Positions 1 through 64,000 of a stretch of DNA of 64,000 bases are shown in pieces. The DNA lies in NCBI RefSeq assembly GCF_006345805.1, contig NC_043007.1, positions 33,046,001-33,110,000 of the forward strand, given 5' to 3'. The number at the start of each line of letters is the position of its first letter. Positions within the stretch are counted from its first letter, which is position 1. Made by a program: the position numbers and the translations under genes. Source of the DNA: Octopus sinensis. Its lineage: Eukaryota. The notes below the pieces were generated by a model. It saw nothing but the letters and a program-made list of their open reading frames with translations. It ran no database searches and was not told the DNA's origin.

Positions 1-236
1 AATTTAAAAAGTAAGTAAATAAATAAACATAAAAACGTCTAAATCACTTAGAGAGACAATTTGCCATACTTAGCGGATGCGCCAATGTGCAGACACATAA
101 TATACACACAGAAATGCGTAACAACATCGGCGCGATCACAGCGGACGCAAAGACACACGCACAGATGTAATGACACATACACACGCTCGCTCACACACAC
201 ATATACGAATATGTATATGTATACAATATTTATATA

Positions 237-288
<52 letters not shown>

Positions 289-310
289 GTTAATATATAT
301 ATATATATAT

Positions 311-484
311 ATTTATTATATAGAAGGAGCTTCTACAGGACTAGTACTGTTTCATTCAAGATTTCTCTTGAATGAAACAGTACTAGTCCTGTAGAAGCTC
401 CTTCTATATAATAAATTAATTTTACTCTGCTATGTATTGAGTACCTTACTTACTGTGGTTAACCCCGGATCAACCGGGACCTAC
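311..484. mobile_element. Snap-back element in (TA)n: perfect 51-bp inverted repeat carrying the 3' half of a hammerhead motif
   Basis: Arm 311-361 is the exact reverse complement of 366-416 (loop TTTC). GAAA(374-377)-cagtacta-GTC(386-388) lies in the arm. Flanked by (TA)n on both sides. Confidence 0.75.
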
Positions 485-547
<63 letters not shown>

Positions 548-1135
548 ATGTATGTATGTGTATATATATATAAATATACACATATATACACACACATATA
601 TACACACACATATATATATCTATACACATATATGCATGTATATATATTCGTATACACCTTCATGTACATGCATTCACACACATGCATACACACAATTTTA
701 TTTGTATATATATATATATGTGTGTGTGTATGTATGTGTGTGTGTTTCCGCCATTGTGTATGTGTGTGTATGTATTTATATATACACACAAACACACCCC
801 CAACACACATACAAACATACACACAAATGCACACACACATATCCGCCAGACACACACACACATACAAACACACACGCACACGAACACAAACACACATATA
901 TACACATGCATATATATCCATGTGCACATGCATGTGTGTGTGTTAGTACGCATTTGTACGTGTGTACGCATGCGCATGGGGGTAGGAGCGAGTGTGGTTG
1001 CGCGCGTGTGTACCTCTATGCTGAGTGTGTTTTTGTGCATGAGCGCATGTTTCTGTGTGCATGTGTGCATGTGTGTATGAGCATGTATGAGTGTACGTGT
1101 GCCTGTATATGAGTTTGTATGAGCGGATGTGTGTA
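485..1135. repeat. Compound (TA)n/(CA)n/(TG)n microsatellite
   Basis: Direct inspection; explains the Y/I/H/T/C/V-rich ORFs. Confidence 0.95.
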
Positions 1136-1490
1136 GATTAGCTGTACGCCAGTTCGTTAATATTCGTGTCCATTTTAGTAATTCATTCATATTCCTGCAC
1201 ATTGAACAAGTCTGGTGATAATGGTGATAAATACTATTAAACGATACATTTGTTTGGATTAATATACGACCAGAGTTATTAATGTTAGTCTGCATATTTA
1301 TGAAATTCTATTTTATCTTACTGGAAACAATTTCTCTGAGTTATACTAATGCTCAGATAAAGCAGACGATGTCGGCGACGACAATTTTGTACGATGTCTG
1401 ATAGCAAAGCGGTAAGATGCCCAAGTCTTGTTGACAACAGAATGTCGTCGGCAGCCTTTCATTTATTGTTGTCTCAAGTAATGGTTTTTG

Positions 1491-1802
1491 TTTAGCCCAA
1501 GGTCAGACCTCATTGGGCTGAGTTATGATTCAAAGAAATTCTAAATTTGGCCATCTCGCATTTGTTCTTCCTCCACAGAAGTAGAAGTGCTGCAAAAGTA
1601 GTCGTGACGATAGGACGTTGGATCATCAAGTTTTGTTATTGCGTGACGTTGCTGCTCTTTAGCTCCAGGTCAGGTCAACCTTGTTTAAATAAAGTTATGA
1701 TTCAAAGGAATTCCAAACTTGGTCATCGCGCACTGGATCTTCTTTCACAGAAGTAGAAAAGCTGAAAAGATAGCATTGATGATAGGATGTTAGAGCATCA
1801 AA
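1491..1802. repeat. Diverged ~170-bp tandem duplication
   Basis: tttagc..ggtcag..gttatgattcaaag..cacagaagtagaa..gatagga..catcaa occurs twice (from ~1491 and ~1659). Confidence 0.6.
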
Positions 1803-1810
1803 CGTTTCTT

Positions 1811-2040
1811 ATTTCTTTATTGCCCACAAGGGGCTAAACACAGAGAGGACAAACAAGGACAGACAAAGGGATTAAGTCGACTACATTGACTCCAGTGCGT
1901 AACTGATACTTAATTTATCGACCCCGAAAGGATGAAAGGCAAAGTCGACCTCGGCGGAATTTGAACTCAGAACGTAACGACAGACGAAATACCACTAAGC
2001 ATTTCGCTCAGCGTGCAAACGTTTCTGCCAGCTCGCTACC
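1811..2040 (-). mobile_element. SINE family B (GGCGGCGAGCTGGCAGAAACGTTAGC... head)
   Basis: Same ~225-bp sequence recurs >10 times; contains B-box-like GAGTTCAAATTCC. Confidence 0.85.
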
Positions 2041-2477
2041 TTATACATATACATTATATCAGCAACAACAAAAATGGAAAACGTACTTTACTTCTCCTTT
2101 GCTTCAAGATTCATTACATCCTATTACAGTTTGTGCGATTTAGAACAAAAATTGAAATTGAATCCTTGTACACATTTCCCTCGATAATTATTCAAGAATT
2201 TCCAATTATCAACAAGGTGGAAATGTTACTTTCTCAAATAATGAATGAACTATACACTGATAATAGTCATATCAAAAAAAAGACATTTTCTTATTCAATT
2301 ATTTCATCAAAATTGAAATTTCATTGATAAATATAAATTCAACACACTTATTATTTCTCCTTGTTTTGTGTGCTTTACACATATATTACTAAAGACATCA
2401 GAATAACAAAGGTATTTTTTTTCCAAGTAAATGGATGAATCTATTACTTTCATAAGGGAATTAAATTGGTAATTGTG

Positions 2478-2860
2478 TGAGGCTGTGTGATTAGAAGTCT
2501 TCTTCGTAACTATATGATATTGTGTTCAGTCTCACTGCGTGGCATCTTAGGCATGTGTCTTCTGCTATAGCCTCAGGTCGGCGAAAGTCTTGTGAGTGGA
2601 TTTGGTAGATGGAAACTGAAGGAAACCCGTCGAATATGTGTGTGTGTGAGTGTTTGTGTGTGCGCGCGTGCGTATCTTGTTGTCTGTGTTTGTTACCCAG
2701 CACTGTTGGACAATTGATAGTAGTGTGTTTACATCCTCGTAACTTAGCGTTTCGGTAAAAGAGAAAGATGGAGTTAAGGACCAGTCTGGAATAAAATAAA
2801 TATAAGTAATGGAATCGATTCATTTGACAAAAAAATTTTGATCTCAGTCCAGTGAGTAAA
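2478..2860 (+). mobile_element. SINE family A (tRNA-derived, internal TA/TG microsatellite), diverged
   Basis: Similarity to intact copies at 16829 and 56017. Confidence 0.75.
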
Positions 2861-3160
2861 AAAGATCTTGGAACGTAGAATTAATAAGACATCTGCTGAT
2901 ATATCTTTGCGTTATCTATAAGAGGTATTGATTATCTCAGAACGAACTCCCCAGTTAACTAGGCTCTCCGTGAGGCATCTGCGTTATGTATGACACACAG
3001 ATTGCTATTTTAGATAAACACTGCTTCTGTTGCACGCATCGAATTTTTATTCAGCCAGCCGGCTCATTGCAACGTCAGAGATTTTCCAATTACTATTTCC
3101 CTATACCAAAGACGGCGGATTTTATCTTCGCATGCGGTTGCCTGTGGGTACTTGCGATAT

Positions 3161-3212
<52 letters not shown>

Positions 3213-3214
3213 GG

Positions 3215-3564
3215 GTAAAGACCCCTTCGGTCATGAAGGACCATGGGATTGCACCTAGAAAGTTACCCTCCTAGACACAGGTCCGGGCAAGGTTGTTTAT
3301 GGAAGGCTAGCAGTCGCCCATGCATACCAGCCTCCCCTCTCCACGCCACCAGTGTTATCCAAGGGAAAGACAAAGGTCGATACAGCTTGGCACCTGTGAC
3401 GTCGCAACTCATTTCTACAGCTGAGTGAACTGGAGCAACGTGAAATAAAGTGCCTTGCTCGAGAACACAACACGCAGCCCGGATTCGAGCTCACAACCTC
3501 ACGATCGTAAGCTCGACGCTCTAACCACTGAGCCATGCGCCTTCACTGAGCCATGCGCCTTCAC
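3215..3564 (-). mobile_element. SINE family C (tRNA head)
   Basis: Minus strand TGGCTCAGTGG A-box and GAGCTCGAATCC B-box-like; copies at 10525 and 45275. Confidence 0.85.
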
Positions 3565-3587
3565 ATATATATATATATACATATATT

Positions 3588-3621
<34 letters not shown>

Positions 3622-4159
3622 TATATGTATGTATGTATTTATGCATATACACACACTCGCACATATCCAATCAATAACTATGAAAGTATGAAAGATTTAA
3701 ATCATTCAGTGACGACCGAACAGGACTATTGCAGATATCGTGTTGCGTTCATAATTAGTGACAAGATGTTATGCGTCTGCGGTAAATATATAACTGGCAG
3801 GCAAGATAAAAAGACACGCTGCTCTAATAGGATTTTCCCGAGAGTAGAATATCTACCAGGAATAATTCTGTATAAATAGTCAGTTTCTTAAGTATGTATT
3901 CGTATTAGCTGAGTGGATATGTGTGTAATTTACTAGAAAACTGATAAATTTGTTGTCCGTTCTCTCGATGTATTCAGTCTCCTGCTCTATCGTTCTTTCT
4001 CGCCCTGTTGTTATCTTTTCCATTTTGTTTCCTCCTATTTCGCACTGGATTCTTTTTTCAATCTCCTCCTTCTGTCTCTCTTTCTCTCTGTACTCGTACA
4101 CATATCCATGTGCGATTGCATGTAAATAGATATACGTATACGTTTATAAATATATAAAA

Positions 4160-4387
4160 AACTTTATTGCCCACAAGGGGCTAAACATAGAGGGTACAAA
4201 CAAGGACAACAAACGGATTAAGTCGATTACACCGACCCCAGTGCGTAACTGATACTTTATTTATCGACCCCTAAAGGATGAAAGGCAAACTCGACTTCGG
4301 CGGAATTTGAACTCAGAACGTAACGGCAGACGAAATACGGCTACGCATTTCACCCGGCGTGCTAACGGTTCTGCCAGCTCGGCGCCT
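4160..4387 (-). mobile_element. SINE family B with 20-bp target-site duplication
   Basis: TSD tatacgtttataaatatata at 4137-4156 and 4388-4407. Confidence 0.9.
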
Positions 4388-4407
4388 TATACGTTTATAA
4401 ATATATA

Positions 4408-4630
4408 TTTCTTTACTACCCACAAGGGGCTAAACATAGAGGGGACAAACAAGGACAGACAAACGGATTAAGTCGATTATATCGACCACAGTAACAGGTA
4501 CTTATTTAATCGACCCCGAAAGGATGAAAGGCAAAGTCGACCTCGGCGGAATTTGAACTCAGAACGTAGCGGCAGATGAAATACCGCTAAGAATGTCGCC
4601 TGGTGTGCTAACGTTTCTGCCAGCTCGCCT
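4408..4630 (-). mobile_element. SINE family B
   Basis: Full-length match to other B copies. Confidence 0.88.
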
Positions 4631-4759
4631 TTATAAATATAGACTTTCATTCTTGGATGTAAGCATGCACGTTTTATTCATGTTTGTGTTTGCATATATG
4701 TATGCGTGTAAGAATGTATGTATATATAAATATTTATACATACATACATACATACATAC

Positions 4760-4995
4760 TCTTTTTTACTCTTTTACACTTATTTGTTTCAGTCATTTGA
4801 CTGCAGCCGTGCTGGAGCACGGCATTTGCTCGAACAAATCGACCCCAGGACTTATTCTTTGTAAGCCTAGTACTTATTCTATCGGTCTCTTTTGTCGAAC
4901 CACTAAGTTACGGGACGTAAACACACCAGCATCGGTTGTCAAGCGATGTTGGGGGGACAAATACAAACCACACACACACACACACACACACACAC

Positions 4996-5066
<71 letters not shown>

Positions 5067-5071
5067 ATATA
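4760..5071 (-). mobile_element. SINE family A, 3' half (split by the ribozyme array)
   Basis: Tail half ends in its internal (CA)n(TA)n; the matching head half resumes at ~8075. Confidence 0.85.
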
Positions 5072-5258
5072 TAAGCAATTAAGGGTTTAGCAACGAATTG
5101 CCTTACCACACACCGAATTTAGAAATAGCAGTCAAAGAGATTATAGCTATTTCTTCTACTAAAAGGAAGATCACAGTAAAGGCACAGCATTTGAAAGGCA
5201 AACACAAACAGGTAAAAGAGAATGAATTAACGGCAATCTATCATACAGTTTTAAGTCA

Positions 5259-5350
5259 TCTACGGACGTACGTTTCGAGATCAAGTCTTAGGAAAGCATA
5301 AGAATTAGATAACTCTACTTTACCCAGACTTCTTCTTTCATCAGCGCAGG
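5259..5350 (-). ncRNA. Type I hammerhead ribozyme, unit 1
   Basis: cctgcg-CTGATGA-long stem II-GAAA-cgtac-GTC-cgtag. Confidence 0.85.
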
Positions 5351-5836
5351 ATACTAACAATCATGAATGATTGAATATTGAATTTTGAGATACTAGAAGG
5401 CACCAACTCAACTCAGTATCAGAGCGAGCTAGAAGCCACAGCTAGTATCACCAAATTCAAAGTATGAATGAAAGCTTGTGTCACCAGTCCCTTCCCACCG
5501 CGTGTAGCCAAGACAAAGTGCTGTGGTCATTTACTGGATGAATATGGTTTATGAGTAACAATGAAGGGTGAAATTAATTTGGAACATTATCAATTACACC
5601 AAGTAGTCTTCGGCATGTAAAAGCCTCATTCGAGGAAAATTTAAGTAATTCTAAGCAATTAAGGGTTTAGCAACGAATGCCTTACCACACACCGAATTTA
5701 GAAATAGAGTCAAAGAGATTATAGCTATTTCTTCTACTAAAAGGAAGATCACAGTAAAGGCACAGCATTTGAAAGGCAAACACAAACAGGTAAAAGAGAA
5801 TGAATTAACGGCAATCTATCATACAGTTTTAAGTCA

Positions 5837-5927
5837 CCTACGGACGTACGTTTCGAGATCAAGTCTTAGGAAAGCATAAGAATTAGATAATTCTACTTTA
5901 CCCAGACTTCTTCTTCATCAGCGCAGG
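5837..5927 (-). ncRNA. Type I hammerhead ribozyme, unit 2
   Basis: Same motif, intact core. Confidence 0.87.
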
Positions 5928-6421
5928 ATACTAACAATCATGAATGATTGAATATGAATTTTGAGATACTAGAAGGCACCAACTCAACTCAGTATCAGAG
6001 CGAGCTAGAAGCCACAGCTAGTATCACCAAATTCAAAAGGGAATGAAAGCTTGTGTCACCAGTCCCTTCCCACCCGCGTGTAGCCAAGACAAAGTGCTGT
6101 GGTCAGTTACTGGGTGAATATGGTTTATGAGTAACAAAATGAAGGGTGAAATTAATTAATTGGACACAATTATCAATTACACCAAGTAGTCTTCGGCATG
6201 TAAAAGCCTCTTCGAGGAGGAAATTTAAGTAATTCTAAGCAATTAAGGGTTAGCAACGAATTGCCTTACCACACACCGAATTTAGAAATAGCAGTCAAAG
6301 AGATTATAGCTATTTCTTCTACTAAAAGGGAGATCACAGTAAGGCACAGCATTTGAAAGGCAAACACAAACAGTATAAAAGAGAATGAATTAACGGCAAT
6401 CTATCATACAGTTTTAAGTCA

Positions 6422-6512
6422 CCTACGGACGTACGTTTTGAGATCAAGTCTTCGGAAAGCATAAGAATTAGATAACTCTACTTACCCAGACTTCTTCTTT
6501 CATCAGCGCAGG
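6422..6512 (-). ncRNA. Type I hammerhead, unit 3 (GAAA read as AAAA)
   Basis: gtacgttttg instead of gtacgtttcg: a G12A mutation or a sequencing error. Confidence 0.7.
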
Positions 6513-7005
6513 ATACTAACAATCATGAATGATTGAATATTGAATTTTGAGATACTAGAAGGCACCAACTCAACTCAGTATCAGAGCGAGCTAGAAGCCA
6601 CAGCTAGTATCACCAAATTCAAAGTATGAATGAAAGCTTGTGTCACCAGTCCCTTCCCCCCGCGCGTGTAGCCAGACAAAGTGCTGTGGTCATTTACTGG
6701 GATGAATATGGTTTATGAGTAACAATGAAGGGGGTGAAATTAATTAATTTGGAACAATTATCATTACACCAAGTAGTCTTCGGCATGTAAAAGCCTCATT
6801 CGAGGAAAATTTAAGTAATTCTAAGCAATTAAGGGTTTAGCAACGAATTGCCTTACCACACACCGAATTTAGAAATAGCAGTCAAAGAGATTATAGCTAT
6901 TCTTCTACTAAAAGGGAGATCACAGTAAAGGCACAGCATTTGAAAGGCAAACACAAACAGGTAAAAAGAATGAATTAACGGCAATCTATCATACAGTTTT
7001 AGTCA

Positions 7006-7095
7006 CCTACGGACGTACGTTTCGAGATCAAGTCTTAGGAAAGCATAAGAATTAGATAACTCACTTTACCCAGACTTCTTCTTCATCAGCGCAGG
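7006..7095 (-). ncRNA. Type I hammerhead ribozyme, unit 4
   Basis: Same motif, intact core. Confidence 0.87.
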
Positions 7096-7634
7096 ATACT
7101 AACAATCATGAATGATTGAATATTGAATTGAGATACTAGAAGGCACCAACTCAACTCAGTATCAGAGCGAGCTAGAAGCCACAGCTAGTATCACCAAATT
7201 CAAAGTATGAATGAAAGCTTGTGTCACCAGTCCCTTTTAGTAGAAGAAATAGCTATAATCTCTTTGACTGCTATTTCTAAATTCGGTGTGTGGTAAGGCA
7301 ATTCGTTGCTAAACCCTTAATTGCTTAGTATTACTTAAATTTTCCTCGAATGAGGCTTTTACATGCCGAAGACTACTTGGTGTAATTGATAATTGTTCCA
7401 AATTAATTAATTTCACCCTTCATTGTTACTCATAAACCATATTCATCCCAGTAAATGACCACAGCACTTTGTCTTGGCTACACGCGGGTGGGAAGGGACT
7501 GGTGACACAAGCTTTCATTCATACTTTGAATTTGGTGATACTAGCTGTGGCTTCTAGCTCGCTCTGATACTGAGTTGAGTTGGTGCCTTCTAGTATCTCA
7601 AAATTCATATTCAATCATTCATGATTGTTAGTAT

Positions 7635-7724
7635 CCTGCGCTGATGAAGAAGAAGTCTGGTAAAGTAGAGTTATCTAATTCTTATGCTTTCCTAAGACTT
7701 GATCTCGAAACGTACGTCCGTAGG
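7635..7724 (+). ncRNA. Type I hammerhead ribozyme, inverted unit
   Basis: Stem I cctgcg(7635-40)/cgtagg(7719-24); CTGATGA 7641-47; stem II aagtct..aaagta/tgcttt..agactt; GAAA 7707-10; palindromic cgtacg; GUC 7716-18. Confidence 0.88.
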
Positions 7725-8020
7725 TGATAAAACTGTATGATAGATTGCCGTTAATTCATTCTTTTTTACCTGTTTGTGTTTGCCTTTCAAATGTTGTGCC
7801 TTTACTGTGATCTTCTTTTAGTAGAAGAAATAGCTATAATCTCTTTGACTGCTATTTCTAAATTCGGTGTGTGGTAAGGCAATCGTTGCTAAACCCTTAA
7901 TTGCTTAGAATTACTTAAATTTTCCTCGAATGAGGCTTTTACATGCCGAAGACTACTTGGTGTAATTGATAATTGTTCCAATTAATTAATTTCACCCTTC
8001 ATTGTTACTTATATATCTAT

Positions 8021-8053
<33 letters not shown>

Positions 8054-8074
8054 TATACATATATATACATATAT

Positions 8075-8212
8075 ACGACGAGCTTTTATTCAGTTTCCGT
8101 CTAACAACTCCACTCACAAAGCTTTGGTCTGCCCGAGGCTATAGTAGAAGACACTTGCCCAAGGTGCCACGCAGTGGGAATGAACCAGGAACCTTATGGT
8201 TGGTAAGCAAGA
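8075..8212 (-). mobile_element. SINE family A, 5' half
   Basis: Continues the SINE interrupted at 5071. Confidence 0.85.
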
Positions 8213-8695
8213 TGCTTTTATTATTTTATATATATCAATATGTATATAGACATCATAACGCCTATATATATATATACACACATATATATATACTTATATA
8301 ATTACATACATATGCACATGTATATATCTGTGTACGAATGTGTGGCTTTATTTCATTTATGTCAAAACCAATCACAATACAACATTTCATGTTGTGACAG
8401 GGATTGTACTTGGGAAGGCATCAATGATATCACACACATTTTCTGTAGTTAATTACATTACTTAATTAATTAATTACTTGGTTAATTAAAATAAAGAAGT
8501 AGACTGCCTGTGCTTAATCATTTTAAAAAGGAGACTTCCATATGACATTTATATACACACATGTAGTCAGAAATATATACATTTGTTTGTGTGTTGTGGT
8601 GTGTGTGTGTGGTGTGTGTGTGTGTGTGTGTATGTCATTTGTAGGAATACATAAATCCGAGGGAGAAGCACACTCTAAGGTGTAGAGCAGTTGAT

Positions 8696-8929
8696 ATTAT
8701 AATGGGGGACGGTTTATGGGGGTTACTCTGCGTCTCTTGCTCATAAGGGGTTTGCCTAACGGCGTATTTTCGGACTCCAGACACTGCTGGCGTAGGACCT
8801 CTTCAAAATATAATATTTTGAAGAGTTCTTAGGTCAGCAGTGTTTGGTGCCTGGAGATATGCTGTAAGGCTAAAGCCCTTATCAGGGAGAAACCCAGGGT
8901 AACCTCATAAACCGGCACCCGTTATAATA
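8696..8929 (+). repeat. Long imperfect hairpin (~115-bp arms) abutting (TA)n
   Basis: Arms align end to end around ctcttcaaaatat/atattttgaagag. Confidence 0.85.
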
Positions 8930-8930
8930 T

Positions 8931-8971
<41 letters not shown>

Positions 8972-8976
<5 letters not shown>

Positions 8977-9136
8977 GAGTAATTGAATGAATCATCTTAT
9001 TAAGGATAATCGAAAGATAACCGATTACATGGGTACTCCTTATTCCTCGGAATTAGGAATATGCAGCCTTCGAAACATATGTCGAGAATAAAGGATACTT
9101 GTTAACTAGTCGTTCAACTCCATTCTTTCATATACT

Positions 9137-9137
<1 letters not shown>
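8972..9137 (+). mobile_element. Fragment of the 41.4-kb HHR family (inverted 3' end plus 3' half of HHR)
   Basis: GAAAcatatGTC at 9072-9083; 8972-9036 is the reverse complement of ~41710-41769; (TA)n flanks. Confidence 0.75.
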
Positions 9138-9197
<60 letters not shown>

Positions 9198-9509
9198 AGA
9201 GAGAGGAGGGGGACAGACAGAGATAGTGACAGAGACAGAGACTCAAGAGCTGTCACCTAGAGATGCCCAATAGAGAAATCATGTAATAGTACTCAAATGA
9301 TTTGAACTTAAATTCTGGAATCTTTATCGAGGACTAGGTCCACGGAGTAAAGCATGGTTGCAAAAAAATCCACACGAGTTGATAATGGAAATAGTGATGC
9401 AGATAAAACTCCATTAGAACTGATACATAGAAATAAACATATATCATACGCATAGATATATACAAAAAGAAATATATATAATCTTGGATCTAAACTTTAT
9501 GTATATGAT

Positions 9510-9545
<36 letters not shown>

Positions 9546-9619
9546 ATATATATATAGTTAAATAAATTTTACAGAAACATAACAAATACCGAACACTAAT
9601 GAGTGAATGCATAATCTTT

Positions 9620-9711
9620 TTTAAATTGACAGCTGTTTCTGCAAGCTAGAATATACATATGCTATTTAAGCTCAATTAGTTTTAAGAGAATTTTATTATC
9701 CAACATTTAAA
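9620..9711 (-). ncRNA. Decayed hammerhead-like motif
   Basis: Stem I tttaaat/atttaaa and GAAA-cagctg-TC; the 5' core reads TTGGATAA. Confidence 0.4.
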
Positions 9712-9979
9712 TTGAAGTTGGATGTTTTCTTGATGAAACCATTCAAATCTGACTCGTCATCGTCATCTGTGACGGATTGCTGTGATGAAAATTTAGTCAC
9801 AGAATTTTAACCAAGCGCAGGCGTAGCTGTATGGTAAGAAGGTTCATTCCCGGAGCAGCGATCGGCGGGCGTCGTTGCTTCTCTCATCAATATCATTATT
9901 TTGTTCATCATTTCATATCATTTGTGTTATTGTCCAGCCCGCATTTGCTTCTATCTTTGCTTTTATGGCAAATCTGAGG

Positions 9980-10345
9980 AAATAAAGAAGGTTGCTTCCC
10001 AACTACATGGTTCCGGGATCATGGCACATTGATCCTCTACTATAGCCTCGAATCGACGAAAGCCATGTGTGTGGACTTGCTTGACGGAAACTGAAAGTAA
10101 CCTGTCGTGTATGTGTGTGTGTGTCTTTGTGTCTGTATTTGTCACCCCGCTAGTTCTTGACAACACGTGTTGGTGTGTTTACGCCACCTTAACTTAGCGG
10201 TTCTATAAAAGAGACCGATGGAATAAGTACAGAGCTTAAAGGCAAATAAATCCTGGGGTAGATTTGTTCAACTAAAGTCCTTCAAGGGGTGCCCCAGCAT
10301 GGCGACAGTTAAATGGCTGTAACAAATAAAAGCTAAAAGAGAAAA
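9980..10345 (+). mobile_element. SINE family A, diverged
   Basis: Similarity to other A copies. Confidence 0.75.
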
Positions 10346-10525
10346 GAAGTACATTTCCCATGGATGAGGTAACAAGGCAAGCTCATTGCTACTTCGACAA
10401 GATTATTTCACGTCTACAATTTTCAGATATGCCAGAGAGATAACTGGCGAATATAAAAGGTGCTCTAAGTTTTGATATTTTGGGTTTTGAGCTTTGAGAA
10501 CTTGATCAAGAAACCTGTCCATTGA

Positions 10526-10864
10526 GACCCCCTTCGGTCACGACACTGACCATGGGATTGGACCTAGAAAGTTACCCTCCCGGGCACAAGTCCGGGCAAG
10601 GTTGTTTATGGAAGACCAGTAGTCGCCCATGCATGCTGCCCCCCCCCCTCTCCACGCCACCAGTGTTATCCAAGGGAAAGGCAAAGGTCAATACAGAATG
10701 GCACCTGTGACATCGCAACTCATTTCTACAGCGGAGTGAACTGGAGCAACGTGAAATAAAGTGTCTTGCTGAAGAACACAACACGCAGCCCGTTCCGGGA
10801 TTCGAGCTCATAACATCACGATCGTAAGCTCGAAGCTCTAACCACTGAGCCATGCGCCTTCACA
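10526..10864 (-). mobile_element. SINE family C with TSD
   Basis: TSD ctgtccattga at 10515-10525 and 10869-10879. Confidence 0.9.
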
Positions 10865-11434
10865 TAATCTGTCCATTGATAACCTGAATGTAAGAGCAGA
10901 GTACTTTCCTTCTATTCATTTAATACAAGTTCCAAACAATCAAATTCATTCCTGTGTCTGCTGCTTAAATAACAATCTAATTGAACATACAGCTCCTACA
11001 AAATTTGTTCACTCAAAATTTAAACCAAAATGTAAATAACTCTGTCTAAAAGGGTTTTCTTTCTTTTTTTTCCCCCTCTCCTTGAGAAGAATAAGGTCGT
11101 CAGCTATTTGCAATCGTTCACAGATTTTTCAGTTGTGAATTATCCACTCTTTGTCTCTGACTAACGCGAATTTTATTCAATCAACGAAGTAGTGCAAGCT
11201 CGACCACAAACCGGATAACTGTCTAGGCACATATCTAATTAGATAGATGGATAGATACGTAGATAGGTAAGTGTACGAGCATATGTGCGTTTGTGCATGG
11301 AGGGGGGGTAGGTTATTGTATACATGTATGTGTGTATACGATTTCTATGTAGTAAAGTCATATTAATTCAAGCAAATAAGCATATATATATTATATATAT
11401 ATTATATATATATAATATAATATATATATATATT

Positions 11435-11465
<31 letters not shown>

Positions 11466-11658
11466 GTATATGTATATGTATGTATGTATGTATATACACA
11501 CACATATATAATGAAATAATATAACTGAAGAAGTTGACATTTATATATGTAGATCCATGTGCATGCATATATAAATATGATATATATATATATAATATAG
11601 ATGATATGTATTATACAAGTGTGTGTGTTATGTGTGTGTGTGCGTGTGTGTGTGTGGT

Positions 11659-11691
<33 letters not shown>

Positions 11692-12019
11692 TTATATGTT
11701 TATGCATTTCATTTTCGACGTTCCCGTTACAAAAACCAATGTGCGCTACCAAATGAGTTGCACTAATTACGTTCTCTAGAAAACAAACAAAAATATTAAC
11801 AGCTCTCTCTCTCACTCTCTCTCCCTCTCTCTCTTTCTCTCTCTCTCTTCCTCTCACTGTGTCTCTCTTTTCCTATGCCTGAGTTAATGTGTTTCAGCAG
11901 TTGTAAATCGATTTTCCCCTCTTCAATATAGCTTCTTGTTATCGTTTTAGATCGAGACAATACATCGCTTATTTACAGTCGCTATTCGCAAAACAAAACT
12001 TATAGAGCCAAACATCTAG

Positions 12020-12033
12020 TTATCATCATCACG

Positions 12034-12065
<32 letters not shown>

Positions 12066-12118
12066 CATCGTCATCATCATCATCATCATCATCATCATCG
12101 TCATTATTATTATTATTA

Positions 12119-12163
<45 letters not shown>

Positions 12164-12166
12164 TAT
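12020..12166. repeat. (CAT)n(ATT)n microsatellite
   Basis: Direct inspection. Confidence 0.95.
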
Positions 12167-12396
12167 GCTATTTCACTTCTCATTAGCACACATTAAATTC
12201 ACTCAAACTCAGGCGCTGGTGGTTAGATGCATGTGAGTGTGTATATTTATGTATATGAATGCGTGTGCATATATATATAATATATATTATATATATAATA
12301 TATATAATATATATATATATATAACCCATATATACAACCATATATATATATTAACATATATGTATATGCATAATAAGTAATATAAGTATGTGTGTG

Positions 12397-12448
<52 letters not shown>

Positions 12449-12769
12449 GCATGTATATATATACGTATAAGCAACTTATTTGCTCACACAGACGCACACA
12501 CACACACACGAATACAAAGATACGCTCACACCTGTACACATGATACATCGATTCTCAATTCTGACTTTGTGTATGTGCTTATTCGTTTATGTGCGTATGT
12601 CTGTATGTATATATGTATGCATGTACGTATGTATGTACGTATGTATGCATATATGCAACCATACATTATGCGTGTAAGTACGTACGCTTCTGTATTTTTC
12701 TCTATTTTAATACTTGTGTTCCAATGGGATGTTTTTCCGTCTTTTGAAATCACTTACATGTTTATAATT

Positions 12770-13345
12770 TCATAGTGTGTCCAAACATTGCCACTCCCTC
12801 TGCTTCCGCGACCCCTATCAATCAAAAACTGGGCGATAGGGGTTGTTTTTTAGTGGCGGTGGGAGCCAAATCTATCACACACTATTGAATGACAAACCAA
12901 GACGCAAGCATGACTCTCTGATTACTGAATTCTCCTCGAACCAAGATGGTAGCATCCGTCTTCTCTGTCCCCCATTCCTGCTAGAGTCTTGGCGGGTAGA
13001 GTCTTCAGGAATCTATCATAATCATCCGTCATTAGACTTCCCAGCTGGATTCTCGAGCATAACCAGCTAAGACTGTTGGCATCATCTAACCATTTCGTTC
13101 ATATTCTGCCCCTACGTCTCATACGGATTGGCTCGGCTTAAAAGAAACCGTCTTCCGATTCCTTTCTGCAACATTCTAATCTCAAATCCATAGTACCGGA
13201 GCTGGGACTTTTCAATGCAGAGAAGTAGCGGCTCGACCTGGGAAGATACCTGATCTGCGAGTAGTGCTCCTTGTCGAGTAAAGTTACTCCAGAAACTCTT
13301 CGGAGGAACCCCTTTTCAGCCACTAGTATTCGCGATTGTATTCTT
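12770..13345 (-). mobile_element. RTE-clade LINE 3' fragment
   Basis: AEKGFLRRVSGVTLLDK and frameshifted QVEPLLLCIEKSQLRYYG resemble RTE ORF C-termini. Confidence 0.7.
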
Positions 13346-13518
13346 GAAACTTAGATGGTTTCAAGTTCAATACCATTGCACAGCACTTCGAGCATGCATT
13401 GTGCACCATATACTCAGGTAAATCAATCACCTTGTAAGAGAAACTGGGAGACGGAAGGAAACTGTCTGAGGATGTATCAATGGGGTACAAATTATATGTA
13501 TATATATGTATTATATAT

Positions 13519-13571
<53 letters not shown>

Positions 13572-13575
<4 letters not shown>

Positions 13576-13990
13576 GACAGTTTGAAAATGCAATTTTAAA
13601 GAGCTTATTCACTTGACCGGTTTCACTTTTTTTAGAAAAACATTGTCAAAAGTAAAATATAAAGCTTTGTGTAAGCTTTGTTTTGTTAAGTACTAGTTAT
13701 CACAAAGTTTTAAAATACATATATACATTCTTTGATAATAATAAGAAAACTGTTTAAAAATAGTTTACAAGAAAGTATTTAAGAAAATATTCAAAAAAGT
13801 ATTAGGAGCTCAGAAAATCATGTTTGTTTGGTAGTATATATTATTATATATATAGATATATATATATATATATACATACACAGACATACTTTTCTAAAAA
13901 GTGAAACCGGTCAAGTGAATAAACATCTTTAAAATTGCATTTTTCAAACCTTCTTTCCATATATTTCCACCCGTGTGAAACCTTACAACT
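13572..13990. mobile_element. Inverted-arm element in (TA)n with variant hammerhead
   Basis: Arms 13572-13640 and 13890-13958; both carry GAAAccggTC. Confidence 0.75.
13608..13656 (-). ncRNA. Minimal type I hammerhead, U3-A8 core variant
   Basis: tttactt-TTGACAA-t-stem II-GAAA-ccgg-TC-aagtgaa; 7-bp stem I. Confidence 0.6.
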
Positions 13991-14059
13991 TCATTTTGTT
14001 ATATATATATTATATATATATATATTATAATATATTATATAATAATATAATATATATAT

Positions 14060-14103
<44 letters not shown>

Positions 14104-14527
14104 TTATGTATATAAATTTAGATGAATGTCTTTTCATTTTTCTGCCAGCGTGATTGTGCTGTCTGCCGTATCTCAGATTGTTTCTCATGAAATTTATCTG
14201 CTTCCCTCTTGATGCTTTTCAATGCATATGCTGAAATTGAAGCAGCTTTGTCTAAACCCCTTTCTCTATTGTTACCATTCCATGTCCCCAAATTCTGTTC
14301 TTACAATAACAGCTTCTTTTGAATAGCGGATTTGAATCTGAAGGAGAATGCTCTGATCCAAAAGCCCATTTCTTTCAGCTGCATCGTTAGTAGCTGATGA
14401 ACAACTTCAATCAAATGTTTACTGAAATCCCCTGGCAGTACTCCTGCAAAAGTATTAAACAACGACAAGTGATTGGTTGCATTGCTATTTCAGTAACCAA
14501 GCAATTCGTGGTGATTGATCCTATTAT

Positions 14528-15036
14528 GTGGAGACGCAATGGCCCAGTGGTTAGGGCAGCGAACTCGCGGTCGTAGTTTCGCGGTTTCGATTCCCAGACC
14601 GGGCGTTGTGTGTGGTTATTGAGCGAAAACACCTAAAGCTCCACGAGGCTCCTGCAGGGGGTAGTGGAGACCCCTGCTGTACTCTATCGCCCCAACTTTC
14701 TCTCATTCATTCTTCTTGTTTCTGTTGTACATGTATTTCAAAGGGCCATCCTTGTCACACTCTGTTTCACGCTGAATCTCTCCGAGAACTACGTTAAGGA
14801 TACACGTGTCTGTGGAGTGCTCAGCCACTTGCACGTTAATAAATGAACTGCGACCTCACTGGTGCCAAGCTGTATCGGCCTTTGCCTTTCCCTTGGATAA
14901 CACTGGTGGTGTGGAGAGGGGAGGCCGGTATGAGTGGGCGACTGCTGGTCTTCCATAAACAACCTTGCCCAGACTTGTACCTGGAAGGGTTACTTTCTAG
15001 GTGCAATCCCATGGTCATATATGACCGAAGGGGGTC
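14528..15036 (+). mobile_element. Composite SINE: family D tRNA head plus family C 3' part
   Basis: TGGCCCAGTGG A-box and GGTTTCGATTCC B-box; 14840-15036 matches family C. Confidence 0.8.
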
Positions 15037-15118
15037 ACAATATAATCCTATTATAGAGAGAAAGAGAGAGAGAGAGAAAGTAAAAGACAGATAGACAAGC
15101 AGAGAGATAATTATGTAC

Positions 15119-15185
<67 letters not shown>

Positions 15186-15469
15186 TATACGCATGTATCT
15201 TTTGGCAAAATTGTGAACGCATCTCAAAAAAGGCTTGGAAGCATTTCATCTGACTTGCCGAGGTCAAATTTACCTTTCATCTTCTCGGGGTCGATAAAAT
15301 AAAGTACCAGTCAAGTACCCTCATCCATAATTTCAGGTCTTGTGCCTATTAATAGAAAGGAAGTACCAGTGAATTTTTACGAATGCTTCGGCTAATGCTT
15401 TAATATTGACATGCTGCTTCCCTACATCGGTACGTCTGAAAAACCGGCAGCGTGCAACTCAGGGCTGTC

Positions 15470-15708
15470 TCTTTACTCTTTACTCTTCTACTTGTTTCAG
15501 TCATTTGACTGCGGCCATGCTGGAGCACCGCCTTTAGTCGAGCAAATCAACCCCAGGACTTATTCTTTGTAAGCCTAGTACATATTTTATCGGTTTCTTT
15601 TGCCGTACCGCTAAGTTACGGGGGCGTAAACACACCAGCATCAGTTGTCAAGCGATGCTGAGGGACAAACATAGACACACAAACCCATGCACACACATGC
15701 ATTACATG

Positions 15709-15769
<61 letters not shown>

Positions 15770-15925
15770 GACAGGTTCTTTCAGTTTCCGTCTACCAAAT
15801 CCACTCACAAGGCTTTGGTCGGCCCGAGGCTATAGTGGAAAACACTTGCCCACGGTGTCACGCAGTGGGACTGAACACGGAACCATGTGGTTCGTAAACA
15901 AGCTACTTACCTCACAGCCACTCCC
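15470..15925 (-). mobile_element. SINE family A
   Basis: Near full length. Confidence 0.9.
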
Positions 15926-16828
15926 TCTATCATTTAATGTATGTGTTTGTGTATGCGTGCGTCGCAAGAGTGGGGATAGATAAAGGTAGGCAGGATACAT
16001 ACGTATGTATGTATGTATTTGTGCATGTAAGCCATGTCAAGCGCAGTTGTACTGACAGAGAGTAAACATTATTCGTAGCATTGCCATAGAAGCTGGAGAA
16101 GTAATCAAGCTTTTTCCTATGGAAACTTGTTGGCTGAATCGCATTCATTTAATTAGAACTGGCATTTCATTGTAGTTTCCAAGTATTTGTTCACTTCAAC
16201 GTTCCCATAACATTAATGCAAGCGCTACCGCCGCCACCATCTTCCCTACCTTTTTCCGTTTCGCGTCTAATGTAATACGATACCATCTTGTAAATGAAAT
16301 AACAAGGAATCGAGAGAGAAAGAATGAAACGATAGAACAAAAACTGTTGTTGTTACGTGTGAATCGCTCATTGTTGGACGAACGCATGACGGATTAATAA
16401 TATATATGTGTACATGATAGGAATTTGAATTTACGTTCGAACAATGTTTGTGAATGAGAGAGATTTTTTTCCTTCTTCCTCTTTTGTTTCTCTCCTTCCT
16501 TCCAACCATCTCACACCACGCAATTTCATCTCTTCTCGTTGCATCTAATCTCACATCAACTCAGCTCATCATTCCAAATCTTTCGTGAACATTTTGCGTA
16601 AATTCTCCCATTCCGTTTTTAATTCCTATTCCGTCTTGCAATCGTCTAGGACAGGGGTGTCGAAAAACTTTAGGTAAATTTACTCCTAAAATCGGGGAAG
16701 TCGATTTGCTGTTGTTGTTGGATGCGTAATGTTTAGTAATTTGAGTTATAATTTTCTAAAAGATACAAGTGTGAAATAAAAATTAGATGTAGGCCTGACT
16801 TGTAAAAACAAAAATAGAAAAAAAAATA

Positions 16829-17255
16829 GGCGCAGGAGTGGCTGTGTGGTAAGTAGCTTGTTTACCAACCACATGGTTCCGGGTTCAGTCCCACTGCGTG
16901 GCACCTTGGGCAAGTATCTTCTACCATAGCCTCGGGCCGACCAAAGCCTTGTATGTGGATTTCGTAGACGGAAACTGAAAGAAGTCTGTCGTATATATGT
17001 ATATATATATTTATATAGGTGTGTGTGTGTGTGTGTGTGTGTGTTTGTGTGTCTGTGTTTGTCCCCCTAGCATTGCTTGACAACCAATGCTGGTGTGTTT
17101 ACGTCCCCGTAACTTAGCGGTTCGGCAAAAGAGACCGATAGAATAAGTACTGGGCTTACAAAGAATAAGTCCCGGGGTCGATTTGCTCGACTAAAGGCGG
17201 TGCTCCAGCATGGCCGCAGTCAAATGACTGAATCAAATAAAAGAGTAAAAGAGTA
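16829..17255 (+). mobile_element. SINE family A, full length
   Basis: ggcgcaggagtggctgtgtgg head, GGTTCAGTCCC B-box-like, gtaaaagag tail. Confidence 0.92.
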
Positions 17256-17412
17256 TGCGTGACAGTGTGGTAAAAAGCTTGCTTCCCAACCACATGATTC
17301 CAGGTTCATTCCCACTGCATTCCCACTTTCAAACCTTGTAGGCAGATGTTTTATTATTATTATTATTATTTGTTTCTTAATCCTTGATTATTATGTCTGG
17401 ATGATTAGCTTT

Positions 17413-17567
17413 GCCTGTGTGGTAAGTAGCTTGTTTACCAACCACATGGTTCCGGGTTCATTCTCACTGCGTGGCACCTTGGGCAAGCGTCTTCTACTAC
17501 TATAGCTTCGGGCCGACCAGAGCCTTGTGAGTGGATTTTGTAGGCGGAAACTGAAAGAAGCCTGTCG

Positions 17568-17620
<53 letters not shown>

Positions 17621-17867
17621 GTGTGTGTGCGTGTGTGTGTATGTATGTATATATGTATGTGTGCGTTTGTGTGTCAGTGTTTGTCCCCCCCAACATCGCT
17701 TGACAACTGATGCTGGTGTGTTTACGTCCCCGTAACTTAGCGGTTCGGCAAAAGAGACCGATAGAATAAGCACTAGGCTTACATGGAATAAGTCCTGGGG
17801 TCGATTTGCTCGACTAAAAGCGGTGCTCCGGCATGGCCGCAGTCAAATGACTGAAACAAGTAAAAGA
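17413..17867 (+). mobile_element. SINE family A
   Basis: Near full length. Confidence 0.9.
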
Positions 17868-18133
17868 TTATTATTATTATTATTATTATCATAATCAAAT
17901 TTCGCCGACATCGACTTTGCTTTTCATCCTTTCTGAGCCAATATGTCAAGTATCAGTGAAACACAGGGGTTGATGTAATTGACACGTCTCCTGCCCACAA
18001 ATTTGAGGCCTTGTGCCTCCAGTAGAAAGGATTATAATAATAACTATTATTATTTAAGACTCAGCTCGTGGATTTCAATGAAGACGGACGTGTGTTCGTG
18101 AGCTGTAAATTTTCGAGCAATTTTTACAGATAA

Positions 18134-18641
18134 CTAGCAGTATCGCACGGCGTTGCTCGGGTTTGTAAGGGAAATAACTATATAAGCATTTTTAGAGAGT
18201 TACTTCCCTTATAGATGCCAATTCGGGCTTTCTTAGCCATTTTTGTTTTGGTGTCTTCAAGCCATGAAGTCGGTGTTCTAAAAGAACGCTGGTCTCCTTG
18301 ACAACGCATTACGACGTTGATTTCTTTACACTCCCTTCCCCACAGCTTCACGAGGGAGGGAAGAAGGGGGAGAAGCAAACAGGTGCAGCTGTGAGCGTGG
18401 ATGCCAACTCCGCCGCCATTGACACACGAAAGATTATGCATTAAAATGGAATAAAAAATGATGTTAAATTATTTTTAAAATCGTAGACTCAACCTTGACG
18501 CGCGCTAATAGCCAGACGGGCTCGATATGAATCACGACTATAAGATACCCGAATTTGGTTAAACTGCACCGCAAAATCTGGGAGTAGTTAGGAATCTAAA
18601 TCGAAGGGGACAGACACTCACACGACTACAGTTTTTACAGA
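18134..18641 (-). mobile_element. Non-autonomous Helitron-like element
   Basis: Minus strand starts TC, and ends in a subterminal hairpin then CTAG|T; 3' end shared with the 19170 element. Confidence 0.7.
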
Positions 18642-19169
18642 TAATATCGTTGCATCTGAAACTTTTTTTACGACATGTCTGTGGCCAGGCCGACTGGGCT
18701 CTTGCTGAGCTGAGCAGTTAGGCAAAACTTTTCTCCTTCTGGGGGCGAATTTTCGATTTAAATTCTCCATTTTTTCATTTTACCATTTTTAGAATTTGTA
18801 AAAATATCCTTGGAAATGAATGTCAGCTCTTCTTTTCTTTTCGATTTCTCCCCCTTCGCTGTCAGAAGACAGCCAAAAAAAAAAGTGTTGAAATTAATTA
18901 TCTCCGCCCACTCCGCGCCTTAAAACGCAGAGAGACGGACGTCCAAAGTCTTGCTCGCACGTGCAACGCTGAGTAACAGAAAGAAAAGGAAGAAAAGAAA
19001 CGCGAGAAAGAAGAGGAAAAGAGCAAGGAAATTCAGCTAATGGACACTGCTAGCGTCGCAACACCTGTGAATCCAAGTCCACCCACTACTCCAACACAAT
19101 GAACACCCATCAAGAACATATTAATGCATTCAACAGCCGAGGTTTTATTTCAACAGCAAAACCAAGCAA

Positions 19170-19561
19170 TCTATATATATATATACGGCTGAAGTTGTCT
19201 GTGTGTGGCAGGTTTGGTAGCCTTCAACTAACACTATCTCCTCCGAGTCCCAGCGGCGCAAGTTGACCAAAGTTGAGAGTATGATAGAAGGCTTGCTCTT
19301 CATTTCGTAGAAGATAAAATTCAAATCGGACCATGTTAAGACCAAAAATTATTTACATCAAAAAGTTGCTTTTTTTTCTATGAAAATCCCTATTTTTTAC
19401 GATTTTTGACTGCTGTGTCGCCATTTTTCGGTGTATTTCAACCAGAAAAATGTTCACTTAAAGAGAATAACAAGCTACATAATGCAAATGTTTTTACTTT
19501 TCAAAAATACCAATTCTAAAGCGTCGACACAAACCCGAGCAACGCCGGGTGATACTGCTAG
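19170..19561 (+). mobile_element. Non-autonomous Helitron
   Basis: A|TC start, hairpin acccg-agcaacgc-cgggt at 19533-19550, CTAG|T end. Confidence 0.8.
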
Positions 19562-19599
19562 TGAATTTATAAATATTTCTTTAGAATCTCTCAAAGACT

Positions 19600-19960
19600 A
19601 CAGAAACATTTTAAAAAGAAAAACCGAAAGATGTGTTTTGATAGGGAAAACAAACAAACGTACTATAGTGTACAAAACTATATCATAAAAAAATAAACGT
19701 ATAGAAACCGACACAAAACAAGCAGTTGAATGCGGCACAATTGAAGTTAGATTTGCTACAGAAGACGTAGCAAAACAACATTCAACAACCCAGCTGAGAA
19801 ACAGTGAACTTGTCCTACTTCCAACATACTTGGGACGGCTCGTCGCCAAGATAAAAATACTGGAGATTCCACCAGAAATGGACGCTTGCTGGATTGTCGC
19901 GGCCGTCCTTCACGACTTGGAAGATAAAATCAGAATCATCCAAGTCGAGAAACAATGAAA
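19600..19960 (+). mobile_element. Decayed LINE ORF1(gag)-like fragment
   Basis: GTIEVRFATEDVAKQHSTTQLRNSELVLLPTYLGRLVAKIKILEIPPEMD resembles non-LTR ORF1; stops present upstream. Confidence 0.4.
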
Positions 19961-20434
19961 AAACAACTTGACTGGTCAGGAATTGCTTAGTCCATAAGCA
20001 ATGCCGGAAAAAAAGCATCATTTAGGGGCCAACCAACGAAAATGATTGTTGTACGCAAAAGAATTAATCAGACCCAATCTGAAATAGCAAAAATCAGCAT
20101 GAGATTGCAAAGAAAGTAACATGCTGTTTTGAATGGCGTGCAACTAGAATCTGAAGAATATTCTCAGTTTGAAAAAGCCATACATGTACATATATATAGC
20201 CACAATCACACACCTACAAACACACAGACACACACACAAATACACACACATACACACACGCACACTCACACATACAAACATGCATTCACAAAATATACAT
20301 ATATGTATGCACAATATACATACATGTGTGCACGAAACAAGTGTACATGTTTGAAAATACGGTAGTAATAAATTTATATACACGCATACACATTACACAC
20401 ATTTCTTTCTAACAGACGCATATACATGTACATA

Positions 20435-20745
20435 CGTGCGTATGTATGTATTTATTTATTTATGTATGTATTTATGTATGTATGTATGTATGTATGTATG
20501 TATGTATGTATGTATGTTTGTATGCATGTATGTATGTATGTATGTATGTATGTATGTATGTTGTATGCATGTATGTATGTTTGTATGCATTTATGTATGT
20601 AGGTATGTATGTACGTATGTATGTATGTATGTTTGTTTGTATATATGTATGTATGTTTGTTTGTATGTATGTATGTATGTATGTATGTATATAATGTATG
20701 TATGTAAATGTGTATATGTATGTATGTGTATATGTATATATGTAG
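20435..20745. repeat. (TATG)n microsatellite
   Basis: Direct inspection. Confidence 0.95.
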
Positions 20746-21721
20746 GTTAGTGTTTGCTTGTTTTTTCGAAATTCGAGCATAATTTTAGGGACGTTACGTT
20801 AGTCTTGTTGGTAACAACCATAATAACAAAAACAACAAAAGCAACAAGTATTATATAAATAGCAATACGCCTACACTCCCTTGGTAAAACTGAAATGGTA
20901 CGTCTTGTTCATGGAGAGATAATAAACTTGATATAAACACAACTGTGGACCCCAAACAGATTTGCTAATTTAGGAAGATACTTTCTTAAATACAAGAAAA
21001 AAGAAGAGGAGCAGGGGAAATACCAGTCCTAGAAATAGAATATCGATAAGAATAAATATACAGAGATACAGACAAAAAAAAGAGGAGAAAAATGCTCCAA
21101 GAAATATACAAAGAATGAATATTTAAATTTTTTTTTTTGAATCTATAAACGTTGCGAAAAAAATCAATAAGATATTCGTTGTGCATGCAAAATAAATATA
21201 TAAGGAATGGAGAAATAAAAACACCTTGTATATACCTACAGACTATCGACCAATAAAAGCCAAACTGGAACTGCACCAACGTAAATATGAACGGAATTGT
21301 AGATGAGAAAGATCTAAATGCAGAAATATCTGAAAGTAGGAAATAATTATGTGAATGTGGGTGTAGTTAAAGAATTTAAAATCAATAAGATTTCTTTCTA
21401 TGGACCAAGCAAAATACGTTCTTACACTCCTAAATATAATAATAACAATACATGGTAACGATAAAGGTAAAACAAAAAATTGGGGGAAATGGAATCGTAG
21501 AATAGATATAGAATAGACAAACTGGAAATACTTCTGTATATTATTATCTCTGATTAGTAGGGAGTTTCGAAGTGGCTGATAAACACGCTAGAACTAGCAG
21601 CCAAAATTTTTCTCACCTTGCTGCTTTATGTCTTACATAATGGTTTCTGATTTAGGCCCAAGGCATAAAAATTTCTAGTGGAAAGGATTAATCGATACCT
21701 TTGACCGTAATTGCTTGAATT

Positions 21722-21984
21722 CCTTTTATTCTTTTACTTGTTCCTGTTATTTGACTGCAGCCATGCTGGATCACCACTATATACGGTATATAGGGTATGG
21801 GGTATTTTCGGCGAAGAAATCGACCCCAAGATTTATTCTTCGTAAGCCCAAGTACTTGTTTTATTGGTCACTTTTGCCAAACCGCTAAGTTAACGGGGAC
21901 GTAAGCATACCAATATCTGTTGTCAAGCGATGGGGAGGGGTACGAATATAGACACAAAGACACACATAAATATATATATATACA
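21722..21984 (-). mobile_element. SINE family A, 3' half
   Basis: Tail similarity. Confidence 0.75.
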
Positions 21985-22268
21985 TCACGTGATCACGTGA
22001 CCGACCAGGCTATCAGATGTTGCTACACATTGCTGGTCACAATGCGCTTCGCATTGTTTTAGCCTTCAAATGACGCCACCCCGCTGGCTAAGCGAGCAGT
22101 CCAACAGAAGAAAAAATGAGAGAAAGTTGTGTCGAAAGAGTACAGCAGGGATCGCCAACGACCTCTGCTGGAACCTCGTTGAGCTTTAACGCCCGGTCTG
22201 GGAATCGAAACCGCGATCCTACGACTGCGAGTTCGCTGCCCTAACCACTGGGCGATTGCGCCTCCACC
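21985..22268 (-). mobile_element. SINE family D
   Basis: Head matches 14528-14605. Confidence 0.75.
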
Positions 22269-22740
22269 ATCTGATCAAAGTCCAGAAATGGTGAGGGCTT
22301 TGAGCAAGTCGATTACAGCGATCCCAGTACTTGTCTGATACTTAATTTTATCGACCCCAAACAGATGAAACGCAGAGTTGACTTCCACAGGATTTGAACT
22401 CAAAGCCGAAAGAAACATCAATTAAGCATTTCGTTCGACGCACTAACAGTTCTGCCACCTTGCCACTTTTCCATCTTAAAGAATAATTTTTTATTTCAGC
22501 ACAAGGCCAGAAATTTTGAATGGAAAGGATTACTTGATACTTTTGACTGCAGTACTTAACTGGTATATAATTTTATCAATTCTAAAAGGATGAAAATAAT
22601 GTTGTACTTAGTGGTATTTGATCTTAGAACTTAAAGTGTCGGAAAAAATGCCTCAAAGTGTTTCTTTCCAACACTTTGATGACTGTGGCAGCACACCACT
22701 GTTTAATGATATTATTCTTCTTAATTTAGATACAAGGCCA

Positions 22741-22945
22741 AGGCGGTGAGCTGGCAGAAACGTTAGTACGCCGGGCGAAATACGCAACCGTATTTCGTCT
22801 GCTGTTACGTTCTGAGTTCAAATTCCGCCGAAGTCAACTTTGCCTTTCATCCTTTCGGGGTCGATAAATTAAGTACCAGTTACGTACAGGGGTCGATGTA
22901 ATCGACTTAATCTGTTTGTCTGTTGTTGATTGTCCTGTCTGTGTT
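22741..22945 (+). mobile_element. SINE family B (older B-like copies at 22300-22700, minus)
   Basis: Match to family B. Confidence 0.85.
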
Positions 22946-23209
22946 TATCAGTGGAGAAAAACTGTTTTGTCTAAAGTAATATTATCGCTTTATAAAACGG
23001 TAAAGCTCTCTTCGGTCATGAATGACCATGAGATTGGACCTAGAAAATTCCTCTCCGAGGCACATGTCTGGGAAAGGTTATCTATGGAAGGCCAGCAGTC
23101 GCCACCGATGTTTTCGAAGGGAAAAACATATTCATTTCTGACACATCACTTCCACAGATATACCCTGTTTCCATTTCTAGCAACTCGCAGCAGTTGTAAA
23201 CATTTTGCA

Positions 23210-23758
23210 TGTAGTGAAGAATTATGATTACCAACCACAAATTAAGTCCAGTGAAAAAATTATTTTTAACTATGAATCAATTCACTCATTTGTTTACTTC
23301 AAAGACACATTCCTCTTGCATCTGTTCACCTGATACACACACATAACACATACACTATATATTTAAGCTTCCTTTCGGTAGTTGCAAAGTGTGTTTCGTA
23401 AAAGATGGAAGTATATAGCAAGTATGTTGCGAGTGAAAGAACCTGTTTAAACGAGAATATAAAAAGGAGAAAGGAAAGTCTTCAGTGTGAGTATGTGGTT
23501 TGTGGGGTCGACCGCGTCCTAAGCTTCATTTTTTGTAAATAACTCATTCTCATTTAATTGTATATATTTTAATTGTTTGTTTATTCATACGTTTCGTCTC
23601 ATTCGATACACTGAACCCAATGTTCGTTTTGTCTGTCCTCGTATCGTCCCCTCATTTTCTCAACCTCATGGTTAATAAAGAAATTGACTGATGATTTCAT
23701 TCAACGTCAGAGGGTATGAGAACCACGCTGGTTAGCTCACCAACTTTTTCTCATAACA
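23210..23758. mobile_element. Possible solo LTR
   Basis: Ends TGTAGTGAAGAA ... TTCTCATAACA (imperfect inverted ends); flanks tgca/ggca; internal AATAAA. Confidence 0.35.
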
Positions 23759-24239
23759 GGCATTTAGTAGACCCCACCGGGCACTGCCCAATCATTTGTT
23801 TTGTTATATATAATTTTCTGGGGTTTTTTTCTTTTGGTTCTTAGAATTACATTTTTTTAAATCAGTGTGCGTCTTCCATAAAGCTGTGTCTAACATGGCG
23901 CAAAAAATATTGTAATATATACACGGCAACGCTAATTGTCAGAAAGGAAAATGTATACTCCTGCATAACATCTCGTACAGAATCACTTAAGCCCAAAACA
24001 CACAACGTGGGAAAGAGACATATTGAGATAATTAAACAGGAGATATATCGATATTTGTTGATAGATCGATAACAGAAATGTTTAGCTGTAAAAAGAGGAA
24101 ATATCATAAACATATCGACAAAAAGAAAATGAAGTATATAAAATTAAAGAACACTTAAGCAAAAAACCTTTGCTAAATTATTTTTTTAAATATACATTTA
24201 TCAGATATTAACTTATGGTCGAAACAATGCAAAATGAAA

Positions 24240-24496
24240 TTCAAAATAGAATACAGAACTATAGTTGAAGTTTAACGCTATATTTCTTCGATATTTGGGG
24301 GTTAGTACCCCTTCATCAGGACACTGGAGACAAAGGAGATGACATATAGTTGTTATCTTTGCTCAGATATGTGAGAGAAGGTAGCGGCATACGCAGACTG
24401 GTGTTTGTTGTTGTAGTAGCCAGTCTGTTTCGCATAGCCTTGTTAGTTGTTTAATGCTGGTTTTAGTTTGTTAAATACGATAGCTTCCTTGATTCG
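24240..24496 (-). mobile_element. Penelope-like element 3' remnant (endonuclease C-terminus plus decayed HHR)
   Basis: RIKEAIVFNKLKPALNN at 24446-24496 resembles the PLE GIY-YIG tail, followed by CTGATGA-a-gggg-tactaa-cccc. Confidence 0.6.
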
Positions 24497-24534
24497 AAAA
24501 CAAAAATATTTTGTAATAGAAAGCGTTGGTGAAG

Positions 24535-24800
24535 ATGCGTTGAGTTCGATTCCTAGACCGAGCTGTGTGTTATATTCTTGACCAAGACATTTTATTTCAT
24601 GTTACTTCAGTTCACTCAGCTGTAGAAATGAGTTGGGAATGTCACTGGTGCCAAGCTGTATCGGCCTTTGTTTTTCCCTTCGATAACATCGGTGGCGACT
24701 GCTGGTCTTCCATAGATAGCCTTTCCCAGACATGTGCCTCGGAGAGGAACTTTCTAGCTCCAGTCTCATGGTCATTCTGACAGAAGGAGGCTTTACCCTT
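24535..24800 (+). mobile_element. SINE family C, internally deleted
   Basis: Match to family C. Confidence 0.8.
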
Positions 24801-25057
24801 TTATAAAGCGATAATATTACTTTGGACAAAACAGTTTTTCTCCAATACCGAATAATTTCATAATGAACAAAATTAAAACAAAAAGCGAAACGAAACGAAG
24901 ATAATGTCGCGGTAACAGGAACAGAAACCGAAATTTTAGTGATACAGTTGACGAAACCAACAAGCAACTGAAGTCAACTAATTATGATAAAATACTAACT
25001 TGAATTTACCCATCAAATATAAATTTGTAAATTTGTAAATATCAAATATTTCTGCTA

Positions 25058-25820
25058 GCGGCGAGCTAGCAGAAACGTTAGCACGCCGGTCGAAATACTT
25101 AGCAGCATTTCGTCTGCCGTTACGTTCTGAGTTCAAATTCCGCCGAGGTCCACTTTGCCTTTCATCCTTTCGGGGTCGATAAATTAAGTACCAGTTGCGC
25201 TCTGGGGTCGATATAATCGACTTAATCCGTTTGTCTGTCCTTGTTTGCCCTCTCTGTGTTTAGCACCTTGTGGGTAGTAAAGAAATAGGTATTTCGTCCA
25301 CCGCTACGTTCTGAGTTCAAATTCCGCCGCGGTCGACTTTGCCTTTCATCCTTTCGGGGTCGATTAAATAAGTACCAATTACGCACTGAGGTCGATATAA
25401 TCGACTTGATCCGTTTGTCTGTCCTTGTTTGTCCTCTCTGTGTGTACCCCTCTGTGGGTAGTAAAGAAATAGAAATAGGTATTTCGTTTGTCTCTATGTT
25501 CTGAGCTCAAATTCCGCCGAGGTTGACTTTGCCTTTCATCCTTTCTGGGTCGATTAAATAAGTACCAGGTACGCACTGGGATCGATATAATCGACTTAAT
25601 CCGATTGTCTTTCCTTGTTTGTCCCTTCTGTGTTTAACCCCTTGTGGGTAGTAAAGAAATAGGTATTTCGTCTGCCGCTACGTTCTGAGTTCAAATTCTG
25701 CCGAGGTCGACTTTGCCTTTTCGGGGTCGATAAATTAAGCACTATTTGCGTACTGGGATCGATCTAAGCGATTGGCTCCCTCCCTGAAAATTTCAGGCCT
25801 TATGCCTAGAGTAGAAACGA
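25058..25820 (+). mobile_element. SINE family B with three partial tandem re-copies
   Basis: Body restarts at ggtatttcgt at ~25288, ~25478 and ~25662. Confidence 0.88.
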
Positions 25821-26169
25821 ATAAGTACTTTGTGAAAGAGCCAGAAATGATTTTTTCATAGTTGACTAAAGGGAAAACTAATTTAACCTCAAAGCCGAAA
25901 GAAACAAGAAACTTACAAAAGTACAGTTCTGTTTGCCTGCAGTATTCAAAGTCTTAACATTAACGTCAATAAAAAAGAAATTAAATATGATTATTTTTGT
26001 GGAGGGAAATAACACACATTCAGACAAGCAGGGGGTATAACACAAGGGAATAAATATGTGAATATAAGCATACGATCTTGACATTAATTTCAATGAAAAT
26101 GAATTATAAATTATCGCTTGTACAAAAGGGAAATAATACACATCTAGAATAACAGAAAGCATAGCATTG

Positions 26170-26370
26170 GGGTATATGTCAATAATTGATCGGTAGCCAC
26201 TACACACATTTTTTTCTCGCCTTGTTTCTTTCTGTGTTCCTTTCTGTAGAAGAGCGTAGGCTCGAAACGTAAAAGACTTTTTCAATTCCTGAGCGTTATA
26301 CTAATACATCTGTTTGTTTTGTACACAACCTGTTTTCGTCTTTTGTCTTTTTTCGTGAATTCTCCCCATA
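26170..26370 (+). mobile_element. ~200-bp element with minimal A6U hammerhead-like motif (26240-26275)
   Basis: cttt-CTGTAGA-a-gagc-gtag-gctc-GAAAC-GTA-aaag; family copies at 45821 and 55730. Confidence 0.7.
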
Positions 26371-26371
26371 T

Positions 26372-26826
26372 AGGCGCAGGCATGGTTTCGTGGTAAGAGC
26401 TTGCTTCTCAACCACATGATTCCGGGGTTATTCCAGCTGCATGGCACCTAAGGCAAGTGTCTTCTACTATAGTCTCAGGCCAACCAAAGCCTCGTGCATG
26501 GATTTGGTAAACGGAAACTGAAAAGATCCCGTTATGTGTGTGAGTGTGTGTGTGTGTGTGTATGTGTGTGTCTGTGTCTGTGTATGTGTCTATCTGTGTA
26601 TATGTCTGTGTTTTTGTGCCTGTCTTTGTCTCCCACCACCGATTGACAACCGGTGTTGGTTTGTTACTCCCAGTAACTTAGCGATTCGGCAAACAGTCCG
26701 ATGGAATAGATAACAGGCTTTAAAAAAATAATAGATACCAGGATCGATTTGTTCGAGTGAAAATTCTCCAAGTCGGTGCCCCAGCATGGCTGCAATTTAA
26801 TGACTGTAACAATAAGAATAAAAGAA
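26372..26826 (+). mobile_element. SINE family A
   Basis: Near full length. Confidence 0.85.
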
Positions 26827-27069
26827 TATACTATCAACTGACAAACTAGAATTAAAGATTGTAGATTGATAAAAGAAAGGATAAAAATGACAAGAAGACT
26901 TTTCAGTGTTCTGCATTTTTATAATCTGCAAACAAAATTCAGTCTTTGAAACAGTATTGCTGATAAGAACTTCATTTGAAAATGCCATTCGCAAATAGAA
27001 GGTGTAGAGAAGAAAGAAAGGCATTATAAAGGCCAAATCTATTCCTAGAAGAAAATGGGATAGTGCACG

Positions 27070-27260
27070 AACAACCAATTTCTCTTCGCTGCTTTAATGT
27101 CCAAAATGTGGTGCCTTAAAACCAGTATGAGGATCCAAATATTGTATAGTATAGTCATAACTACGTTAAGTAAGGGAAAAAAGATGAATAGCTATCATGG
27201 ATCTTTGGCCATAGGTATGCTGGATCTAGGCTAGCCTGTGGCTAAGCAGCAACAGCAACA
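27070..27260 (+). mobile_element. Repeat fragment (likely LINE 3' end); second copy at 28130-28310
   Basis: ttctcttcgctgctttaatg...ataggtatgctggatctaggct present twice. Confidence 0.5.
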
Positions 27261-27364
27261 GAAGCAATAACCAGACTAAACATAATGAATGTGAACATAC
27301 GCCAGCTATCGTATGCATGAACTCAGGCATGGTCGTCAGGTTGAGAAGCTACTCTGAGTAATTA

Positions 27365-27918
27365 TTGGATTGTCCGGAAAGGTCATGCCGATTTATAGTA
27401 GCTTACCTTTCGACTTATTTTAGAACATGGTTGAGTGCATCAAATAGGATTTCACTACACCTCCATTTAGAGCACAGTTTAAGCTATCTTTTCGTGGAAG
27501 AAGGTTTATGTTCCTATGACCTGTGTTAATTCTATAACCCTTTAAAATGGAAGATAAAGTTCAATTTCGGCAATTGATGCTCTGGAAAAATTGCTGCAGC
27601 TCGGCTGGAATGTGTTACCCCACCCTCCATATTCACCAGATATTGCCCCTTCGGATTTCCACTTATTCAGGTCTCTGCAGAATAGTCTTAATGCTAAAAA
27701 TTTCAGTTCCTTGGATGATGTAAAAAGATACCTTGATGAATTCTTTGCCACGAAACCACCTCAATTCTGGGAAGGGGGTATTTTCAAGTTAAAGGAAAGA
27801 TGGAGACGCATTGTGCAACAAAATTATTCATATTTGGTTGATTAAAAATGTAATGGTAAGTATTTATTGACCTTTTTCTTTCCTTTAAAAATAGGCAGGA
27901 ACTTTCCGGACAACCCAA
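27365..27918 (+). mobile_element. Internally deleted mariner transposon
   Basis: TA TSDs; ~30-bp TIRs ttggattgtccggaaag / ctttccggacaacccaa; C-terminal transposase with HPPYSPDIAPSDFHLF (27591-27845). Confidence 0.93.
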
Positions 27919-28315
27919 TAGATCCCATAGCACATTCTGATTAAGCAAAATTTTGTGATTTGAATATATTTGATGGCAAATGTAAGGAAACGTGCAGCAA
28001 GTACACACGTATGCACACAGATAAACAGATTTATATAGTATAAATGCAATGAAGGATAAAAGTAACGATACAGGAAGAGAAAGGATTTTACAAATGAGAT
28101 ACTAGCATGAAAACCAGTAGTGCAAGAACATCCACTTTCTCTTCGCTGCTTTAATGTTCAAAATGTGGTGCATTAAACCCAACATGAGGATCCAAATATC
28201 GAATAATGTATTCATAGCTACACTAAGTCGGCGAAAAAGTTCAATGGTCATCATAGATCTTTGGTCATAGGTATGCTGGATCTAGGCTGACCTGAGGCTT
28301 GAGTAGAAAGACTAA

Positions 28316-29280
28316 ATGCCTTTTCGTTTTGGACGCTAGTCCTTCATCGGAAGAATGAAAGAGAGCATAGGGGGTGTGAGAAAGGGAATAGATGTTGAGG
28401 GGGAGACAAAGGATTAAAAAACAAGTGAAATTATTGTATAGGGAGATGTGTAAAGAAGGGAGAAAGAGAAGTGGGAGGGAAAATGCAAGCATAAGAATGT
28501 ATCCCTGTTTGATAGTGGGTACGAGAAACGAGTGTTGTGTGTTTTAATATGTACGTATGTATGTATGTGTGTATGTGTGCATGTATGTATGTATGTGTGT
28601 ATGTATGTATGTATGTATGTATGTGTGTGTGTATGTATGTATGTATGTATGTATGTATGTATGTATGTGTGTGTGTATGTATGTATGTATGTATGTATGT
28701 ATGTATGTATGTATGTATGTATGTATGTATGCAGAGGTATGCATGGCAAGTGTGGAAATGTGATATTGGTTAATAGTAGTGATGTCTGATTTTGTGTGTG
28801 TGTGTGTGTGTATGTATATCTGCATGTCCTCGTCAGGTGAATGGTGTGAAAGAAGTTATATGTGAAGGTGAGAGCAAGTGTGAGTGTGAGAAAATTAAGG
28901 TATTGGTGAAGCAAACGAGATGGCAGGGGCAATGGACTATTGTGTGCGCCTGTGTGTATGTGTGTGCTTATATGCCTATGTGTACGTGTGTATGTATGTG
29001 CACGTATGCATGAGTGTGTAGGTATGTGTGCGCGACTGTTACTGCTATTTCTACTCCTCTTCACTTAAAGTGTCTCTGCGCATTCTGGAAAATCTTGTAG
29101 ATTCTGTGCTTCTGGTTTAAGCGTCATCCATTCGTATTTTCCTCGTTTTCTCTGCAATAGTTTCAGACAAGAGATCGTAAGTTTCCGTCGTCTACTCATA
29201 CATAGACTTATCTTCATAAAAATGTTATTTTCAAAGACACTAAAACAATTATCCAGTGTGTGATTGCTTCCCCATGACAC
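28316..29280 (-). mobile_element. Possible decayed PLE 3' end with internal (TATG)n
   Basis: CCGATGA-a-ggac-tagc-gtcc-AAAAc decayed HHR at ~28320-28352; upstream TLKPEAQN weakly PLE-like. Confidence 0.3.
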
Positions 29281-29899
29281 TCATCTATGTATTAAAACGC
29301 TACTTACTAGAATGTCTTACAAATGTCATGTGTAACAAATTTAATTTTCATTGGTCATTAATATAAGTGATTTGTATACGTCTAAAGTTATCCCAATAGC
29401 TTGATTTACCTTCTTAAAAATGTCATTACATTAAGCTTCTAGCGAATAATCATCGCTGACCATAAACGTTCATATGTAACTCGTCTGATATGTTTAGTCG
29501 ATTAAATATTTATTCTTTTCGTTTATTCGGTATTCATAATTTTTTGGCTTTATTCGTGTTGAGCCGATTACTTTACCTATATCGACAAGCCCTTATATCA
29601 CAATATAACAAGATGTGTACTAAGTAGTGTTGAATGAAATATGACTGTGTACAATAATATTTAACATATTCGTGTACACTCGGGCATTGATGGAATGTCA
29701 ATAGGACGCAGAAATTGACTTGAGAGAAAAAATTGTACCGAATAAATAATATAGGTGAAAAGCACGTCACTGGGCCATAAATTACATCATCAGACTTCAG
29801 GACGCGTACATTTCTGTGACACATACTGATGAAGTGTAATGACGCAGAAATGCTTGTGTTCTACCGTCCGAGAACGTCATTCATGGTCCAGTGGTGTAT

Positions 29900-31200
29900 T
29901 ATTTTTGTTGTTTTGCACATATTGCCTACAAGACGATTTCTCTGTCCAGTGCACACGAACGTATTAAATATGATTGTACGCACCTATATCTCAATATTAG
30001 TTTACTTTTATGCTTCTTGAATAAACAACATCAACAATTCAAACTGGAAAATGCTTTCTATAAATCCATTCGCTTCTTTCTATTCCATTTCTGACTATTT
30101 TTGCCATGATGTAATTTTTTTAGAACAACAAACACGACAGAGCACATCCCTACAGTACCCTGCTCCCATCTTAAAATTTAACAGAGAGTAAACGATTATG
30201 GTTCCTCGAAATTTACTTCTTGCTTGTTTTTTAGTAATTACCATCAAACCACACTAATGCATACTAATGTTGTGCCTTCAAAACAGTACACATATATATG
30301 CAATCAGAGCTTACAAAATCTACAAAAGCCATTTTCGAAGTCTGTCTTAAGTGGATGTATGTTGTATAAAATGGCTGATCAAAAACATCTGATCATTACA
30401 ATCTTACACAGCTCGCATATCCACGTGCTACCTGTTTTTGATATTTTTCCTGGAATCCCAACTAATCCAAGGGCTTTTCGGTTTTACTTTTTAATTGCTC
30501 GATGGCATCTCCTTGACAGAAGTTTTATGTAGTCTCTTCAGCTCTTCATGCGTTTCAGGAATTAACAGATAATTTCTCCTATTAAATCCCTTGTTCATGA
30601 CTGCGTTAAAATGGCATTTTCTCTCTTTCTTGCACGATTATATTAGATCTTATTAGTTCCCCAGCAATGCTATACACAAGTTGTCTTTTTGATCTCATTG
30701 CTTTGCCTGTAATATTATGTATTATTTCAAAAGCTTTTATGATTCCTTTCCTGCTACATTTAGTAATTTCTCTACTTCATCAGTTTTCATTTCCAGAAGC
30801 CTTTTTAAAAATCTTTTCCTGCATCTTTTCACACTCTCTATTGAGACTCCAATATTAACTATTTCAAATATAATGTTCATCTTATACTCTCTTCAAGTTT
30901 CAGAATTCTCTCTCGTTCCTTTCGTTGCTCAATAACTTCCCATGTCTCATGCGAAATCCATTTTATCTTTCTTCAGCCCAGAACACCTTCGGTTACATAT
31001 TGATGTACTTCCTTTGCATTCTAACACGGGTCATTGATGTTCACGTCTTCAGCTATAGCTTCAGGCACAACATATTGATTTCGACACTCAATTACAAATT
31101 CACATTTACTTCTATCGTCTTTCAACTTTGGTAGTCCTTCCTTCTCTTTAGCCCTTACCATCAAATAGAATTGTCCCCATTACTAACTAATGTCACTCTT
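29900..31200 (-). mobile_element. Highly decayed LINE ORF2 (RTE-like) fragment
   Basis: Scattered motifs (VMG-like, FVIECRNQY); many stops. Confidence 0.3.
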
Positions 31201-31345
31201 GATATGACATACTGGTATGTTCTAACATCTAACAGCAAGCAGTTCCTTACATTGCCGATTTATCAAAATATGATTTAGTTGATTATATTTTCTTTTTTGT
31301 GGAAATGTTCGAGTATATATACATGAATATCATTGTGTTTAAAAA

Positions 31346-31773
31346 GAGTACTTCCACTGACGCTATTATTTCCATGTAACTAAACACTTTTAAACTTCGT
31401 ATACTGGTAGAATGTGTTTATAAAACATCTTTTTCTCTTGGCTTTATTGAGAAAATTCTATAGTTTGTAAGATATTTGTTGGGTTTTTTTTCTGCAATTT
31501 CTGCAATTTCTACCAAACAATGACGTCTATTGAGGTGAAAACATTCTGTGCCGTATGAATATGTCCCTCGTTTAAGAAACAGATTGGGTTTATTTACATT
31601 TGTGAAGAAAAAAAGATACCCTTCCCCCCACCCCTAACCCTAACTAACCCTAACTCTAACCCTAACCCTAAAGCAGATTGAAATGCAATAGATCGATACT
31701 AGGGTCATAATTATGGGTGACAATTTCATATGACACCGCTAGAAAAAACTGCTGTTCAAGCCGAAAAGATCCC
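31346..31773 (-). mobile_element. MITE-like repeat containing (TTAGGG)n
   Basis: Imperfect (TAACCC)n at 31632-31672; end ccgaaaagatccc. Confidence 0.5.
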
Positions 31774-31899
31774 ATCGGATTCTTAATTTACGAGATAACG
31801 TAATTACCTGAGAATAATCAAAATTCAAAACTGCATCGATACACCAAAATTGAAAACAAACTGTGCAAAAATAAAGGGGGCTGTGATTAAAACATAGAA

Positions 31900-33531
31900 G
31901 ATTCGAATTGAAGATTTCTTGCACCAAGGTTTTAATGCAGAACACACAGAAAACATGGTACTGCAGACATTAATTGTTTAGCAACTGGGCTGCCTGAACC
32001 TATTGGAGTACCTCAGCTTGATCATCGTGAAGACCTCGATCACCCATGCATTGCAACACTTACTAATGAACAAAGACAGTTTGCTAATGCTGTGCTTGAA
32101 TCTGTAGATAAAAAAGAGGAGAGGTGAGATGCCCAACCACTCCTGTTTCTATGCAGATGCACCAGGAGGTTACTCTTTACTTACTTGTTTCAGTCATGTG
32201 ACTGGAGCCATGCTTGAGCACCGCCCTTAGTCGAGCAAATCGACCCCAGGACTTATTCTTTGGAAGCCTAGTACTTATTCTATCGGTCTCTTTTGCTGAA
32301 CCGCTAAGTTACGGGGACGTAAACACACCACCATCGGTTGTCAAGCGATGTTGGGGGGACAAACACATACACACAAACATACACAGACACTCATACACAC
32401 ATACATGTATATGTTTACATATATACGACAGGCTTCTTTCAGTTTCCGTCTACCAAATCCACTCACAAGGCTTTGGTCGGCCCGAGGCTATAGAAGACAC
32501 TTGCCCAAGGTGCCACGCAGTGGGACTGAACCCGGAGCCATGTGGTTGGTAAGCAAGCTACTTACCACACAGCCACTCCTACGCCTGTGGTAAAACTTAT
32601 GTTTAATACCATAATTTGTTATCTGCGAAGGAACAACTGCAACATGTGCAGTGGTGCTTGGACAGGCATTGCCTTTACACTACTGTCAGGTGGAAAGACT
32701 ATCCATAGTTTGTTCAAGTTGCCTGTCCCACTCACGGATGCTAGTGTTTGTAATGTACCAGCCACTTCAGACCATGCAAATTATTTACGAAACCTGGATT
32801 TGATCATCTTGGATGAGGTTTTTATGATCCCTTCATTTGCACTTCATGCTTTTGATAGATCTTTGCAAGATATCACTAGCATTGCTGCTGTTTTTGGTGG
32901 TAAATTTATGCTCTTGGGAGGAGACTTTAAGCAAGTCCTACCCATATTGCTAAGAGGAGCTCGTGAGGCAATTATTGAAATCTGTATTAAAAATTCTCCT
33001 CCATGGCTGAATTTCATCCAATACAGATTAAGCCAGATCAACTGCAGATCAAAGGGAATTTTCAGCATGGCTCTTGTATCTTGGCAACGGAACATATGCA
33101 GCTCCACAAGATTCTAATCTTGCTGTTGATGACATAGAAGTGCCTCATATTTCACGCGTTGACGGCTCTCTGATGGATGATATCTTCAACAATACATCTG
33201 CGGAAGAAAGAAGAAGCAGTCATTTTTACGCCAAAGAACTAAGACTGCTTCCTGATCTATGAAGAAGTTTTGAGACAACTTCCAGGTGACTGCTGCACCT
33301 GTTATAGTACAGATAAAGTTTTGACCGATGATCTTGCTGAGGCTGAGCGCTATCCACTTGAATTTCTTGAACTCTTTGACACCATCAGGAATGGCGCCGC
33401 ATAAATTGAGTTTAAAACCCAGCTCAATAGTAATACTTCTTCGTAACATTTCTATCCAGAATGAACTTTTCAATGGTACAAGACTGGAAGTGGTGGCCAT
33501 GCATCAACATTCAATCGAGGCTTCCTTGATT
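31900..33531 (+). pseudogene. Helitron Rep/Helicase PIF1-like helicase fragment (frameshifted, SINE-interrupted)
   Basis: DAPGG|CGKT Walker A, AWTGIA, GKTIHSLFKLP, LIILDE, LLGGDFKQVLP, FLNSLTPSGMAPHKLSLK, NGTRL motifs. Confidence 0.9.
32171..32586 (-). mobile_element. SINE family A inserted in the helicase Walker A
   Basis: Full-length SINE between gga ggt and tgt ggt aaa act. Confidence 0.92.
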
Positions 33532-33554
33532 AGTTTATGTATACACACACACAT

Positions 33555-33820
33555 GGTCTCTATAGTCTCGGGGCAATCAAAACAACTGAAAGAAGCTTAT
33601 CGATTATGTGTGTGTGTGTGTTTGTCCCCCACCACTGCTTGACAACAATGTTGGTGCGTTTACGTACTTGTCATGTAGCGATTCGTCAAGAGAGGCCGAC
33701 AGGATAAGTACTAGGCTTTAAAAAGAAATTAAGATCTGGAGTCGATTCAGTCAACTAAAAATTATTCAAGGCTGTGTTCCAGCTTGGCCGCAGTCTAATG
33801 GCTGTAACATGTAAAAGACA
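33555..33820 (+). mobile_element. SINE family A, partial
   Basis: Tail similarity. Confidence 0.7.
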
Positions 33821-35369
33821 AAAAAAAATCATCGCAATAATGTATAGACATCATTTTAGCTAGGCATAACTGGAAATGTAATTTCGACCAAAATTTCCAT
33901 GTCCATTCGATGATGTTAGATGTGATACTGATTAAGCTGCTTTGAATGTATGTAGACTTAAGTCTCTCAAAAGCCATATATACTTTAATGAAGCAGTGAG
34001 AAATCTTTATTATAGGTCATTAGAGAAATGTCACTACTGGTAAATACGATCTGTAAAATTGTGTTCTGTCATTGCAATAAAACTTCTGCCATGAATTGTT
34101 GCTCAGGTTAATAATTTATTGCATAATACCAATGGCTTCGCCACTTAATTGCACTTAAGTAGAAATTATCATAAACGTTAAAGGTAGCTACAAACGGTGA
34201 AGTAATTCTGCTAGAGCACTCTTTTGTATTTTAACTTTTGATGAAACTCGTAATGGGCTTTATGCAGATTAGCTAACTTTAGTCAAATTTACATTACACA
34301 CATGGTAGTTGTGTTTCATTGGAAAATGGAAGATAAAATTTAGAAAAACTCTTTTGCTATGCTTGTTTCCAGCTTAAACTTAAGACAGGATTATACCACA
34401 AGATTTTGCATTTTTAATCCTACACTTTGAGACGTTAAATGGATATTATCCATTCTCAGCGAGAAATGGTAAACATGGCTTTGTCTGTACATACTTGTTG
34501 ATCTTGCGACGACTGATAGCAATTAAATTGCATAATATGCTTGGAGGATGAATAGAAATATGTTTATATATAATTAATTTTATAAGACATTTGTAAAAGG
34601 TTTAAGCTGCTTTGTATTTATATTCAATTGATGTCTGAAAATATTAACTATTATATGATGAGTTTTCTTCGAAATGCATTATTATATTTCTGTTAATATG
34701 TGTTCCTTAAATCTATTTAGTTCGTGTCCGCTCATATTTCTGGATATTTCTGGATCTGGATTCGTCATATTTCTCAAATTTCTGAATCTGTCGTCCCTAT
34801 AAATTCCACTTCTTATCTCGAGAAAAATGTTTCATACAAAAGGTCTACGATATGAATTTTCAAAAGCTTACACAACTGAGGTTCCCTACATGCATTTTTA
34901 ACCTGGTACAAAGATCTCCTTCACTCATTAAAAGAAAAATGAGAGAGATTTCCTTGTATGCATAATTATATTACAGACCGAGTTGCGAACCCGTAGCATA
35001 GTATTTGCAAAGTCCAAAACTTTGAGAAGTCGTGTTTTAGTGATCAAATAATGGACATCAGCAAAGCCAAGATAAAGAAAATCTGTTTATCGTGAAGTCC
35101 ACACCACCATTCTAATACTTGTATACTTGATCCATAAAAGCGGAGATATCGTATAATTTACTCTAAGAGTAATCACCTATATTATTTGCTTGTTAACTAT
35201 TTCCATTATCTTGCAGGATTAATTAACCTACATTTGGAATTAACCTACATTTGGGGTTATCAGTGAAAATTTACTTATTGTCCTTAAGCGTAATATATAT
35301 TGCTCTGGCTAAATGATAGCTATTCAAATCTTTCATCAAAATTGAGGTTTTGTGAAACAACGTGCTGAT

Positions 35370-35590
35370 AGAATCGTTACCGCGCGGGGCAAAATGCCAC
35401 TAATTCATAACGGCATTATGTCTGTACGTTCTGAGTTCAAGTCCCGCCAGGGTCGACTTTGCCTTTCATCTTTCCGGGGTCGATAAAATAACAGTTGAAA
35501 ACTGAGTATCAGTTGAATACTGGGGTCGACTTAATCGACTTAGCACCTCCTCCAAACTTAACTGATCGGATACCAAAATTTGAATTCGAT
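35370..35590 (+). mobile_element. SINE family B, diverged
   Basis: gttctgagttcaa..ggtcgactttgcctttcatc core. Confidence 0.75.
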
Positions 35591-35978
35591 ATTAAGGTTC
35601 GGTGTAATTTAGCATCGGCTAATTTAGACGCTAAGTAAATCACATCGGCTAATTAGACGCTAAATGCTCTGGCTATTTCTGTCTGCTAGTGATGTTGGAT
35701 AAATACCTGTTATAATTGCCTTGTGTGTGTGTGTTTATATAATTGCCTTGTGTGTCAGTTTATATAATGGAGAGCATACAGTATTAAAAACGGTGCTATT
35801 CCAAACATGTTAAATACCAAGACTGGGCAAAGAAATACATGTAGAAAAATAGTTTGGGAAACGAATACTGAAGCAAAATACGTACGTACATACATACATA
35901 CATACATACATACATGCATACATACATACAAACATACATACATACATATATACATACACATACAGACGCACACGAGCA

Positions 35979-36035
<57 letters not shown>

Positions 36036-36189
36036 ACACACACTGAAATATCCCTCCTCCTCAAAGAGCATACTTTACATACGGATTATTAATAGCAGAG
36101 TATGAAACAGCACAAGTTAGGTTTTTCACCCCCAAAATGTTGCTGCTTCACCAAGTATATAAGAAATATCTAAAAGATAAAAAACGGAA

Positions 36190-36540
36190 ATTTCATACAT
36201 TTGAGATCATTGGATTTTCTTCCGTTTGGAACACCTTGAAAACATACAGATAAGGTCGGATTTGGAGCACAAAACGCAATACAGAAGTTTCATCTTGACT
36301 GACGAAACACATAGTGTAAATAAATTGCGCGAAGACCGGTTAATACGGGATAATGTGTTTTGAAATTGGATGCATATATGAGATTTAAAAGATCCGGTTT
36401 GAATGGTTTTGTATGTTTTTTTTTAGATGGTATAAGTTCTATTGTACTTTCTGCTCTCAATCTGAATTTATCTGTATGTTTTCCATCTGAATGTGTTCGA
36501 TATGGAAGAAGAATTCAATGATCTCAAATGTATGATATCT
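36190..36540. mobile_element. Inverted-arm element with decayed HHR (+, ~36292-36384)
   Basis: Arms catacatttgagatcattg / caatgatctcaaatgtatg; CTGACGA 36299-36305, aacacat/atgtgtt, GAAA 36362-36365. Confidence 0.5.
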
Positions 36541-37087
36541 TCGTTGCTATTTTACTCTTTTGCTTGTTTCAGTCATTTGACTGTGGCCATGCTGGAGCAC
36601 CGCCTTTACCGAAATATTAAAGGTAAAACCATTTGATAAATTTCCTAACGACGATACCGGCCCAGCTAACCATTCAAAGACAGACTCAGGAAACTTAAAT
36701 CAAACTCGAATCAAAGACCAACTTCTTGCCATAAAGTAACAAAACTGATTTAAAATTTTTTAGGTGGTGACCCAGCACGGCCGTAGTCCTACGATTAAAC
36801 CCATTAAAAGAATGAAAGAAAACTATGTGTGTGCGTGTGTGTGTGTGCGTGTGTGCTTGTGTGTGTGTGTGTATGCTTGTGCTTGGTGTGTGTGTGTGTG
36901 TGCTTGTGCTTGTGTGTGGTGTGTGTGTGTGTGTGTGTGTGTGTTAAAGAAAATGAGACAACAAAGCCAAGGGTGTGTGAAATGTCTACGTCATTTATAA
37001 ATGTCTTTACCAACCATATATATATATATATATATGTATATATATGTGTGTATATATATATATGTATGTATGTATATATATATATAT

Positions 37088-37139
<52 letters not shown>

Positions 37140-37158
37140 GTATATGTATGTATGTATG

Positions 37159-37206
<48 letters not shown>

Positions 37207-37240
37207 TATATATATATATATATATTAACTAAGAGCACGG

Positions 37241-37273
37241 GCGTTTGAAAAGGTTAATCGAAAGCGCTATCGC
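37241..37273 (+). ncRNA. Minimal hammerhead-like motif, U3-A8 variant
   Basis: gcgt-TTGAAAA-ggttaatc-GAAA-gcgc-TA-tcgc next to (TA)n; stems very short. Confidence 0.4.
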
Positions 37274-37444
37274 ACTAGGAAAACAAGCTTGTTCCAATAA
37301 AGGTTAGTAACACCTTGATAAAAGATTATACAACTTTTATAAATGATTATTTTAAAAAAGTCCCCTTCATACTTAAAAAAACTATATTAATTTTCGTTAA
37401 AACTTCCATATATACATGTGTGTGCGTGTGTTTGTGTTTGTGTG

Positions 37445-37507
<63 letters not shown>

Positions 37508-37526
37508 TGTATATATATATATATAT

Positions 37527-37915
37527 AAATACAGTAGGGTATCAGAATACCACTTGCTAGAAAAAGGAGCTAACACCCCAAAACCACAAATTTCTCACTA
37601 TTAATAAATACGCACGGTGAATGCAACGGATATAATAGAATAGGCTTACCTTGTATAAACTGCAAAAGCAAGAAACAGATATCCTGGTATCAATTGATTT
37701 CACCTTTTCTACCTTTGTAATGAAGCATCGTCAGCCAGACTCACTGTATTCATCTATTTTTGAAAATATTCATCACATTACACCATGCGTATTCATTAAT
37801 AGTGAGAAATTTGTGGTTTTGAGTGTAGTTCCTCTTCCCAGCAAGTGATATTCTGATAGCCTACTCTATTTATTTGTATATTTTACCTATATAGGTTAAA
37901 CTTGCTGGCCATTTT
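37527..37915. mobile_element. Inverted-arm HHR element
   Basis: ~95-bp arms at 37527-37622 and ~37773-37871 enclosing the HHR. Confidence 0.78.
37684..37738 (-). ncRNA. Type I hammerhead ribozyme
   Basis: ctgg-CTGACGA-t-gctt..aggt-GAAA-tcaattga(palindrome)-TA-ccag. Confidence 0.75.
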
Positions 37916-37949
37916 ATTACAATTATAATTATAACTATTATTATTATTA

Positions 37950-37984
<35 letters not shown>

Positions 37985-38058
37985 TATTATTATTATTAAT
38001 GATGATAATAATAATAATAACAATGGTAACGACACTTTAATAATAATAATATATATAT

Positions 38059-38500
38059 AGGCGCAGGCGTGGCTGTGTGGTAAGTAGCTTTCTCACGAAC
38101 CACATGGTTCTAGATTCAGTCCCACTGCGTAGCACTTTGGGAAAGTGTCTTCTACTATAACCTCGGGATGACCAAAGTCTTGTGAGTGGATTTGGTAGAC
38201 GGAAACTGAAAGAAGCCCGTCGTATATATATATATATATATTATATATATAATATATATATATATATTATATATATATGTATGTGTGTGTATATGTTTGT
38301 GTATCTGTTTTCGCCCCCCGCCTCAACATCGCTTCACAACCGATGCTGGTGTGTTTACGTCCCAGTAACTTAGCAGTTCTGCAAAAGAGACCGATAGAAT
38401 AAGTACTAGGCTTACAAATAAGTCCTGAGGTCGATTAGCTCGACTAAAGGCGTGTCCCAGTATGGCCACAGTCAAATGACTGAAACAAATAGAAGAGAGT
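38059..38500 (+). mobile_element. SINE family A
   Basis: Full length. Confidence 0.9.
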
Positions 38501-38517
38501 AGAATATATATATATAC

Positions 38518-38590
<73 letters not shown>

Positions 38591-38849
38591 CACTGTAAAC
38601 CGGTACGTCCTAACAGAAAGTTACTCAGCAGTATAATCGTTCAACTGATTTATCTCCCCATCATGTGACGTTTTACTTTCTAGTGCATATCTCTAATAGA
38701 TCGAGTAGATAAGTACTAAAGGTTTCAAAATAATAGACAAAAATTCTTCGAGATGGTGCCTCAGCACCACCCTAATCCAAAGTTCGATGATATCAGTCTG
38801 AATTTGGAGATAATAAACTGGAGCCCTGCTGTCTACTGAAATATTCGAT

Positions 38850-39640
38850 GCTGGGATTCTGTTGGGAAATTAGAAAGAAATTTGATATACAGAAATGTAC
38901 CGAGAGCATCTTAGAGGGAAGAAAACTGATAATAAACAGTAATATCTAAAAAAAGAATATAATAACAGAACTAGACCAAAAATGTACTGGAATATGCTAT
39001 AGAAATAATGAACTAGATTGAGTGCAACACGTGCGCGAGCAGATATTAGAAGTAATATTACTGATGCACTAGAACAACACTTAAAACTGAATTATATGCT
39101 AAAAATAAGATAAAGTCTATCAATACCTTAGTGTTCCGATAATAAATGTTCCAATAATAGTTGTTCCAATAATAGGATGTTAATTAAATTAGATAAACTA
39201 GATGAGGAAACGATACGAAAATAACGACAACATCTATCTTCCGAAAAGCTGACAGATAACGATTATATTTGCTATATATATACCCTAGAAGTGTCCTTCT
39301 ACTCGTGCAGTTTGATAACCATTGTGAAATATCCACTGTAGGAGTACGAAAATATCTCGTAAAGAATAAAGAAGAAACGGATTGAAATATCTTGAAGCCA
39401 TGTATAAATCACGAAAAGACAGGAAAAAAATGTATAACTTAATAAAATTTACATCTTCAGGGAGACCTGCAGACATAAATCATGAATTTGATGTAACGGA
39501 CGGATGTGAGAGGCTGGATAAATAATAAGAGAGTAGATTCAAAAGCGAAAACCTAACTTTCAAACGGGACTGCAACACGCAACGCTAAATCCTTGCTAAC
39601 GAAAACCCCTGCGTGCTTTGGGAACATTCATTAAAAGATG
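38850..39640 (+). mobile_element. Decayed R4/Dong-like LINE RT-region fragment
   Basis: LKTELYAKNKIKSINTL and KAD..RLY-like motifs. Confidence 0.55.
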
Positions 39641-39849
39641 TTCAAGGCACACATATATGTGAATATACACATTTACACACACATATCTAGACGTACAGAC
39701 ACACACATATATATACATATACACACACATATATAGGCATACATATACATACATATACATGTGTATTTATATACTTACGTATGTATATATATAACTATTT
39801 ATATACATCCATATATACACACGTACACAAACATACACAGATGTATTTT

Positions 39850-40125
39850 TTCTTTCATTCTTTTATTTGTTTCGGTAATTTCAATATGGCCATGCTGGAG
39901 CACCGCCTTCTGCCGACGAAATGGAGCCCAGGACTTATTCTTTAAAAGCCTAGGACTTATTCTGTCGGTCATTTTTGCCGAACCGCTAAGTTACGGGAGC
40001 GTAAACACACAGACATTGGTCGGCTCGAGGCTAGTGCAGAAGACATTTGCCCAAAACCCCATGCAGTGGAACTGAACCCGGTACCATGTGGTTGGGAAGC
40101 AAGCTTCTTACTACACAGTCACGCA
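39850..40125 (-). mobile_element. SINE family A, internally deleted
   Basis: Similarity to family A. Confidence 0.8.
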
Positions 40126-40276
40126 TAAATATATATATATATATATATCAGGTCGGCAAAAGAGACCAGTAAAATAAGTACCAGGCTATAAGGGAATATA
40201 TAACAATCATTTCGAGCAGAGAGAATCGAGAAGCCGTGACTAAGTGGCTTATAATCACAGCACAAAATCCCCTTAA

Positions 40277-40660
40277 CTCTTTTACTCTTTTACTCTTTTA
40301 CTCTTTAACTTGTTTCACTCATTTGACTGCGGCCATGCTGTCGCACCACCTTTAGTACTTATTCTATCGGTCTCTTTTTGCCGAACCGCTAAGTGACGGG
40401 GACGTAAACGCACCTGCATCGGTTGTCAAGCAATGCTAGGGGGACAAACACAGACACACAAACACACACACATATACATATATATATACATATATACGAC
40501 AGGCTTCTTTCAGTTTCCGTCTACCAAATCCACTCACAAGGCATTGGTCGGCCCGGGGCTATAGCAGAAGACACTTGCCCAAGATGCCACGCAGTGGGAC
40601 TGAACCCGCAACCGTGTGGTTGGTTAGCAAGCTACTTACCACACAGCCACTCCTGCGCCT
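40277..40660 (-). mobile_element. SINE family A
   Basis: (tactctt)n tail; full head. Confidence 0.9.
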
Positions 40661-41302
40661 AACTCTTTAGCATTCCGATTTTTTCTAACAAATCTAATGC
40701 TTTGTCATTCATATTGTTTTGAATTATTCATGCATTATCTTGTAGCTTGGAGATTTCAGTGATATGACTGTTTTTTTAGAGTGACTTTATGTTTGAGACG
40801 CCAAATCTGACCATTTTGAATATAAAACAGGTAGAATATTTGGGCCAAAATAAGGTTTGAACATGAAAGGGTTAAACGCAGAAAATAGAGCTAATATGCG
40901 AACAAAAACAAACGAATAAAAAATATAACACTAAACTCTAGAGTACCTAATCTACGGTTGTAACATTCTCAATTGGGTGTTAAATGAATCAACAAGATTA
41001 GACAAGAAGGCAAAAAATACAACAAAAATAGCTGCCATTGAAACGCACCATCCCAAAATTTAGCATAGAATATCTATATTTACTATGAATGCGGTGAAAT
41101 GGTTGCTTTATACAAGTTAAAGTACTTGAACAAAATATCAATTGTGGGAATTCTCAAAACAAATTGTTATTAACAGTAATGGTAAATAATTAAATAAAGG
41201 TTGAACCATATGGGATGACTCAATATAGACTAATACATTTAGCAGAGAGAAACCGCGCGGAAACTACTTGTGTGTGTATACACACACAGACACACACACA
41301 CG

Positions 41303-41367
<65 letters not shown>

Positions 41368-41370
<3 letters not shown>

Positions 41371-41770
41371 GAAAGAATGGAGTTGAACGACGAATTAACA
41401 AAATTCCTTTATTTTCGACATATGTTTCAAAGGCTGCATATTCCTAATTTCGAAGGAATAAGGAGTGCATTATGCCGCCTTCTCATCAGGAAAAACAAGG
41501 AACTTATGTCAGCATCAAGATGAACAAAAACTTTTAGATGACTGCCAACACGGAGCCCATAGCGAGAATAAAGGAATTTTGTTAATTCGTCGTTCAACTC
41601 CATTCTTTCATTTATTTGTATTAAAAAAACACACAAATTTCCACACGAAAGCACATGATCTCTGCCCTTGGCATGTAGCTTCAACCGTGTTTTTCTGGCG
41701 TGAGTTTGCTACCCAGGTATCGGTTAACCGAATTATCCATAATAAGACAATTCATTCAACTACTCAAATA
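41368..41770. mobile_element. HHR element with inverted segment in (TA)n
   Basis: 41368-41416 is the reverse complement of 41564-41612. Confidence 0.82.
41412..41494 (-). ncRNA. Type I hammerhead ribozyme
   Basis: ttttc-CTGATGA-gaaggc..gccttt-GAAA-catatg-TC-gaaaa. Confidence 0.8.
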
Positions 41771-41847
<77 letters not shown>

Positions 41848-41887
41848 TAGCAAAGATTTTTTATGTGAAATCGTGTGTGTGAAACAG

Positions 41888-42150
41888 ATATTGTTGTATT
41901 TAGGAATGGTCATTTTGCCAGTTTAGCCAATATAAACACACGCACTATATTTGGTGTTACTTTGCTTCAGCGTTATTTATTTTTTACATTAATCTTTTTT
42001 CGGCCAGGAGTATGACGAAAGAACTCTGGCCGAAATAAGATTAAGATTAATGTAAAAAATAAATAACGCTGAAGCAAAGTAACACCAAATATGTAGTGCG
42101 TGTTTTATTGGCTAAACTGGGAAAATGACCATTCCTAAAAACAACAATAT
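41888..42150. repeat. ~125-bp-arm foldback in (TA)n
   Basis: atattgttg..tcggccag / ctggccga..caacaatat. Confidence 0.88.
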
Positions 42151-42188
42151 GTGTGTATATATATATATATATGCATGTGTGTGTGTAC

Positions 42189-42344
42189 ATATAAGAGGCA
42201 TGGCCACTAAGTGGACATCCATTATGCTAGAAGTCGCCCCCCTATGGTCTTACCACTAAGAAAGGAATGTTCTCAAGTGGTAAGACCATAGGGGGTCGAT
42301 TTCTAGCATAATGGAATTCCACTTAGTGGTCATCCCTCCTATAT
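42189..42344. repeat. ~75-bp-arm foldback
   Basis: ccactaagtgga..tggtcttaccact / agtggtaagacca..tccacttagtgg. Confidence 0.88.
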
Positions 42345-42476
42345 GTATGTAATATAATTTTTGTGAATCTTCAGATTTCTCAATTTGCTAGACCACTGGT
42401 TTTAAACTGATATTAATCAAATTAATATTCAATTTTTCACCCTTATTATCTTAAATTTAGATATATTATATATACA

Positions 42477-42542
<66 letters not shown>

Positions 42543-42548
<6 letters not shown>

Positions 42549-42733
42549 GGGTTAAGCAACAAGTTACTTCACCACATACCATATGTGGTGAAGAAGCTTG
42601 TTGCTAAACCCTTAATTATATTTAATTATATAAAAAATTTTTATGTAAAAGTTTCTACCGATAATGGTCCTCTTTCCATACCGAAGCTACTTGGTAAAAT
42701 TTGTTAATTATCAAATGAATAATTCTTTACCCT
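42543..42733. mobile_element. Truncated snap-back relative of the 580-bp array family
   Basis: aattaagggttaagcaac.. / gttgctaaacccttaatt and ccgaagctacttggt..accct match the array unit. Confidence 0.7.
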
Positions 42734-43400
42734 ATATATATATGAATATATATATACGGTAAGCACGATCAAGGTTTCCAAGTGTAAGAATTAAGTAAGC
42801 CTCGGGCATGTGTGCAGCTTTCCATTCCTATACCCTTCGGGATAAATATATTTATATATATATATATATATACATATGTGTGTGTGCGTGTGCGTGTGTA
42901 TGTATGTATGTATGTATAGCCAAAATACTATTGAGAAAAATCACATATCTAGTTGTAGAATTCACTGTATAAACGCGATAGTTGTTTCTATTTAGATGTA
43001 GAAAATATCATTGAAATTAGCACTCCCGAAAAATACATGTTAACACAACGTTTCCAAGGTGATCCGAAATTATTTAAATTCAAAGTGTTCGCTATATCTA
43101 AATATGTTCATACGACACAAACAATTACCGGCTTTGTAAGGTGAATTCTACAATTAAAGATGCTATTTTTCATTATACGTATTTTTCTTGTCTAATACTC
43201 TGAATTTGTGGAAATACTTCCAAATGATATTTGGACCTACTTGTCATACATGAGGAATTAAAGAGGAATTACCTTGGATGTGTATTCTACTTGCATTTAC
43301 TGGTGTCTGATTGTTGGATGTAGTTAAGCAGTGTTTTATTGATATCTGCCTGGATTTTTTAATCCCCTTTCTTTCTACTTACACACACACACACAAACAT

Positions 43401-43432
<32 letters not shown>

Positions 43433-43439
43433 GTATCTA

Positions 43440-43695
43440 TATATAATAGAAGGAAAATACTCGAACGCCAGACCGTACAAAACCAGAAAAATAAAGAGAG
43501 AGAAAAACAAACTCCTCCATTGATTCTTATATATATTTTCATTAACAACTTCCTGATTAATGAAGGAATGAGTCGTCAGATATTGACCAAGAAGTTATTA
43601 ATTAAAATATATATAAGAATCTCCGATGTATCTGCTTTTTATGTATATATGTTTTTCTGATTTTGAATGGCCTGGCGTTCGGGTAATTTCCTTCT

Positions 43696-43701
<6 letters not shown>
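43440..43701. repeat. Imperfect foldback in (TA)n (a weaker one at ~42920-43200)
   Basis: tagaaggaaaatactcgaacgccagacc / ggcctggcgttcgggtaatttccttcta. Confidence 0.8.
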
Positions 43702-43740
<39 letters not shown>

Positions 43741-43747
43741 TATATAT

Positions 43748-44020
43748 AAGAAACAAGGATATCCAGAGGTAATGCAGTACGATCGTTTCACGCAACTCCA
43801 TTTAATTGAACAATGCAACCATTACAGCAATTTAAATGCAGAGCACTCTTCAGCTGTACAAAGACATAGATTTAAGCAAATTAAAACAGATGGACACATT
43901 AGTATAATTTTAACTAAAATCTCCAAGACGTAAAGGGGATAGACAAAGAACATGCTGCTTTCACTTCTAAGTAGAAGTGAAGGCATCATGTTCTTTGTCT
44001 ATCTCCTTAACTTCTTGGAG

Positions 44021-44022
<2 letters not shown>
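43748..44022 (-). mobile_element. HHR element (family shared with 54.0 kb) with terminal snap-back; HHR at 43772-43859
   Basis: gtacag-CTGAAGA..GAAA-cgatcg-TA-ctgcat on the minus strand. Confidence 0.78.
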
Positions 44023-44066
<44 letters not shown>

Positions 44067-44071
<5 letters not shown>

Positions 44072-44712
44072 CTTTCGTGTTTTAAACATATATATACACC
44101 TCTTTCGTGTATAAATACTTAATGCTTTGTACACTATTATATATGAAGATATGTTGTTTATTGACTTTATTACGTATGCTAGCCACCGGTATAAATACTT
44201 TTCTGAACTTTCTACCCTTATTATTTTCACTGTAAAATTTTCGTAATTTCAAAACCTTTGTGGTACGCAGTTTTAATATATTATTATTTGCTGCCGAATA
44301 TAACTGCGCTTCCACGGTGGATTTGAAATTATAATGCATAGGTATTCAGCATGCAAGTGCTTTCGATACGTATTAACCGTATAATTATATATTAATTTTC
44401 GCGACCTCACTGATTAAGTACAGATCACAAATTTATCTATTTGCTCATTAATATAGAAACCCGAGTTTGAGGTTAACTATAAAAATATTTTTTATTTTCA
44501 TTCCTTTGAAATTGCTTTTATTCATGCTTTGGATTTTGACTGCCGTTTCTAGCATGTGAAGTGTCCTGTCAAATGTCACCTCTTTCATATATAAATACTT
44601 AATGGTTTGTACACTATTATATATGGAAATATGTTTTCTATTGACTATATTACGCATGCTAGCCACCGGTAGGATCACTTTTCTAAATTTTGTACCCTCA
44701 TTATTTTCACAA
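44067..44712 (+). mobile_element. 1.3-unit tandem element (480-bp period) with G8U hammerhead at 44404-44473
   Basis: 44097-44230 repeats at 44577-44710; acctca-CTGATTA..GAAA-cccgag-TT-tgaggt. Confidence 0.72.
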
Positions 44713-44726
44713 TATATATATACATA

Positions 44727-44764
<38 letters not shown>

Positions 44765-45274
44765 GAGAGAGAGAGAGAGAGAGAGAGTGAGTGAGTAAGA
44801 GAGATACATATACATGTATATACATGTATATACTTATATATATATATTTATATGTATGTATGTATGTATGTACGTGTGTATATGTGTGTGTGTGTGTGTA
44901 TACATATGTATAAAATCTGTCAATAAAAGAGATACTAGAGTCAATCAAGTATCGTTTTCGTTCGTTTGTTGACAGATTTGAATTGGCGCATGACAAGCAG
45001 TGTTTGTTGCTTTCGTAATGGCGTTGCATAGCACTTGCCATACTCCTGTTACCGGAATTTTCTGTCTAATCCCCATATGGGACGAACAGGTATTTGATCC
45101 ATTGATTAATTTTTTTAATGTGACATCTGTATTACCTATACAAGCCGTATTATTTGCTAGACAAGCCAACTGCGTTTTACCATGATCCCTCGATTGATCC
45201 TATTACATCATTTTTATGTACGTATGTACACACACACACACATACACACACGCACACACACACAAATACATGCT

Positions 45275-45589
45275 GAGACCCCCTTCGGTCATGACTGACC
45301 GTGAGATTGCACCTAGGAAGTTACCCTCCCAGGCCCTAGTCCGGACAAGGTTGTTTTATGGAAGACCAGCAGTTGCCCATGCATACCGGCCTCCCCTCTC
45401 CACGCCACCAGTGTTATCCAAGGGAAAGGCCGATACAACTTGGCAACTCATTTCTACAGATGAATGAGCTGGAGCAATGTGAAATAAAGTGTCTTGCTCA
45501 AGAACAAAACACGCAGCCCGGTCCGGGATTTGAACTCACAACCTCACGATCGTAAGCGCGACGCTCTAACCACTGAGCCATGCGCCTTC
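45275..45589 (-). mobile_element. SINE family C with TSD
   Basis: TSD aatacatgc at 45265-45273 and 45590-45598. Confidence 0.9.
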
Positions 45590-45619
45590 AATACATGCCT
45601 ACGACCACGCTTCAGTTCC

Positions 45620-46012
45620 GCCTGAAAGGATTTTAGTCGAAACAATAGACCCCAGGACTTATTCTTAGTAAGCTTAGTACTTAGTCTATCGGTCTCTTAG
45701 CCGAACTGCCAAGTTTCAGGGACACAAACACACTAACATCGGTTGTTTAGCGATGGTGGGGGTAATAAACACAGATACAAAGACACACACACATAAATAT
45801 ATATATATATATATATATATGATAGATCGTTAACCATTAACCCTTTTACTCTTTTCTCTCCCTGTATATTGCTGTGTTCCTTTCTGTCGAAGAGCGCAGG
45901 CTCGAAACGTAAAATACTTTCTCACTTCCCGAGCGTTAAACTAATACATATCTTTGTTGTTTACACACCCGTCTTCGTCTTTGTCTTGATTTTTTTTTGT
46001 AAATTCTTACTA

Positions 46013-46062
<50 letters not shown>

Positions 46063-46196
46063 GACGAGATTCTTTTAGTTTCCGTCTACCAAATCCACTC
46101 ACAAGACGTTGGTCGGCCCAAGACTATGGTAGAAGACACTCACCCAAGCTGCCACGCAGTGAGAATGAACCCAGAATCATGTGGTTGGGAAGCAAA
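45620..46196 (-). mobile_element. SINE family A split at its internal (TA)n
   Basis: Tail half 45620-45800; head half 46061-46196. Confidence 0.8.
45821..46012 (+). mobile_element. A6U-hammerhead element nested in SINE (TA)n; motif 45880-45915
   Basis: cttt-CTGTCGA-a-gagc-gcag-gctc-GAAAC-GTA-aaa. Confidence 0.7.
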
Positions 46197-46225
46197 GTAC
46201 ACACACATACACACACACGCACACA

Positions 46226-46287
<62 letters not shown>

Positions 46288-47191
46288 GAAACCGATTTTT
46301 TAAAACGAATTGGAGATAATTTCTTCTTACAATCCATTAAAATGCCACACTGGTTTCTATATTTTTAATTTTTATTCTTAGTTTTCAATGGTAATTATAA
46401 AATAAATAATATTAAAAAAAACATGATAGAATATTAAAAGTAAGCGAATGCATATGAGAAAGTTCAACAGCAAAAAAAAACAAAAGAAAAAAAGAACATG
46501 GTGAAAGAAACTCGAATGTTCAATCAGTTTTATACAAAATTACTTGAGGAAAATTCAAGTATTTAATAAGTTTCACAGCAATGAGAAATAGTGAAAGTTC
46601 AAATGCTCAACAAATTAAATAGCAATAACACAAGGTAGACATTTGAAAGTTCAGTAGTTTTCAATGCAATAAGATGTTGGCAATTAGACATGATAAAGAT
46701 TTTAAAGAATGAGAAAAACAAAAAATTCACAAGTTCTCTCATGTTGTAGGGAGAATAATTCTTCATTTGTTTTACTCGTAGAAACTTAACTGTTTCAAAA
46801 CAACATTGCTTTGCATGTGTAAGATTTACGCCGCCGGTTCAAACCCTGTTGGGTAATTGCTAAAAGACGTCACTTGTTTTTACCTAGCGTTCGTTAGCAG
46901 TCTGAGCACATTTGTATGCCATATGTTTCGTCAATTATTTCTGTTCGGCTGTACTACAGCGTTCTGGTTGGGTAACTGTCAAGTGACGTCATTTAGTTAT
47001 CGACTGTTCTGGTCACTTGTTTTTGTCCGGTGTTCAGGTTGGTCGGTTATTATTTTTTTTTCGTTTTATTTTGAGAGACGTCATTTATTTCTCAAACGTC
47101 TTGGTCCCACTTTTCTGTCAGACAGTCATCCAACGTTCCGGTTGACAGACTCCTTTATGATGTCACTTTTTTCTTGATTGTACAGTTAGCT

Positions 47192-47412
47192 ACAAAGCGG
47201 CGAGCTGGCAGAAACGTTAGCACACCGGGCGAAATGCGTAGCCGTAACGTTCTGAGTTCAAATTCCGGCGAGGTCGACTTTGCCTTTCATCCTTTCTGGG
47301 TCGATAAATTAAGTACCAGTTTCGCACTGATGTCGACGTAATCGACTTAATCCGTTTGTCTATCCTTGTTTGTCCTCTCTGTGTTTAGCCCCTTGTGGGT
47401 AATAAAGAAACA
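47192..47412 (+). mobile_element. SINE family B with 16-bp TSD
   Basis: TSD gattgtacagttagct at 47176-47191 and 47413-47428. Confidence 0.92.
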
Positions 47413-47697
47413 GATTGTACAGTTAGCTGAATGTTGAATACCACCATTTCCCTTTTCTTATCCTCCGTGAGGGTCCGGTTTTAACAAGACAAAACTCAAT
47501 TGGTCAATCCTAGAGTGACGTCAGTAAATAGGGTCGACAAAATACAATGGGTAATTACATAGTGGTTTGAAGTTACGGTTTCGAATCCAAAAAAATTCCC
47601 GTTACCTCACATTTAGTTTACCACTATTATCTATTTGATTTCAACTTGTTTTTATTTGAGACGAATAAACTGCTTTCTTAATATATTGTGCTATTAT

Positions 47698-47910
47698 GCG
47701 GCGACGAACTGGCAGAATCGTTAGCACACCGGGCAAAATGCTTAGCAACATTTTGTTTGTCTGCACGTTCTGGGTTCAAATTCCGCCGAGGTCGACTTTG
47801 CTTTTCATATTTTCGGGATCGATAAATTAAGTACCAGTTAAACACTGGAGTAGCTGTAATCGTCTAGCACCATCACCCAAAATTCTTGGCCTTGTGCCAA
47901 AATTTGAAAC
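47698..47910 (+). mobile_element. SINE family B
   Basis: Match to family B. Confidence 0.82.
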
Positions 47911-48503
47911 AAGTGTATTGTGTTATTATAAAGTATTTGGTTTTCGTTTATATTTCTCAACGCATTTTCATTATCGATTCGAAATTGGATTAATATAAAT
48001 AGAAAATTTGGAATTTAGGATAATTGCTTGCTGAATAAAGTACCAGATGTTTACTCACGAGCATTATTCTCGTCCTGGGTTCTTGTATCAGTTGACGCTG
48101 ACACATGCTATCGAAGGCAAAGGGAGGAATCAGATGGAGACAAAATCAAACTGCTTAAGTGACAGCAGCGGTTGATTTGCAATCGATTAAAACTGACCCC
48201 AGCATTAGATACGTACTGATAGTCACACACACGCACATACACACACATATGCACACATACACACACATGCACACATACGCACACACAAAAATACATACAT
48301 ATATGCATAGATACATGTAATATATATATCTACATCTATTTATGTATCTGTCTATTTATTTATCGTCATTATCATCATTTAACATCCGCTTTCCATACTC
48401 GCTTGTGTTAGACGGTTTGGACGGAACTAATAAACTGGAGGACTACACAATGTTCCAATGGGATTCGATACAGTTTCTGCAGCTTGATGCCCTTCCTAAC
48501 GCC

Positions 48504-48537
<34 letters not shown>

Positions 48538-48661
48538 GTGTATGTATATATGTATGGATGGATGGATGGATGGATGGATGTATATATTCTTTTATTCATT
48601 TACTTGTTTCAGTCGTTTGACTGCGGCCATGCTGGAGCACCATACATATACGTGTATACAT

Positions 48662-48693
<32 letters not shown>

Positions 48694-49673
48694 ATATATA
48701 TATATATATATATCTAGCAATACTCACACACACAGACACACACACACACACACACACACGCACGCACAAACTGTACTGTGTACAAATTTACACCAGCAGA
48801 CGCAAGCACATACACATGTACAAAATCACCCACATACACAGGCACTCAGTGCGTGAGAGAGAGAGAGAGGCAGAAGAGAGAAAGAAAGATTGAGAGAGAG
48901 AGGCACACATCTCAATCAGATCCGTCACTTTTTATGTTTTTATATTATTATAAATATTTCATTTATTTTATTTTATTTTTGCTATTCTCTATGGTTTTAT
49001 CGATCACTTGATTGATTATGCAATTTCAGCAGTTTGATTACGTGATTAACGTCGATAGCTGGCAATCTTTTATCATCAGTGCGGATGCCATATTGGCTAA
49101 CACCGAAGTTAAATTTGATTTTATAATCACACAGCTAGCTTCATTAGTCGAGATGGGAAAATGCTTTATCGAAAGCATTTCCCATCGTCAATTTCGGTGA
49201 ATTATTCCTAAAAGCTTATCATCTTGCCAATATCTGCTCTCGTTTGAAACGAACAGGTCATTCTCATCACTAAGAATGAACATGACCTTTATAATGAAAT
49301 AATGAAAAATCACAAATTCTAATTTCTCATGCGTGTTATTTGCGGCGAAGGAAAGAAAAATGGCGCACAAATATATGTAAGTATATGCATGCATGTACGT
49401 ACGTATGCAAGTATGTATGTGTTTCTGCGTGTGTATGCGTGTATATATGAATGTATGCATTTACATGTGTACATGAATATGAAAATGTGCGTGTGAGCTT
49501 ATTAAAATGAATATTCTGTGGGCGAAGTCATTACGTTCATTTTCCTTTGGATGGATTGGCCACGCCACCTACTTATATATACACACACGCGCGCTCACAA
49601 ACACATACACGCACACACACACGTATGTTTATACCTACGTACATTAAAGCACACATGCAAACATTTGGATGTG

Positions 49674-49704
<31 letters not shown>

Positions 49705-49716
49705 GCATAGATGTGC

Positions 49717-49765
<49 letters not shown>

Positions 49766-49939
49766 GTATATATATATATATAATATACTATCTTATCTAA
49801 CCATATCAACTCTCTAACCCAATGTCTATCTCTACAATATATATATATATATATTATCGGTATATATATATAAATATGAATATATATATATGAGTACTAC
49901 GTACTATTACATAGTATATATATATATATTATATATATA

Positions 49940-49976
<37 letters not shown>

Positions 49977-50464
49977 GATATATATATATGTATATGTATA
50001 TGTTATGTTATATATTAAGTATGTATGTAGTGTATATATTATATATATATATTATATATATATATACAATATATATATGTGCGTGTGTATGTATGTATAT
50101 AGTGCATATGTGTGTTTACGTGTGTATGTGTGTGTGCGTGTTTGTGTGTCTCCGTGTATGCGTAAGTCAATCGGTTTACGTATCCATCCGTGTATGCGCA
50201 TTGATTATCGATGTCACACACACGCACACAAAAGCACGCACACTTATACGCACGCGCATACACACAACGTTAATAAAATACAGTAATTATTGATTCATCA
50301 ATAATACAGCTTCCCCCACCGCCCTGCCCCACCCCTACTCCCCATTACAATGTGACTGGAAACAAAAGAAACGCCTACGGCTGAAGTCCTTTTCATTAGA
50401 GTTCCTGCTGTTTGATGATTGTGGACTTAGGGTCAATATGCGGCGGAACAACAGCAACATCCAA

Positions 50465-50509
50465 TTTATTATTGTCATTATTATTATTATCATTATTATT
50501 ATTATTATC

Positions 50510-50554
<45 letters not shown>

Positions 50555-50565
50555 TATTATTATCA

Positions 50566-50612
<47 letters not shown>

Positions 50613-50639
50613 GTAGTAGTAGTAGTAGTAGTTGTTGTT

Positions 50640-50679
<40 letters not shown>

Positions 50680-51100
50680 GAGGAGGAGGAGGAGGAGGGG
50701 GAGGTGTAACATCATAGTTATTTGCTTAGCTTGACTTTCTACAAAGGCGTTTGATTTGTTATTCTTGCTACTGCTGATGCTGCTGTTGTTGTTGTTGTTG
50801 TTGTTGTGGTGGTGGTGGTGGTGGTGGTGGTGGTGGTGGTGGTTTTACTGGTCTTGGTTCTTGTGGACTAAGCGACGGTGGCGTTATTTGTCGTGGCTGC
50901 GTTGATGGTAACAATATTTGTGGCGGTCTTGGCAGTGGCGTTGGTGGTGGTGCTGTTGGTGGTAGTAGGGGTGGAGTGTTGGTGATGGTGATGATGGTGG
51001 CTTCGGTTCTAGTGTTGTGTTTTGACGGTGATGTTACTGCCGGCGGCATCGTTGACGGGAACAGTATTGGCGGTAGTTATGGTGGTCTTGGTGATGGTCT
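50465..51100. repeat. Compound trinucleotide repeats (ATT/AGT/GTT/GGA, then TGT/GGT)
   Basis: Direct inspection. Confidence 0.92.
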
Positions 51101-51414
51101 TCTCCGTGGGGAAGAGGCTGTGTGTTTAGAGCTGTCGATGATATTTAGCCCCTATAATCAGTGCTGATCAAGCAGATCTATTGACAAATACAATCCATCC
51201 ATGAGCATCCCTTCTCTGTGTTCCCCACATTATCGAATATTTCATTTCTTTTAAGAAAAAAGCGAAGTAATTGTGAGGGAGATTTTGGGTATTAATTATG
51301 TATATATACCCTTATATACATATACCCTTATATACATACATATATATTTACTTACATATACATAGATATAATCTTTTGTTTGTTTCAGTCACTTGACTGA
51401 GGCTATAGACACAA

Positions 51415-51627
51415 ATACATACATACATACATGCATGCATGCATACCTACATACATACATACATACATACATACATACATGCATGCATGCATACATACAT
51501 ACATACATACATACATACATACATACATGCATGCATGCGTACATACATACATGCATGCATGCATACATACATACATACATACATACATACATACATGCAT
51601 ACATACATACATACATACATACATACA

Positions 51628-51657
<30 letters not shown>
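51415..51657. repeat. (CATA)n/(CATG)n microsatellite
   Basis: Direct inspection. Confidence 0.95.
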
Positions 51658-51658
<1 letters not shown>

Positions 51659-52130
51659 GTATACACATTGTTCTTCTTTCGAAAGCATGACCGGCTAAAT
51701 TTGAACTCAGAACGTAAAGCCAGAACACATGTCACTAAGCATTTTTCCGGTACGGTAAGATTTCTAATTTAGGCACCAGGCCAGCAATTTTGGAAAGACA
51801 GGCTTAGTTGACAGTGTCGATTCCAAAATTAGATTGGAGTTCTATTTCATCGACCCCACAGAGAGAAAAAGGTAGCGTTGATGTCGACGGAATTTGAACT
51901 ATGAACGTAAAGGGTCAGAATAAATGCTGCAAGGCTCTAAACATTACTTTCAACGTACTGCACTTACGCACGAACACGTACTCTCTCCATCTCTCTCTCT
52001 CTCATTAGTGTAGCTGGGGGCGATCCACCCCGGGCAACACTTTTACATGGGCACCACTATTGGGTCTGCTGTAGGCAATATATATTTTTTATGGGGTCCG
52101 GGGGTAGCAAACAGAAGGGCGACAACATTT

Positions 52131-52707
52131 CTAGAGCGTGTGCTGCCAAGGTAGGTGGAACTTGTCCACCACGTTCAATCGCTGCTCGTTGATGGTGATG
52201 TTGGACTCAACGTAGGGCTTGGCTGGAGCTGGTTGATACATTACCTCAGTCTTTTTTGTATTGATAGTAAGGCCAAAGTTGTTACAGGCGCCAGAGAACA
52301 AGTCAACGCTGTACTGCATGTTGGACTCAGTGACAGCATTGAGAGCGCAGTCATCGGCGAACAGGAGGTCGTTGACGGTGTCTACTGAAATCTTGGTTTA
52401 CGCTTTGAGCCTCCCGAGGTTGAAGACTGAACCGTCGGACCGGTACTTGATGCCGACGCCTATGTCTGTGTCCCTGAAAGCAACTGTCAGCATGGCTGAG
52501 AACGTAATTGCTGAAGAAGGTGGGAGCAAGGACACATCAGAGATCTCTCCGTTGTCCTGTACCCTTGCCAACATGCCATCGTGTAGTTGCCTTACGATGG
52601 TGATGAATTTTCTGGGGCATCCATACTTCGGCAAGATTCTCCAGAGACCTTCTCTACTAATGGTATCAAAGGCCTTGGTCAGATCGATGTAGGTGGAGTA
52701 GAGATCT
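52131..52707 (-). mobile_element. RTE-clade LINE reverse transcriptase fragment
   Basis: IDLTKAFDTISREGLWRIL, KYRSDGSVFNLGRLKA, DLLFADDCAL, FGLTINTKKTEVM; internal stop, frameshift and deletion. Confidence 0.92.
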
Positions 52708-52732
52708 ATAGATATATACTATATATATATAA

Positions 52733-52774
<42 letters not shown>

Positions 52775-53234
52775 CATACACACATACATTCAGTCATTCA
52801 TTTGTTCATACTTGCATACATACATTTCATATGTGTATGCATCCATACATATATATTGAAGTCAATTATGTTTGGTGCGAGATTGCCAGGAATGGATATG
52901 GCGTTATTCAGAATGAGCGGTCTTGAGGTGAAGAGTCAAAGATTTTCCATTTTTATGCGATATCCGAAACTAAAATATTTACGTTCGTTTACATGAGTTG
53001 AGTTGCAATTAATCAAATGATACACGCGCAGACCCACACGCAATGCATATAAGTTTATATACGCATGCACACATTCTCAGAAACCTATATATATGGTCAT
53101 TCACAAACATAAATGCACACATGTACACCCACACACAGACATAGAATAGAAACACCCAGAGATACGAACACATTTGTATGCTCGACTGCTGTTACTTCGA
53201 AACTATATATACATTAACATAAGGTAAATGTGTA

Positions 53235-53280
<46 letters not shown>

Positions 53281-53420
53281 CATATATACTTGTGTGTGTT
53301 TGTGTGTGTGTGTGCGTGCGCTTATAAATAGCTTTATAGACACATGTGTATGCGTGGTGTATGTATGCATATACATCCATCTATCCATCCATCCATCCAT
53401 CATCCACCTCCATCCATCCA

Positions 53421-53451
<31 letters not shown>

Positions 53452-53779
53452 GTACGTGTGGTTTCTGTGCGTTATAGGTAGTTCTTTAAAAAGCTCGATG
53501 CTATTTGCTCAAATTTATTCCCTGTAATAAGAGATTCTAATTGTTGTTTCCCGTGTAAAATGTTGGCAGAATCACCATATCACACTTTTAATCAGCTCTT
53601 ATTAGCATCGACTGATATATACATATATGCGTATCTACATACATACATAAATGCATATGTAATTAGTGATATATATATATTATATATATATTATATATAT
53701 ATATATGTTGTGTGGTGTGTGTGTGTGTTGTGTGTTGTGTGTGTGTATGTATATAATATATAATATAATATAATATAAC

Positions 53780-53960
53780 ATAAATCCCGTTCTGTCTGTC
53801 TGTTTGTGCGCCTATAACTCAAGTATTATTCATCCGATCGCGTTGAAATTTTAAATATAGATACATGAGAGAGCGGGGCGTTCCATAATCTAAAAAGTCT
53901 TTCAAAGTGAGAATCGCTATTTTTGTAATGTTTGCCGGTCCGTCAGATGATTCAAACTTC
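53780..53960 (+). mobile_element. Helitron/HINE-like non-autonomous 5' fragment
   Basis: (CTGT)n near the start, then ataactc..catccgatc..tgaaattt. Confidence 0.45.
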
Positions 53961-54135
53961 CATTTTTATTTTTATTCGAAATTACTGTTACGTATCCCGT
54001 CGAAAGAACAAATTTCATCAGCAATATTGCTGCTGAAACTTGTTCTTTGTCTATCTAGTTATCCTCTTTGTGATTTTGGTTAATAGAATAACTATGCAAA
54101 TGAATCCTTTGAATTTAACTAAATTCTATATTTTT

Positions 54136-54225
54136 ATGCAGCTGAAGATTGCTCTACATTTTAAAACTGATGTAATATTTGCATTGTTCAATTAAATGGA
54201 GTCGCATGAAACGATCGTACTGCAT
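54136..54225 (+). ncRNA. Type I hammerhead ribozyme (element ~54003-54250)
   Basis: atgcag-CTGAAGA(54142-48)..GAAA(54208-11)-cgatcg-TA-ctgcat; perfect 6-bp stem I. Confidence 0.8.
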
Positions 54226-54899
54226 TACCTCTGGATATCCTTGTTGCTTATTTATATATATATACAATGGGCCTCTTTCAGTTTCCGTGTACCAAATCCA
54301 CTCACAAGGCTTTGATCAGCCTGAGGCATTAGTAGAAGACACTTGCATAGAATCATTTCGTTAATATTTTCTAACGTTTGTTTAGTAGTTTTTTTAAACA
54401 CTTAGTGCTATCATGTGTTGAGTAGTCTTGCTTATCTACAGCAGTACGAAGAATAATCTAAAGGGAAGCCTGAGCGACTTAGAGCATTCCATCTCCATGT
54501 GACCCTTTAAGACTGTTTTGTATGATACTTAATGACATGGATATATAAACATAACTGATAACAGAAATTCAGTGATTCAAAAGCGATTATTTGCACATTC
54601 ACTTTTTGATACGTTCTGACAAATTCGAATGCGAATATGCGTATCGCCATTGTATTTCGTCATTAAAGAATGCTTTTCGTTTCAGACGAATGCTTGTTAG
54701 TAACAAGTTCGATTAATTAGGATAAGGGGCCATTAAGACACCCAGTGTTTCGACATCTTTGCGTCTCCTCAGTGAAAGCTCTTCCGGATTAATGAATCTA
54801 ACGAGACATTGTGGCTTTTTTTTTTATTCACCAAACAGATTATTTACTGATGTATTTCTGATGTCTGCGAACCGATAATAAATTTTAAGAGCCCCACCA

Positions 54900-55580
54900 A
54901 TACTATTAACTTTACTAACACAACTACCGTGACAGCATACTCCGCCAACAAACCCAAAACAACCACTCGCAACACCACAACTACACCCAGCACAAAAACC
55001 ACTAACAAAACCATCACCACCACAACCACTACTAACACAACTATTAACAATACAACCACCACTACCCCCCTCTACAGCTGCCATAGCTACAACCACAACA
55101 ACACAAAAACTGCTGCCACCACGTCCGCAACCAACACAACAATCACTTTCAACGCCACAACCACTAACACAACAACCACTACCAACACAACCACAACCAA
55201 CACAGCAATCACTACCAACATCACAACCGCTACTAAGACAACAACCGCTACCACCGCAACCACAACCAATTCAACATTCACTCTCAACGCCACAACCACT
55301 ACCAACATAACCACCGCCACAACTACAACCAACACAGCAATCACTACCAACATAACCCCCACCACCACCACCACTACAACCGCCATAACTACAACCACAA
55401 CCAATTCAACAACACCACCACAACCGATATCACCACATCCACAGCCACAACCAACTCAACAATCACTATCAACTACCACTACCACTACCACTACCAGCGC
55501 CACCACCTCAACCACTACCAACACAACAGCTACTACTAGCACTATAAGCACAAATATCACCACTGCTGCTACCATTATCG
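54900..55580. repeat. Degenerate (ACC/ACA/ACT)n low-complexity tract
   Basis: Direct inspection. Confidence 0.88.
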
Positions 55581-55729
55581 CTCAAAAACAGTCGTTAGGT
55601 TGTTGTCTTAAAAAGTATGGAGACGATATCGACCCATGCGGTCGAATCTCTTTGAATTATCATTCACAAGCTTTAATCGAACAACTGATGATCATGTAAC
55701 TAGCGAATATCCATCTATCTGATAGTCAG

Positions 55730-55932
55730 GGTGTGATAGATCGCTAGCAACTACACATTCTTTATTTTCTCTCCTCGTTTCATTCTGTGTTCCTTTCTGT
55801 GGAAGAGCGTAGGCTCGAAACGTTAAAGACATTTTCACTTCCCGAGCATTATACTAATAATGTTGTCTACACCACCTGTTTGTTGTCTACACCAACTGTC
55901 TTCATCTTTTGTTGCTTTGTGAATTCTCCTCT
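55730..55932 (+). mobile_element. A6U-hammerhead element; motif 55793-55828
   Basis: cttt-CTGTGGA-a-gagc-gtag-gctc-GAAAC-GTT-aaag. Confidence 0.7.
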
Positions 55933-56016
55933 ATGCATTGAGTTACGTACGTCTGTGTGTGTGTTTATGCGCGCGTGTGTGTGTGTGTGTGTTTATGTGT
56001 ACGTGTGCATAAATGT

Positions 56017-56433
56017 AGGCGTAGGAGTGGCTGCGTGTTAAGTAGACTGCTTACGAACCACACGGTTCCGGGTTCATTCCCACTGCGTGGCACCTTGGGC
56101 AAGTGTCTTCTACTATAGCCTCGGGTCGACCAAAGCCTTGTGAGTGGATTTGGTAGACGGAAACTGAAAGAAGCCCGTCGTATATATGTATATATATGAA
56201 TGCATGTGTATGTGTGTATATATTAGTATATCTGAGTTTGTCCCCCCAGCAACGCTTGACAACCGATGCTGGTGTGTTTACGTCCCCGTAACTTAGCGGT
56301 TCGGTAAAAGAGACTGTTAGAATAAGTACTAGGCTTACAAAGAATAAGTCCCGGGGTCGATTTGCTCGACTAAAGGCGGTGCTCCAGCATGACCACAGTC
56401 AAATGACAAACAGATAAAAGATTAAAGATTAAG
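56017..56433 (+). mobile_element. SINE family A
   Basis: Full length. Confidence 0.92.
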
Positions 56434-56474
<41 letters not shown>

Positions 56475-56476
<2 letters not shown>

Positions 56477-57205
56477 AATTAAGGACTGAACACGAAAAGT
56501 GGACAGTGAACATGCTAGATATAGACGTCAAATCGCCATTCTCCACAAAATATTATGTTCTCAGATCAAACTCAGCACAAAACCATAGCAATAAACAAGT
56601 GAAAATATACGAAATAAAATAATTACCCATGTACTAATCAGTTTCGGCTGTTATTTACCACAAGGAAAACTGCAGCCATCATCAGCATGGTCCGTTATAA
56701 ATGCAATTTGCTGGACTAGATGCAAACACGATACCGAAATATTGCGTGCATGGAGTTCAGCCTATTACATTTGAATATATCTTTCAAATGCCTTTACTTT
56801 GGCACGTTGAGACCCGAGAAAACTAGCCTGCAGCTAATAATTAGCAGCAGTCAATTTATCGGTTAGAGAACATATTTATTTATATAAAATTAATTAAGGG
56901 TAGAAATTGATATTTATCAATTAAGACCAGTGGTCTAGCATATTAAAAAATAATCCGAAGATTAAAATATTTATATATACCAATTAAGGACTGAACACGA
57001 AAAGTGGACAGTCAACATGCTAGAAATATACGTCAAATCGCCATTCTCCACAAAATATTATGTTCTCAGATCAAACTCAGCACAAAACCATAGCAATAAA
57101 CAAGTGAAAATATTTATCGGTTAGAGAACATATTTATTTATATAAAATTAATTATGCTAGACCACTGGTCTTAATTGATAAATATCAATTTCTACCCTTA
57201 ATTAA
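56475..57205. mobile_element. HHR element: 505-bp unit, partial tandem copy and inverted tip, in (TA)n
   Basis: ccaattaaggactg at 56475 and 56980; 57154-57205 is the reverse complement of ~56890-56941. Confidence 0.85.
56627..56690 (-). ncRNA. Type I hammerhead ribozyme
   Basis: ccatg-CTGATGA-t-ggctg..cagcc-GAAA-ctgatta-GTA-catgg. Confidence 0.88.
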
Positions 57206-57522
57206 TATATATATATATATAACGTGAGCGTGTTTGCGCGCGCCTGCGTTCATATATGTACACAACAATTTCTCTAGTATATTGTCTGCCTATCTATTTA
57301 TCGGCACATTGTTTTTGTTCTTGTTAATTCATCTACCAGTGCATACACACATACACACACACAACCCCATATTTTTTCTCTATGTATATACACATACACT
57401 CACACACACTACCTCTGTCTCTTTTTCTTCTCCTCTCTTCTCTATCTTTCTCTCATTTAAATTCATACAACTACACACACAGATATACCACACACACACA
57501 CACACATACACACATACATACA

Positions 57523-57553
<31 letters not shown>

Positions 57554-57692
57554 GGTCGACTTTGCCTTTCATCCTTTCGGGGTCGATAAATAAAGTACCA
57601 GTTTCGCACTGGGGTCGATATAATCGACTTAATCCGTTTGTCTGTCCTTGCTTGTCCCTTCTATGTTTAGCCCCTTGTGGGTAGTAAAGAAA
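57554..57692 (+). mobile_element. SINE family B, 3' part
   Basis: Match to family B. Confidence 0.85.
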
Positions 57693-57948
57693 TATATATA
57701 TATATTGTATATATATATATATATATTATATATAAATTAATCAATTTAGGGTAGCAAAAATTCAGTAAAAATTATCGCTACCACGGCTGGTGGAAAAGAC
57801 AAAATAGTCAAAGACTAAATAGATTAAATATAACAATTTAGGAATGGCCGAAACAGGCCATTCGTCCCAGAACAGAGCAGCCAGAACCCAACCGCCAGTA
57901 GTGACATTCGGAATAAGGTGAAAATTTAAAAAAATTTACCCTAATTCA

Positions 57949-58048
57949 TCTTTTATACGATGCATCGTTTCAGTGTCTTTAATGATAGCACCAGCTTAAT
58001 TAAATTAAATTAAGTAGTCTACCATAGGTCACATTCATCAGTAAAAGA
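57949..58048 (-). ncRNA. Type I hammerhead ribozyme, unit 1
   Basis: tctttta-CTGATGA..GAAA-cgatgcatc-GTA-taaaaga. Confidence 0.83.
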
Positions 58049-58413
58049 AACCTGGGAGAGACGGATATACACGAGGCGACGTATCAATGCCTCGGGAATA
58101 TCTGTTTAAAATTTTCAAGACCAACGCATTCGCGCAAACTTATCGGCAGCAAATATAAAACTGCCGATTCAATCTCAGAATTAGTCAGAAAATTACAATT
58201 AATAATTTAGGGAGCAAAAAAAATCAGTAAAAATTTATCGCTACCAGCGGCCTGGTGGAAAAGAGAAAATAGTCAAAGACTAAATAGATAAATATAACAA
58301 TTTAGAATGGCCTAAACAGGCCATTCGTCCACAGAAAGAGCAGCCAGAACTCCAACGCCAAGTAGTGTAATTCGGAAATAAGGTGAAAATTTAAAAACAT
58401 TTACCCTAATTCA

Positions 58414-58513
58414 TCTTTTATACGATGCATCTTTCAGTGTCTTTAATGATAGACCAGCTTAATTAAATTAAATTAAGCTAGTCTACCATAGGTCACACTT
58501 CATCAGTAAAAGA
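58414..58513 (-). ncRNA. Type I hammerhead, unit 2 (1-nt deletion in stem III)
   Basis: atctttc versus atcgtttc in the other units. Confidence 0.75.
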
Positions 58514-58879
58514 AACCTGGGAGAGACGGATATACACGAGGCGACTGTATCAATGCCTCGGGAATATCTGTCTTAAAATTTTCAAGACCAACGCATTCGC
58601 GCCAAACTTATCGGCAGCAAATAAAACTGCCGATTCAATCTCAGATTAGTCAGAAAATTATCAATAATCAATTTAGGGTAGCAAAAATTCAGTAAAAATT
58701 TATCGCTACCAGCGGCCTGGTGGAAAAGAGAAAATAGTCAAGACTAAATAGATAATATAACAATTTAGGAATGGCCTAAACAGGCCATTCGTCCACCAGA
58801 AAGAGCAGCCAGAACTCCAACCGCCAAGTAGTGTAATTCGGAAATAAGGTGAAAATTTAAAAACATTTACCCTAATTCA

Positions 58880-58980
58880 TCTTTTATACGATGCATCGTT
58901 TCAGTGTCTTTAATGATAGACCAGCTTAATTAAATTAAATTAAGCTAGTCTACCATAGGTCACACTTCATCAGTAAAAGA
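58880..58980 (-). ncRNA. Type I hammerhead ribozyme, unit 3 (intact)
   Basis: 7-bp stem I; stem II agtgt..atggtagactagcttaatt/aattaagctggtctatcat..acact; palindromic cgatgcatcg; GUA site. Confidence 0.9.
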
Positions 58981-59150
58981 AACCTGGGAGAGACGGATAT
59001 ACACGACGCACACAATCATACACGCACATACATACAAACATACATACACACGTACGTACCTACGTACATACATTGATGCATACATAAAACTACATAATAT
59101 GTGTGAAAGTTGGAATTCCTACACCTCGATTATGATGGAGACACCCACGC

Positions 59151-59195
<45 letters not shown>

Positions 59196-59552
59196 ATTAA
59201 TAAATATAAGGGTAGCAAAAAATTCTAGAAAAAATTTTCCGCTACCAGCGGTCTAGTGAGAAAGAGAAAATAGTCAAAGACTATATAATATACATTCAAC
59301 AATATAAGGAATGGCCATATAGGACATTCGACTCACTAGAAAATTTATGTATACGTATGTGTGCACGTTTGTGTATGTGTGCGCGCTCGTGCGTTGTGTA
59401 TGTGTATGGAATTCTCTTAGCTTCCAGATCCTCCAGTGCTATCATCGTAACGGGCAACGAACCTTCTTCACACATATATATTTATGCGTGAATTATGTGT
59501 TTGCTTGTGTGTATGTGTGTTTGTTTGTGTGCGCGTGTGTGTGTGTGTGTGT

Positions 59553-59594
<42 letters not shown>

Positions 59595-60139
59595 AGCATC
59601 CAGGGCATTTTCTTTATCTACAAGAGTAGATAGATCCTACGCGTTTTTAGAACATTCTGTCAACATCGTTGATTGGCGTGTTGGAAAATATGATTGAAGC
59701 CGTCAGCAACTGTGAGGGTATTTAACACAGCTGAACTCACCTCATTCAATTGACATCCGCTCGGATAACCCTGCCAATCTAGATAGTTCGTCTGTACAAA
59801 CTTCACTGGATTAAAACGATTGTCGTCTGCCAATGGCTAAAAATGGCATTTGGTGATAGATCCGCAAAGAAAAATATCTGCCAATTTCGTAAGATATACA
59901 ATCAGAGGGCAGTATACCGAGGAAGTTGGCGCCAGTACCTACAGTTTTATCGTCACTGCACTCTATAGCGTCTAGAGACAATAACGTAATTCCCAATAAG
60001 CGTAAAATGTGTAATTTATTCTTCAGTAAAGCTGCAAGCCTAGATTTCACTACAGTAGCGAGCGCTGATCTGAGTGCTTTTAGTATATGCTGTGATTTGT
60101 ATTGGTGTTGTTCTTTTTATTTTACTGAAAATTGCTTTA

Positions 60140-60320
60140 CGTAAGATAATGCGGTGCCTAGCAGTGTATATTATTTTCTGTATATATTCGTAAGGCCTGG
60201 TGTTTTGATTATGTATTTGTATGTCTTTTAATCATATCTAGAGCACCTGTTGTCATAGGGATGGTTTCTGTTTTTAGGCTCCACATTCGGGTTATCTCTA
60301 TTTCCAGATCTTTGTATTTC
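60140..60320 (-). mobile_element. R4/Dong-like LINE C-terminal (RLE) fragment
   Basis: KYKDLEIEITRMWSLKTETIPMTTGALDMIK. Confidence 0.75.
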
Positions 60321-60723
60321 TCTTTTGCTCTTTTACTTGTTTCAGTCACATGTGACTGCGGCCATGCTGGAGCACCGCCTTTAGTCGAGCAAATCAACCC
60401 CAGGACTTATTCTTTGTAAGCCTAGTACTTATTCTATTGATCTCTTTCGCCAAACCGCTAGGTTACAGGGATGTAAGCACAACAGCATCGGTTGACAAGC
60501 GATGTTGGGGGGGACAAACACACACACACACAAACACACACATTTGCATAGAAATATACGTATGGGCTTCTTTCAGTTTTCGCCTACCAAATCCACCCAC
60601 AAGGCATTGGTCGGCCCGAAGCTACAATACAAGACACTTGCCCAAGGTGCCACGGAGTGGGACTGAACCCGGAACCATGTAGTTGGTAAACAAGCTACTT
60701 CCCACACAGCCACTCCTACGCCT
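60321..60723 (-). mobile_element. SINE family A
   Basis: Full length. Confidence 0.9.
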
Positions 60724-60914
60724 ATATTGAGAGTTCCTGTTTATTATAGAGATAATAAATCGACAACACCCCTCCTCCAACATTACAGGCCTTGTGCCTT
60801 TAGTAGAAATGATTATTGTTGTTGCTATTCTTATTCTTATTCTTCCTCTTCTTCTGATTATTATTATTATAACTATTCTTCCTCTTCTTTTTCTGATTAT
60901 TATTATTATCATAA

Positions 60915-61230
60915 CTATTACATGTTATATTTTTTTAACATGAATGTTTCCTTGTGGTTTTGGTAAGAAGTTTCCTTAAATCTCAAGATTCTTGTGAAAA
61001 CAAGATTGGATTCTTCTGTAGTTCGGCATCACGATTTTCAATTCTACTGTCCTTCAGCTTCTTACATAACAGAGTGGATGTTGTGCCAAGTGCACCAATT
61101 ACCACAGGAATAATTCCTGTCTTACACTTCTACAATCTCTTCATGTCTCTGGCTACGTCTGGAAATTTCTAAAATTTGCTTCAATTTCTATGGTATCCAT
61201 TCTATTATCATAAGTACTTGCAATTTCTGC
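60915..61230 (-). mobile_element. R4/Dong-like LINE 3' end next to (TAA)n
   Basis: KFPDVARDMKRL*KCKTGIIPVVIGALGT. Confidence 0.7.
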
Positions 61231-61292
61231 CGGGCTACTAACTACTACTACTACTACTACTATTTTTGTTATTATCATTATCATTATTATCA

Positions 61293-61498
61293 AGGTGGTG
61301 AGCTGGCAGAATCGTTAGCAGGCCAGAAAAAAATGCTTAGCGGTATTTCGTCCGTTTGTACGTTCTGAGTTCAAATTCCACCGAGATCGATTCTACCTTT
61401 CCTCATTTCGTGGTCGAGAAATTAAGTCCCAGTCAAGCACCGAGGTCCATGTAATCGACTTACCCACTTTCTCGAAGTCGCTGGCTTTGTGTCAAAAT
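61293..61498 (+). mobile_element. SINE family B
   Basis: Match to family B. Confidence 0.82.
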
Positions 61499-61509
61499 TA
61501 TTATTATTA

Positions 61510-61562
<53 letters not shown>

Positions 61563-61563
<1 letters not shown>

Positions 61564-61674
61564 GAGTGAGAAGGCAGTGCATGCCACCGAAGTGACACTG
61601 GGGTAAAATATATGAAGCCCAATATACCCATCATAAATACCCGTCTGATAAGGGTACACTAGGCACATGCATCA

Positions 61675-61714
<40 letters not shown>

Positions 61715-62214
61715 GAGTGAGAGAGCAGCGCATGCCATCAAAGTGACACTGGGGTAAAATATACGAAGCCCAGCATACCCATCATGACTGCCCGTCTCAT
61801 AAGGGTACACCTGGCACATGCATCACAACCATATGTGCGCGACATTGTGATCTCATATCAAGATAAACATCGCATGACCTTGCAGATGGGGGTTCAGTTA
61901 GAGTCTTTCTCTGGTCGAGTAACCCATCCCGCTCAAAATGTCCCTGAATAAGGATTGTTTAAAGATGTTGAACGAACCACCCATGTTTCCAAAGTTGAAT
62001 TATCCAAACCTCTAAGAATTCCTTTCAACACATGGCTATGATGCTCCCTTACTACTTCTGCTCATGATCAGAGATGCACATATCGTCAGCCACTAACGGA
62101 CATGGTCAACTGGTTAAGGTCAAACAACTGATAAGCAAATCTGTGGTACTGAGCAGAATATTTGTTGTAGCCCGTCTTTTATGCCAAGACAAATCAATGT
62201 ACATGCTGTTGTTG

Positions 62215-62272
<58 letters not shown>

Positions 62273-62318
62273 GAGTGAGAAAACAGTGCATGCTAACAAA
62301 GTGACACTGGGATAAAAT
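61563..62318 (-). mobile_element. Three truncated copies of one repeat, each ending in (TAA)n (likely LINE 3' ends)
   Basis: tgagtgaga..gcatgc..aagtgacactggg follows (TTA)n at ~61563, ~61714 and ~62272. Confidence 0.6.
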
Positions 62319-62340
62319 TTTATTATTTTTATTATTATTA

Positions 62341-62386
<46 letters not shown>

Positions 62387-62394
62387 CATCATCA

Positions 62395-62431
<37 letters not shown>

Positions 62432-62435
62432 CTCT

Positions 62436-62648
62436 TTACCCTCTTTTACTCTTTTACTTGTTTCAGTCATTTGACTGCGGCCATGCTGGAGCACCGCCTT
62501 TAGTCGAGCAAATCGACCCCGGGACTTATTCCTTGTAAGCCAGTACTTATTCTATCGGTCTCTTTTGCCGAACCGCTAAGTGACGGGGACGTAAACACGC
62601 CAGCATCGGTTGTCAAGCAATGCTAGGGAGACAAACACAGACACACAA

Positions 62649-62695
<47 letters not shown>

Positions 62696-62860
62696 TACGA
62701 CAGACTTCTTTCAGTTTCCATCTCCCAAATCCACTCACAAGGCATTGATCGGCCCGGGGCCATAGCAGAAGACACTTGCCCAAGATGCCACGCAGTGGGA
62801 CTGAACCCGGAACCATGTGGTTGGTTAGCAAGCTACTTACCACACAGCCACTCCTGCGCC
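62436..62860 (-). mobile_element. SINE family A
   Basis: Full length. Confidence 0.92.
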
Positions 62861-62872
62861 TATAACATAGTG

Positions 62873-62940
62873 TTCTCATGCCGGGAATCGAACCCGGGCC
62901 GCCTGGGTGAAAGCCAGGAATCCTGACCACTAGACCACAT
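62873..62940 (-). pseudogene. tRNA-Glu(TTC) copy lacking the first 4 nt
   Basis: ATGTGGTCTAGTGGTCAGGATTCCTGGCT-TTC-ACCCAGGCGGCCCGGGTTCGATTCCCGGCATGAGAA; D, anticodon and T arms intact; 5' acceptor strand replaced by (AAT)n. Confidence 0.85.
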
Positions 62941-62972
62941 TATTATTATTATTATTATTATTATCATTATTA

Positions 62973-63014
<42 letters not shown>

Positions 63015-63467
63015 GAATATATAGGATTAAGGTAACTCTTCCAGAAGATATAGAACAAAAAATAGAAGAGTGCCATTGTTATCAAGTGAACGATATTTCG
63101 ACATCTCGTGTGTCTTCCACAGGTTCAAAAAATAAACTTGTCAATCTTCTTCATTTTGGTTAATTTATCGTTCACTTGACAACAATGGCACTCTTCTATT
63201 TTTGTTTCTATGTCTTTGGATGACTTACCTCAGTCCTATATATATTGACCAAAATGAAGGAGATTCACAAGTTTTTTTTTGAACCTGTGGAAGACACACG
63301 AGATATCGAAATATCGTTCACTTGATAACAATAGCACTCTTCTATTTTTGCTATTATTATTACTACTATTATTATTATTATATTATTATTATTATATTAT
63401 TTTTATTATTATTATTATTATTATTATATTATTATTACTATTATTATTATTATTATTATATTATTAT

Positions 63468-63498
<31 letters not shown>

Positions 63499-63897
63499 CA
63501 TTATTATTTATTATTATTATTATTATTATTATTTATTATTATTATTATTATTATATTATGAATATATAGGATTAAGGTAACTCTTCCAGAAGATATAGAA
63601 CAAAAATAGAAGAGTGCCATTGTTATCAAGTGAACGATATTTCGACATCTCGTGTGTCTTCCACAGGTTCAAAAAATAAACTTGTCAATCTTCTTCATTT
63701 TGGTTAATTTATCGTTCACTTGACAACAATGGCACTCTTCTATTTTTGTTTCTATGTCTTCTGGATGACTTACCTCAGTCCTATATATATTGACCAAAAT
63801 GAAGGAGATTCACAAGTTTCTTTTTTGAACCTGTGGAAGACACACGAGATATCGAAATATCGTTCACTTGATAACAATAGCACTCTTCTATTTTTGC
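63015..63897. mobile_element. Two copies (544-bp period) of an inverted/tandem 146-nt unit with A6U hammerhead-like motifs, in (ATT)n
   Basis: Motifs at 63087-63127(-), 63280-63320(+), 63631-63671(-), 63826-63866(+): tgaac-CTGTGGA-a-gaca..tgtc-GAAAT-ATC-gttca. Confidence 0.8.
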
Positions 63898-63912
63898 TAT
63901 TATTATTACTAC

Positions 63913-63956
<44 letters not shown>

Positions 63957-64000
63957 TATTATTATTATTATCATTATTATTATTATTATTATTATTATTA

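Follow-up and report, generated by a model that had tools for sequence, protein, structure and literature searches.

Internal starts and one-ended tails of Penelope-like elements (PLEs) are already published. For Poseidon_Ac, the accessible text of the report describes cutting of both strands at AT-rich DNA, two internal start sites within a stem loop, and a predicted dimer (PMC11167929). The mobilisation of metazoan non-LTR retrozymes, which are non-coding tandem units with type I hammerheads and low GC, has been ascribed to PLEs, and the accessible portions of the two sources describe no end sites, 3′ structural module or one-of-each rule for the ends (PMC7229834; bioRxiv 10.64898/2026.07.22.740005). 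The available description of the Hydra clade of PLEs combines (TA)n targeting, canonical hammerheads, inverted 5′-truncated arms and a one-ended tail (PMC8557442). In Terminon/Athena elements, as far as the source text goes, the 3′ region folds and leads into (ACACCC)n or (TCACCC)n, an ACCC-type stretch that serves as the priming site by pairing with telomeric DNA (PMC6431247).

We analysed a 64,000-nt window of Octopus sinensis DNA (GCF_006345805.1, NC_043007.1, positions 33,046,001-33,110,000, forward strand), for which the initial annotation had proposed a hairpin common to several ribozyme families. The motif GGT-N-ACCCT was present at all ten places cited, namely 7292-7317, 7379-7419, 42398-42443, 42693-42733, 44188-44218, 44668-44698 and 57167-57198 on the plus strand and 56897-56928, 57748-57782 and 59209-59246 on the minus strand. 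Further copies begin at 7873, 7959 and 42587 (plus) and at 5082, 5565, 5662, 6143, 6246, 6832, 42548 and 58675 (minus). Genome-wide, the pattern CTAGRCCRCYGGT-N12-40-ACCC gave 8,824 matches against 13 for its reversed control, and CCGAA-N0-2-CTACTTGGT-N15-40-ACCC gave 4,615 against 2, counts that are high largely because of repeat copy number. The loose motif by itself is not diagnostic. Across 600 kb of arbitrary genome, bare ACCCT was not enriched near (TA)n (11 of 649 junctions had one no more than 25 nt away, 9.3 expected); for GGT-hairpin-ACCCT the figure near (TA)n was 7/85 against a background of 3.9%. When motif copies were sampled twice in chromosome order, 15/32 and 15/20 lay within 30 nt of (TA)n and many others were internal to arrays. 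A position shortly before (TA)n, as had been suggested, holds for many copies but not for the array-internal ones at 7292, 7379, 44188 and 56897.

The carriers are six non-coding tandem-repeat families (A to F), present as dimers to multimers and inserted in (TA)n. Like non-LTR retrozymes they consist of tandem non-coding units of low GC with a type I hammerhead motif in each, for which self-cleavage is predicted, and are probably mobilised by PLEs; their units of 465-585 bp set them apart from the metazoan retrozymes. Type I hammerhead-like cores (CTGATGA/GAAA with stems I-III, read by hand) were recognized in A, E and F and are more decayed in B, C and D. Among the 150 of 175 Rfam matches listed, none was to a hammerhead and none fell on the module described below; the matches were to miRNAs, driven by microsatellites, and to one tRNA. 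The insertions are of PLE type, with 5′ truncation, partial tandems, an inverted arm, a one-ended tail and a (TA)n target, and resemble those of the Hydra clade. In contrast to Hydra elements, however, they encode nothing. No window element contains the open frame with reverse transcriptase (RT) and GIY-YIG domains of an autonomous PLE, no PLE protein lies inside any repeat unit, and the 64-kb window has no Hydra- or Neptune-like protein match. Three nearby protein matches (L084, L018 and L005) are neighbours; the first is the remnant of a Hydra element, lies 300 bp upstream of one family D copy and looks like a chance neighbour. Four contig sets presumed to be RNA held pieces of the repeats only, without strand, end or circle information. 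A metagenome scan yielded two short contigs, both stopping before the element ends.

We found that the annotated hairpin is the last part of a module of 130-170 nt, composed of a long-range helix (P1), hairpin 1, a spacer and hairpin 2. Within a unit, the hammerhead-like motif is followed by the 5′ strand of P1, hairpin 1 with C(C)T and a first end site, T1; next come an AT-rich spacer, the second strand of P1, a CCACT/CTACTT linker, hairpin 2 (GGT...ACC) with CT, and a second end site, T2. The spacing of T1 and T2 in the repeat families is 88-124 nt. Thus the annotated examples, taken as one shared 3′-terminal hairpin, mix two kinds (hairpin 1 at 7292, hairpin 2 at the nine others), and the module is internal to the RNA, marking two alternative copy ends. 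When segments were folded in isolation, GGT closed on ACC in 13/13 representative copies (on ATC in one) around different inner stems, and fold z-scores ranged from -7.4 to -0.2, with 10/13 below -2.5 and two family D copies and F4 weak; the observation that the inner stems differ yet mostly pair was thereby borne out.

Family A shows the arrangement most fully. Its left arm (5072..7236, minus strand) holds ~3.7 tandem units of ~585 bp and ends outward at T1, with hairpin 1 at 5082-5107 followed by (TA)n, and its right arm (7234..8013, plus) holds 1.3 units and ends outward at T2, with hairpin 2 at 7959-7998 and (TA)n from ~8010. A complete internal module occupies 7282..7419 on the plus strand (P1 7282-7291 with 7361-7370, hairpin 1 7292-7317, a linker, and hairpin 2 7379-7419). 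A type I hammerhead-like motif was read from the sequence at 7635..7724 (plus; CTGATGA at 7641, GAAA, a palindromic loop III), with a predicted cut after the GTC at 7718, and other hammerhead-like copies lie on the minus strand at 7019-7089, 5850-5921 and 5272-5344.

The remaining families follow the same plan. The two-armed family B insertion (42186..42460) reaches T1 in its minus arm (hairpin end 42196) and has a plus arm with the P1 5′ strand at 42303-42309, hairpin 1 to 42337, a decayed P1 3′ strand at 42387-42391, hairpin 2 at 42398-42443, and T2. Family C, a relative of A, is also two-armed (42544..42735): hairpin 1 at 42548-42573 and T1 mark its minus arm, and hairpin 1 at 42587-42612, the P1 3′ strand at 42677-42685, hairpin 2 at 42693-42733 and T2 its plus arm. 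The older family D (44097..44712, plus) contains 1.3 units of ~480 bp, with hairpin 2 at 44188-44218, a decayed hammerhead-like core at 44410-44460, P1 (44549-44555 with 44656-44662), hairpin 2 at 44668-44698, and T2. The two-armed family E insertion (56475..57206) carries a full module (56897-57023), a hammerhead-like core (56641-56685) and T1 (hairpin end 56482) in its minus arm, and hairpin 2 (57167-57198) followed by T2 in its plus arm. Family F (57735..59009, minus) comprises 2.7 units of ~470 bp, with a module at 58675-58799, T2 after hairpin 2 at 57748-57782, and hammerhead-like cores at 58898-58973, 58432-58506 and 57967-58041. Finally, an F-like variant (59191..59342, minus) consists of the module only, with hairpin 2 at 59209-59246 and T2; its P1 (59332-59339 with 59253-59260) differs from that of family F by three compensatory changes.

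Covariation was evident in the long-range helix. On a plain MAFFT alignment, RNAalifold chose P1 unprompted; alignment A6 was fitted to the structural model. In P1, 74/78 cells were paired and 5/6 pairs were compensatory, compared with 0/500 shuffles and 20-56% pairing in slid registers; kinship among the 13 aligned sequences, which the shuffle control does not take into account, reduces the compensatory changes to perhaps 5-8 events. When P1 strands were matched across families, the own-family strand ranked top or joint top for 8/9 5′ strands, D being the exception (shuffle p 0.0002-0.011). Hairpin 1 is closed by GGC/GCC in one relative and by GGT/ACC in family A, and among 26 variants pair 4 of hairpin 2 is A-T eight times and G-C 11 times. 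The GGT/ACC pairs of hairpin 2 are almost invariant and therefore carry no covariation evidence themselves. The families had been regarded as unrelated, and our results show them to be distant relatives: a 152-nt stretch is 72% alike between B and E, the module is alignable across all families (13 copies), and a covariance model built from four F-group copies had A, E, B and D as its next-ranked window matches (top 12 of 29). That search covered the window and chosen loci, and further families may exist beyond the six. As judged from these sequences, the families form one diverged lineage, in which the module has been passed down.

Copies end at two fixed sites, T1 and T2, each ~7-20 nt past a hairpin. 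Among 150 of 166 family A matches listed, 55/57 3′-truncated fragments stop, by eye, at query positions 92-107 or 191-209, and ends in families F, E, B and C cluster at two sites in the same way. Termini are thus enriched just past the hairpins, as the proposal of a cis-signal had predicted. Furthermore, inverted two-armed insertions had one end of each kind (T1 + T2) in 42/43 cases, counting junctions within 25 nt of a hairpin; T1+T1 pairs are under-sampled in B-E, whose loci were fetched with queries holding T2, and the T1 anchor was moved for family D, in which a third hairpin precedes T1 and the distance from the hairpin 1 homologue to T1 is 34-52 nt. With whole-unit queries for A and F the combination was found in 12/12 inverted insertions. 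Of 20 loci sampled in chromosome order, 10 had an opposite arm ending at T1 and none had one ending at T2; no opposite arm was found at the other 10. Substitution distances were 0.3-0.7% between opposite arms, 0.4-0.8% within an arm and 1.2-2.4% between insertions. Both arms of an insertion look to have been copied from one source, judging by sequence, and local homogenisation or assembly polishing could also produce such similarity.

These features distinguish the module from known systems. Our reading shares with Poseidon_Ac two internal starts that delimit the tail, a stem loop near where copying begins, an AT-rich target, cleavage and extension of both strands and a putative dimer; in the accessible description of that element, however, the sites are close (tail 30-40 bp) and share one AC-rich stem loop inside the ORF (PMC11167929), whereas the module ends each lie 3′ of their own hairpin, 88-124 nt apart, and are joined by a covarying long-range helix. 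A folded 3′ region with an ACCC-type stretch behind it recalls Terminon/Athena; in the window elements ACCCT is itself copied, since the junctions are reached 7-20 nt further on, in (TA)n. It thus does not serve for primer binding, and telomere-like priming at ACCCT was rejected. The published consensus of Hydra-1_Crog, inspected by eye in the available part of its source, ends in TACCCT plus 13 nt (PMC8557442), whereas Hydra-1_Obim ends soon after its hammerhead, without the module. Our literature search, which fell short of most subscription papers, Repbase entries, figures and bioRxiv supplements, found no description of the module.

Candidate helpers, two young families of Hydra type that retain open frames, were found outside the window. 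A young Hydra-type element has a 960-codon open frame with RWR, DKT and CxCx5C, and its two ends are ~170 nt apart, compared with 88-124 nt in the repeat families. Its T2 lies 9-16 nt after GGGTTGAA...TTCAACC-CCT in 27/30 loci, its last hairpin shows a G-C to A-T change in relatives, and its T1 follows CCATTCTCT-AATTTTG (compare CCATTCCT-AAATTG in family F). Inverted copies with both ends seen were T1 + T2 in 8/8. No P1 helix folds in this element, and the F-group covariance model had no match at the 3′ ends of its family. This PLE thus has a similar last hairpin and follows the two-end rule, but lacks P1 and a covariance-model match. Nor did that model match at the three loci tested for the 717-codon Hydra family and Hydra-1_Obim-like remnants. 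The 717-codon family obeys the two-end rule in 5/6 readable copies with different sequence, and so the rule needs no such module. Before its second end there is a GGT-N-ACCGT without a paired inner stem, a weak lead. The 960- and 717-codon frames are 39% identical over ~490 aa and both have RWR/RWK, DKT and CxCx5C. They gave no significant Pfam match. By these motifs, together with a hammerhead and ends in (TA)n, the candidate helpers match the Hydra clade, which is characterised by an RWK-type motif, DKT, a CxCx5C linker, a C-terminal nuclease, a hammerhead and (TA)n targeting. At ~5.6 kb, including a 3′ region of ~2.7 kb, the candidate helper exceeds the size of generally <3 kb given for Hydra elements in the accessible text (PMC8557442). 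Neptune-like elements, found via GIY-YIG, were rejected as helpers: their ends differ and three loci gave no covariance-model match.

How the two ends arise can be explained in several ways. The hairpins might be RNA end-forming signals for termination or processing, with two RNA species ending at T1 and T2 and copied from their ends in the manner of LINEs. The sharp end positions, and a hairpin followed by an AT/U-rich stretch as in a terminator, would fit this. It is nevertheless quite improbable: tandem arrays read through T1 and T2 many times, free ends should pair at random and yet T1 + T2 recurs in 42/43 with arms that look single-source, and internal starts were shown in vitro for another PLE, though in the available account its RNA-seq read ends coincide with those sites. 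We regard as similarly improbable that the signal acts in DNA, with the endonuclease recognizing cDNA or donor and resolving an intermediate at T1/T2. Craig et al. ascribe the Penelope tail to such endonuclease-mediated resolution, the D. virilis tail is required for endonuclease recognition (as told in the accessible part of PMC11167929), and the invariant GGT and ACCCT resemble sequence read-out; against this, G-U wobbles and compensatory changes maintain P1 pairing across ~90 nt, a better fit to single-stranded RNA, and the inner stems vary freely in sequence and length.

A third account, unlikely though slightly less so, is that the fold serves RNA stability or circularisation, hammerhead folding or protein loading, and that starts are TA-rich patches pairing with a (TA)n primer. 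Junctions do fall at TA-containing unit positions, the families are of common ancestry, and other local Penelope-like families have two ends without the module. The units, however, are AT-rich throughout, yet the ends lie at two places behind a hairpin and CT despite differing spacers, and microhomology alone gives no one-of-each rule. We favour, with a probability of roughly 0.7, the reading that the two-hairpin module tells the RT-endonuclease of a Hydra-type PLE where copying starts. The original idea of a structural cis-signal for this enzyme is the best reading of the covariation and of the ends past the hairpins, but not as a single 3′-terminal hairpin of unrelated families.

Under this reading, the module is presumably bound by the mobilising enzyme. 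A multi-unit or circular transcript would fold the module, and a borrowed Penelope-type protein would cut both strands of a (TA)n target. Priming would then occur on a single RNA, ~10 nt past hairpin 1 from one cut end and ~10 nt past hairpin 2 from the other, and the two cDNAs would join at their truncated 5′ ends, giving an inverted insertion with a tail on one side only. More speculatively, each of two protein copies might hold one hairpin, and P1 might place the two start sites side by side. A broader and more tentative proposal, which we hold to be somewhat less than an even bet, is that Hydra-type PLEs insert by coupled double priming, the branched module of one RNA offering its two hairpin + CT sites to the halves of a dimeric enzyme, whereby copying from the two ends of a cleaved (TA)n target would begin at distinct fixed positions. 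If so, a portable module of ~150 nt would suffice to turn any RNA into a substrate, whether linear or circular, and structural selection would have preserved it throughout a lineage of ribozyme parasites.

The module bears on template choice by PLEs and on the origin of inverted, one-tailed insertions, for which one PLE has been studied in vitro so far. Its carriers are common: two strict patterns together match >13,000 motif copies. Because the module names bases to mutate and comes with natural compensatory variants and young candidate helpers in the same genome, the question is directly testable. SINEs and LINEs have 3′ tails in common; comparably, if our reading is true, the module would supply the cis-acting link that has been missing between animal retrozymes and helper elements.

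In the window, which is rich in AT and microsatellites, the 3′-terminal hairpin is carried by six families of tandem repeats (A–F), non-coding units of 465–585 bp that lie inside (TA)n as single copies, tandems and inverted copies. The initial annotation had cited ten places with GGT-N-ACCCT; we found the motif at all ten and at eleven additional places within the same families. Its remark that the inner stems are unlike yet mostly still pair was borne out by the 13 representative last hairpins, all of which, folded alone, close GGT on ACC (ATC in one), with z < −2.5 in 10 of them. The families had also been called unrelated; this did not hold, as B and E match by BLAST and all families align over the 3′ module. 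The original observation is real and in part misdescribed. The motif has no diagnostic value once the linker is dropped. Of 649 (TA)n junctions in 60 arbitrary stretches of 10 kb, 11 had bare ACCCT close by, against 9.3 expected, which is no enrichment; the loose hairpin form was enriched only about twofold near (TA)n (7/85 versus 3.9%). Across the 2.7-Gb genome, two patterns that include the linker gave 8,824 matches versus 13 in controls and 4,615 versus 2.

Further structure lies upstream of this hairpin. The strand right before an earlier hairpin (hairpin 1) pairs with the strand right before the last one (hairpin 2), forming a helix of 7–13 bp that we call P1. Its strands are TTCGGTRTG with CATRCCGAA in families A and C, CTAGCAT with ATGCTAG in B, D and E, and CTGGTGGA with TCCACCAG in F, where a variant has CTAGTGAG with CTCACTAG. 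P1 was the sole helix chosen by RNAalifold from an unguided alignment. Covariation, proposed earlier as the check on a structural signal, was found in P1, with 74 of 78 cells paired and both sides changed in five of six pairs. None of 500 shuffles reached its paired fraction or covariation score, and 114 of 500 reached its number of compensated pairs; because the aligned sequences are kin, the compensatory changes amount to a handful of events. Over 33 hits, in an alignment fitted to the model, pairing was 97% for P1, 94% for hairpin 1, 86% for hairpin 2 with near-invariant closing GGT/ACC pairs, and only 68% for the middle helix. In two chromosome-order samples P1 was present in 23/32 and 12/20 copies; several misses were copies truncated or inverted within the module, and two were locus-edge effects. 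At 42390-42402 and 57157-57171 the linker and GGT could fold a small alternative hairpin (ACC-ACT-GGT) at the expense of the stem that closes hairpin 2, a possible switch. The module may have one more branch in an additional family elsewhere in the genome (L157:4045-4183, L139), whose last hairpin is very short (GGTATCTCTTAGATACC-CT) and which ends at (TA)n.

A covariance model trained on four F-group copies linked the families further. In the window, the top 12 of 29 hits were true copies, four of them F-group, with A, E, B and D as the next hits; a 600-kb sample yielded 13 hits with E ≤ 1. Type I hammerhead-like motifs could be read by hand in every unit, and in most families their stem III is short and palindromic; Rfam did not detect them. 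Type I motifs with short stem III function in dimers, according to passages of PMC4209133 and PMC7229834. The window encodes no Penelope-like protein. On testable features the carriers fit metazoan non-LTR retrozymes, whose link to Penelope-like elements is already in print (part of bioRxiv 10.64898/2026.07.22.740005). Right after its hammerhead, family F carries an extra hairpin (57917-57942, 58382-58407, 58848-58873) that matches GGT...ACCCT when read on the other strand; we saw no copies ending at it.

Counted by eye, 55 of the 57 listed fragments of family A have one of two end points, which are about 100 nt from each other; each lies 4–19 nt past a hairpin and abuts (TA)n. We term the end past hairpin 1 T1 and that past hairpin 2 T2. 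Families F, E, B and C behave likewise; D is an exception, its T1 sitting behind a third hairpin. A census of 152 distinct ends, each at most 25 nt from a hairpin, at 140 loci (60 T1, 92 T2) contained 43 inverted pairs, 42 of them joining T1 with T2, the B–E loci having been chosen by queries bearing T2. The same held for 12/12 inverted pairs of A and F alone, and partner ends in a chromosome-order sample were 10 T1, no T2 and 10 not found. In A, E and F, opposite arms diverge by 0.3–0.7%, no more than units within one arm, and separate insertions by 1.2–2.4%; such closeness of opposite arms is expected if both came from one template. Literature searches turned up no account of the module or of the strict rule by which ends are paired.

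Other parts of the window were also noted. Between (TA)n runs lie short islands with inverted repeats (8694-8930, 37517-37881, 41884-42154, 43915-44026), probably two-armed ends of more Penelope-mobilised families. Other (TA)n-embedded remnants have hammerhead-like cores and different 3′ ends (41335-41621 with 9035-9164; 43734-43952 with 54041-54263; 43429-43714). We take 32530-33639 to be a broken Helitron/PIF1-like helicase fragment, labelled from translated motifs, 27558-27842 (+) presumably a Mariner-like transposase fragment and 52401-52718 (−) presumably an RTE-like reverse transcriptase fragment. A tRNA match over the Rfam threshold (62878-62940, −) adjoins a SINE-like repeat, a repetitive Thr-rich frame of 282 codons spans 54851-55696, and 62939-64000 is a tandem duplication of about 530 bp with internal palindromes.

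Candidate helpers are Penelope-like elements that could supply the reverse transcriptase-endonuclease; the two protein searches that led to the Hydra-type families below scored 150 of 12,636 and 150 of 18,813 candidates. The genome holds remnants similar to the published Hydra-1_Obim. Neptune-like elements with open frames were rejected, as their copy ends differ; a young Neptune-like family (L231, L232, L097-L120; ~780 codons, hammerhead-like core TTGATAA) ends at two sites separated by about 35 nt, of which the second follows a small hairpin + CT. A young Hydra-type family of 717 codons (L276-L287), with the hammerhead core variant CCGAAGA and no covariance-model hit, ends at two sites separated by 64 nt and combines one of each in 5/6 readable copies. 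The best candidate, judged from sequence and unproven, is a second young Hydra-type family (L370, G000:C4:78516001-78523000; L371, G000:C26:1190501-1198000; ~5.6 kb). It has a 960-codon frame, Asn-rich inserts, a canonical hammerhead and a 3′ region of ~2.7 kb, and is roughly double the described size of Hydra-clade elements. Its two ends are ~170 nt apart. The first lies past CCATTCTCT-AATTTTG, a sequence similar to CCATTCCT-AAATTG of family F; the second lies 9–16 nt past CCCAT-GGTG-GGTTGAA...TTCAACC-CCT at 27 of the 30 loci, and the remaining three read on into the next unit. Relatives keep this last stem despite a G-C to A-T change, and inverted copies with both ends seen have one of each in 8/8. 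The family is without P1 and does not match the F-group covariance model.

We consider it about two-in-three probable that the module is a start signal for reverse transcription. The hairpins might instead direct RNA end formation, or be recognized at the DNA level, or the fold might be kept for other reasons while TA microhomology sets the ends; all three explain less simply why inverted insertions join one T1 with one T2. There are published precedents for a start signal. According to PMC11167929, Poseidon_Ac in vitro cleaves and extends both strands at AT-rich DNA and starts internally at two sites of a stem loop, which delimit the genomic tail; it is predicted to form a dimer. PMC8557442 describes inverted arms in Penelope-like elements in general, often with a tail at one end only. 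A full coupled-dimer model is more tentative than the start signal itself and somewhat less likely than not. Each start would be set by its own hairpin + CT, both ends of a single (TA)n break would prime on the same RNA, and P1 would keep the two start sites together.

What the first reader, a model, noticed from the sequence alone, without database searches (positions are those of the whole stretch)
41368..41770. Inversion junction falls at the predicted self-cleavage site
The minus-strand HHR (41412-41494) would cut GUC|gaaaauaaagg. The plus-strand segment starts at 41563-41564 with (c)gagaataaagg, essentially at the first nucleotide of the 3' cleavage product. The 63-kb family behaves similarly: the plus segment starts within ~4 nt of AUC|guuca at 63166-63170. 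This suggests the reverse-transcribed RNA had a ribozyme-generated 5' end, a genomic fossil of in vivo activity.
Basis: partly seen in the sequence, partly recalled or inferred. Interest (0 to 1): 0.72.

Follow-up and report, generated by a model that had tools for sequence, protein, structure and literature searches.

The report
Penelope arm junction near hammerhead site
Two back-to-back pieces of a very abundant repeat, likely the ends of a Penelope-type jumping gene, are joined at the predicted cut site of a self-cutting RNA motif, but a seven-base overlap between the pieces likely fixed that spot and other copies join at scattered places, so this is at most a weak hint that the RNA cuts itself in cells.

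Summary
Window 41369-41775 is a head-to-head pair of repeat arms in (TA)n. The minus arm carries a well-formed type I hammerhead (C17 at 41417), and the plus arm matches from C17 or the next base.

The reading as a fossil of cleavage is only partly supported. The junction is a 7-nt overlap (41563-41569) that belongs to both arms. The arms' only mismatch lies inside it, so the plus arm most simply starts 3-6 nt after the site.

Among 21 other junctions of the family, 2 start at -1..+5 (0.8 expected, P 0.19): no peak. In the window, 2 of 12 arm ends lie at a site (P 0.07). The 63-kb case has a non-consensus core and keeps C17.

One signal survives: tail-bearing arms pile up at -1..+71 (16 of 21, P 0.0008) and none was seen further upstream, whereas 17 of 21 partner arms cross the site. 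A ribozyme-cut RNA end could cause this; so could one cDNA running into the other. Detection of upstream starts was weak. The scan noted similar two-arm insertions elsewhere in this genome.

The parts
41320..41368 (.). (TA)n microsatellite, left part of the likely target site
   Evidence: sequence; other copies also end in TA runs at this end (loose ends before 41371 and 41376; 9-kb copy)
41369..41569 (-). Arm A: 5'-truncated end piece, 3' end 47 nt after the predicted cut site, spans the intact hammerhead
   Evidence: the family sequence of this arm runs through 41569 (loose ends behind 41569 in 12 and 10 contigs; depth at 41565-41569 with arm B absent from the reference)
41404..41502 (-). 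Type I hammerhead motif: stem I 5+6 bp, CUGAUGA 41489-41483, long stem II, GAAA 41428-41425
   Evidence: 0 of 11 core positions among 35 variable places in family contigs (P 0.03; 4 of 44 variant rows not shown)
41418..41425 (-). Palindromic stem III (8 nt); two copies fold as a double hammerhead with open cores
   Evidence: cofold -63.4 against 2 x -28.7 kcal/mol; prediction only
41416..41417 (-). Predicted scissile bond after C17 (41417)
   Evidence: hammerhead consensus numbering (established knowledge); cleavage not tested
41563..41569 (.). Head-to-head junction: 7-nt sequence shared by the 5' end of arm A and positions -1..+5 of arm B; holds the only mismatch between the arms (41566 against 41414)
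41563..41612 (+). Arm B, part shared with arm A (C17 to +48)
   Evidence: 49 of 50 identical to 41417-41368
41613..41775 (+). Arm B tail, about 160 nt past arm A's 3' end, ending at a second fixed family end near 41769-41775
   Evidence: the 9-kb copy ends at the same place (8973 = 41769); contig depth along it
41776..41842 (.). (TA)n microsatellite, right part of the likely target site
   Evidence: sequence
8973..9131 (.). Second copy of the same family, same two 3' ends, junction at tail +146 and partner arm -49: not at the site
63012..63350 (.). Other family (146-nt unit) in (ATT)n, head-to-head; plus arm starts 1-4 nt upstream of the predicted scissile bond (C17 = 63169); core CUGUGGA; duplicated at 63555-63896

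Best explanation
This is a head-to-head pair of 5'-truncated end pieces of a high-copy hammerhead-bearing repeat in (TA)n, likely copied by a Penelope-type enzyme from both sides of a DNA cut and likely joined where the two copies share seven bases, which here coincide with the predicted cut site. Shown: two arms with two fixed family 3' ends (+47 and about +205 from the site), the 7-nt overlap, scattered junctions in other copies. Inferred: the enzyme primes at both fixed points of one uncut RNA; the cDNA begun at the tail runs into the cDNA begun at +47 and displaces it for up to some tens of bases, so tail arms end in a zone around -8..+71; a minority (2 of 21, 95% interval 1-30%) land within a few bases of the site without any cleavage.
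For: The overlap belongs to arm A's own family sequence and is one of 9 exact matches of 7 nt or more between arm A and the family sense strand, 5 of them in the stretch where tail arms start. The only arm mismatch lies in the overlap, so B-derived sequence most simply starts at +3..+6 (both letters are common in the family, 56-64% against the rest). No peak at the site (2 of 21, P 0.19); within -1..+71 starts are not distinguishable from uniform (KS P 0.65, mean +32, SD 23; 41% chance of none upstream of -4 under a normal fit). 17 of 21 partner arms cross the site, so uncut templates are the rule for that arm. Two near-site junctions keep bases 5' of the bond that the partner arm does not supply. 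In the 6-8 kb and 63-kb families the arm with the longer 3' end crosses a hammerhead site. PMC11167929 (parts 1-2 of 4 read): a purified Penelope-like protein extends both target strands from two internal RNA start sites, ribozyme mutants insert as well, and no RNA-seq reads began or ended at the site. PMC3846280 (passages): inverted pLTR, optional tail, a 15-bp overlap at an inverted junction, a microhomology-mediated 5' junction.
Against: Tail-arm starts stop at about the site (leftmost -1, or -3 to -8 counting letters between) and do not peak at +47 as a simple collision would give. Overlaps at the other family junctions are 0-3 nt, so 7 nt is unusual and needs a free end near the site. Two of six window junctions are near a site (P 0.066). 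The catalytic core is conserved in the family (P 0.03), so the ribozyme likely matters at some step. No coding partner was found, so the Penelope enzyme is inferred from the anatomy.
Confidence: 0.58

Rival explanations
1. The hammerhead cuts the transcript in cells. The tail arm is copied from the 3' cleavage product, so it cannot extend upstream of the site; microhomology joining then trims it by 0-70 nt. The partner arm comes from a second, uncut hammerhead copy further 3' or from another RNA.
For: 16 of 21 tail-arm starts in -1..+71 (P 0.0008) and 4 of 21 in -1..+10 (P 0.045; several windows were tried, so the second value is weak). No inversion with both ends well upstream of the site among the 15 of 38 joints shown or in the complete 2-row table. 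Core conserved; double-hammerhead fold predicted. Precedent: R2 5' junctions follow the ribozyme cut and vary by chance microhomology (PMC3774820, abstract).
Against: Only 1 of 8 junctions known that could have shown as opposite-strand joints reappeared, so that blank is weak. The reference can show tail-arm starts upstream of 41563 only as opposite-strand joints. Junctions at 63 kb and in run X1 keep C17 or GUC. Long-end arms in two other window families cross hammerhead sites. PMC11167929 found cleavage dispensable in vitro; PMC4209133 (parts 1-2 of 4) found low activity of minimal metazoan motifs.
Confidence: 0.27
2. The enzyme tends to stall or switch template on entering the ribozyme fold of an uncut RNA (stem I, then the palindromic stem III), or the RNA simply starts near here by transcription; the ribozyme shapes the junctions without cutting.
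For: The two junctions whose extra bases can be read extend 1-8 nt past the bond into stem III. The longest arm-to-arm match is the stem III palindrome (8 nt). PMC3846280 (passages) reports palindromes at inverted junctions.
Against: Partner arms pass the same fold in 17 of 21 junctions. No cluster at the front edge of the ribozyme here (6 of 21, 4.3 expected, P 0.25).
Confidence: 0.1
3. The pile-up is an artefact of short contigs and of the reference used; junctions are scattered at random and the two window cases are coincidence.
For: Only 21 junctions out of thousands of laid contigs; rows were cut by the tool; alignment edges are clipped at 80% likeness; P 0.066 in the window.
Against: Both arms were read from the same rows, and partner-arm ends spread evenly while tail-arm starts do not.
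Confidence: 0.05

Closest known systems
Endonuclease-bearing Penelope-like insertions with inverted pLTR and optional tail (PMC3846280, passages; PMC8557442, passages; PMC11167929, parts 1-2 of 4)
   Same: Head-to-head 5'-truncated arms, an extension on one arm only, two fixed 3' ends, AT-rich or microsatellite target, hammerhead in the terminal repeat, overlap at the inner junction.
   Different: No reading frame at this locus; the extension is about 160 nt against the 30-40 nt described; junctions have not been mapped against the ribozyme site in the papers that I read.
Minimal and palindromic-helix-III type I hammerheads of metazoan PLEs (PMC4209133, parts 1-2 of 4)
   Same: Type I topology, long helix II, palindromic helix III, G10.1-C11.1 in most family contigs, predicted dimer; opposite-strand pairs 100-700 bp apart are already reported there.
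   Different: Stem I is 5+6 bp, stem II carries a further hairpin, and there is no extra base between A9 and 10.1.
Metazoan non-LTR retrozymes (PMC7229834, passages; 10.64898/2026.07.22.740005, part 1 of 5 and passages)
   Same: Non-coding, type I hammerhead, low GC; the 63-kb, 6-8 kb and 57.7-59 kb families are tandem units.
   Different: The 41-kb locus has one hammerhead and no tandem unit; circular RNA not shown.
R2 elements with a 5' HDV-like ribozyme (PMC3774820, abstract and outline)
   Same: The idea that a ribozyme cut sets the 5' end of inserted copies, blurred by chance microhomology.
   Different: Different ribozyme and element class; there cleavage was shown in vitro and matched the junctions, here there is no peak and no assay.
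LINE-1 twin and dual priming (PMC2837659, passages)
   Same: Two cDNAs primed from both sides of the target give an inverted pair.
   Different: In L1 the second priming point is variable and usually leaves a deletion; here both 3' ends are fixed and the arms overlap.

Membership tests
Type I hammerhead ribozyme | Core CUGANGA, GAAA and NUH in order, three stems, stem I open | tested here: met
   z -3.25
Type I hammerhead ribozyme | G10.1-C11.1 pair | tested here: met
   C at 11.1 in 84-98% of family depth; the window copy has G-U
Type I hammerhead ribozyme | Match to an Rfam hammerhead model | tested here: not met
   none at gathering score in the window or at E up to 5 in 41300-41850; the long stem II may be the reason (inference)
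Type I hammerhead ribozyme | Self-cleavage after C17 | not testable with these tools
   needs an in vitro assay
Type I hammerhead ribozyme (63-kb family) | Core CUGANGA | tested here: not met
   CUGUGGA in 4 of 4 copies; that a change at A6 impairs cleavage is recalled, the one search for it found nothing
Minimal PLE hammerhead | Palindromic helix III allowing a dimer | tested here: met
Minimal PLE hammerhead | Extra base between positions 9 and 10.1 | tested here: not met
   G10.1 follows A9 directly
Endonuclease-bearing Penelope-like element | RT plus GIY-YIG reading frame | tested here: not met
   no Pfam family in the 117-aa frame over the locus; no RT in 17 of the window's 47 frames of 110 aa or more; this locus is a non-coding fragment and no partner was found
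Endonuclease-bearing Penelope-like element | Inverted 5'-truncated terminal repeat, head-to-head | tested here: met
Endonuclease-bearing Penelope-like element | Tail on one arm only | tested here: met
   41613-41775, same ends in the 9-kb copy; longer than the 30-40 nt described
Endonuclease-bearing Penelope-like element | Microsatellite or AT-rich target | tested here: met
Endonuclease-bearing Penelope-like element | Target-site duplication | tested here: inconclusive
   both flanks are (TA)n
Non-LTR retrozyme | Two or more tandem units, each with a hammerhead | tested here: not met
   one hammerhead at 41 kb; no tandem array listed there
Non-LTR retrozyme | Circular RNA | not testable with these tools
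   only contigs were on offer
Ribozyme-defined 5' end (R2 type) | 5' junctions of copies peak at the cut site | tested here: not met
   2 of 21 at -1..+5, P 0.19; small sample
Ribozyme-defined 5' end (R2 type) | Copies of the affected arm never extend upstream of the cut site | tested here: inconclusive
   none seen far upstream, one by 3-8 nt; weak detection

The most novel reading that the evidence does not exclude
The hammerhead of this Penelope-type family cuts in vivo and sorts the two arms: the tail-bearing inverted arm is copied from the 3' cleavage product and is therefore bounded by the cut site, while the other arm is copied from uncut RNA. Thousands of genomic junctions would then be a record of hammerhead cleavage inside the Penelope insertion cycle, a step found dispensable in vitro.
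Probability: 0.27. Interest if true: 0.68.

Novelty: new member of a known kind. Interest (0 to 1): 0.4.

Why it matters
What the hammerhead of Penelope-like elements does is open: PMC8557442 calls it unclear, and PMC11167929 found cleavage unnecessary in vitro and no RNA ends at the site. A family with very many copies and two fixed 3' ends makes the question testable from a genome assembly alone, because the two live explanations tie the edge of tail-arm starts to different landmarks (the cut site, or the partner arm's priming point). The locus also shows a trap: a junction that looks base-exact can be a microhomology that both arms own.

Tried and rejected
No whole genome was held, so the full histogram could not be made. 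Exact-pattern scans found no copy in viral contigs, metagenome contigs or prokaryote genomes. Run search: no RNA holder listed. Loose-end tables (24 of 368 rows, 24 of 218) show no row at the cut site, but single-contig rows stand among the best supported, so the ranking seems to follow depth, and I did not use them as a test. Rows dropped before the count of 21: the joint 41529/41577 (an internal deletion, same depth and side as 41400-41526), the unclear row 41628-41535, and 4 rows of table 5c that repeat table 5; two opposite-strand rows were re-expressed through the inverted arms; if table 5c is a subset of table 5, 15 of 38 joints stayed unseen. Covariation at two stem pairs across four runs is in the right direction but unphased and not significant (r 0.83 and 0.79, P 0.17 and 0.21): not used. 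A cluster of ends at the ribozyme's front edge, noted by an earlier agent in another genome, is not seen here (P 0.25). Other inverted repeats of the window (13, 20, 22, 36 and 43 kb) gave no hammerhead in the scan and were left out; that scan also missed the 6-8 kb motif, which I found by eye, so it is not exhaustive. Earlier notes held nothing for this sequence or place. Searches turned up no paper that maps Penelope inversion junctions against the hammerhead site; the library lacks most subscription papers, and I read no supplements (Fig. S2 of PMC11167929 may bear on RNA ends).

Full report
Setting. The window is AT-rich animal DNA (GC 0.36), full of microsatellites and short repeats. Earlier notes call the genome octopus-like; that fits my recall of its short repeats but I did not test it. 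No whole genome was held.

Anatomy. Between two (TA)n runs lie two arms whose 5' ends meet. Arm A (minus strand, 41369-41569) carries a type I hammerhead: stem I of 5 bp plus 6 bp, CUGAUGA at 41489-41483, a stem II with 10 of 11 pairs and an inner hairpin, GAAA at 41428-41425, an 8-nt palindromic stem III, and GUC with C17 at 41417. The stretch folds better than 200 of 200 shuffles (z -3.25). Two copies are predicted to form a double hammerhead with open cores (-63.4 against -57.4 kcal/mol). Rfam has no match. Arm B (plus strand) matches arm A from 41563 (C17) to 41612 at 49 of 50 bases and runs on for about 160 nt. A second copy at 8973-9131 has the same two 3' ends and a different junction.

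The family. Thousands of contigs from each of three large runs, and hundreds from two others, lie on the element (682-3792 per run; 794-1872); the holders listed belong to four coded organisms. None of 11 core positions is among the 35 variable places listed between 41403 and 41533 (P 0.03; 4 of 44 rows not shown). C11.1 stands in 84-98% of depth, and the listed variant at position 17 is A, which keeps NUH. The motif therefore looks maintained. This does not show cleavage.

The junction is a microhomology. Contigs follow arm A through 41569 and then leave the window sequence (12 contigs in X1, 10 in X3, with the same first 7 loose letters). With arm B left out of the reference there is still depth at 41565-41569 in 4 of 4 runs. 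So 41563-41569 is arm A's own sequence as well as positions -1..+5 of arm B. It is one of 9 exact matches of 7 nt or more between arm A and the family's sense strand. The single mismatch between the arms (41566 against 41414) lies inside it; if both arms came from one template, the B-derived sequence starts at +3..+6 (inference). A cDNA end at 0 that annealed with one mismatch is not excluded, and overlaps at the other family junctions are only 0-3 nt, so this one was probably guided by the overlap.

I read 21 distinct head-to-head junctions from tables 5 and 5c (15 of 38 and 12 of 18 rows shown; 2 rows dropped, 4 repeats). Tail-arm starts relative to the first base of the 3' product: -1, 3, 7, 7, 14, 22, 26, 31, 38, 38, 39, 41, 57, 60, 62, 71, 135, 136, 159, 166, 166. 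Two of 21 fall at -1..+5 (0.8 expected, P 0.19; 95% interval 1-30%). There is no peak. Partner-arm ends spread from -153 to +16, and 17 of 21 lie upstream of the site, so that arm is normally copied through an intact ribozyme. Positions are alignment edges at 80% likeness and may be clipped by some bases.

The window as a whole. Six head-to-head junctions carry a hammerhead motif (6-8, 9, 37.5, 41.4, 56-57 and 63 kb). Two of their 12 arm ends lie within 5 nt of a site, against 0.43 expected (P 0.066; ranges estimated by me). The 63-kb case is weak support. Its unit is only 146 nt; its two copies are one event; its core reads CUGUGGA in 4 of 4 copies (that this impairs cleavage is recalled, one search found no paper); and its junction keeps C17 where the partner arm's reference has A. 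The one family contig that starts at -1 has GT in front of it, that is the whole GUC, and perhaps five more bases of stem III. A cut 3' product would carry none of these.

What survives. Sixteen of 21 tail-arm starts fall in -1..+71 (8.4 expected, P 0.0008), and no inversion with both ends well upstream of the site was seen among the 15 joints shown or the 2 joints. The blank is weak: only 1 of 8 known junctions that could have reappeared did so, most of the others having overlapping or short pieces. Inside the zone the starts are compatible with uniform (KS P 0.65) and with a bell around +32 that by chance does not cross the site (41%). In the 6-8 kb and 63-kb families the arm with the longer 3' end does cross a site.

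Mechanism. Shown: two arms, two fixed 3' ends, a TA target, a shared 7-mer, scattered junctions with a pile-up of tail-arm starts. From papers: a purified Penelope-like protein cuts and extends both target strands, starts at two internal RNA sites that define the tail, works equally with a dead hammerhead, and no RNA-seq reads ended at the site (PMC11167929, parts 1-2 of 4); inverted pLTRs, tails, overlaps and microhomology junctions are typical (PMC3846280 and PMC8557442, passages); minimal metazoan motifs cut poorly and as dimers (PMC4209133, parts 1-2 of 4). Inferred: both arms are primed on one uncut RNA, the tail-primed cDNA meets the one primed at +47 and displaces it a short way, and the ends join by microhomology (0.58). 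The main rival is that cleavage sets the RNA's 5' end and bounds the tail arm (0.27), as in R2 (PMC3774820, abstract). A stall at the fold or a nearby transcription start (0.10) and a sampling artefact (0.05) remain.

Comparison and novelty. The insertion works like the end of an endonuclease-bearing Penelope element, or a non-autonomous derivative; with no reading frame it is not shown to be a member of a named clade, and at this locus it fails the tandem test for a retrozyme. The kind is known; opposite-strand hammerhead pairs in Penelope fragments were reported in PMC4209133. I found no paper that maps the inversion junctions against the ribozyme site, so the arm asymmetry is worth a genome-wide test. 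Earlier agents described two-arm insertions with fixed ends in other pieces of this genome and, in another genome, ends that cluster at the ribozyme's front edge and not at the cut; these are unchecked notes and add no independent support.

Verdict. Observation confirmed; interpretation partly supported; new member of a known kind; interest 0.40. The bold reading, a cut-bounded tail arm, has probability 0.27 and would deserve 0.68.

Noticed in passing
window 41375-41390 (minus) and 41754-41769 (plus); 9-kb copy likewise: Both fixed 3' ends are preceded by the same short motif (TTCAAC, TTCAAT in one end of the 9-kb copy) about 10-16 nt upstream; a candidate signal for where reverse transcription starts.
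   Followed up: no
window 5072-8013: Head-to-head array of a ~585-nt unit (3.7 units minus, 1.3 plus) with a hammerhead motif and palindromic stem III; junction 95 nt downstream and 224 nt upstream of sites.
   Followed up: partly
window 37529-37900, 56474-57221, 57731-59342: Three more hammerhead-bearing repeat families in (TA)n: one simple inversion, one complex tandem with inversion, one 465-nt tandem of 2.7 units plus a solo stub; none ends at the predicted site.
   Followed up: partly
window 63012-63350: The arms are one 146-nt unit plus 11 nt and plus 39 nt, as if each cDNA went once round a circle and displaced a short way; the whole insertion with its (ATT)n flank is duplicated in tandem.
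   Followed up: partly
window 41401-41525 (contig of run X2): A family copy lacks 125 nt that hold the entire hammerhead, with a 3-nt overlap at the deletion.
   Followed up: no
window 41570 / 41410 (loose ends in X2, X4, X6): Well-supported contigs leave the family sequence at +6; in X4 and X6 the 9-10 loose letters would fit a loss of about four bases around the cut site, or another junction. Too short to decide.
   Followed up: no
window 41569 (loose ends in X1, X3): Beyond 41569 the family sequence agrees for about 7 bases and then varies (agreement 0.52-0.59), which may mark a natural 5' boundary about 160 nt upstream of the site.
   Followed up: no
window 41432-41453 (loose ends in all runs): A common subfamily has a different inner hairpin in stem II of the ribozyme.
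   Followed up: no
window 32530-33117 (+): PIF1-like helicase fragment (Pfam PF05970, E 6.5e-35), probably a Helitron remnant (inference).
   Followed up: no
window 62878-62940 (-): tRNA-like stretch (Rfam RF00005, 49 bits) between a short repeat and an (ATT)n run, probably a retroposed fragment.
   Followed up: no
window 5072-8013 and 57731-59009: Tandem units differ by many single-base indels, as expected of uncorrected long-read errors; single-base readings in this window deserve care.
   Followed up: no

Follow-up and report, generated by a model that had tools for sequence, protein, structure and literature searches.

The tandem array on the minus strand at 57735..59006 of the window, by which we mean the whole 64,000-nucleotide stretch of DNA that was analysed, is, with a probability of about 0.78, a recent copy from an abundant octopus family of non-coding repeats, likely to be a non-LTR retrozyme inserted into a (TA)n microsatellite by a Penelope-like reverse transcriptase-endonuclease. 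It is a real, non-random repeat that carries a predicted ribozyme, probably once active or active still. The array consists of head-to-tail units of a few hundred bp that are non-coding, below 50% G+C and present in many copies, which are features of animal non-LTR retrozymes.

The array, its hammerheads and its 3′ end

The array ends proposed in the sequence-only reading, 57735 and 59006, are both correct, and its account of 2.7 repeated units on the minus strand was confirmed. The features of the array and its surroundings are as follows, with minus-strand elements inside the array written in the direction of the ribozyme strand where a hyphen is used.

57735..59006, minus: tandem array, 2.7 units in direct repeat, 1272 bp, 36% G+C
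57692..57734: (TA)n microsatellite abutting the 3′ end of the array, with a SINE-like repeat next to it
59007..59090: (TG)/(TATG)n microsatellite flanking the array on its 5′ (truncated) side
58880..58980, minus: unit 3 hammerhead, intact type I, from descriptor match, fold and family variants
58980-58974/58886-58880, minus: unit 3 stem I, 7 bp
58973-58967, minus: unit 3 CUGAUGA
58966-58903, minus: unit 3 stem II, 5 bp, a 5x5 internal loop and 19 bp
58902-58899, minus: unit 3 GAAA
58898-58889, minus: unit 3 palindrome, 10 nt
58887, minus: predicted unit 3 cut, after A17 of the GUA site
58414..58513, minus: unit 2 hammerhead, lacking C15.2 as assembled, predicted cut after 58421
57949..58048, minus: unit 1 hammerhead, core boxes intact, three stem II indels, predicted cut after 57956
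58769..58790, minus: internal 9-bp hairpin, unit 3 copy
58610..58634, minus: internal 9-bp hairpin, unit 3 copy
57735..57782, minus: 3′ terminal signal, a hairpin at 57782-57750 and then an AU-rich run to UUAAUU at 57735
59150..59194: (TA)n microsatellite abutting the 3′ end of the diverged fragment
59195..59342, minus: diverged 3′-end fragment of the same family, without ribozyme, 78-82% identity
59246-59211, minus: 16-bp terminal hairpin of the diverged fragment

With predicted cuts after 58887, 58421 and 57956, the array reads, 5′ to 3′, as 120 nt to the first cut, monomers of 466 and 465 nt, and 221 nt to the 3′ end. The unit had been given as ~463 bp; the tandem repeat stands and the length does not, since 465-466 nt separate the predicted cuts and the family monomer is ~470 nt. 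Unit 3 lacks several letters that are present in public contigs, which places the family monomer nearer 470 than 463. The longest stop-free frame of the repeat unit is 61 codons, and no open reading frame above that length was found in it.

The NUH cut-site rule and the hammerhead position numbering are used here in their ordinary sense. Unit 3 has the CUGANGA and GAAA cores, three helices, an open helix I and an NUH site of a type I hammerhead, and the 7-bp stem I, the 10-nt palindromic stem III and the GUA site that had been described are all seen in it, with a stem II of 24 bp. It lacks the G10.1-C11.1 pair, the 6-bp helix I and the 4-bp helix II of the narrow canonical metazoan definition, so that the array hammerhead is a variant type I, non-canonical in the narrow sense. 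The pair at 10.1-11.1 is A-U in all three units, as opposed to the usual G-C that canonical and minimal hammerheads carry (PMC4209133), and this may lower ribozyme activity; a U-U mismatch at 10.1-11.1 has been reported active (PMC3088659), so a mispair with A10.1 does not exclude it. In the assembled sequence the type I hammerhead is intact in unit 3 alone and no two consecutive ribozymes are complete, compared with the two or more consecutive complete hammerheads of an "active" retrozyme copy (bioRxiv 10.64898/2026.07.22.740005). In unit 2 the loss of C15.2, probably a sequence error, breaks both stem III and the palindrome. The earlier description of a textbook core in each unit therefore applies to unit 3, but not to unit 2 (no C15.2) or unit 1 (stem II indels), nor to the A-U pair at 10.1-11.1.

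A descriptor of the motif gave no match in 5000 dinucleotide shuffles of the unit and none in 60 shuffles of the whole window, and the fold z scores were -5.8 for the ribozyme and -8.3 for the monomer. Folding of unit 3, which had been suggested as a check, put the active hammerhead fold at -40.4 kcal/mol, but a fold that mispairs the core is the lowest in energy at -41.4 kcal/mol, which leaves the active fold about 1 kcal/mol worse. Two tertiary contacts are possible by eye, without covariation: GACCU in the internal loop of stem II could pair with AGGUU 5′ of stem I, and a UG bulge after stem I could make canonical loop contacts. Rfam hammerhead models gave no match at the gathering score in the 64-kb window, where the only match was a tRNA, and were absent too from the 32 matches obtained in 57700-59400 at E up to 10, likely because of the long stem II. 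A 22-nt core pattern had no matches in metagenome and viral contigs, which are uninformative sources for an animal repeat.

The array stops 221 nt past the last predicted cut, just after the terminal hairpin (unit 3 copy at 58710-58677), and passes directly into the (TA)n tract at 57692..57734, its likely insertion target. The diverged fragment also runs to this UUAAUU base and then into a separate (TA)n tract, so that both of the two family copies in the window (the array and the ~80% fragment), a small number, share one 3′ end; from this we infer that the terminal signal at 57735..57782 is a candidate start site of reverse transcription. The fragment had been reported as an older diverged piece at 59205-59342. 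It is real, but it runs to 59195, and because its terminal hairpin is kept perfect it may represent another subfamily as much as a decayed copy. The 5′ end of the array is truncated inside a unit, and the combination of a fixed 3′ end, 5′ truncation and a microsatellite target is that of Penelope-type insertions. No target-site duplication of at least 4 bases was found in the 60-nt flanks of the array and no inverted 5′ piece within 57735..59006; an inverted 5′ piece or a 30-40-bp tail is optional for insertions of this type (PMC8557442).

The array lies less than 200 bp from the only other family copy in the window, in the same orientation (gap 59006-59195), a closeness that may have come about by re-insertion nearby or because both copies targeted one microsatellite. 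A single CCCTAA, which we take to be the reverse of the TTAGGG telomere repeat, is found at 57746-57751, ~10 nt before the 3′ end of the array. A CCCTTA occupies a comparable place (5078-5083) in the family at 5-8 kb, a post hoc observation that is possibly due to chance.

The family in public sequencing runs

The host is an octopus: a SINE-derived reading frame elsewhere in the window has five relatives among 12 candidates, and the three of them with a named organism come from Octopus vulgaris and O. bimaculoides. Array words were present in 20 of 24 public runs from seven studies, and one unit was compared with the contigs of four of the 24 runs, covering three organism codes. Array words also occur under organism codes C and D, which are outside those three, and none of the runs with array words is recorded as RNA. 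Two of the four runs are DNA-like, and X2 is only guessed to be RNA. The runs are stored as contigs, and depth was summed over words and is not a copy number. In the DNA-like runs, the richer of which may share its source with the window, 1052 and 618 contigs matched the unit, at a summed word depth mostly of 10^5 or more. The array thus belongs to a very abundant octopus repeat family. The head-to-tail joint of the unit was recovered in all four runs, although in contigs a circular-RNA joint is indistinguishable from a tandem DNA joint. The fraction of matched contig sequence that continues into unlike sequence was 0 and 0.01 in the DNA-like runs, and 0.47 and 0.61 in the guessed-RNA runs. 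Among the loose ends listed, with 100 more beyond them, none fell at the 3′ terminus.

Variation within the family keeps the hammerhead fold, supporting the original reading of the motif and of its strand. Position 17 is only A or C among the variants listed (GUA or GUC), with C accounting for 69% and 54% of depth. At one stem III pair both bases are exchanged, A-U becoming U-A within a single contig, in X20 and again in X2, and the palindrome is kept. This two-sided change, together with a position 17 limited to A or C across subfamilies, points to selection on cleavage during the spread of the family. Inside eight predicted helices, nine of 13 DNA variants keep pairing against an expected 18-36% (p between 7e-5 and 0.015, values that are too small because the variants are linked in subfamilies). 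Four break a pair, and two of those four fall at 11.1, where both disrupt the first pair of stem II; the base there is U, A or C opposite A10.1, with A in 65% and 43% of depth. All three DNA variants in distal stem II keep their pairs, as do the three variants listed for the hairpin at 58610..58634, and in the hairpin at 58769..58790 one family variant replaces A-U by G-C on both sides and another breaks a pair. No variant was found at the 14 core positions among those listed, compared with 0.9 expected, which alone is not significant. Sixteen further variants are all A-to-G on the ribozyme strand, and so there is no C, U or G core change in the four runs.

The A-to-G variants also carry a hint of transcription. 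In run X2, 19 places show A-to-G on the ribozyme strand, each under 5% in both DNA-like runs (18 if the further DNA variants differ between runs), beside 0 U-to-C, the mirror type, and 5 of all other types. The sixteen further variants are all T-to-C on the plus strand, and only one reaches 5% in the DNA-like runs. This asymmetry suggests minus-strand transcription and ADAR hyper-editing, a frequent fate of repeats in octopus, where such editing is strong (PMC5625713). The signal comes mainly from one contig of depth 3.2 with no DNA run of the same animal matched to it, and run X20 has no A-to-G excess. One X2 contig starts three letters from the predicted cut site; contig ends do not show RNA ends.

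The public contigs also bear on the differences between the units of the array, which are almost all single-base gaps: unit 2 differs from unit 3 by 1 substitution and 18 gap columns, and unit 1 by 5 substitutions and 16 gap columns. Several letters missing from unit 3 occur in both unit 2 and the public contigs. Neither of the damaging deletions of units 1 and 2 is among the 12 of 18 family indels listed, which makes them probably assembly errors. The pattern as a whole probably reflects long-read consensus errors, so that the true units are probably near-identical. At aligned polymorphic places, the unit 3 allele is carried by unit 2 at 30 of 30 and by unit 1 at 24 of 24, compared with the ~10 and ~8 differences from unit 3 that independent draws from the family would give. 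One haplotype across three units indicates a single template, whether a circle, an uncut multimer or a locally duplicated stretch.

Proposed mechanism, known systems and rival explanations

Under the retrozyme reading, the minus strand would be transcribed, as the strand-specific A-to-G changes of one guessed-RNA run suggest, into a multimeric RNA that is predicted to be cut into ~470-nt monomers. The fold and its variants predict that the hammerhead would cut after GUA or GUC, either in a monomer closed by the 3-bp stem III or in a dimer joined at the palindrome. By analogy with other retrozymes in the literature, the monomers may then be circularised by a host ligase. A helper enzyme would nick (TA)n and start cDNA synthesis just 3′ of the hairpin, 221 nt past the cut, as judged from the two copies with the same end, and the cDNA would run 2.7 rounds on the circle, or along an uncut multimer, and stop; the product is seen in the array and its route is inferred. 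Several of these steps have precedents. Coral, mussel and axolotl retrozymes self-cleave and accumulate as circles (PMC7229834). In the anole, a purified Penelope-like protein cleaves AT-rich DNA and initiates at an internal stem-loop (PMC11167929). A preference for (TA)n is shown by the Naiad and Hydra families of octopus Penelope-like elements (PMC8557442 supplement), and Penelope-like families are reported to make up 6.83% of the O. vulgaris genome. On the other side, eight of nine predicted Xenopus retrozyme dimers were left uncut in vitro (bioRxiv 10.64898/2026.07.22.740005), and the hammerhead of the anole element depended on protein and could be dispensed with for insertion in vitro (PMC11167929). 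None of the 145 scanned frames of the window gave a Penelope-type match that could supply the helper, and six short exact family motifs were absent from one supplement of Penelope-like consensus sequences, in which line breaks could hide matches.

The surprise implied when the array was first described is not warranted, as animal non-LTR retrozymes, known from corals, mussels and amphibians, have already been described as tandem repeats with type I hammerheads (PMC7229834; bioRxiv 10.64898/2026.07.22.740005), and an octopus PLE hammerhead, Hydra-1_Obim, is already on record (PMC8557442 supplement). Since the class is known, the array alone is ordinary transposon biology. Like those retrozymes, it is a non-coding tandem repeat of low G+C in a short array, with one type I hammerhead per unit and a mollusc host. 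Its ~470-nt unit compares with RNAs of 170-400 nt in PMC7229834 and falls within the 51-972 bp of bioRxiv 10.64898/2026.07.22.740005, and it differs from animal retrozymes in a 24-bp stem II with an internal loop and in a 10.1-11.1 pair that is not G-C. The available parts of these two sources do not mention a 3′ end fixed at a hairpin that (TA)n follows, nor do those parts of their main texts cover a cephalopod ("octop" has 0 matches in PMC7229834). No report of octopus retrozymes or of ADAR editing of retrozymes was found among the matches listed, and supplements, Repbase and Dfam may hold the family; the word "ribozyme" is absent from the parts seen of the octopus repeat and RNA papers PMC13282606 and PMC9699675. 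The insertion route of animal retrozymes is still a hypothesis in the published work, and a fixed hairpin 3′ end, a (TA)n target and PLEs of the same genus that target (TA)n make the retrozyme-insertion hypothesis testable.

Other known systems share parts of this design. PLE pseudo-LTR hammerheads (PMC4209133; Hydra-1_Obim, PMC8557442 File S2) are likewise type I, with a palindromic helix III suited to dimers, a longer-than-usual helix II, (TA)n targets and fixed 3′ ends; unlike them, the array has neither an ORF nor G10.1-C11.1, its sequence is unlike the Hydra-1_Obim hammerhead, and its stems I-III of 7, 24 and 3+1 bp are longer than those of minimal PLE motifs (PMC4209133). Anole Poseidon PAc (PMC11167929) also has an AT-rich target and starts at an internal stem-loop downstream of its hammerhead, but it is autonomous and has two start sites in an AC-rich stem-loop within its ORF, compared with the one end point of the array family. 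Newt satellite 2 and Schistosoma Sm-alpha (PMC6155905) are satellite-like repeats with type I hammerheads that use a dimer mechanism through a weak helix III. Their canonical helices are 6 and 4 bp (PMC4209133), and stem II of the array extends beyond the internal loop.

If the unit were the pseudo-LTR of an autonomous Penelope-like element, its copies would be 5′-truncated insertions or local multimers with no free retrozyme RNA cycle. The fixed 3′ end and (TA)n target fit such an origin, as do the half or so of guessed-RNA contig sequence that runs into unlike sequence (0.47 and 0.61) and the match of Xenopus retrozymes to PLE pLTRs, where 24 of 57 families matched known elements, 21 of 22 being PLEs. 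Against this, next to none of the matched sequence in the DNA-like runs (0 and 0.01) continues into unlike sequence, although short contigs could hide rare ORF links; the unit is joined to itself in each of the four runs compared; it has no ORF longer than 61 codons; and the Hydra-1_Obim hammerhead differs, by eye, in all three stems. We consider this origin unlikely. An autonomous Penelope-like element as such was rejected, as no ORF combining RT and GIY-YIG was found in the unit or among the 145 low-complexity-filtered frames (at least 62 aa) of the window.

Amplification as DNA, in which a monomer inserted once was multiplied by unequal crossover or by slippage, would make the array a satellite-like repeat and its ribozyme a non-cutting relic, a model discussed in bioRxiv 10.64898/2026.07.22.740005. 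Near-identical neighbouring units fit recent local duplication as well as they fit rolling reverse transcription, and the weak, variable 10.1-11.1 pair is consistent with a relic. It is nevertheless quite improbable, given that the stem III change preserves the palindrome and position 17 holds to A or C across subfamilies, and given an array that is short, dispersed and fixed at one end as opposed to a long satellite block. It is scarcely likely that the array is a host-adopted non-coding RNA locus, with a structured, edited RNA that has a regulatory job in octopus cells. The stable fold, the presence of the family in three organism codes and the hint of editing are consistent with such a role, but very high abundance, many subfamilies, truncated copies borne on microsatellites and the presence of four parallel families within 64 kb speak for selfish spread, and structured repeats are ordinarily hyper-edited, strongly so in octopus (PMC5625713).

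An extension of the retrozyme reading, which we regard as doubtful, is an octopus radiation of retrozyme families with long stem II and, in each, a fixed hairpin-marked Penelope-type start, in which the AU-rich stem II would also serve as an ADAR substrate and its editing would switch the ribozyme off. If true, the spread of retrozymes would be linked directly to internal initiation by Penelope-like proteins, and cephalopod editing machinery would control how many RNA circles persist.

Other hammerhead families and neighbouring features in the window

Descriptor scans found at least four unrelated hammerhead families in the 64-kb window, including that of the array, which bears out the earlier suggestion that the design recurs. 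The three further families share the type I fold, a stem III that is palindromic and a stem II domain of 54-64 nt; all end at (TA)n, and none has a detectable relation to the family of the array.

5072-8013: array at 5-8 kb, ~3.7 units running one way plus an inverted piece at 7231-8013, flanked by (TA)n at each end
41368-41774, minus: third family, core at 41489, CAUAUG palindrome, GUC site; second copy at 8973-9131
~54040-54250, plus: fourth family, CUGAAGA at 54142; second copy at 43747-43958, minus

The 5-8 kb array, a Penelope-type tandem/inverted insertion, was held to be unrelated to the array at 57735..59006, and this was upheld. No blastn or nhmmer match links the two, their alignment score of 83 compared with 64 +/- 10 for shuffles is not significant, and the score of their termini was reached by 180 of 2000 shuffles. 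Common ancestry was thus rejected despite short motifs recurring near both ends. The two had also been said to share the same architecture, which is right for the type I fold, the ~60-nt stem II domain and the palindromic stem III, but not for the 6-nt palindrome, GUC site, ~580-bp units and inverted part of the 5-8 kb array. Its hammerhead at 6506 has AAAA instead of GAAA.

Both copies of the third family have the same 3′ end before (TA)n and an inverted 5′ piece that ends at a second shared point. Inverted 5′ pieces, present in the 5-8 kb array and in this 41.4 kb family, are a mark of Penelope-like insertions (PMC8557442). The fourth family has a CGAUCG palindrome, a GUA site and a 6-bp stem I, and its two copies, which have diverged, retain the core and share one end point next to (TA)n. 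A decayed fifth hammerhead is possible at 37640-37760 on the minus strand, with a core at 37734, an 8-nt palindrome, a 5-bp stem I, a poor stem II and a fold z of 0.45. The occurrence of four unrelated hammerhead families within 64 kb suggests an abundance of such ribozymes in octopus genomes, in a host with exceptional A-to-I editing.

Several other repeats were observed. A short relative of the end of the 5-8 kb family lies at 42543-42735, folded back (z -13), with (TA)n on both sides and no ribozyme. Long inverted repeats at 41934-42105 and 42186-42347, with arms of 63 and 72 nt that are ~90% complementary, lie between (TA)n tracts and are possibly fold-back insertions or MITEs. Broken PIF1 helicase frames at 32530-33639 on the plus strand (Pfam PIF1, E 6.5e-35; Pif1_2B_dom, E 1.3e-11) are probably a Helitron remnant. 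The only reverse transcriptase remnant in the window is a decayed fragment with one stop at 52134-52718 on the minus strand (RVT_1, weak), presumably of LINE rather than Penelope type. A tRNA-like sequence at 62878-62940 on the minus strand scores above the Rfam gathering score (49 bits), and tandem copies of the SINE-like repeat occur at 4137-4627 and 25107-25720 (246 bp x2 and 184 bp x3.3).
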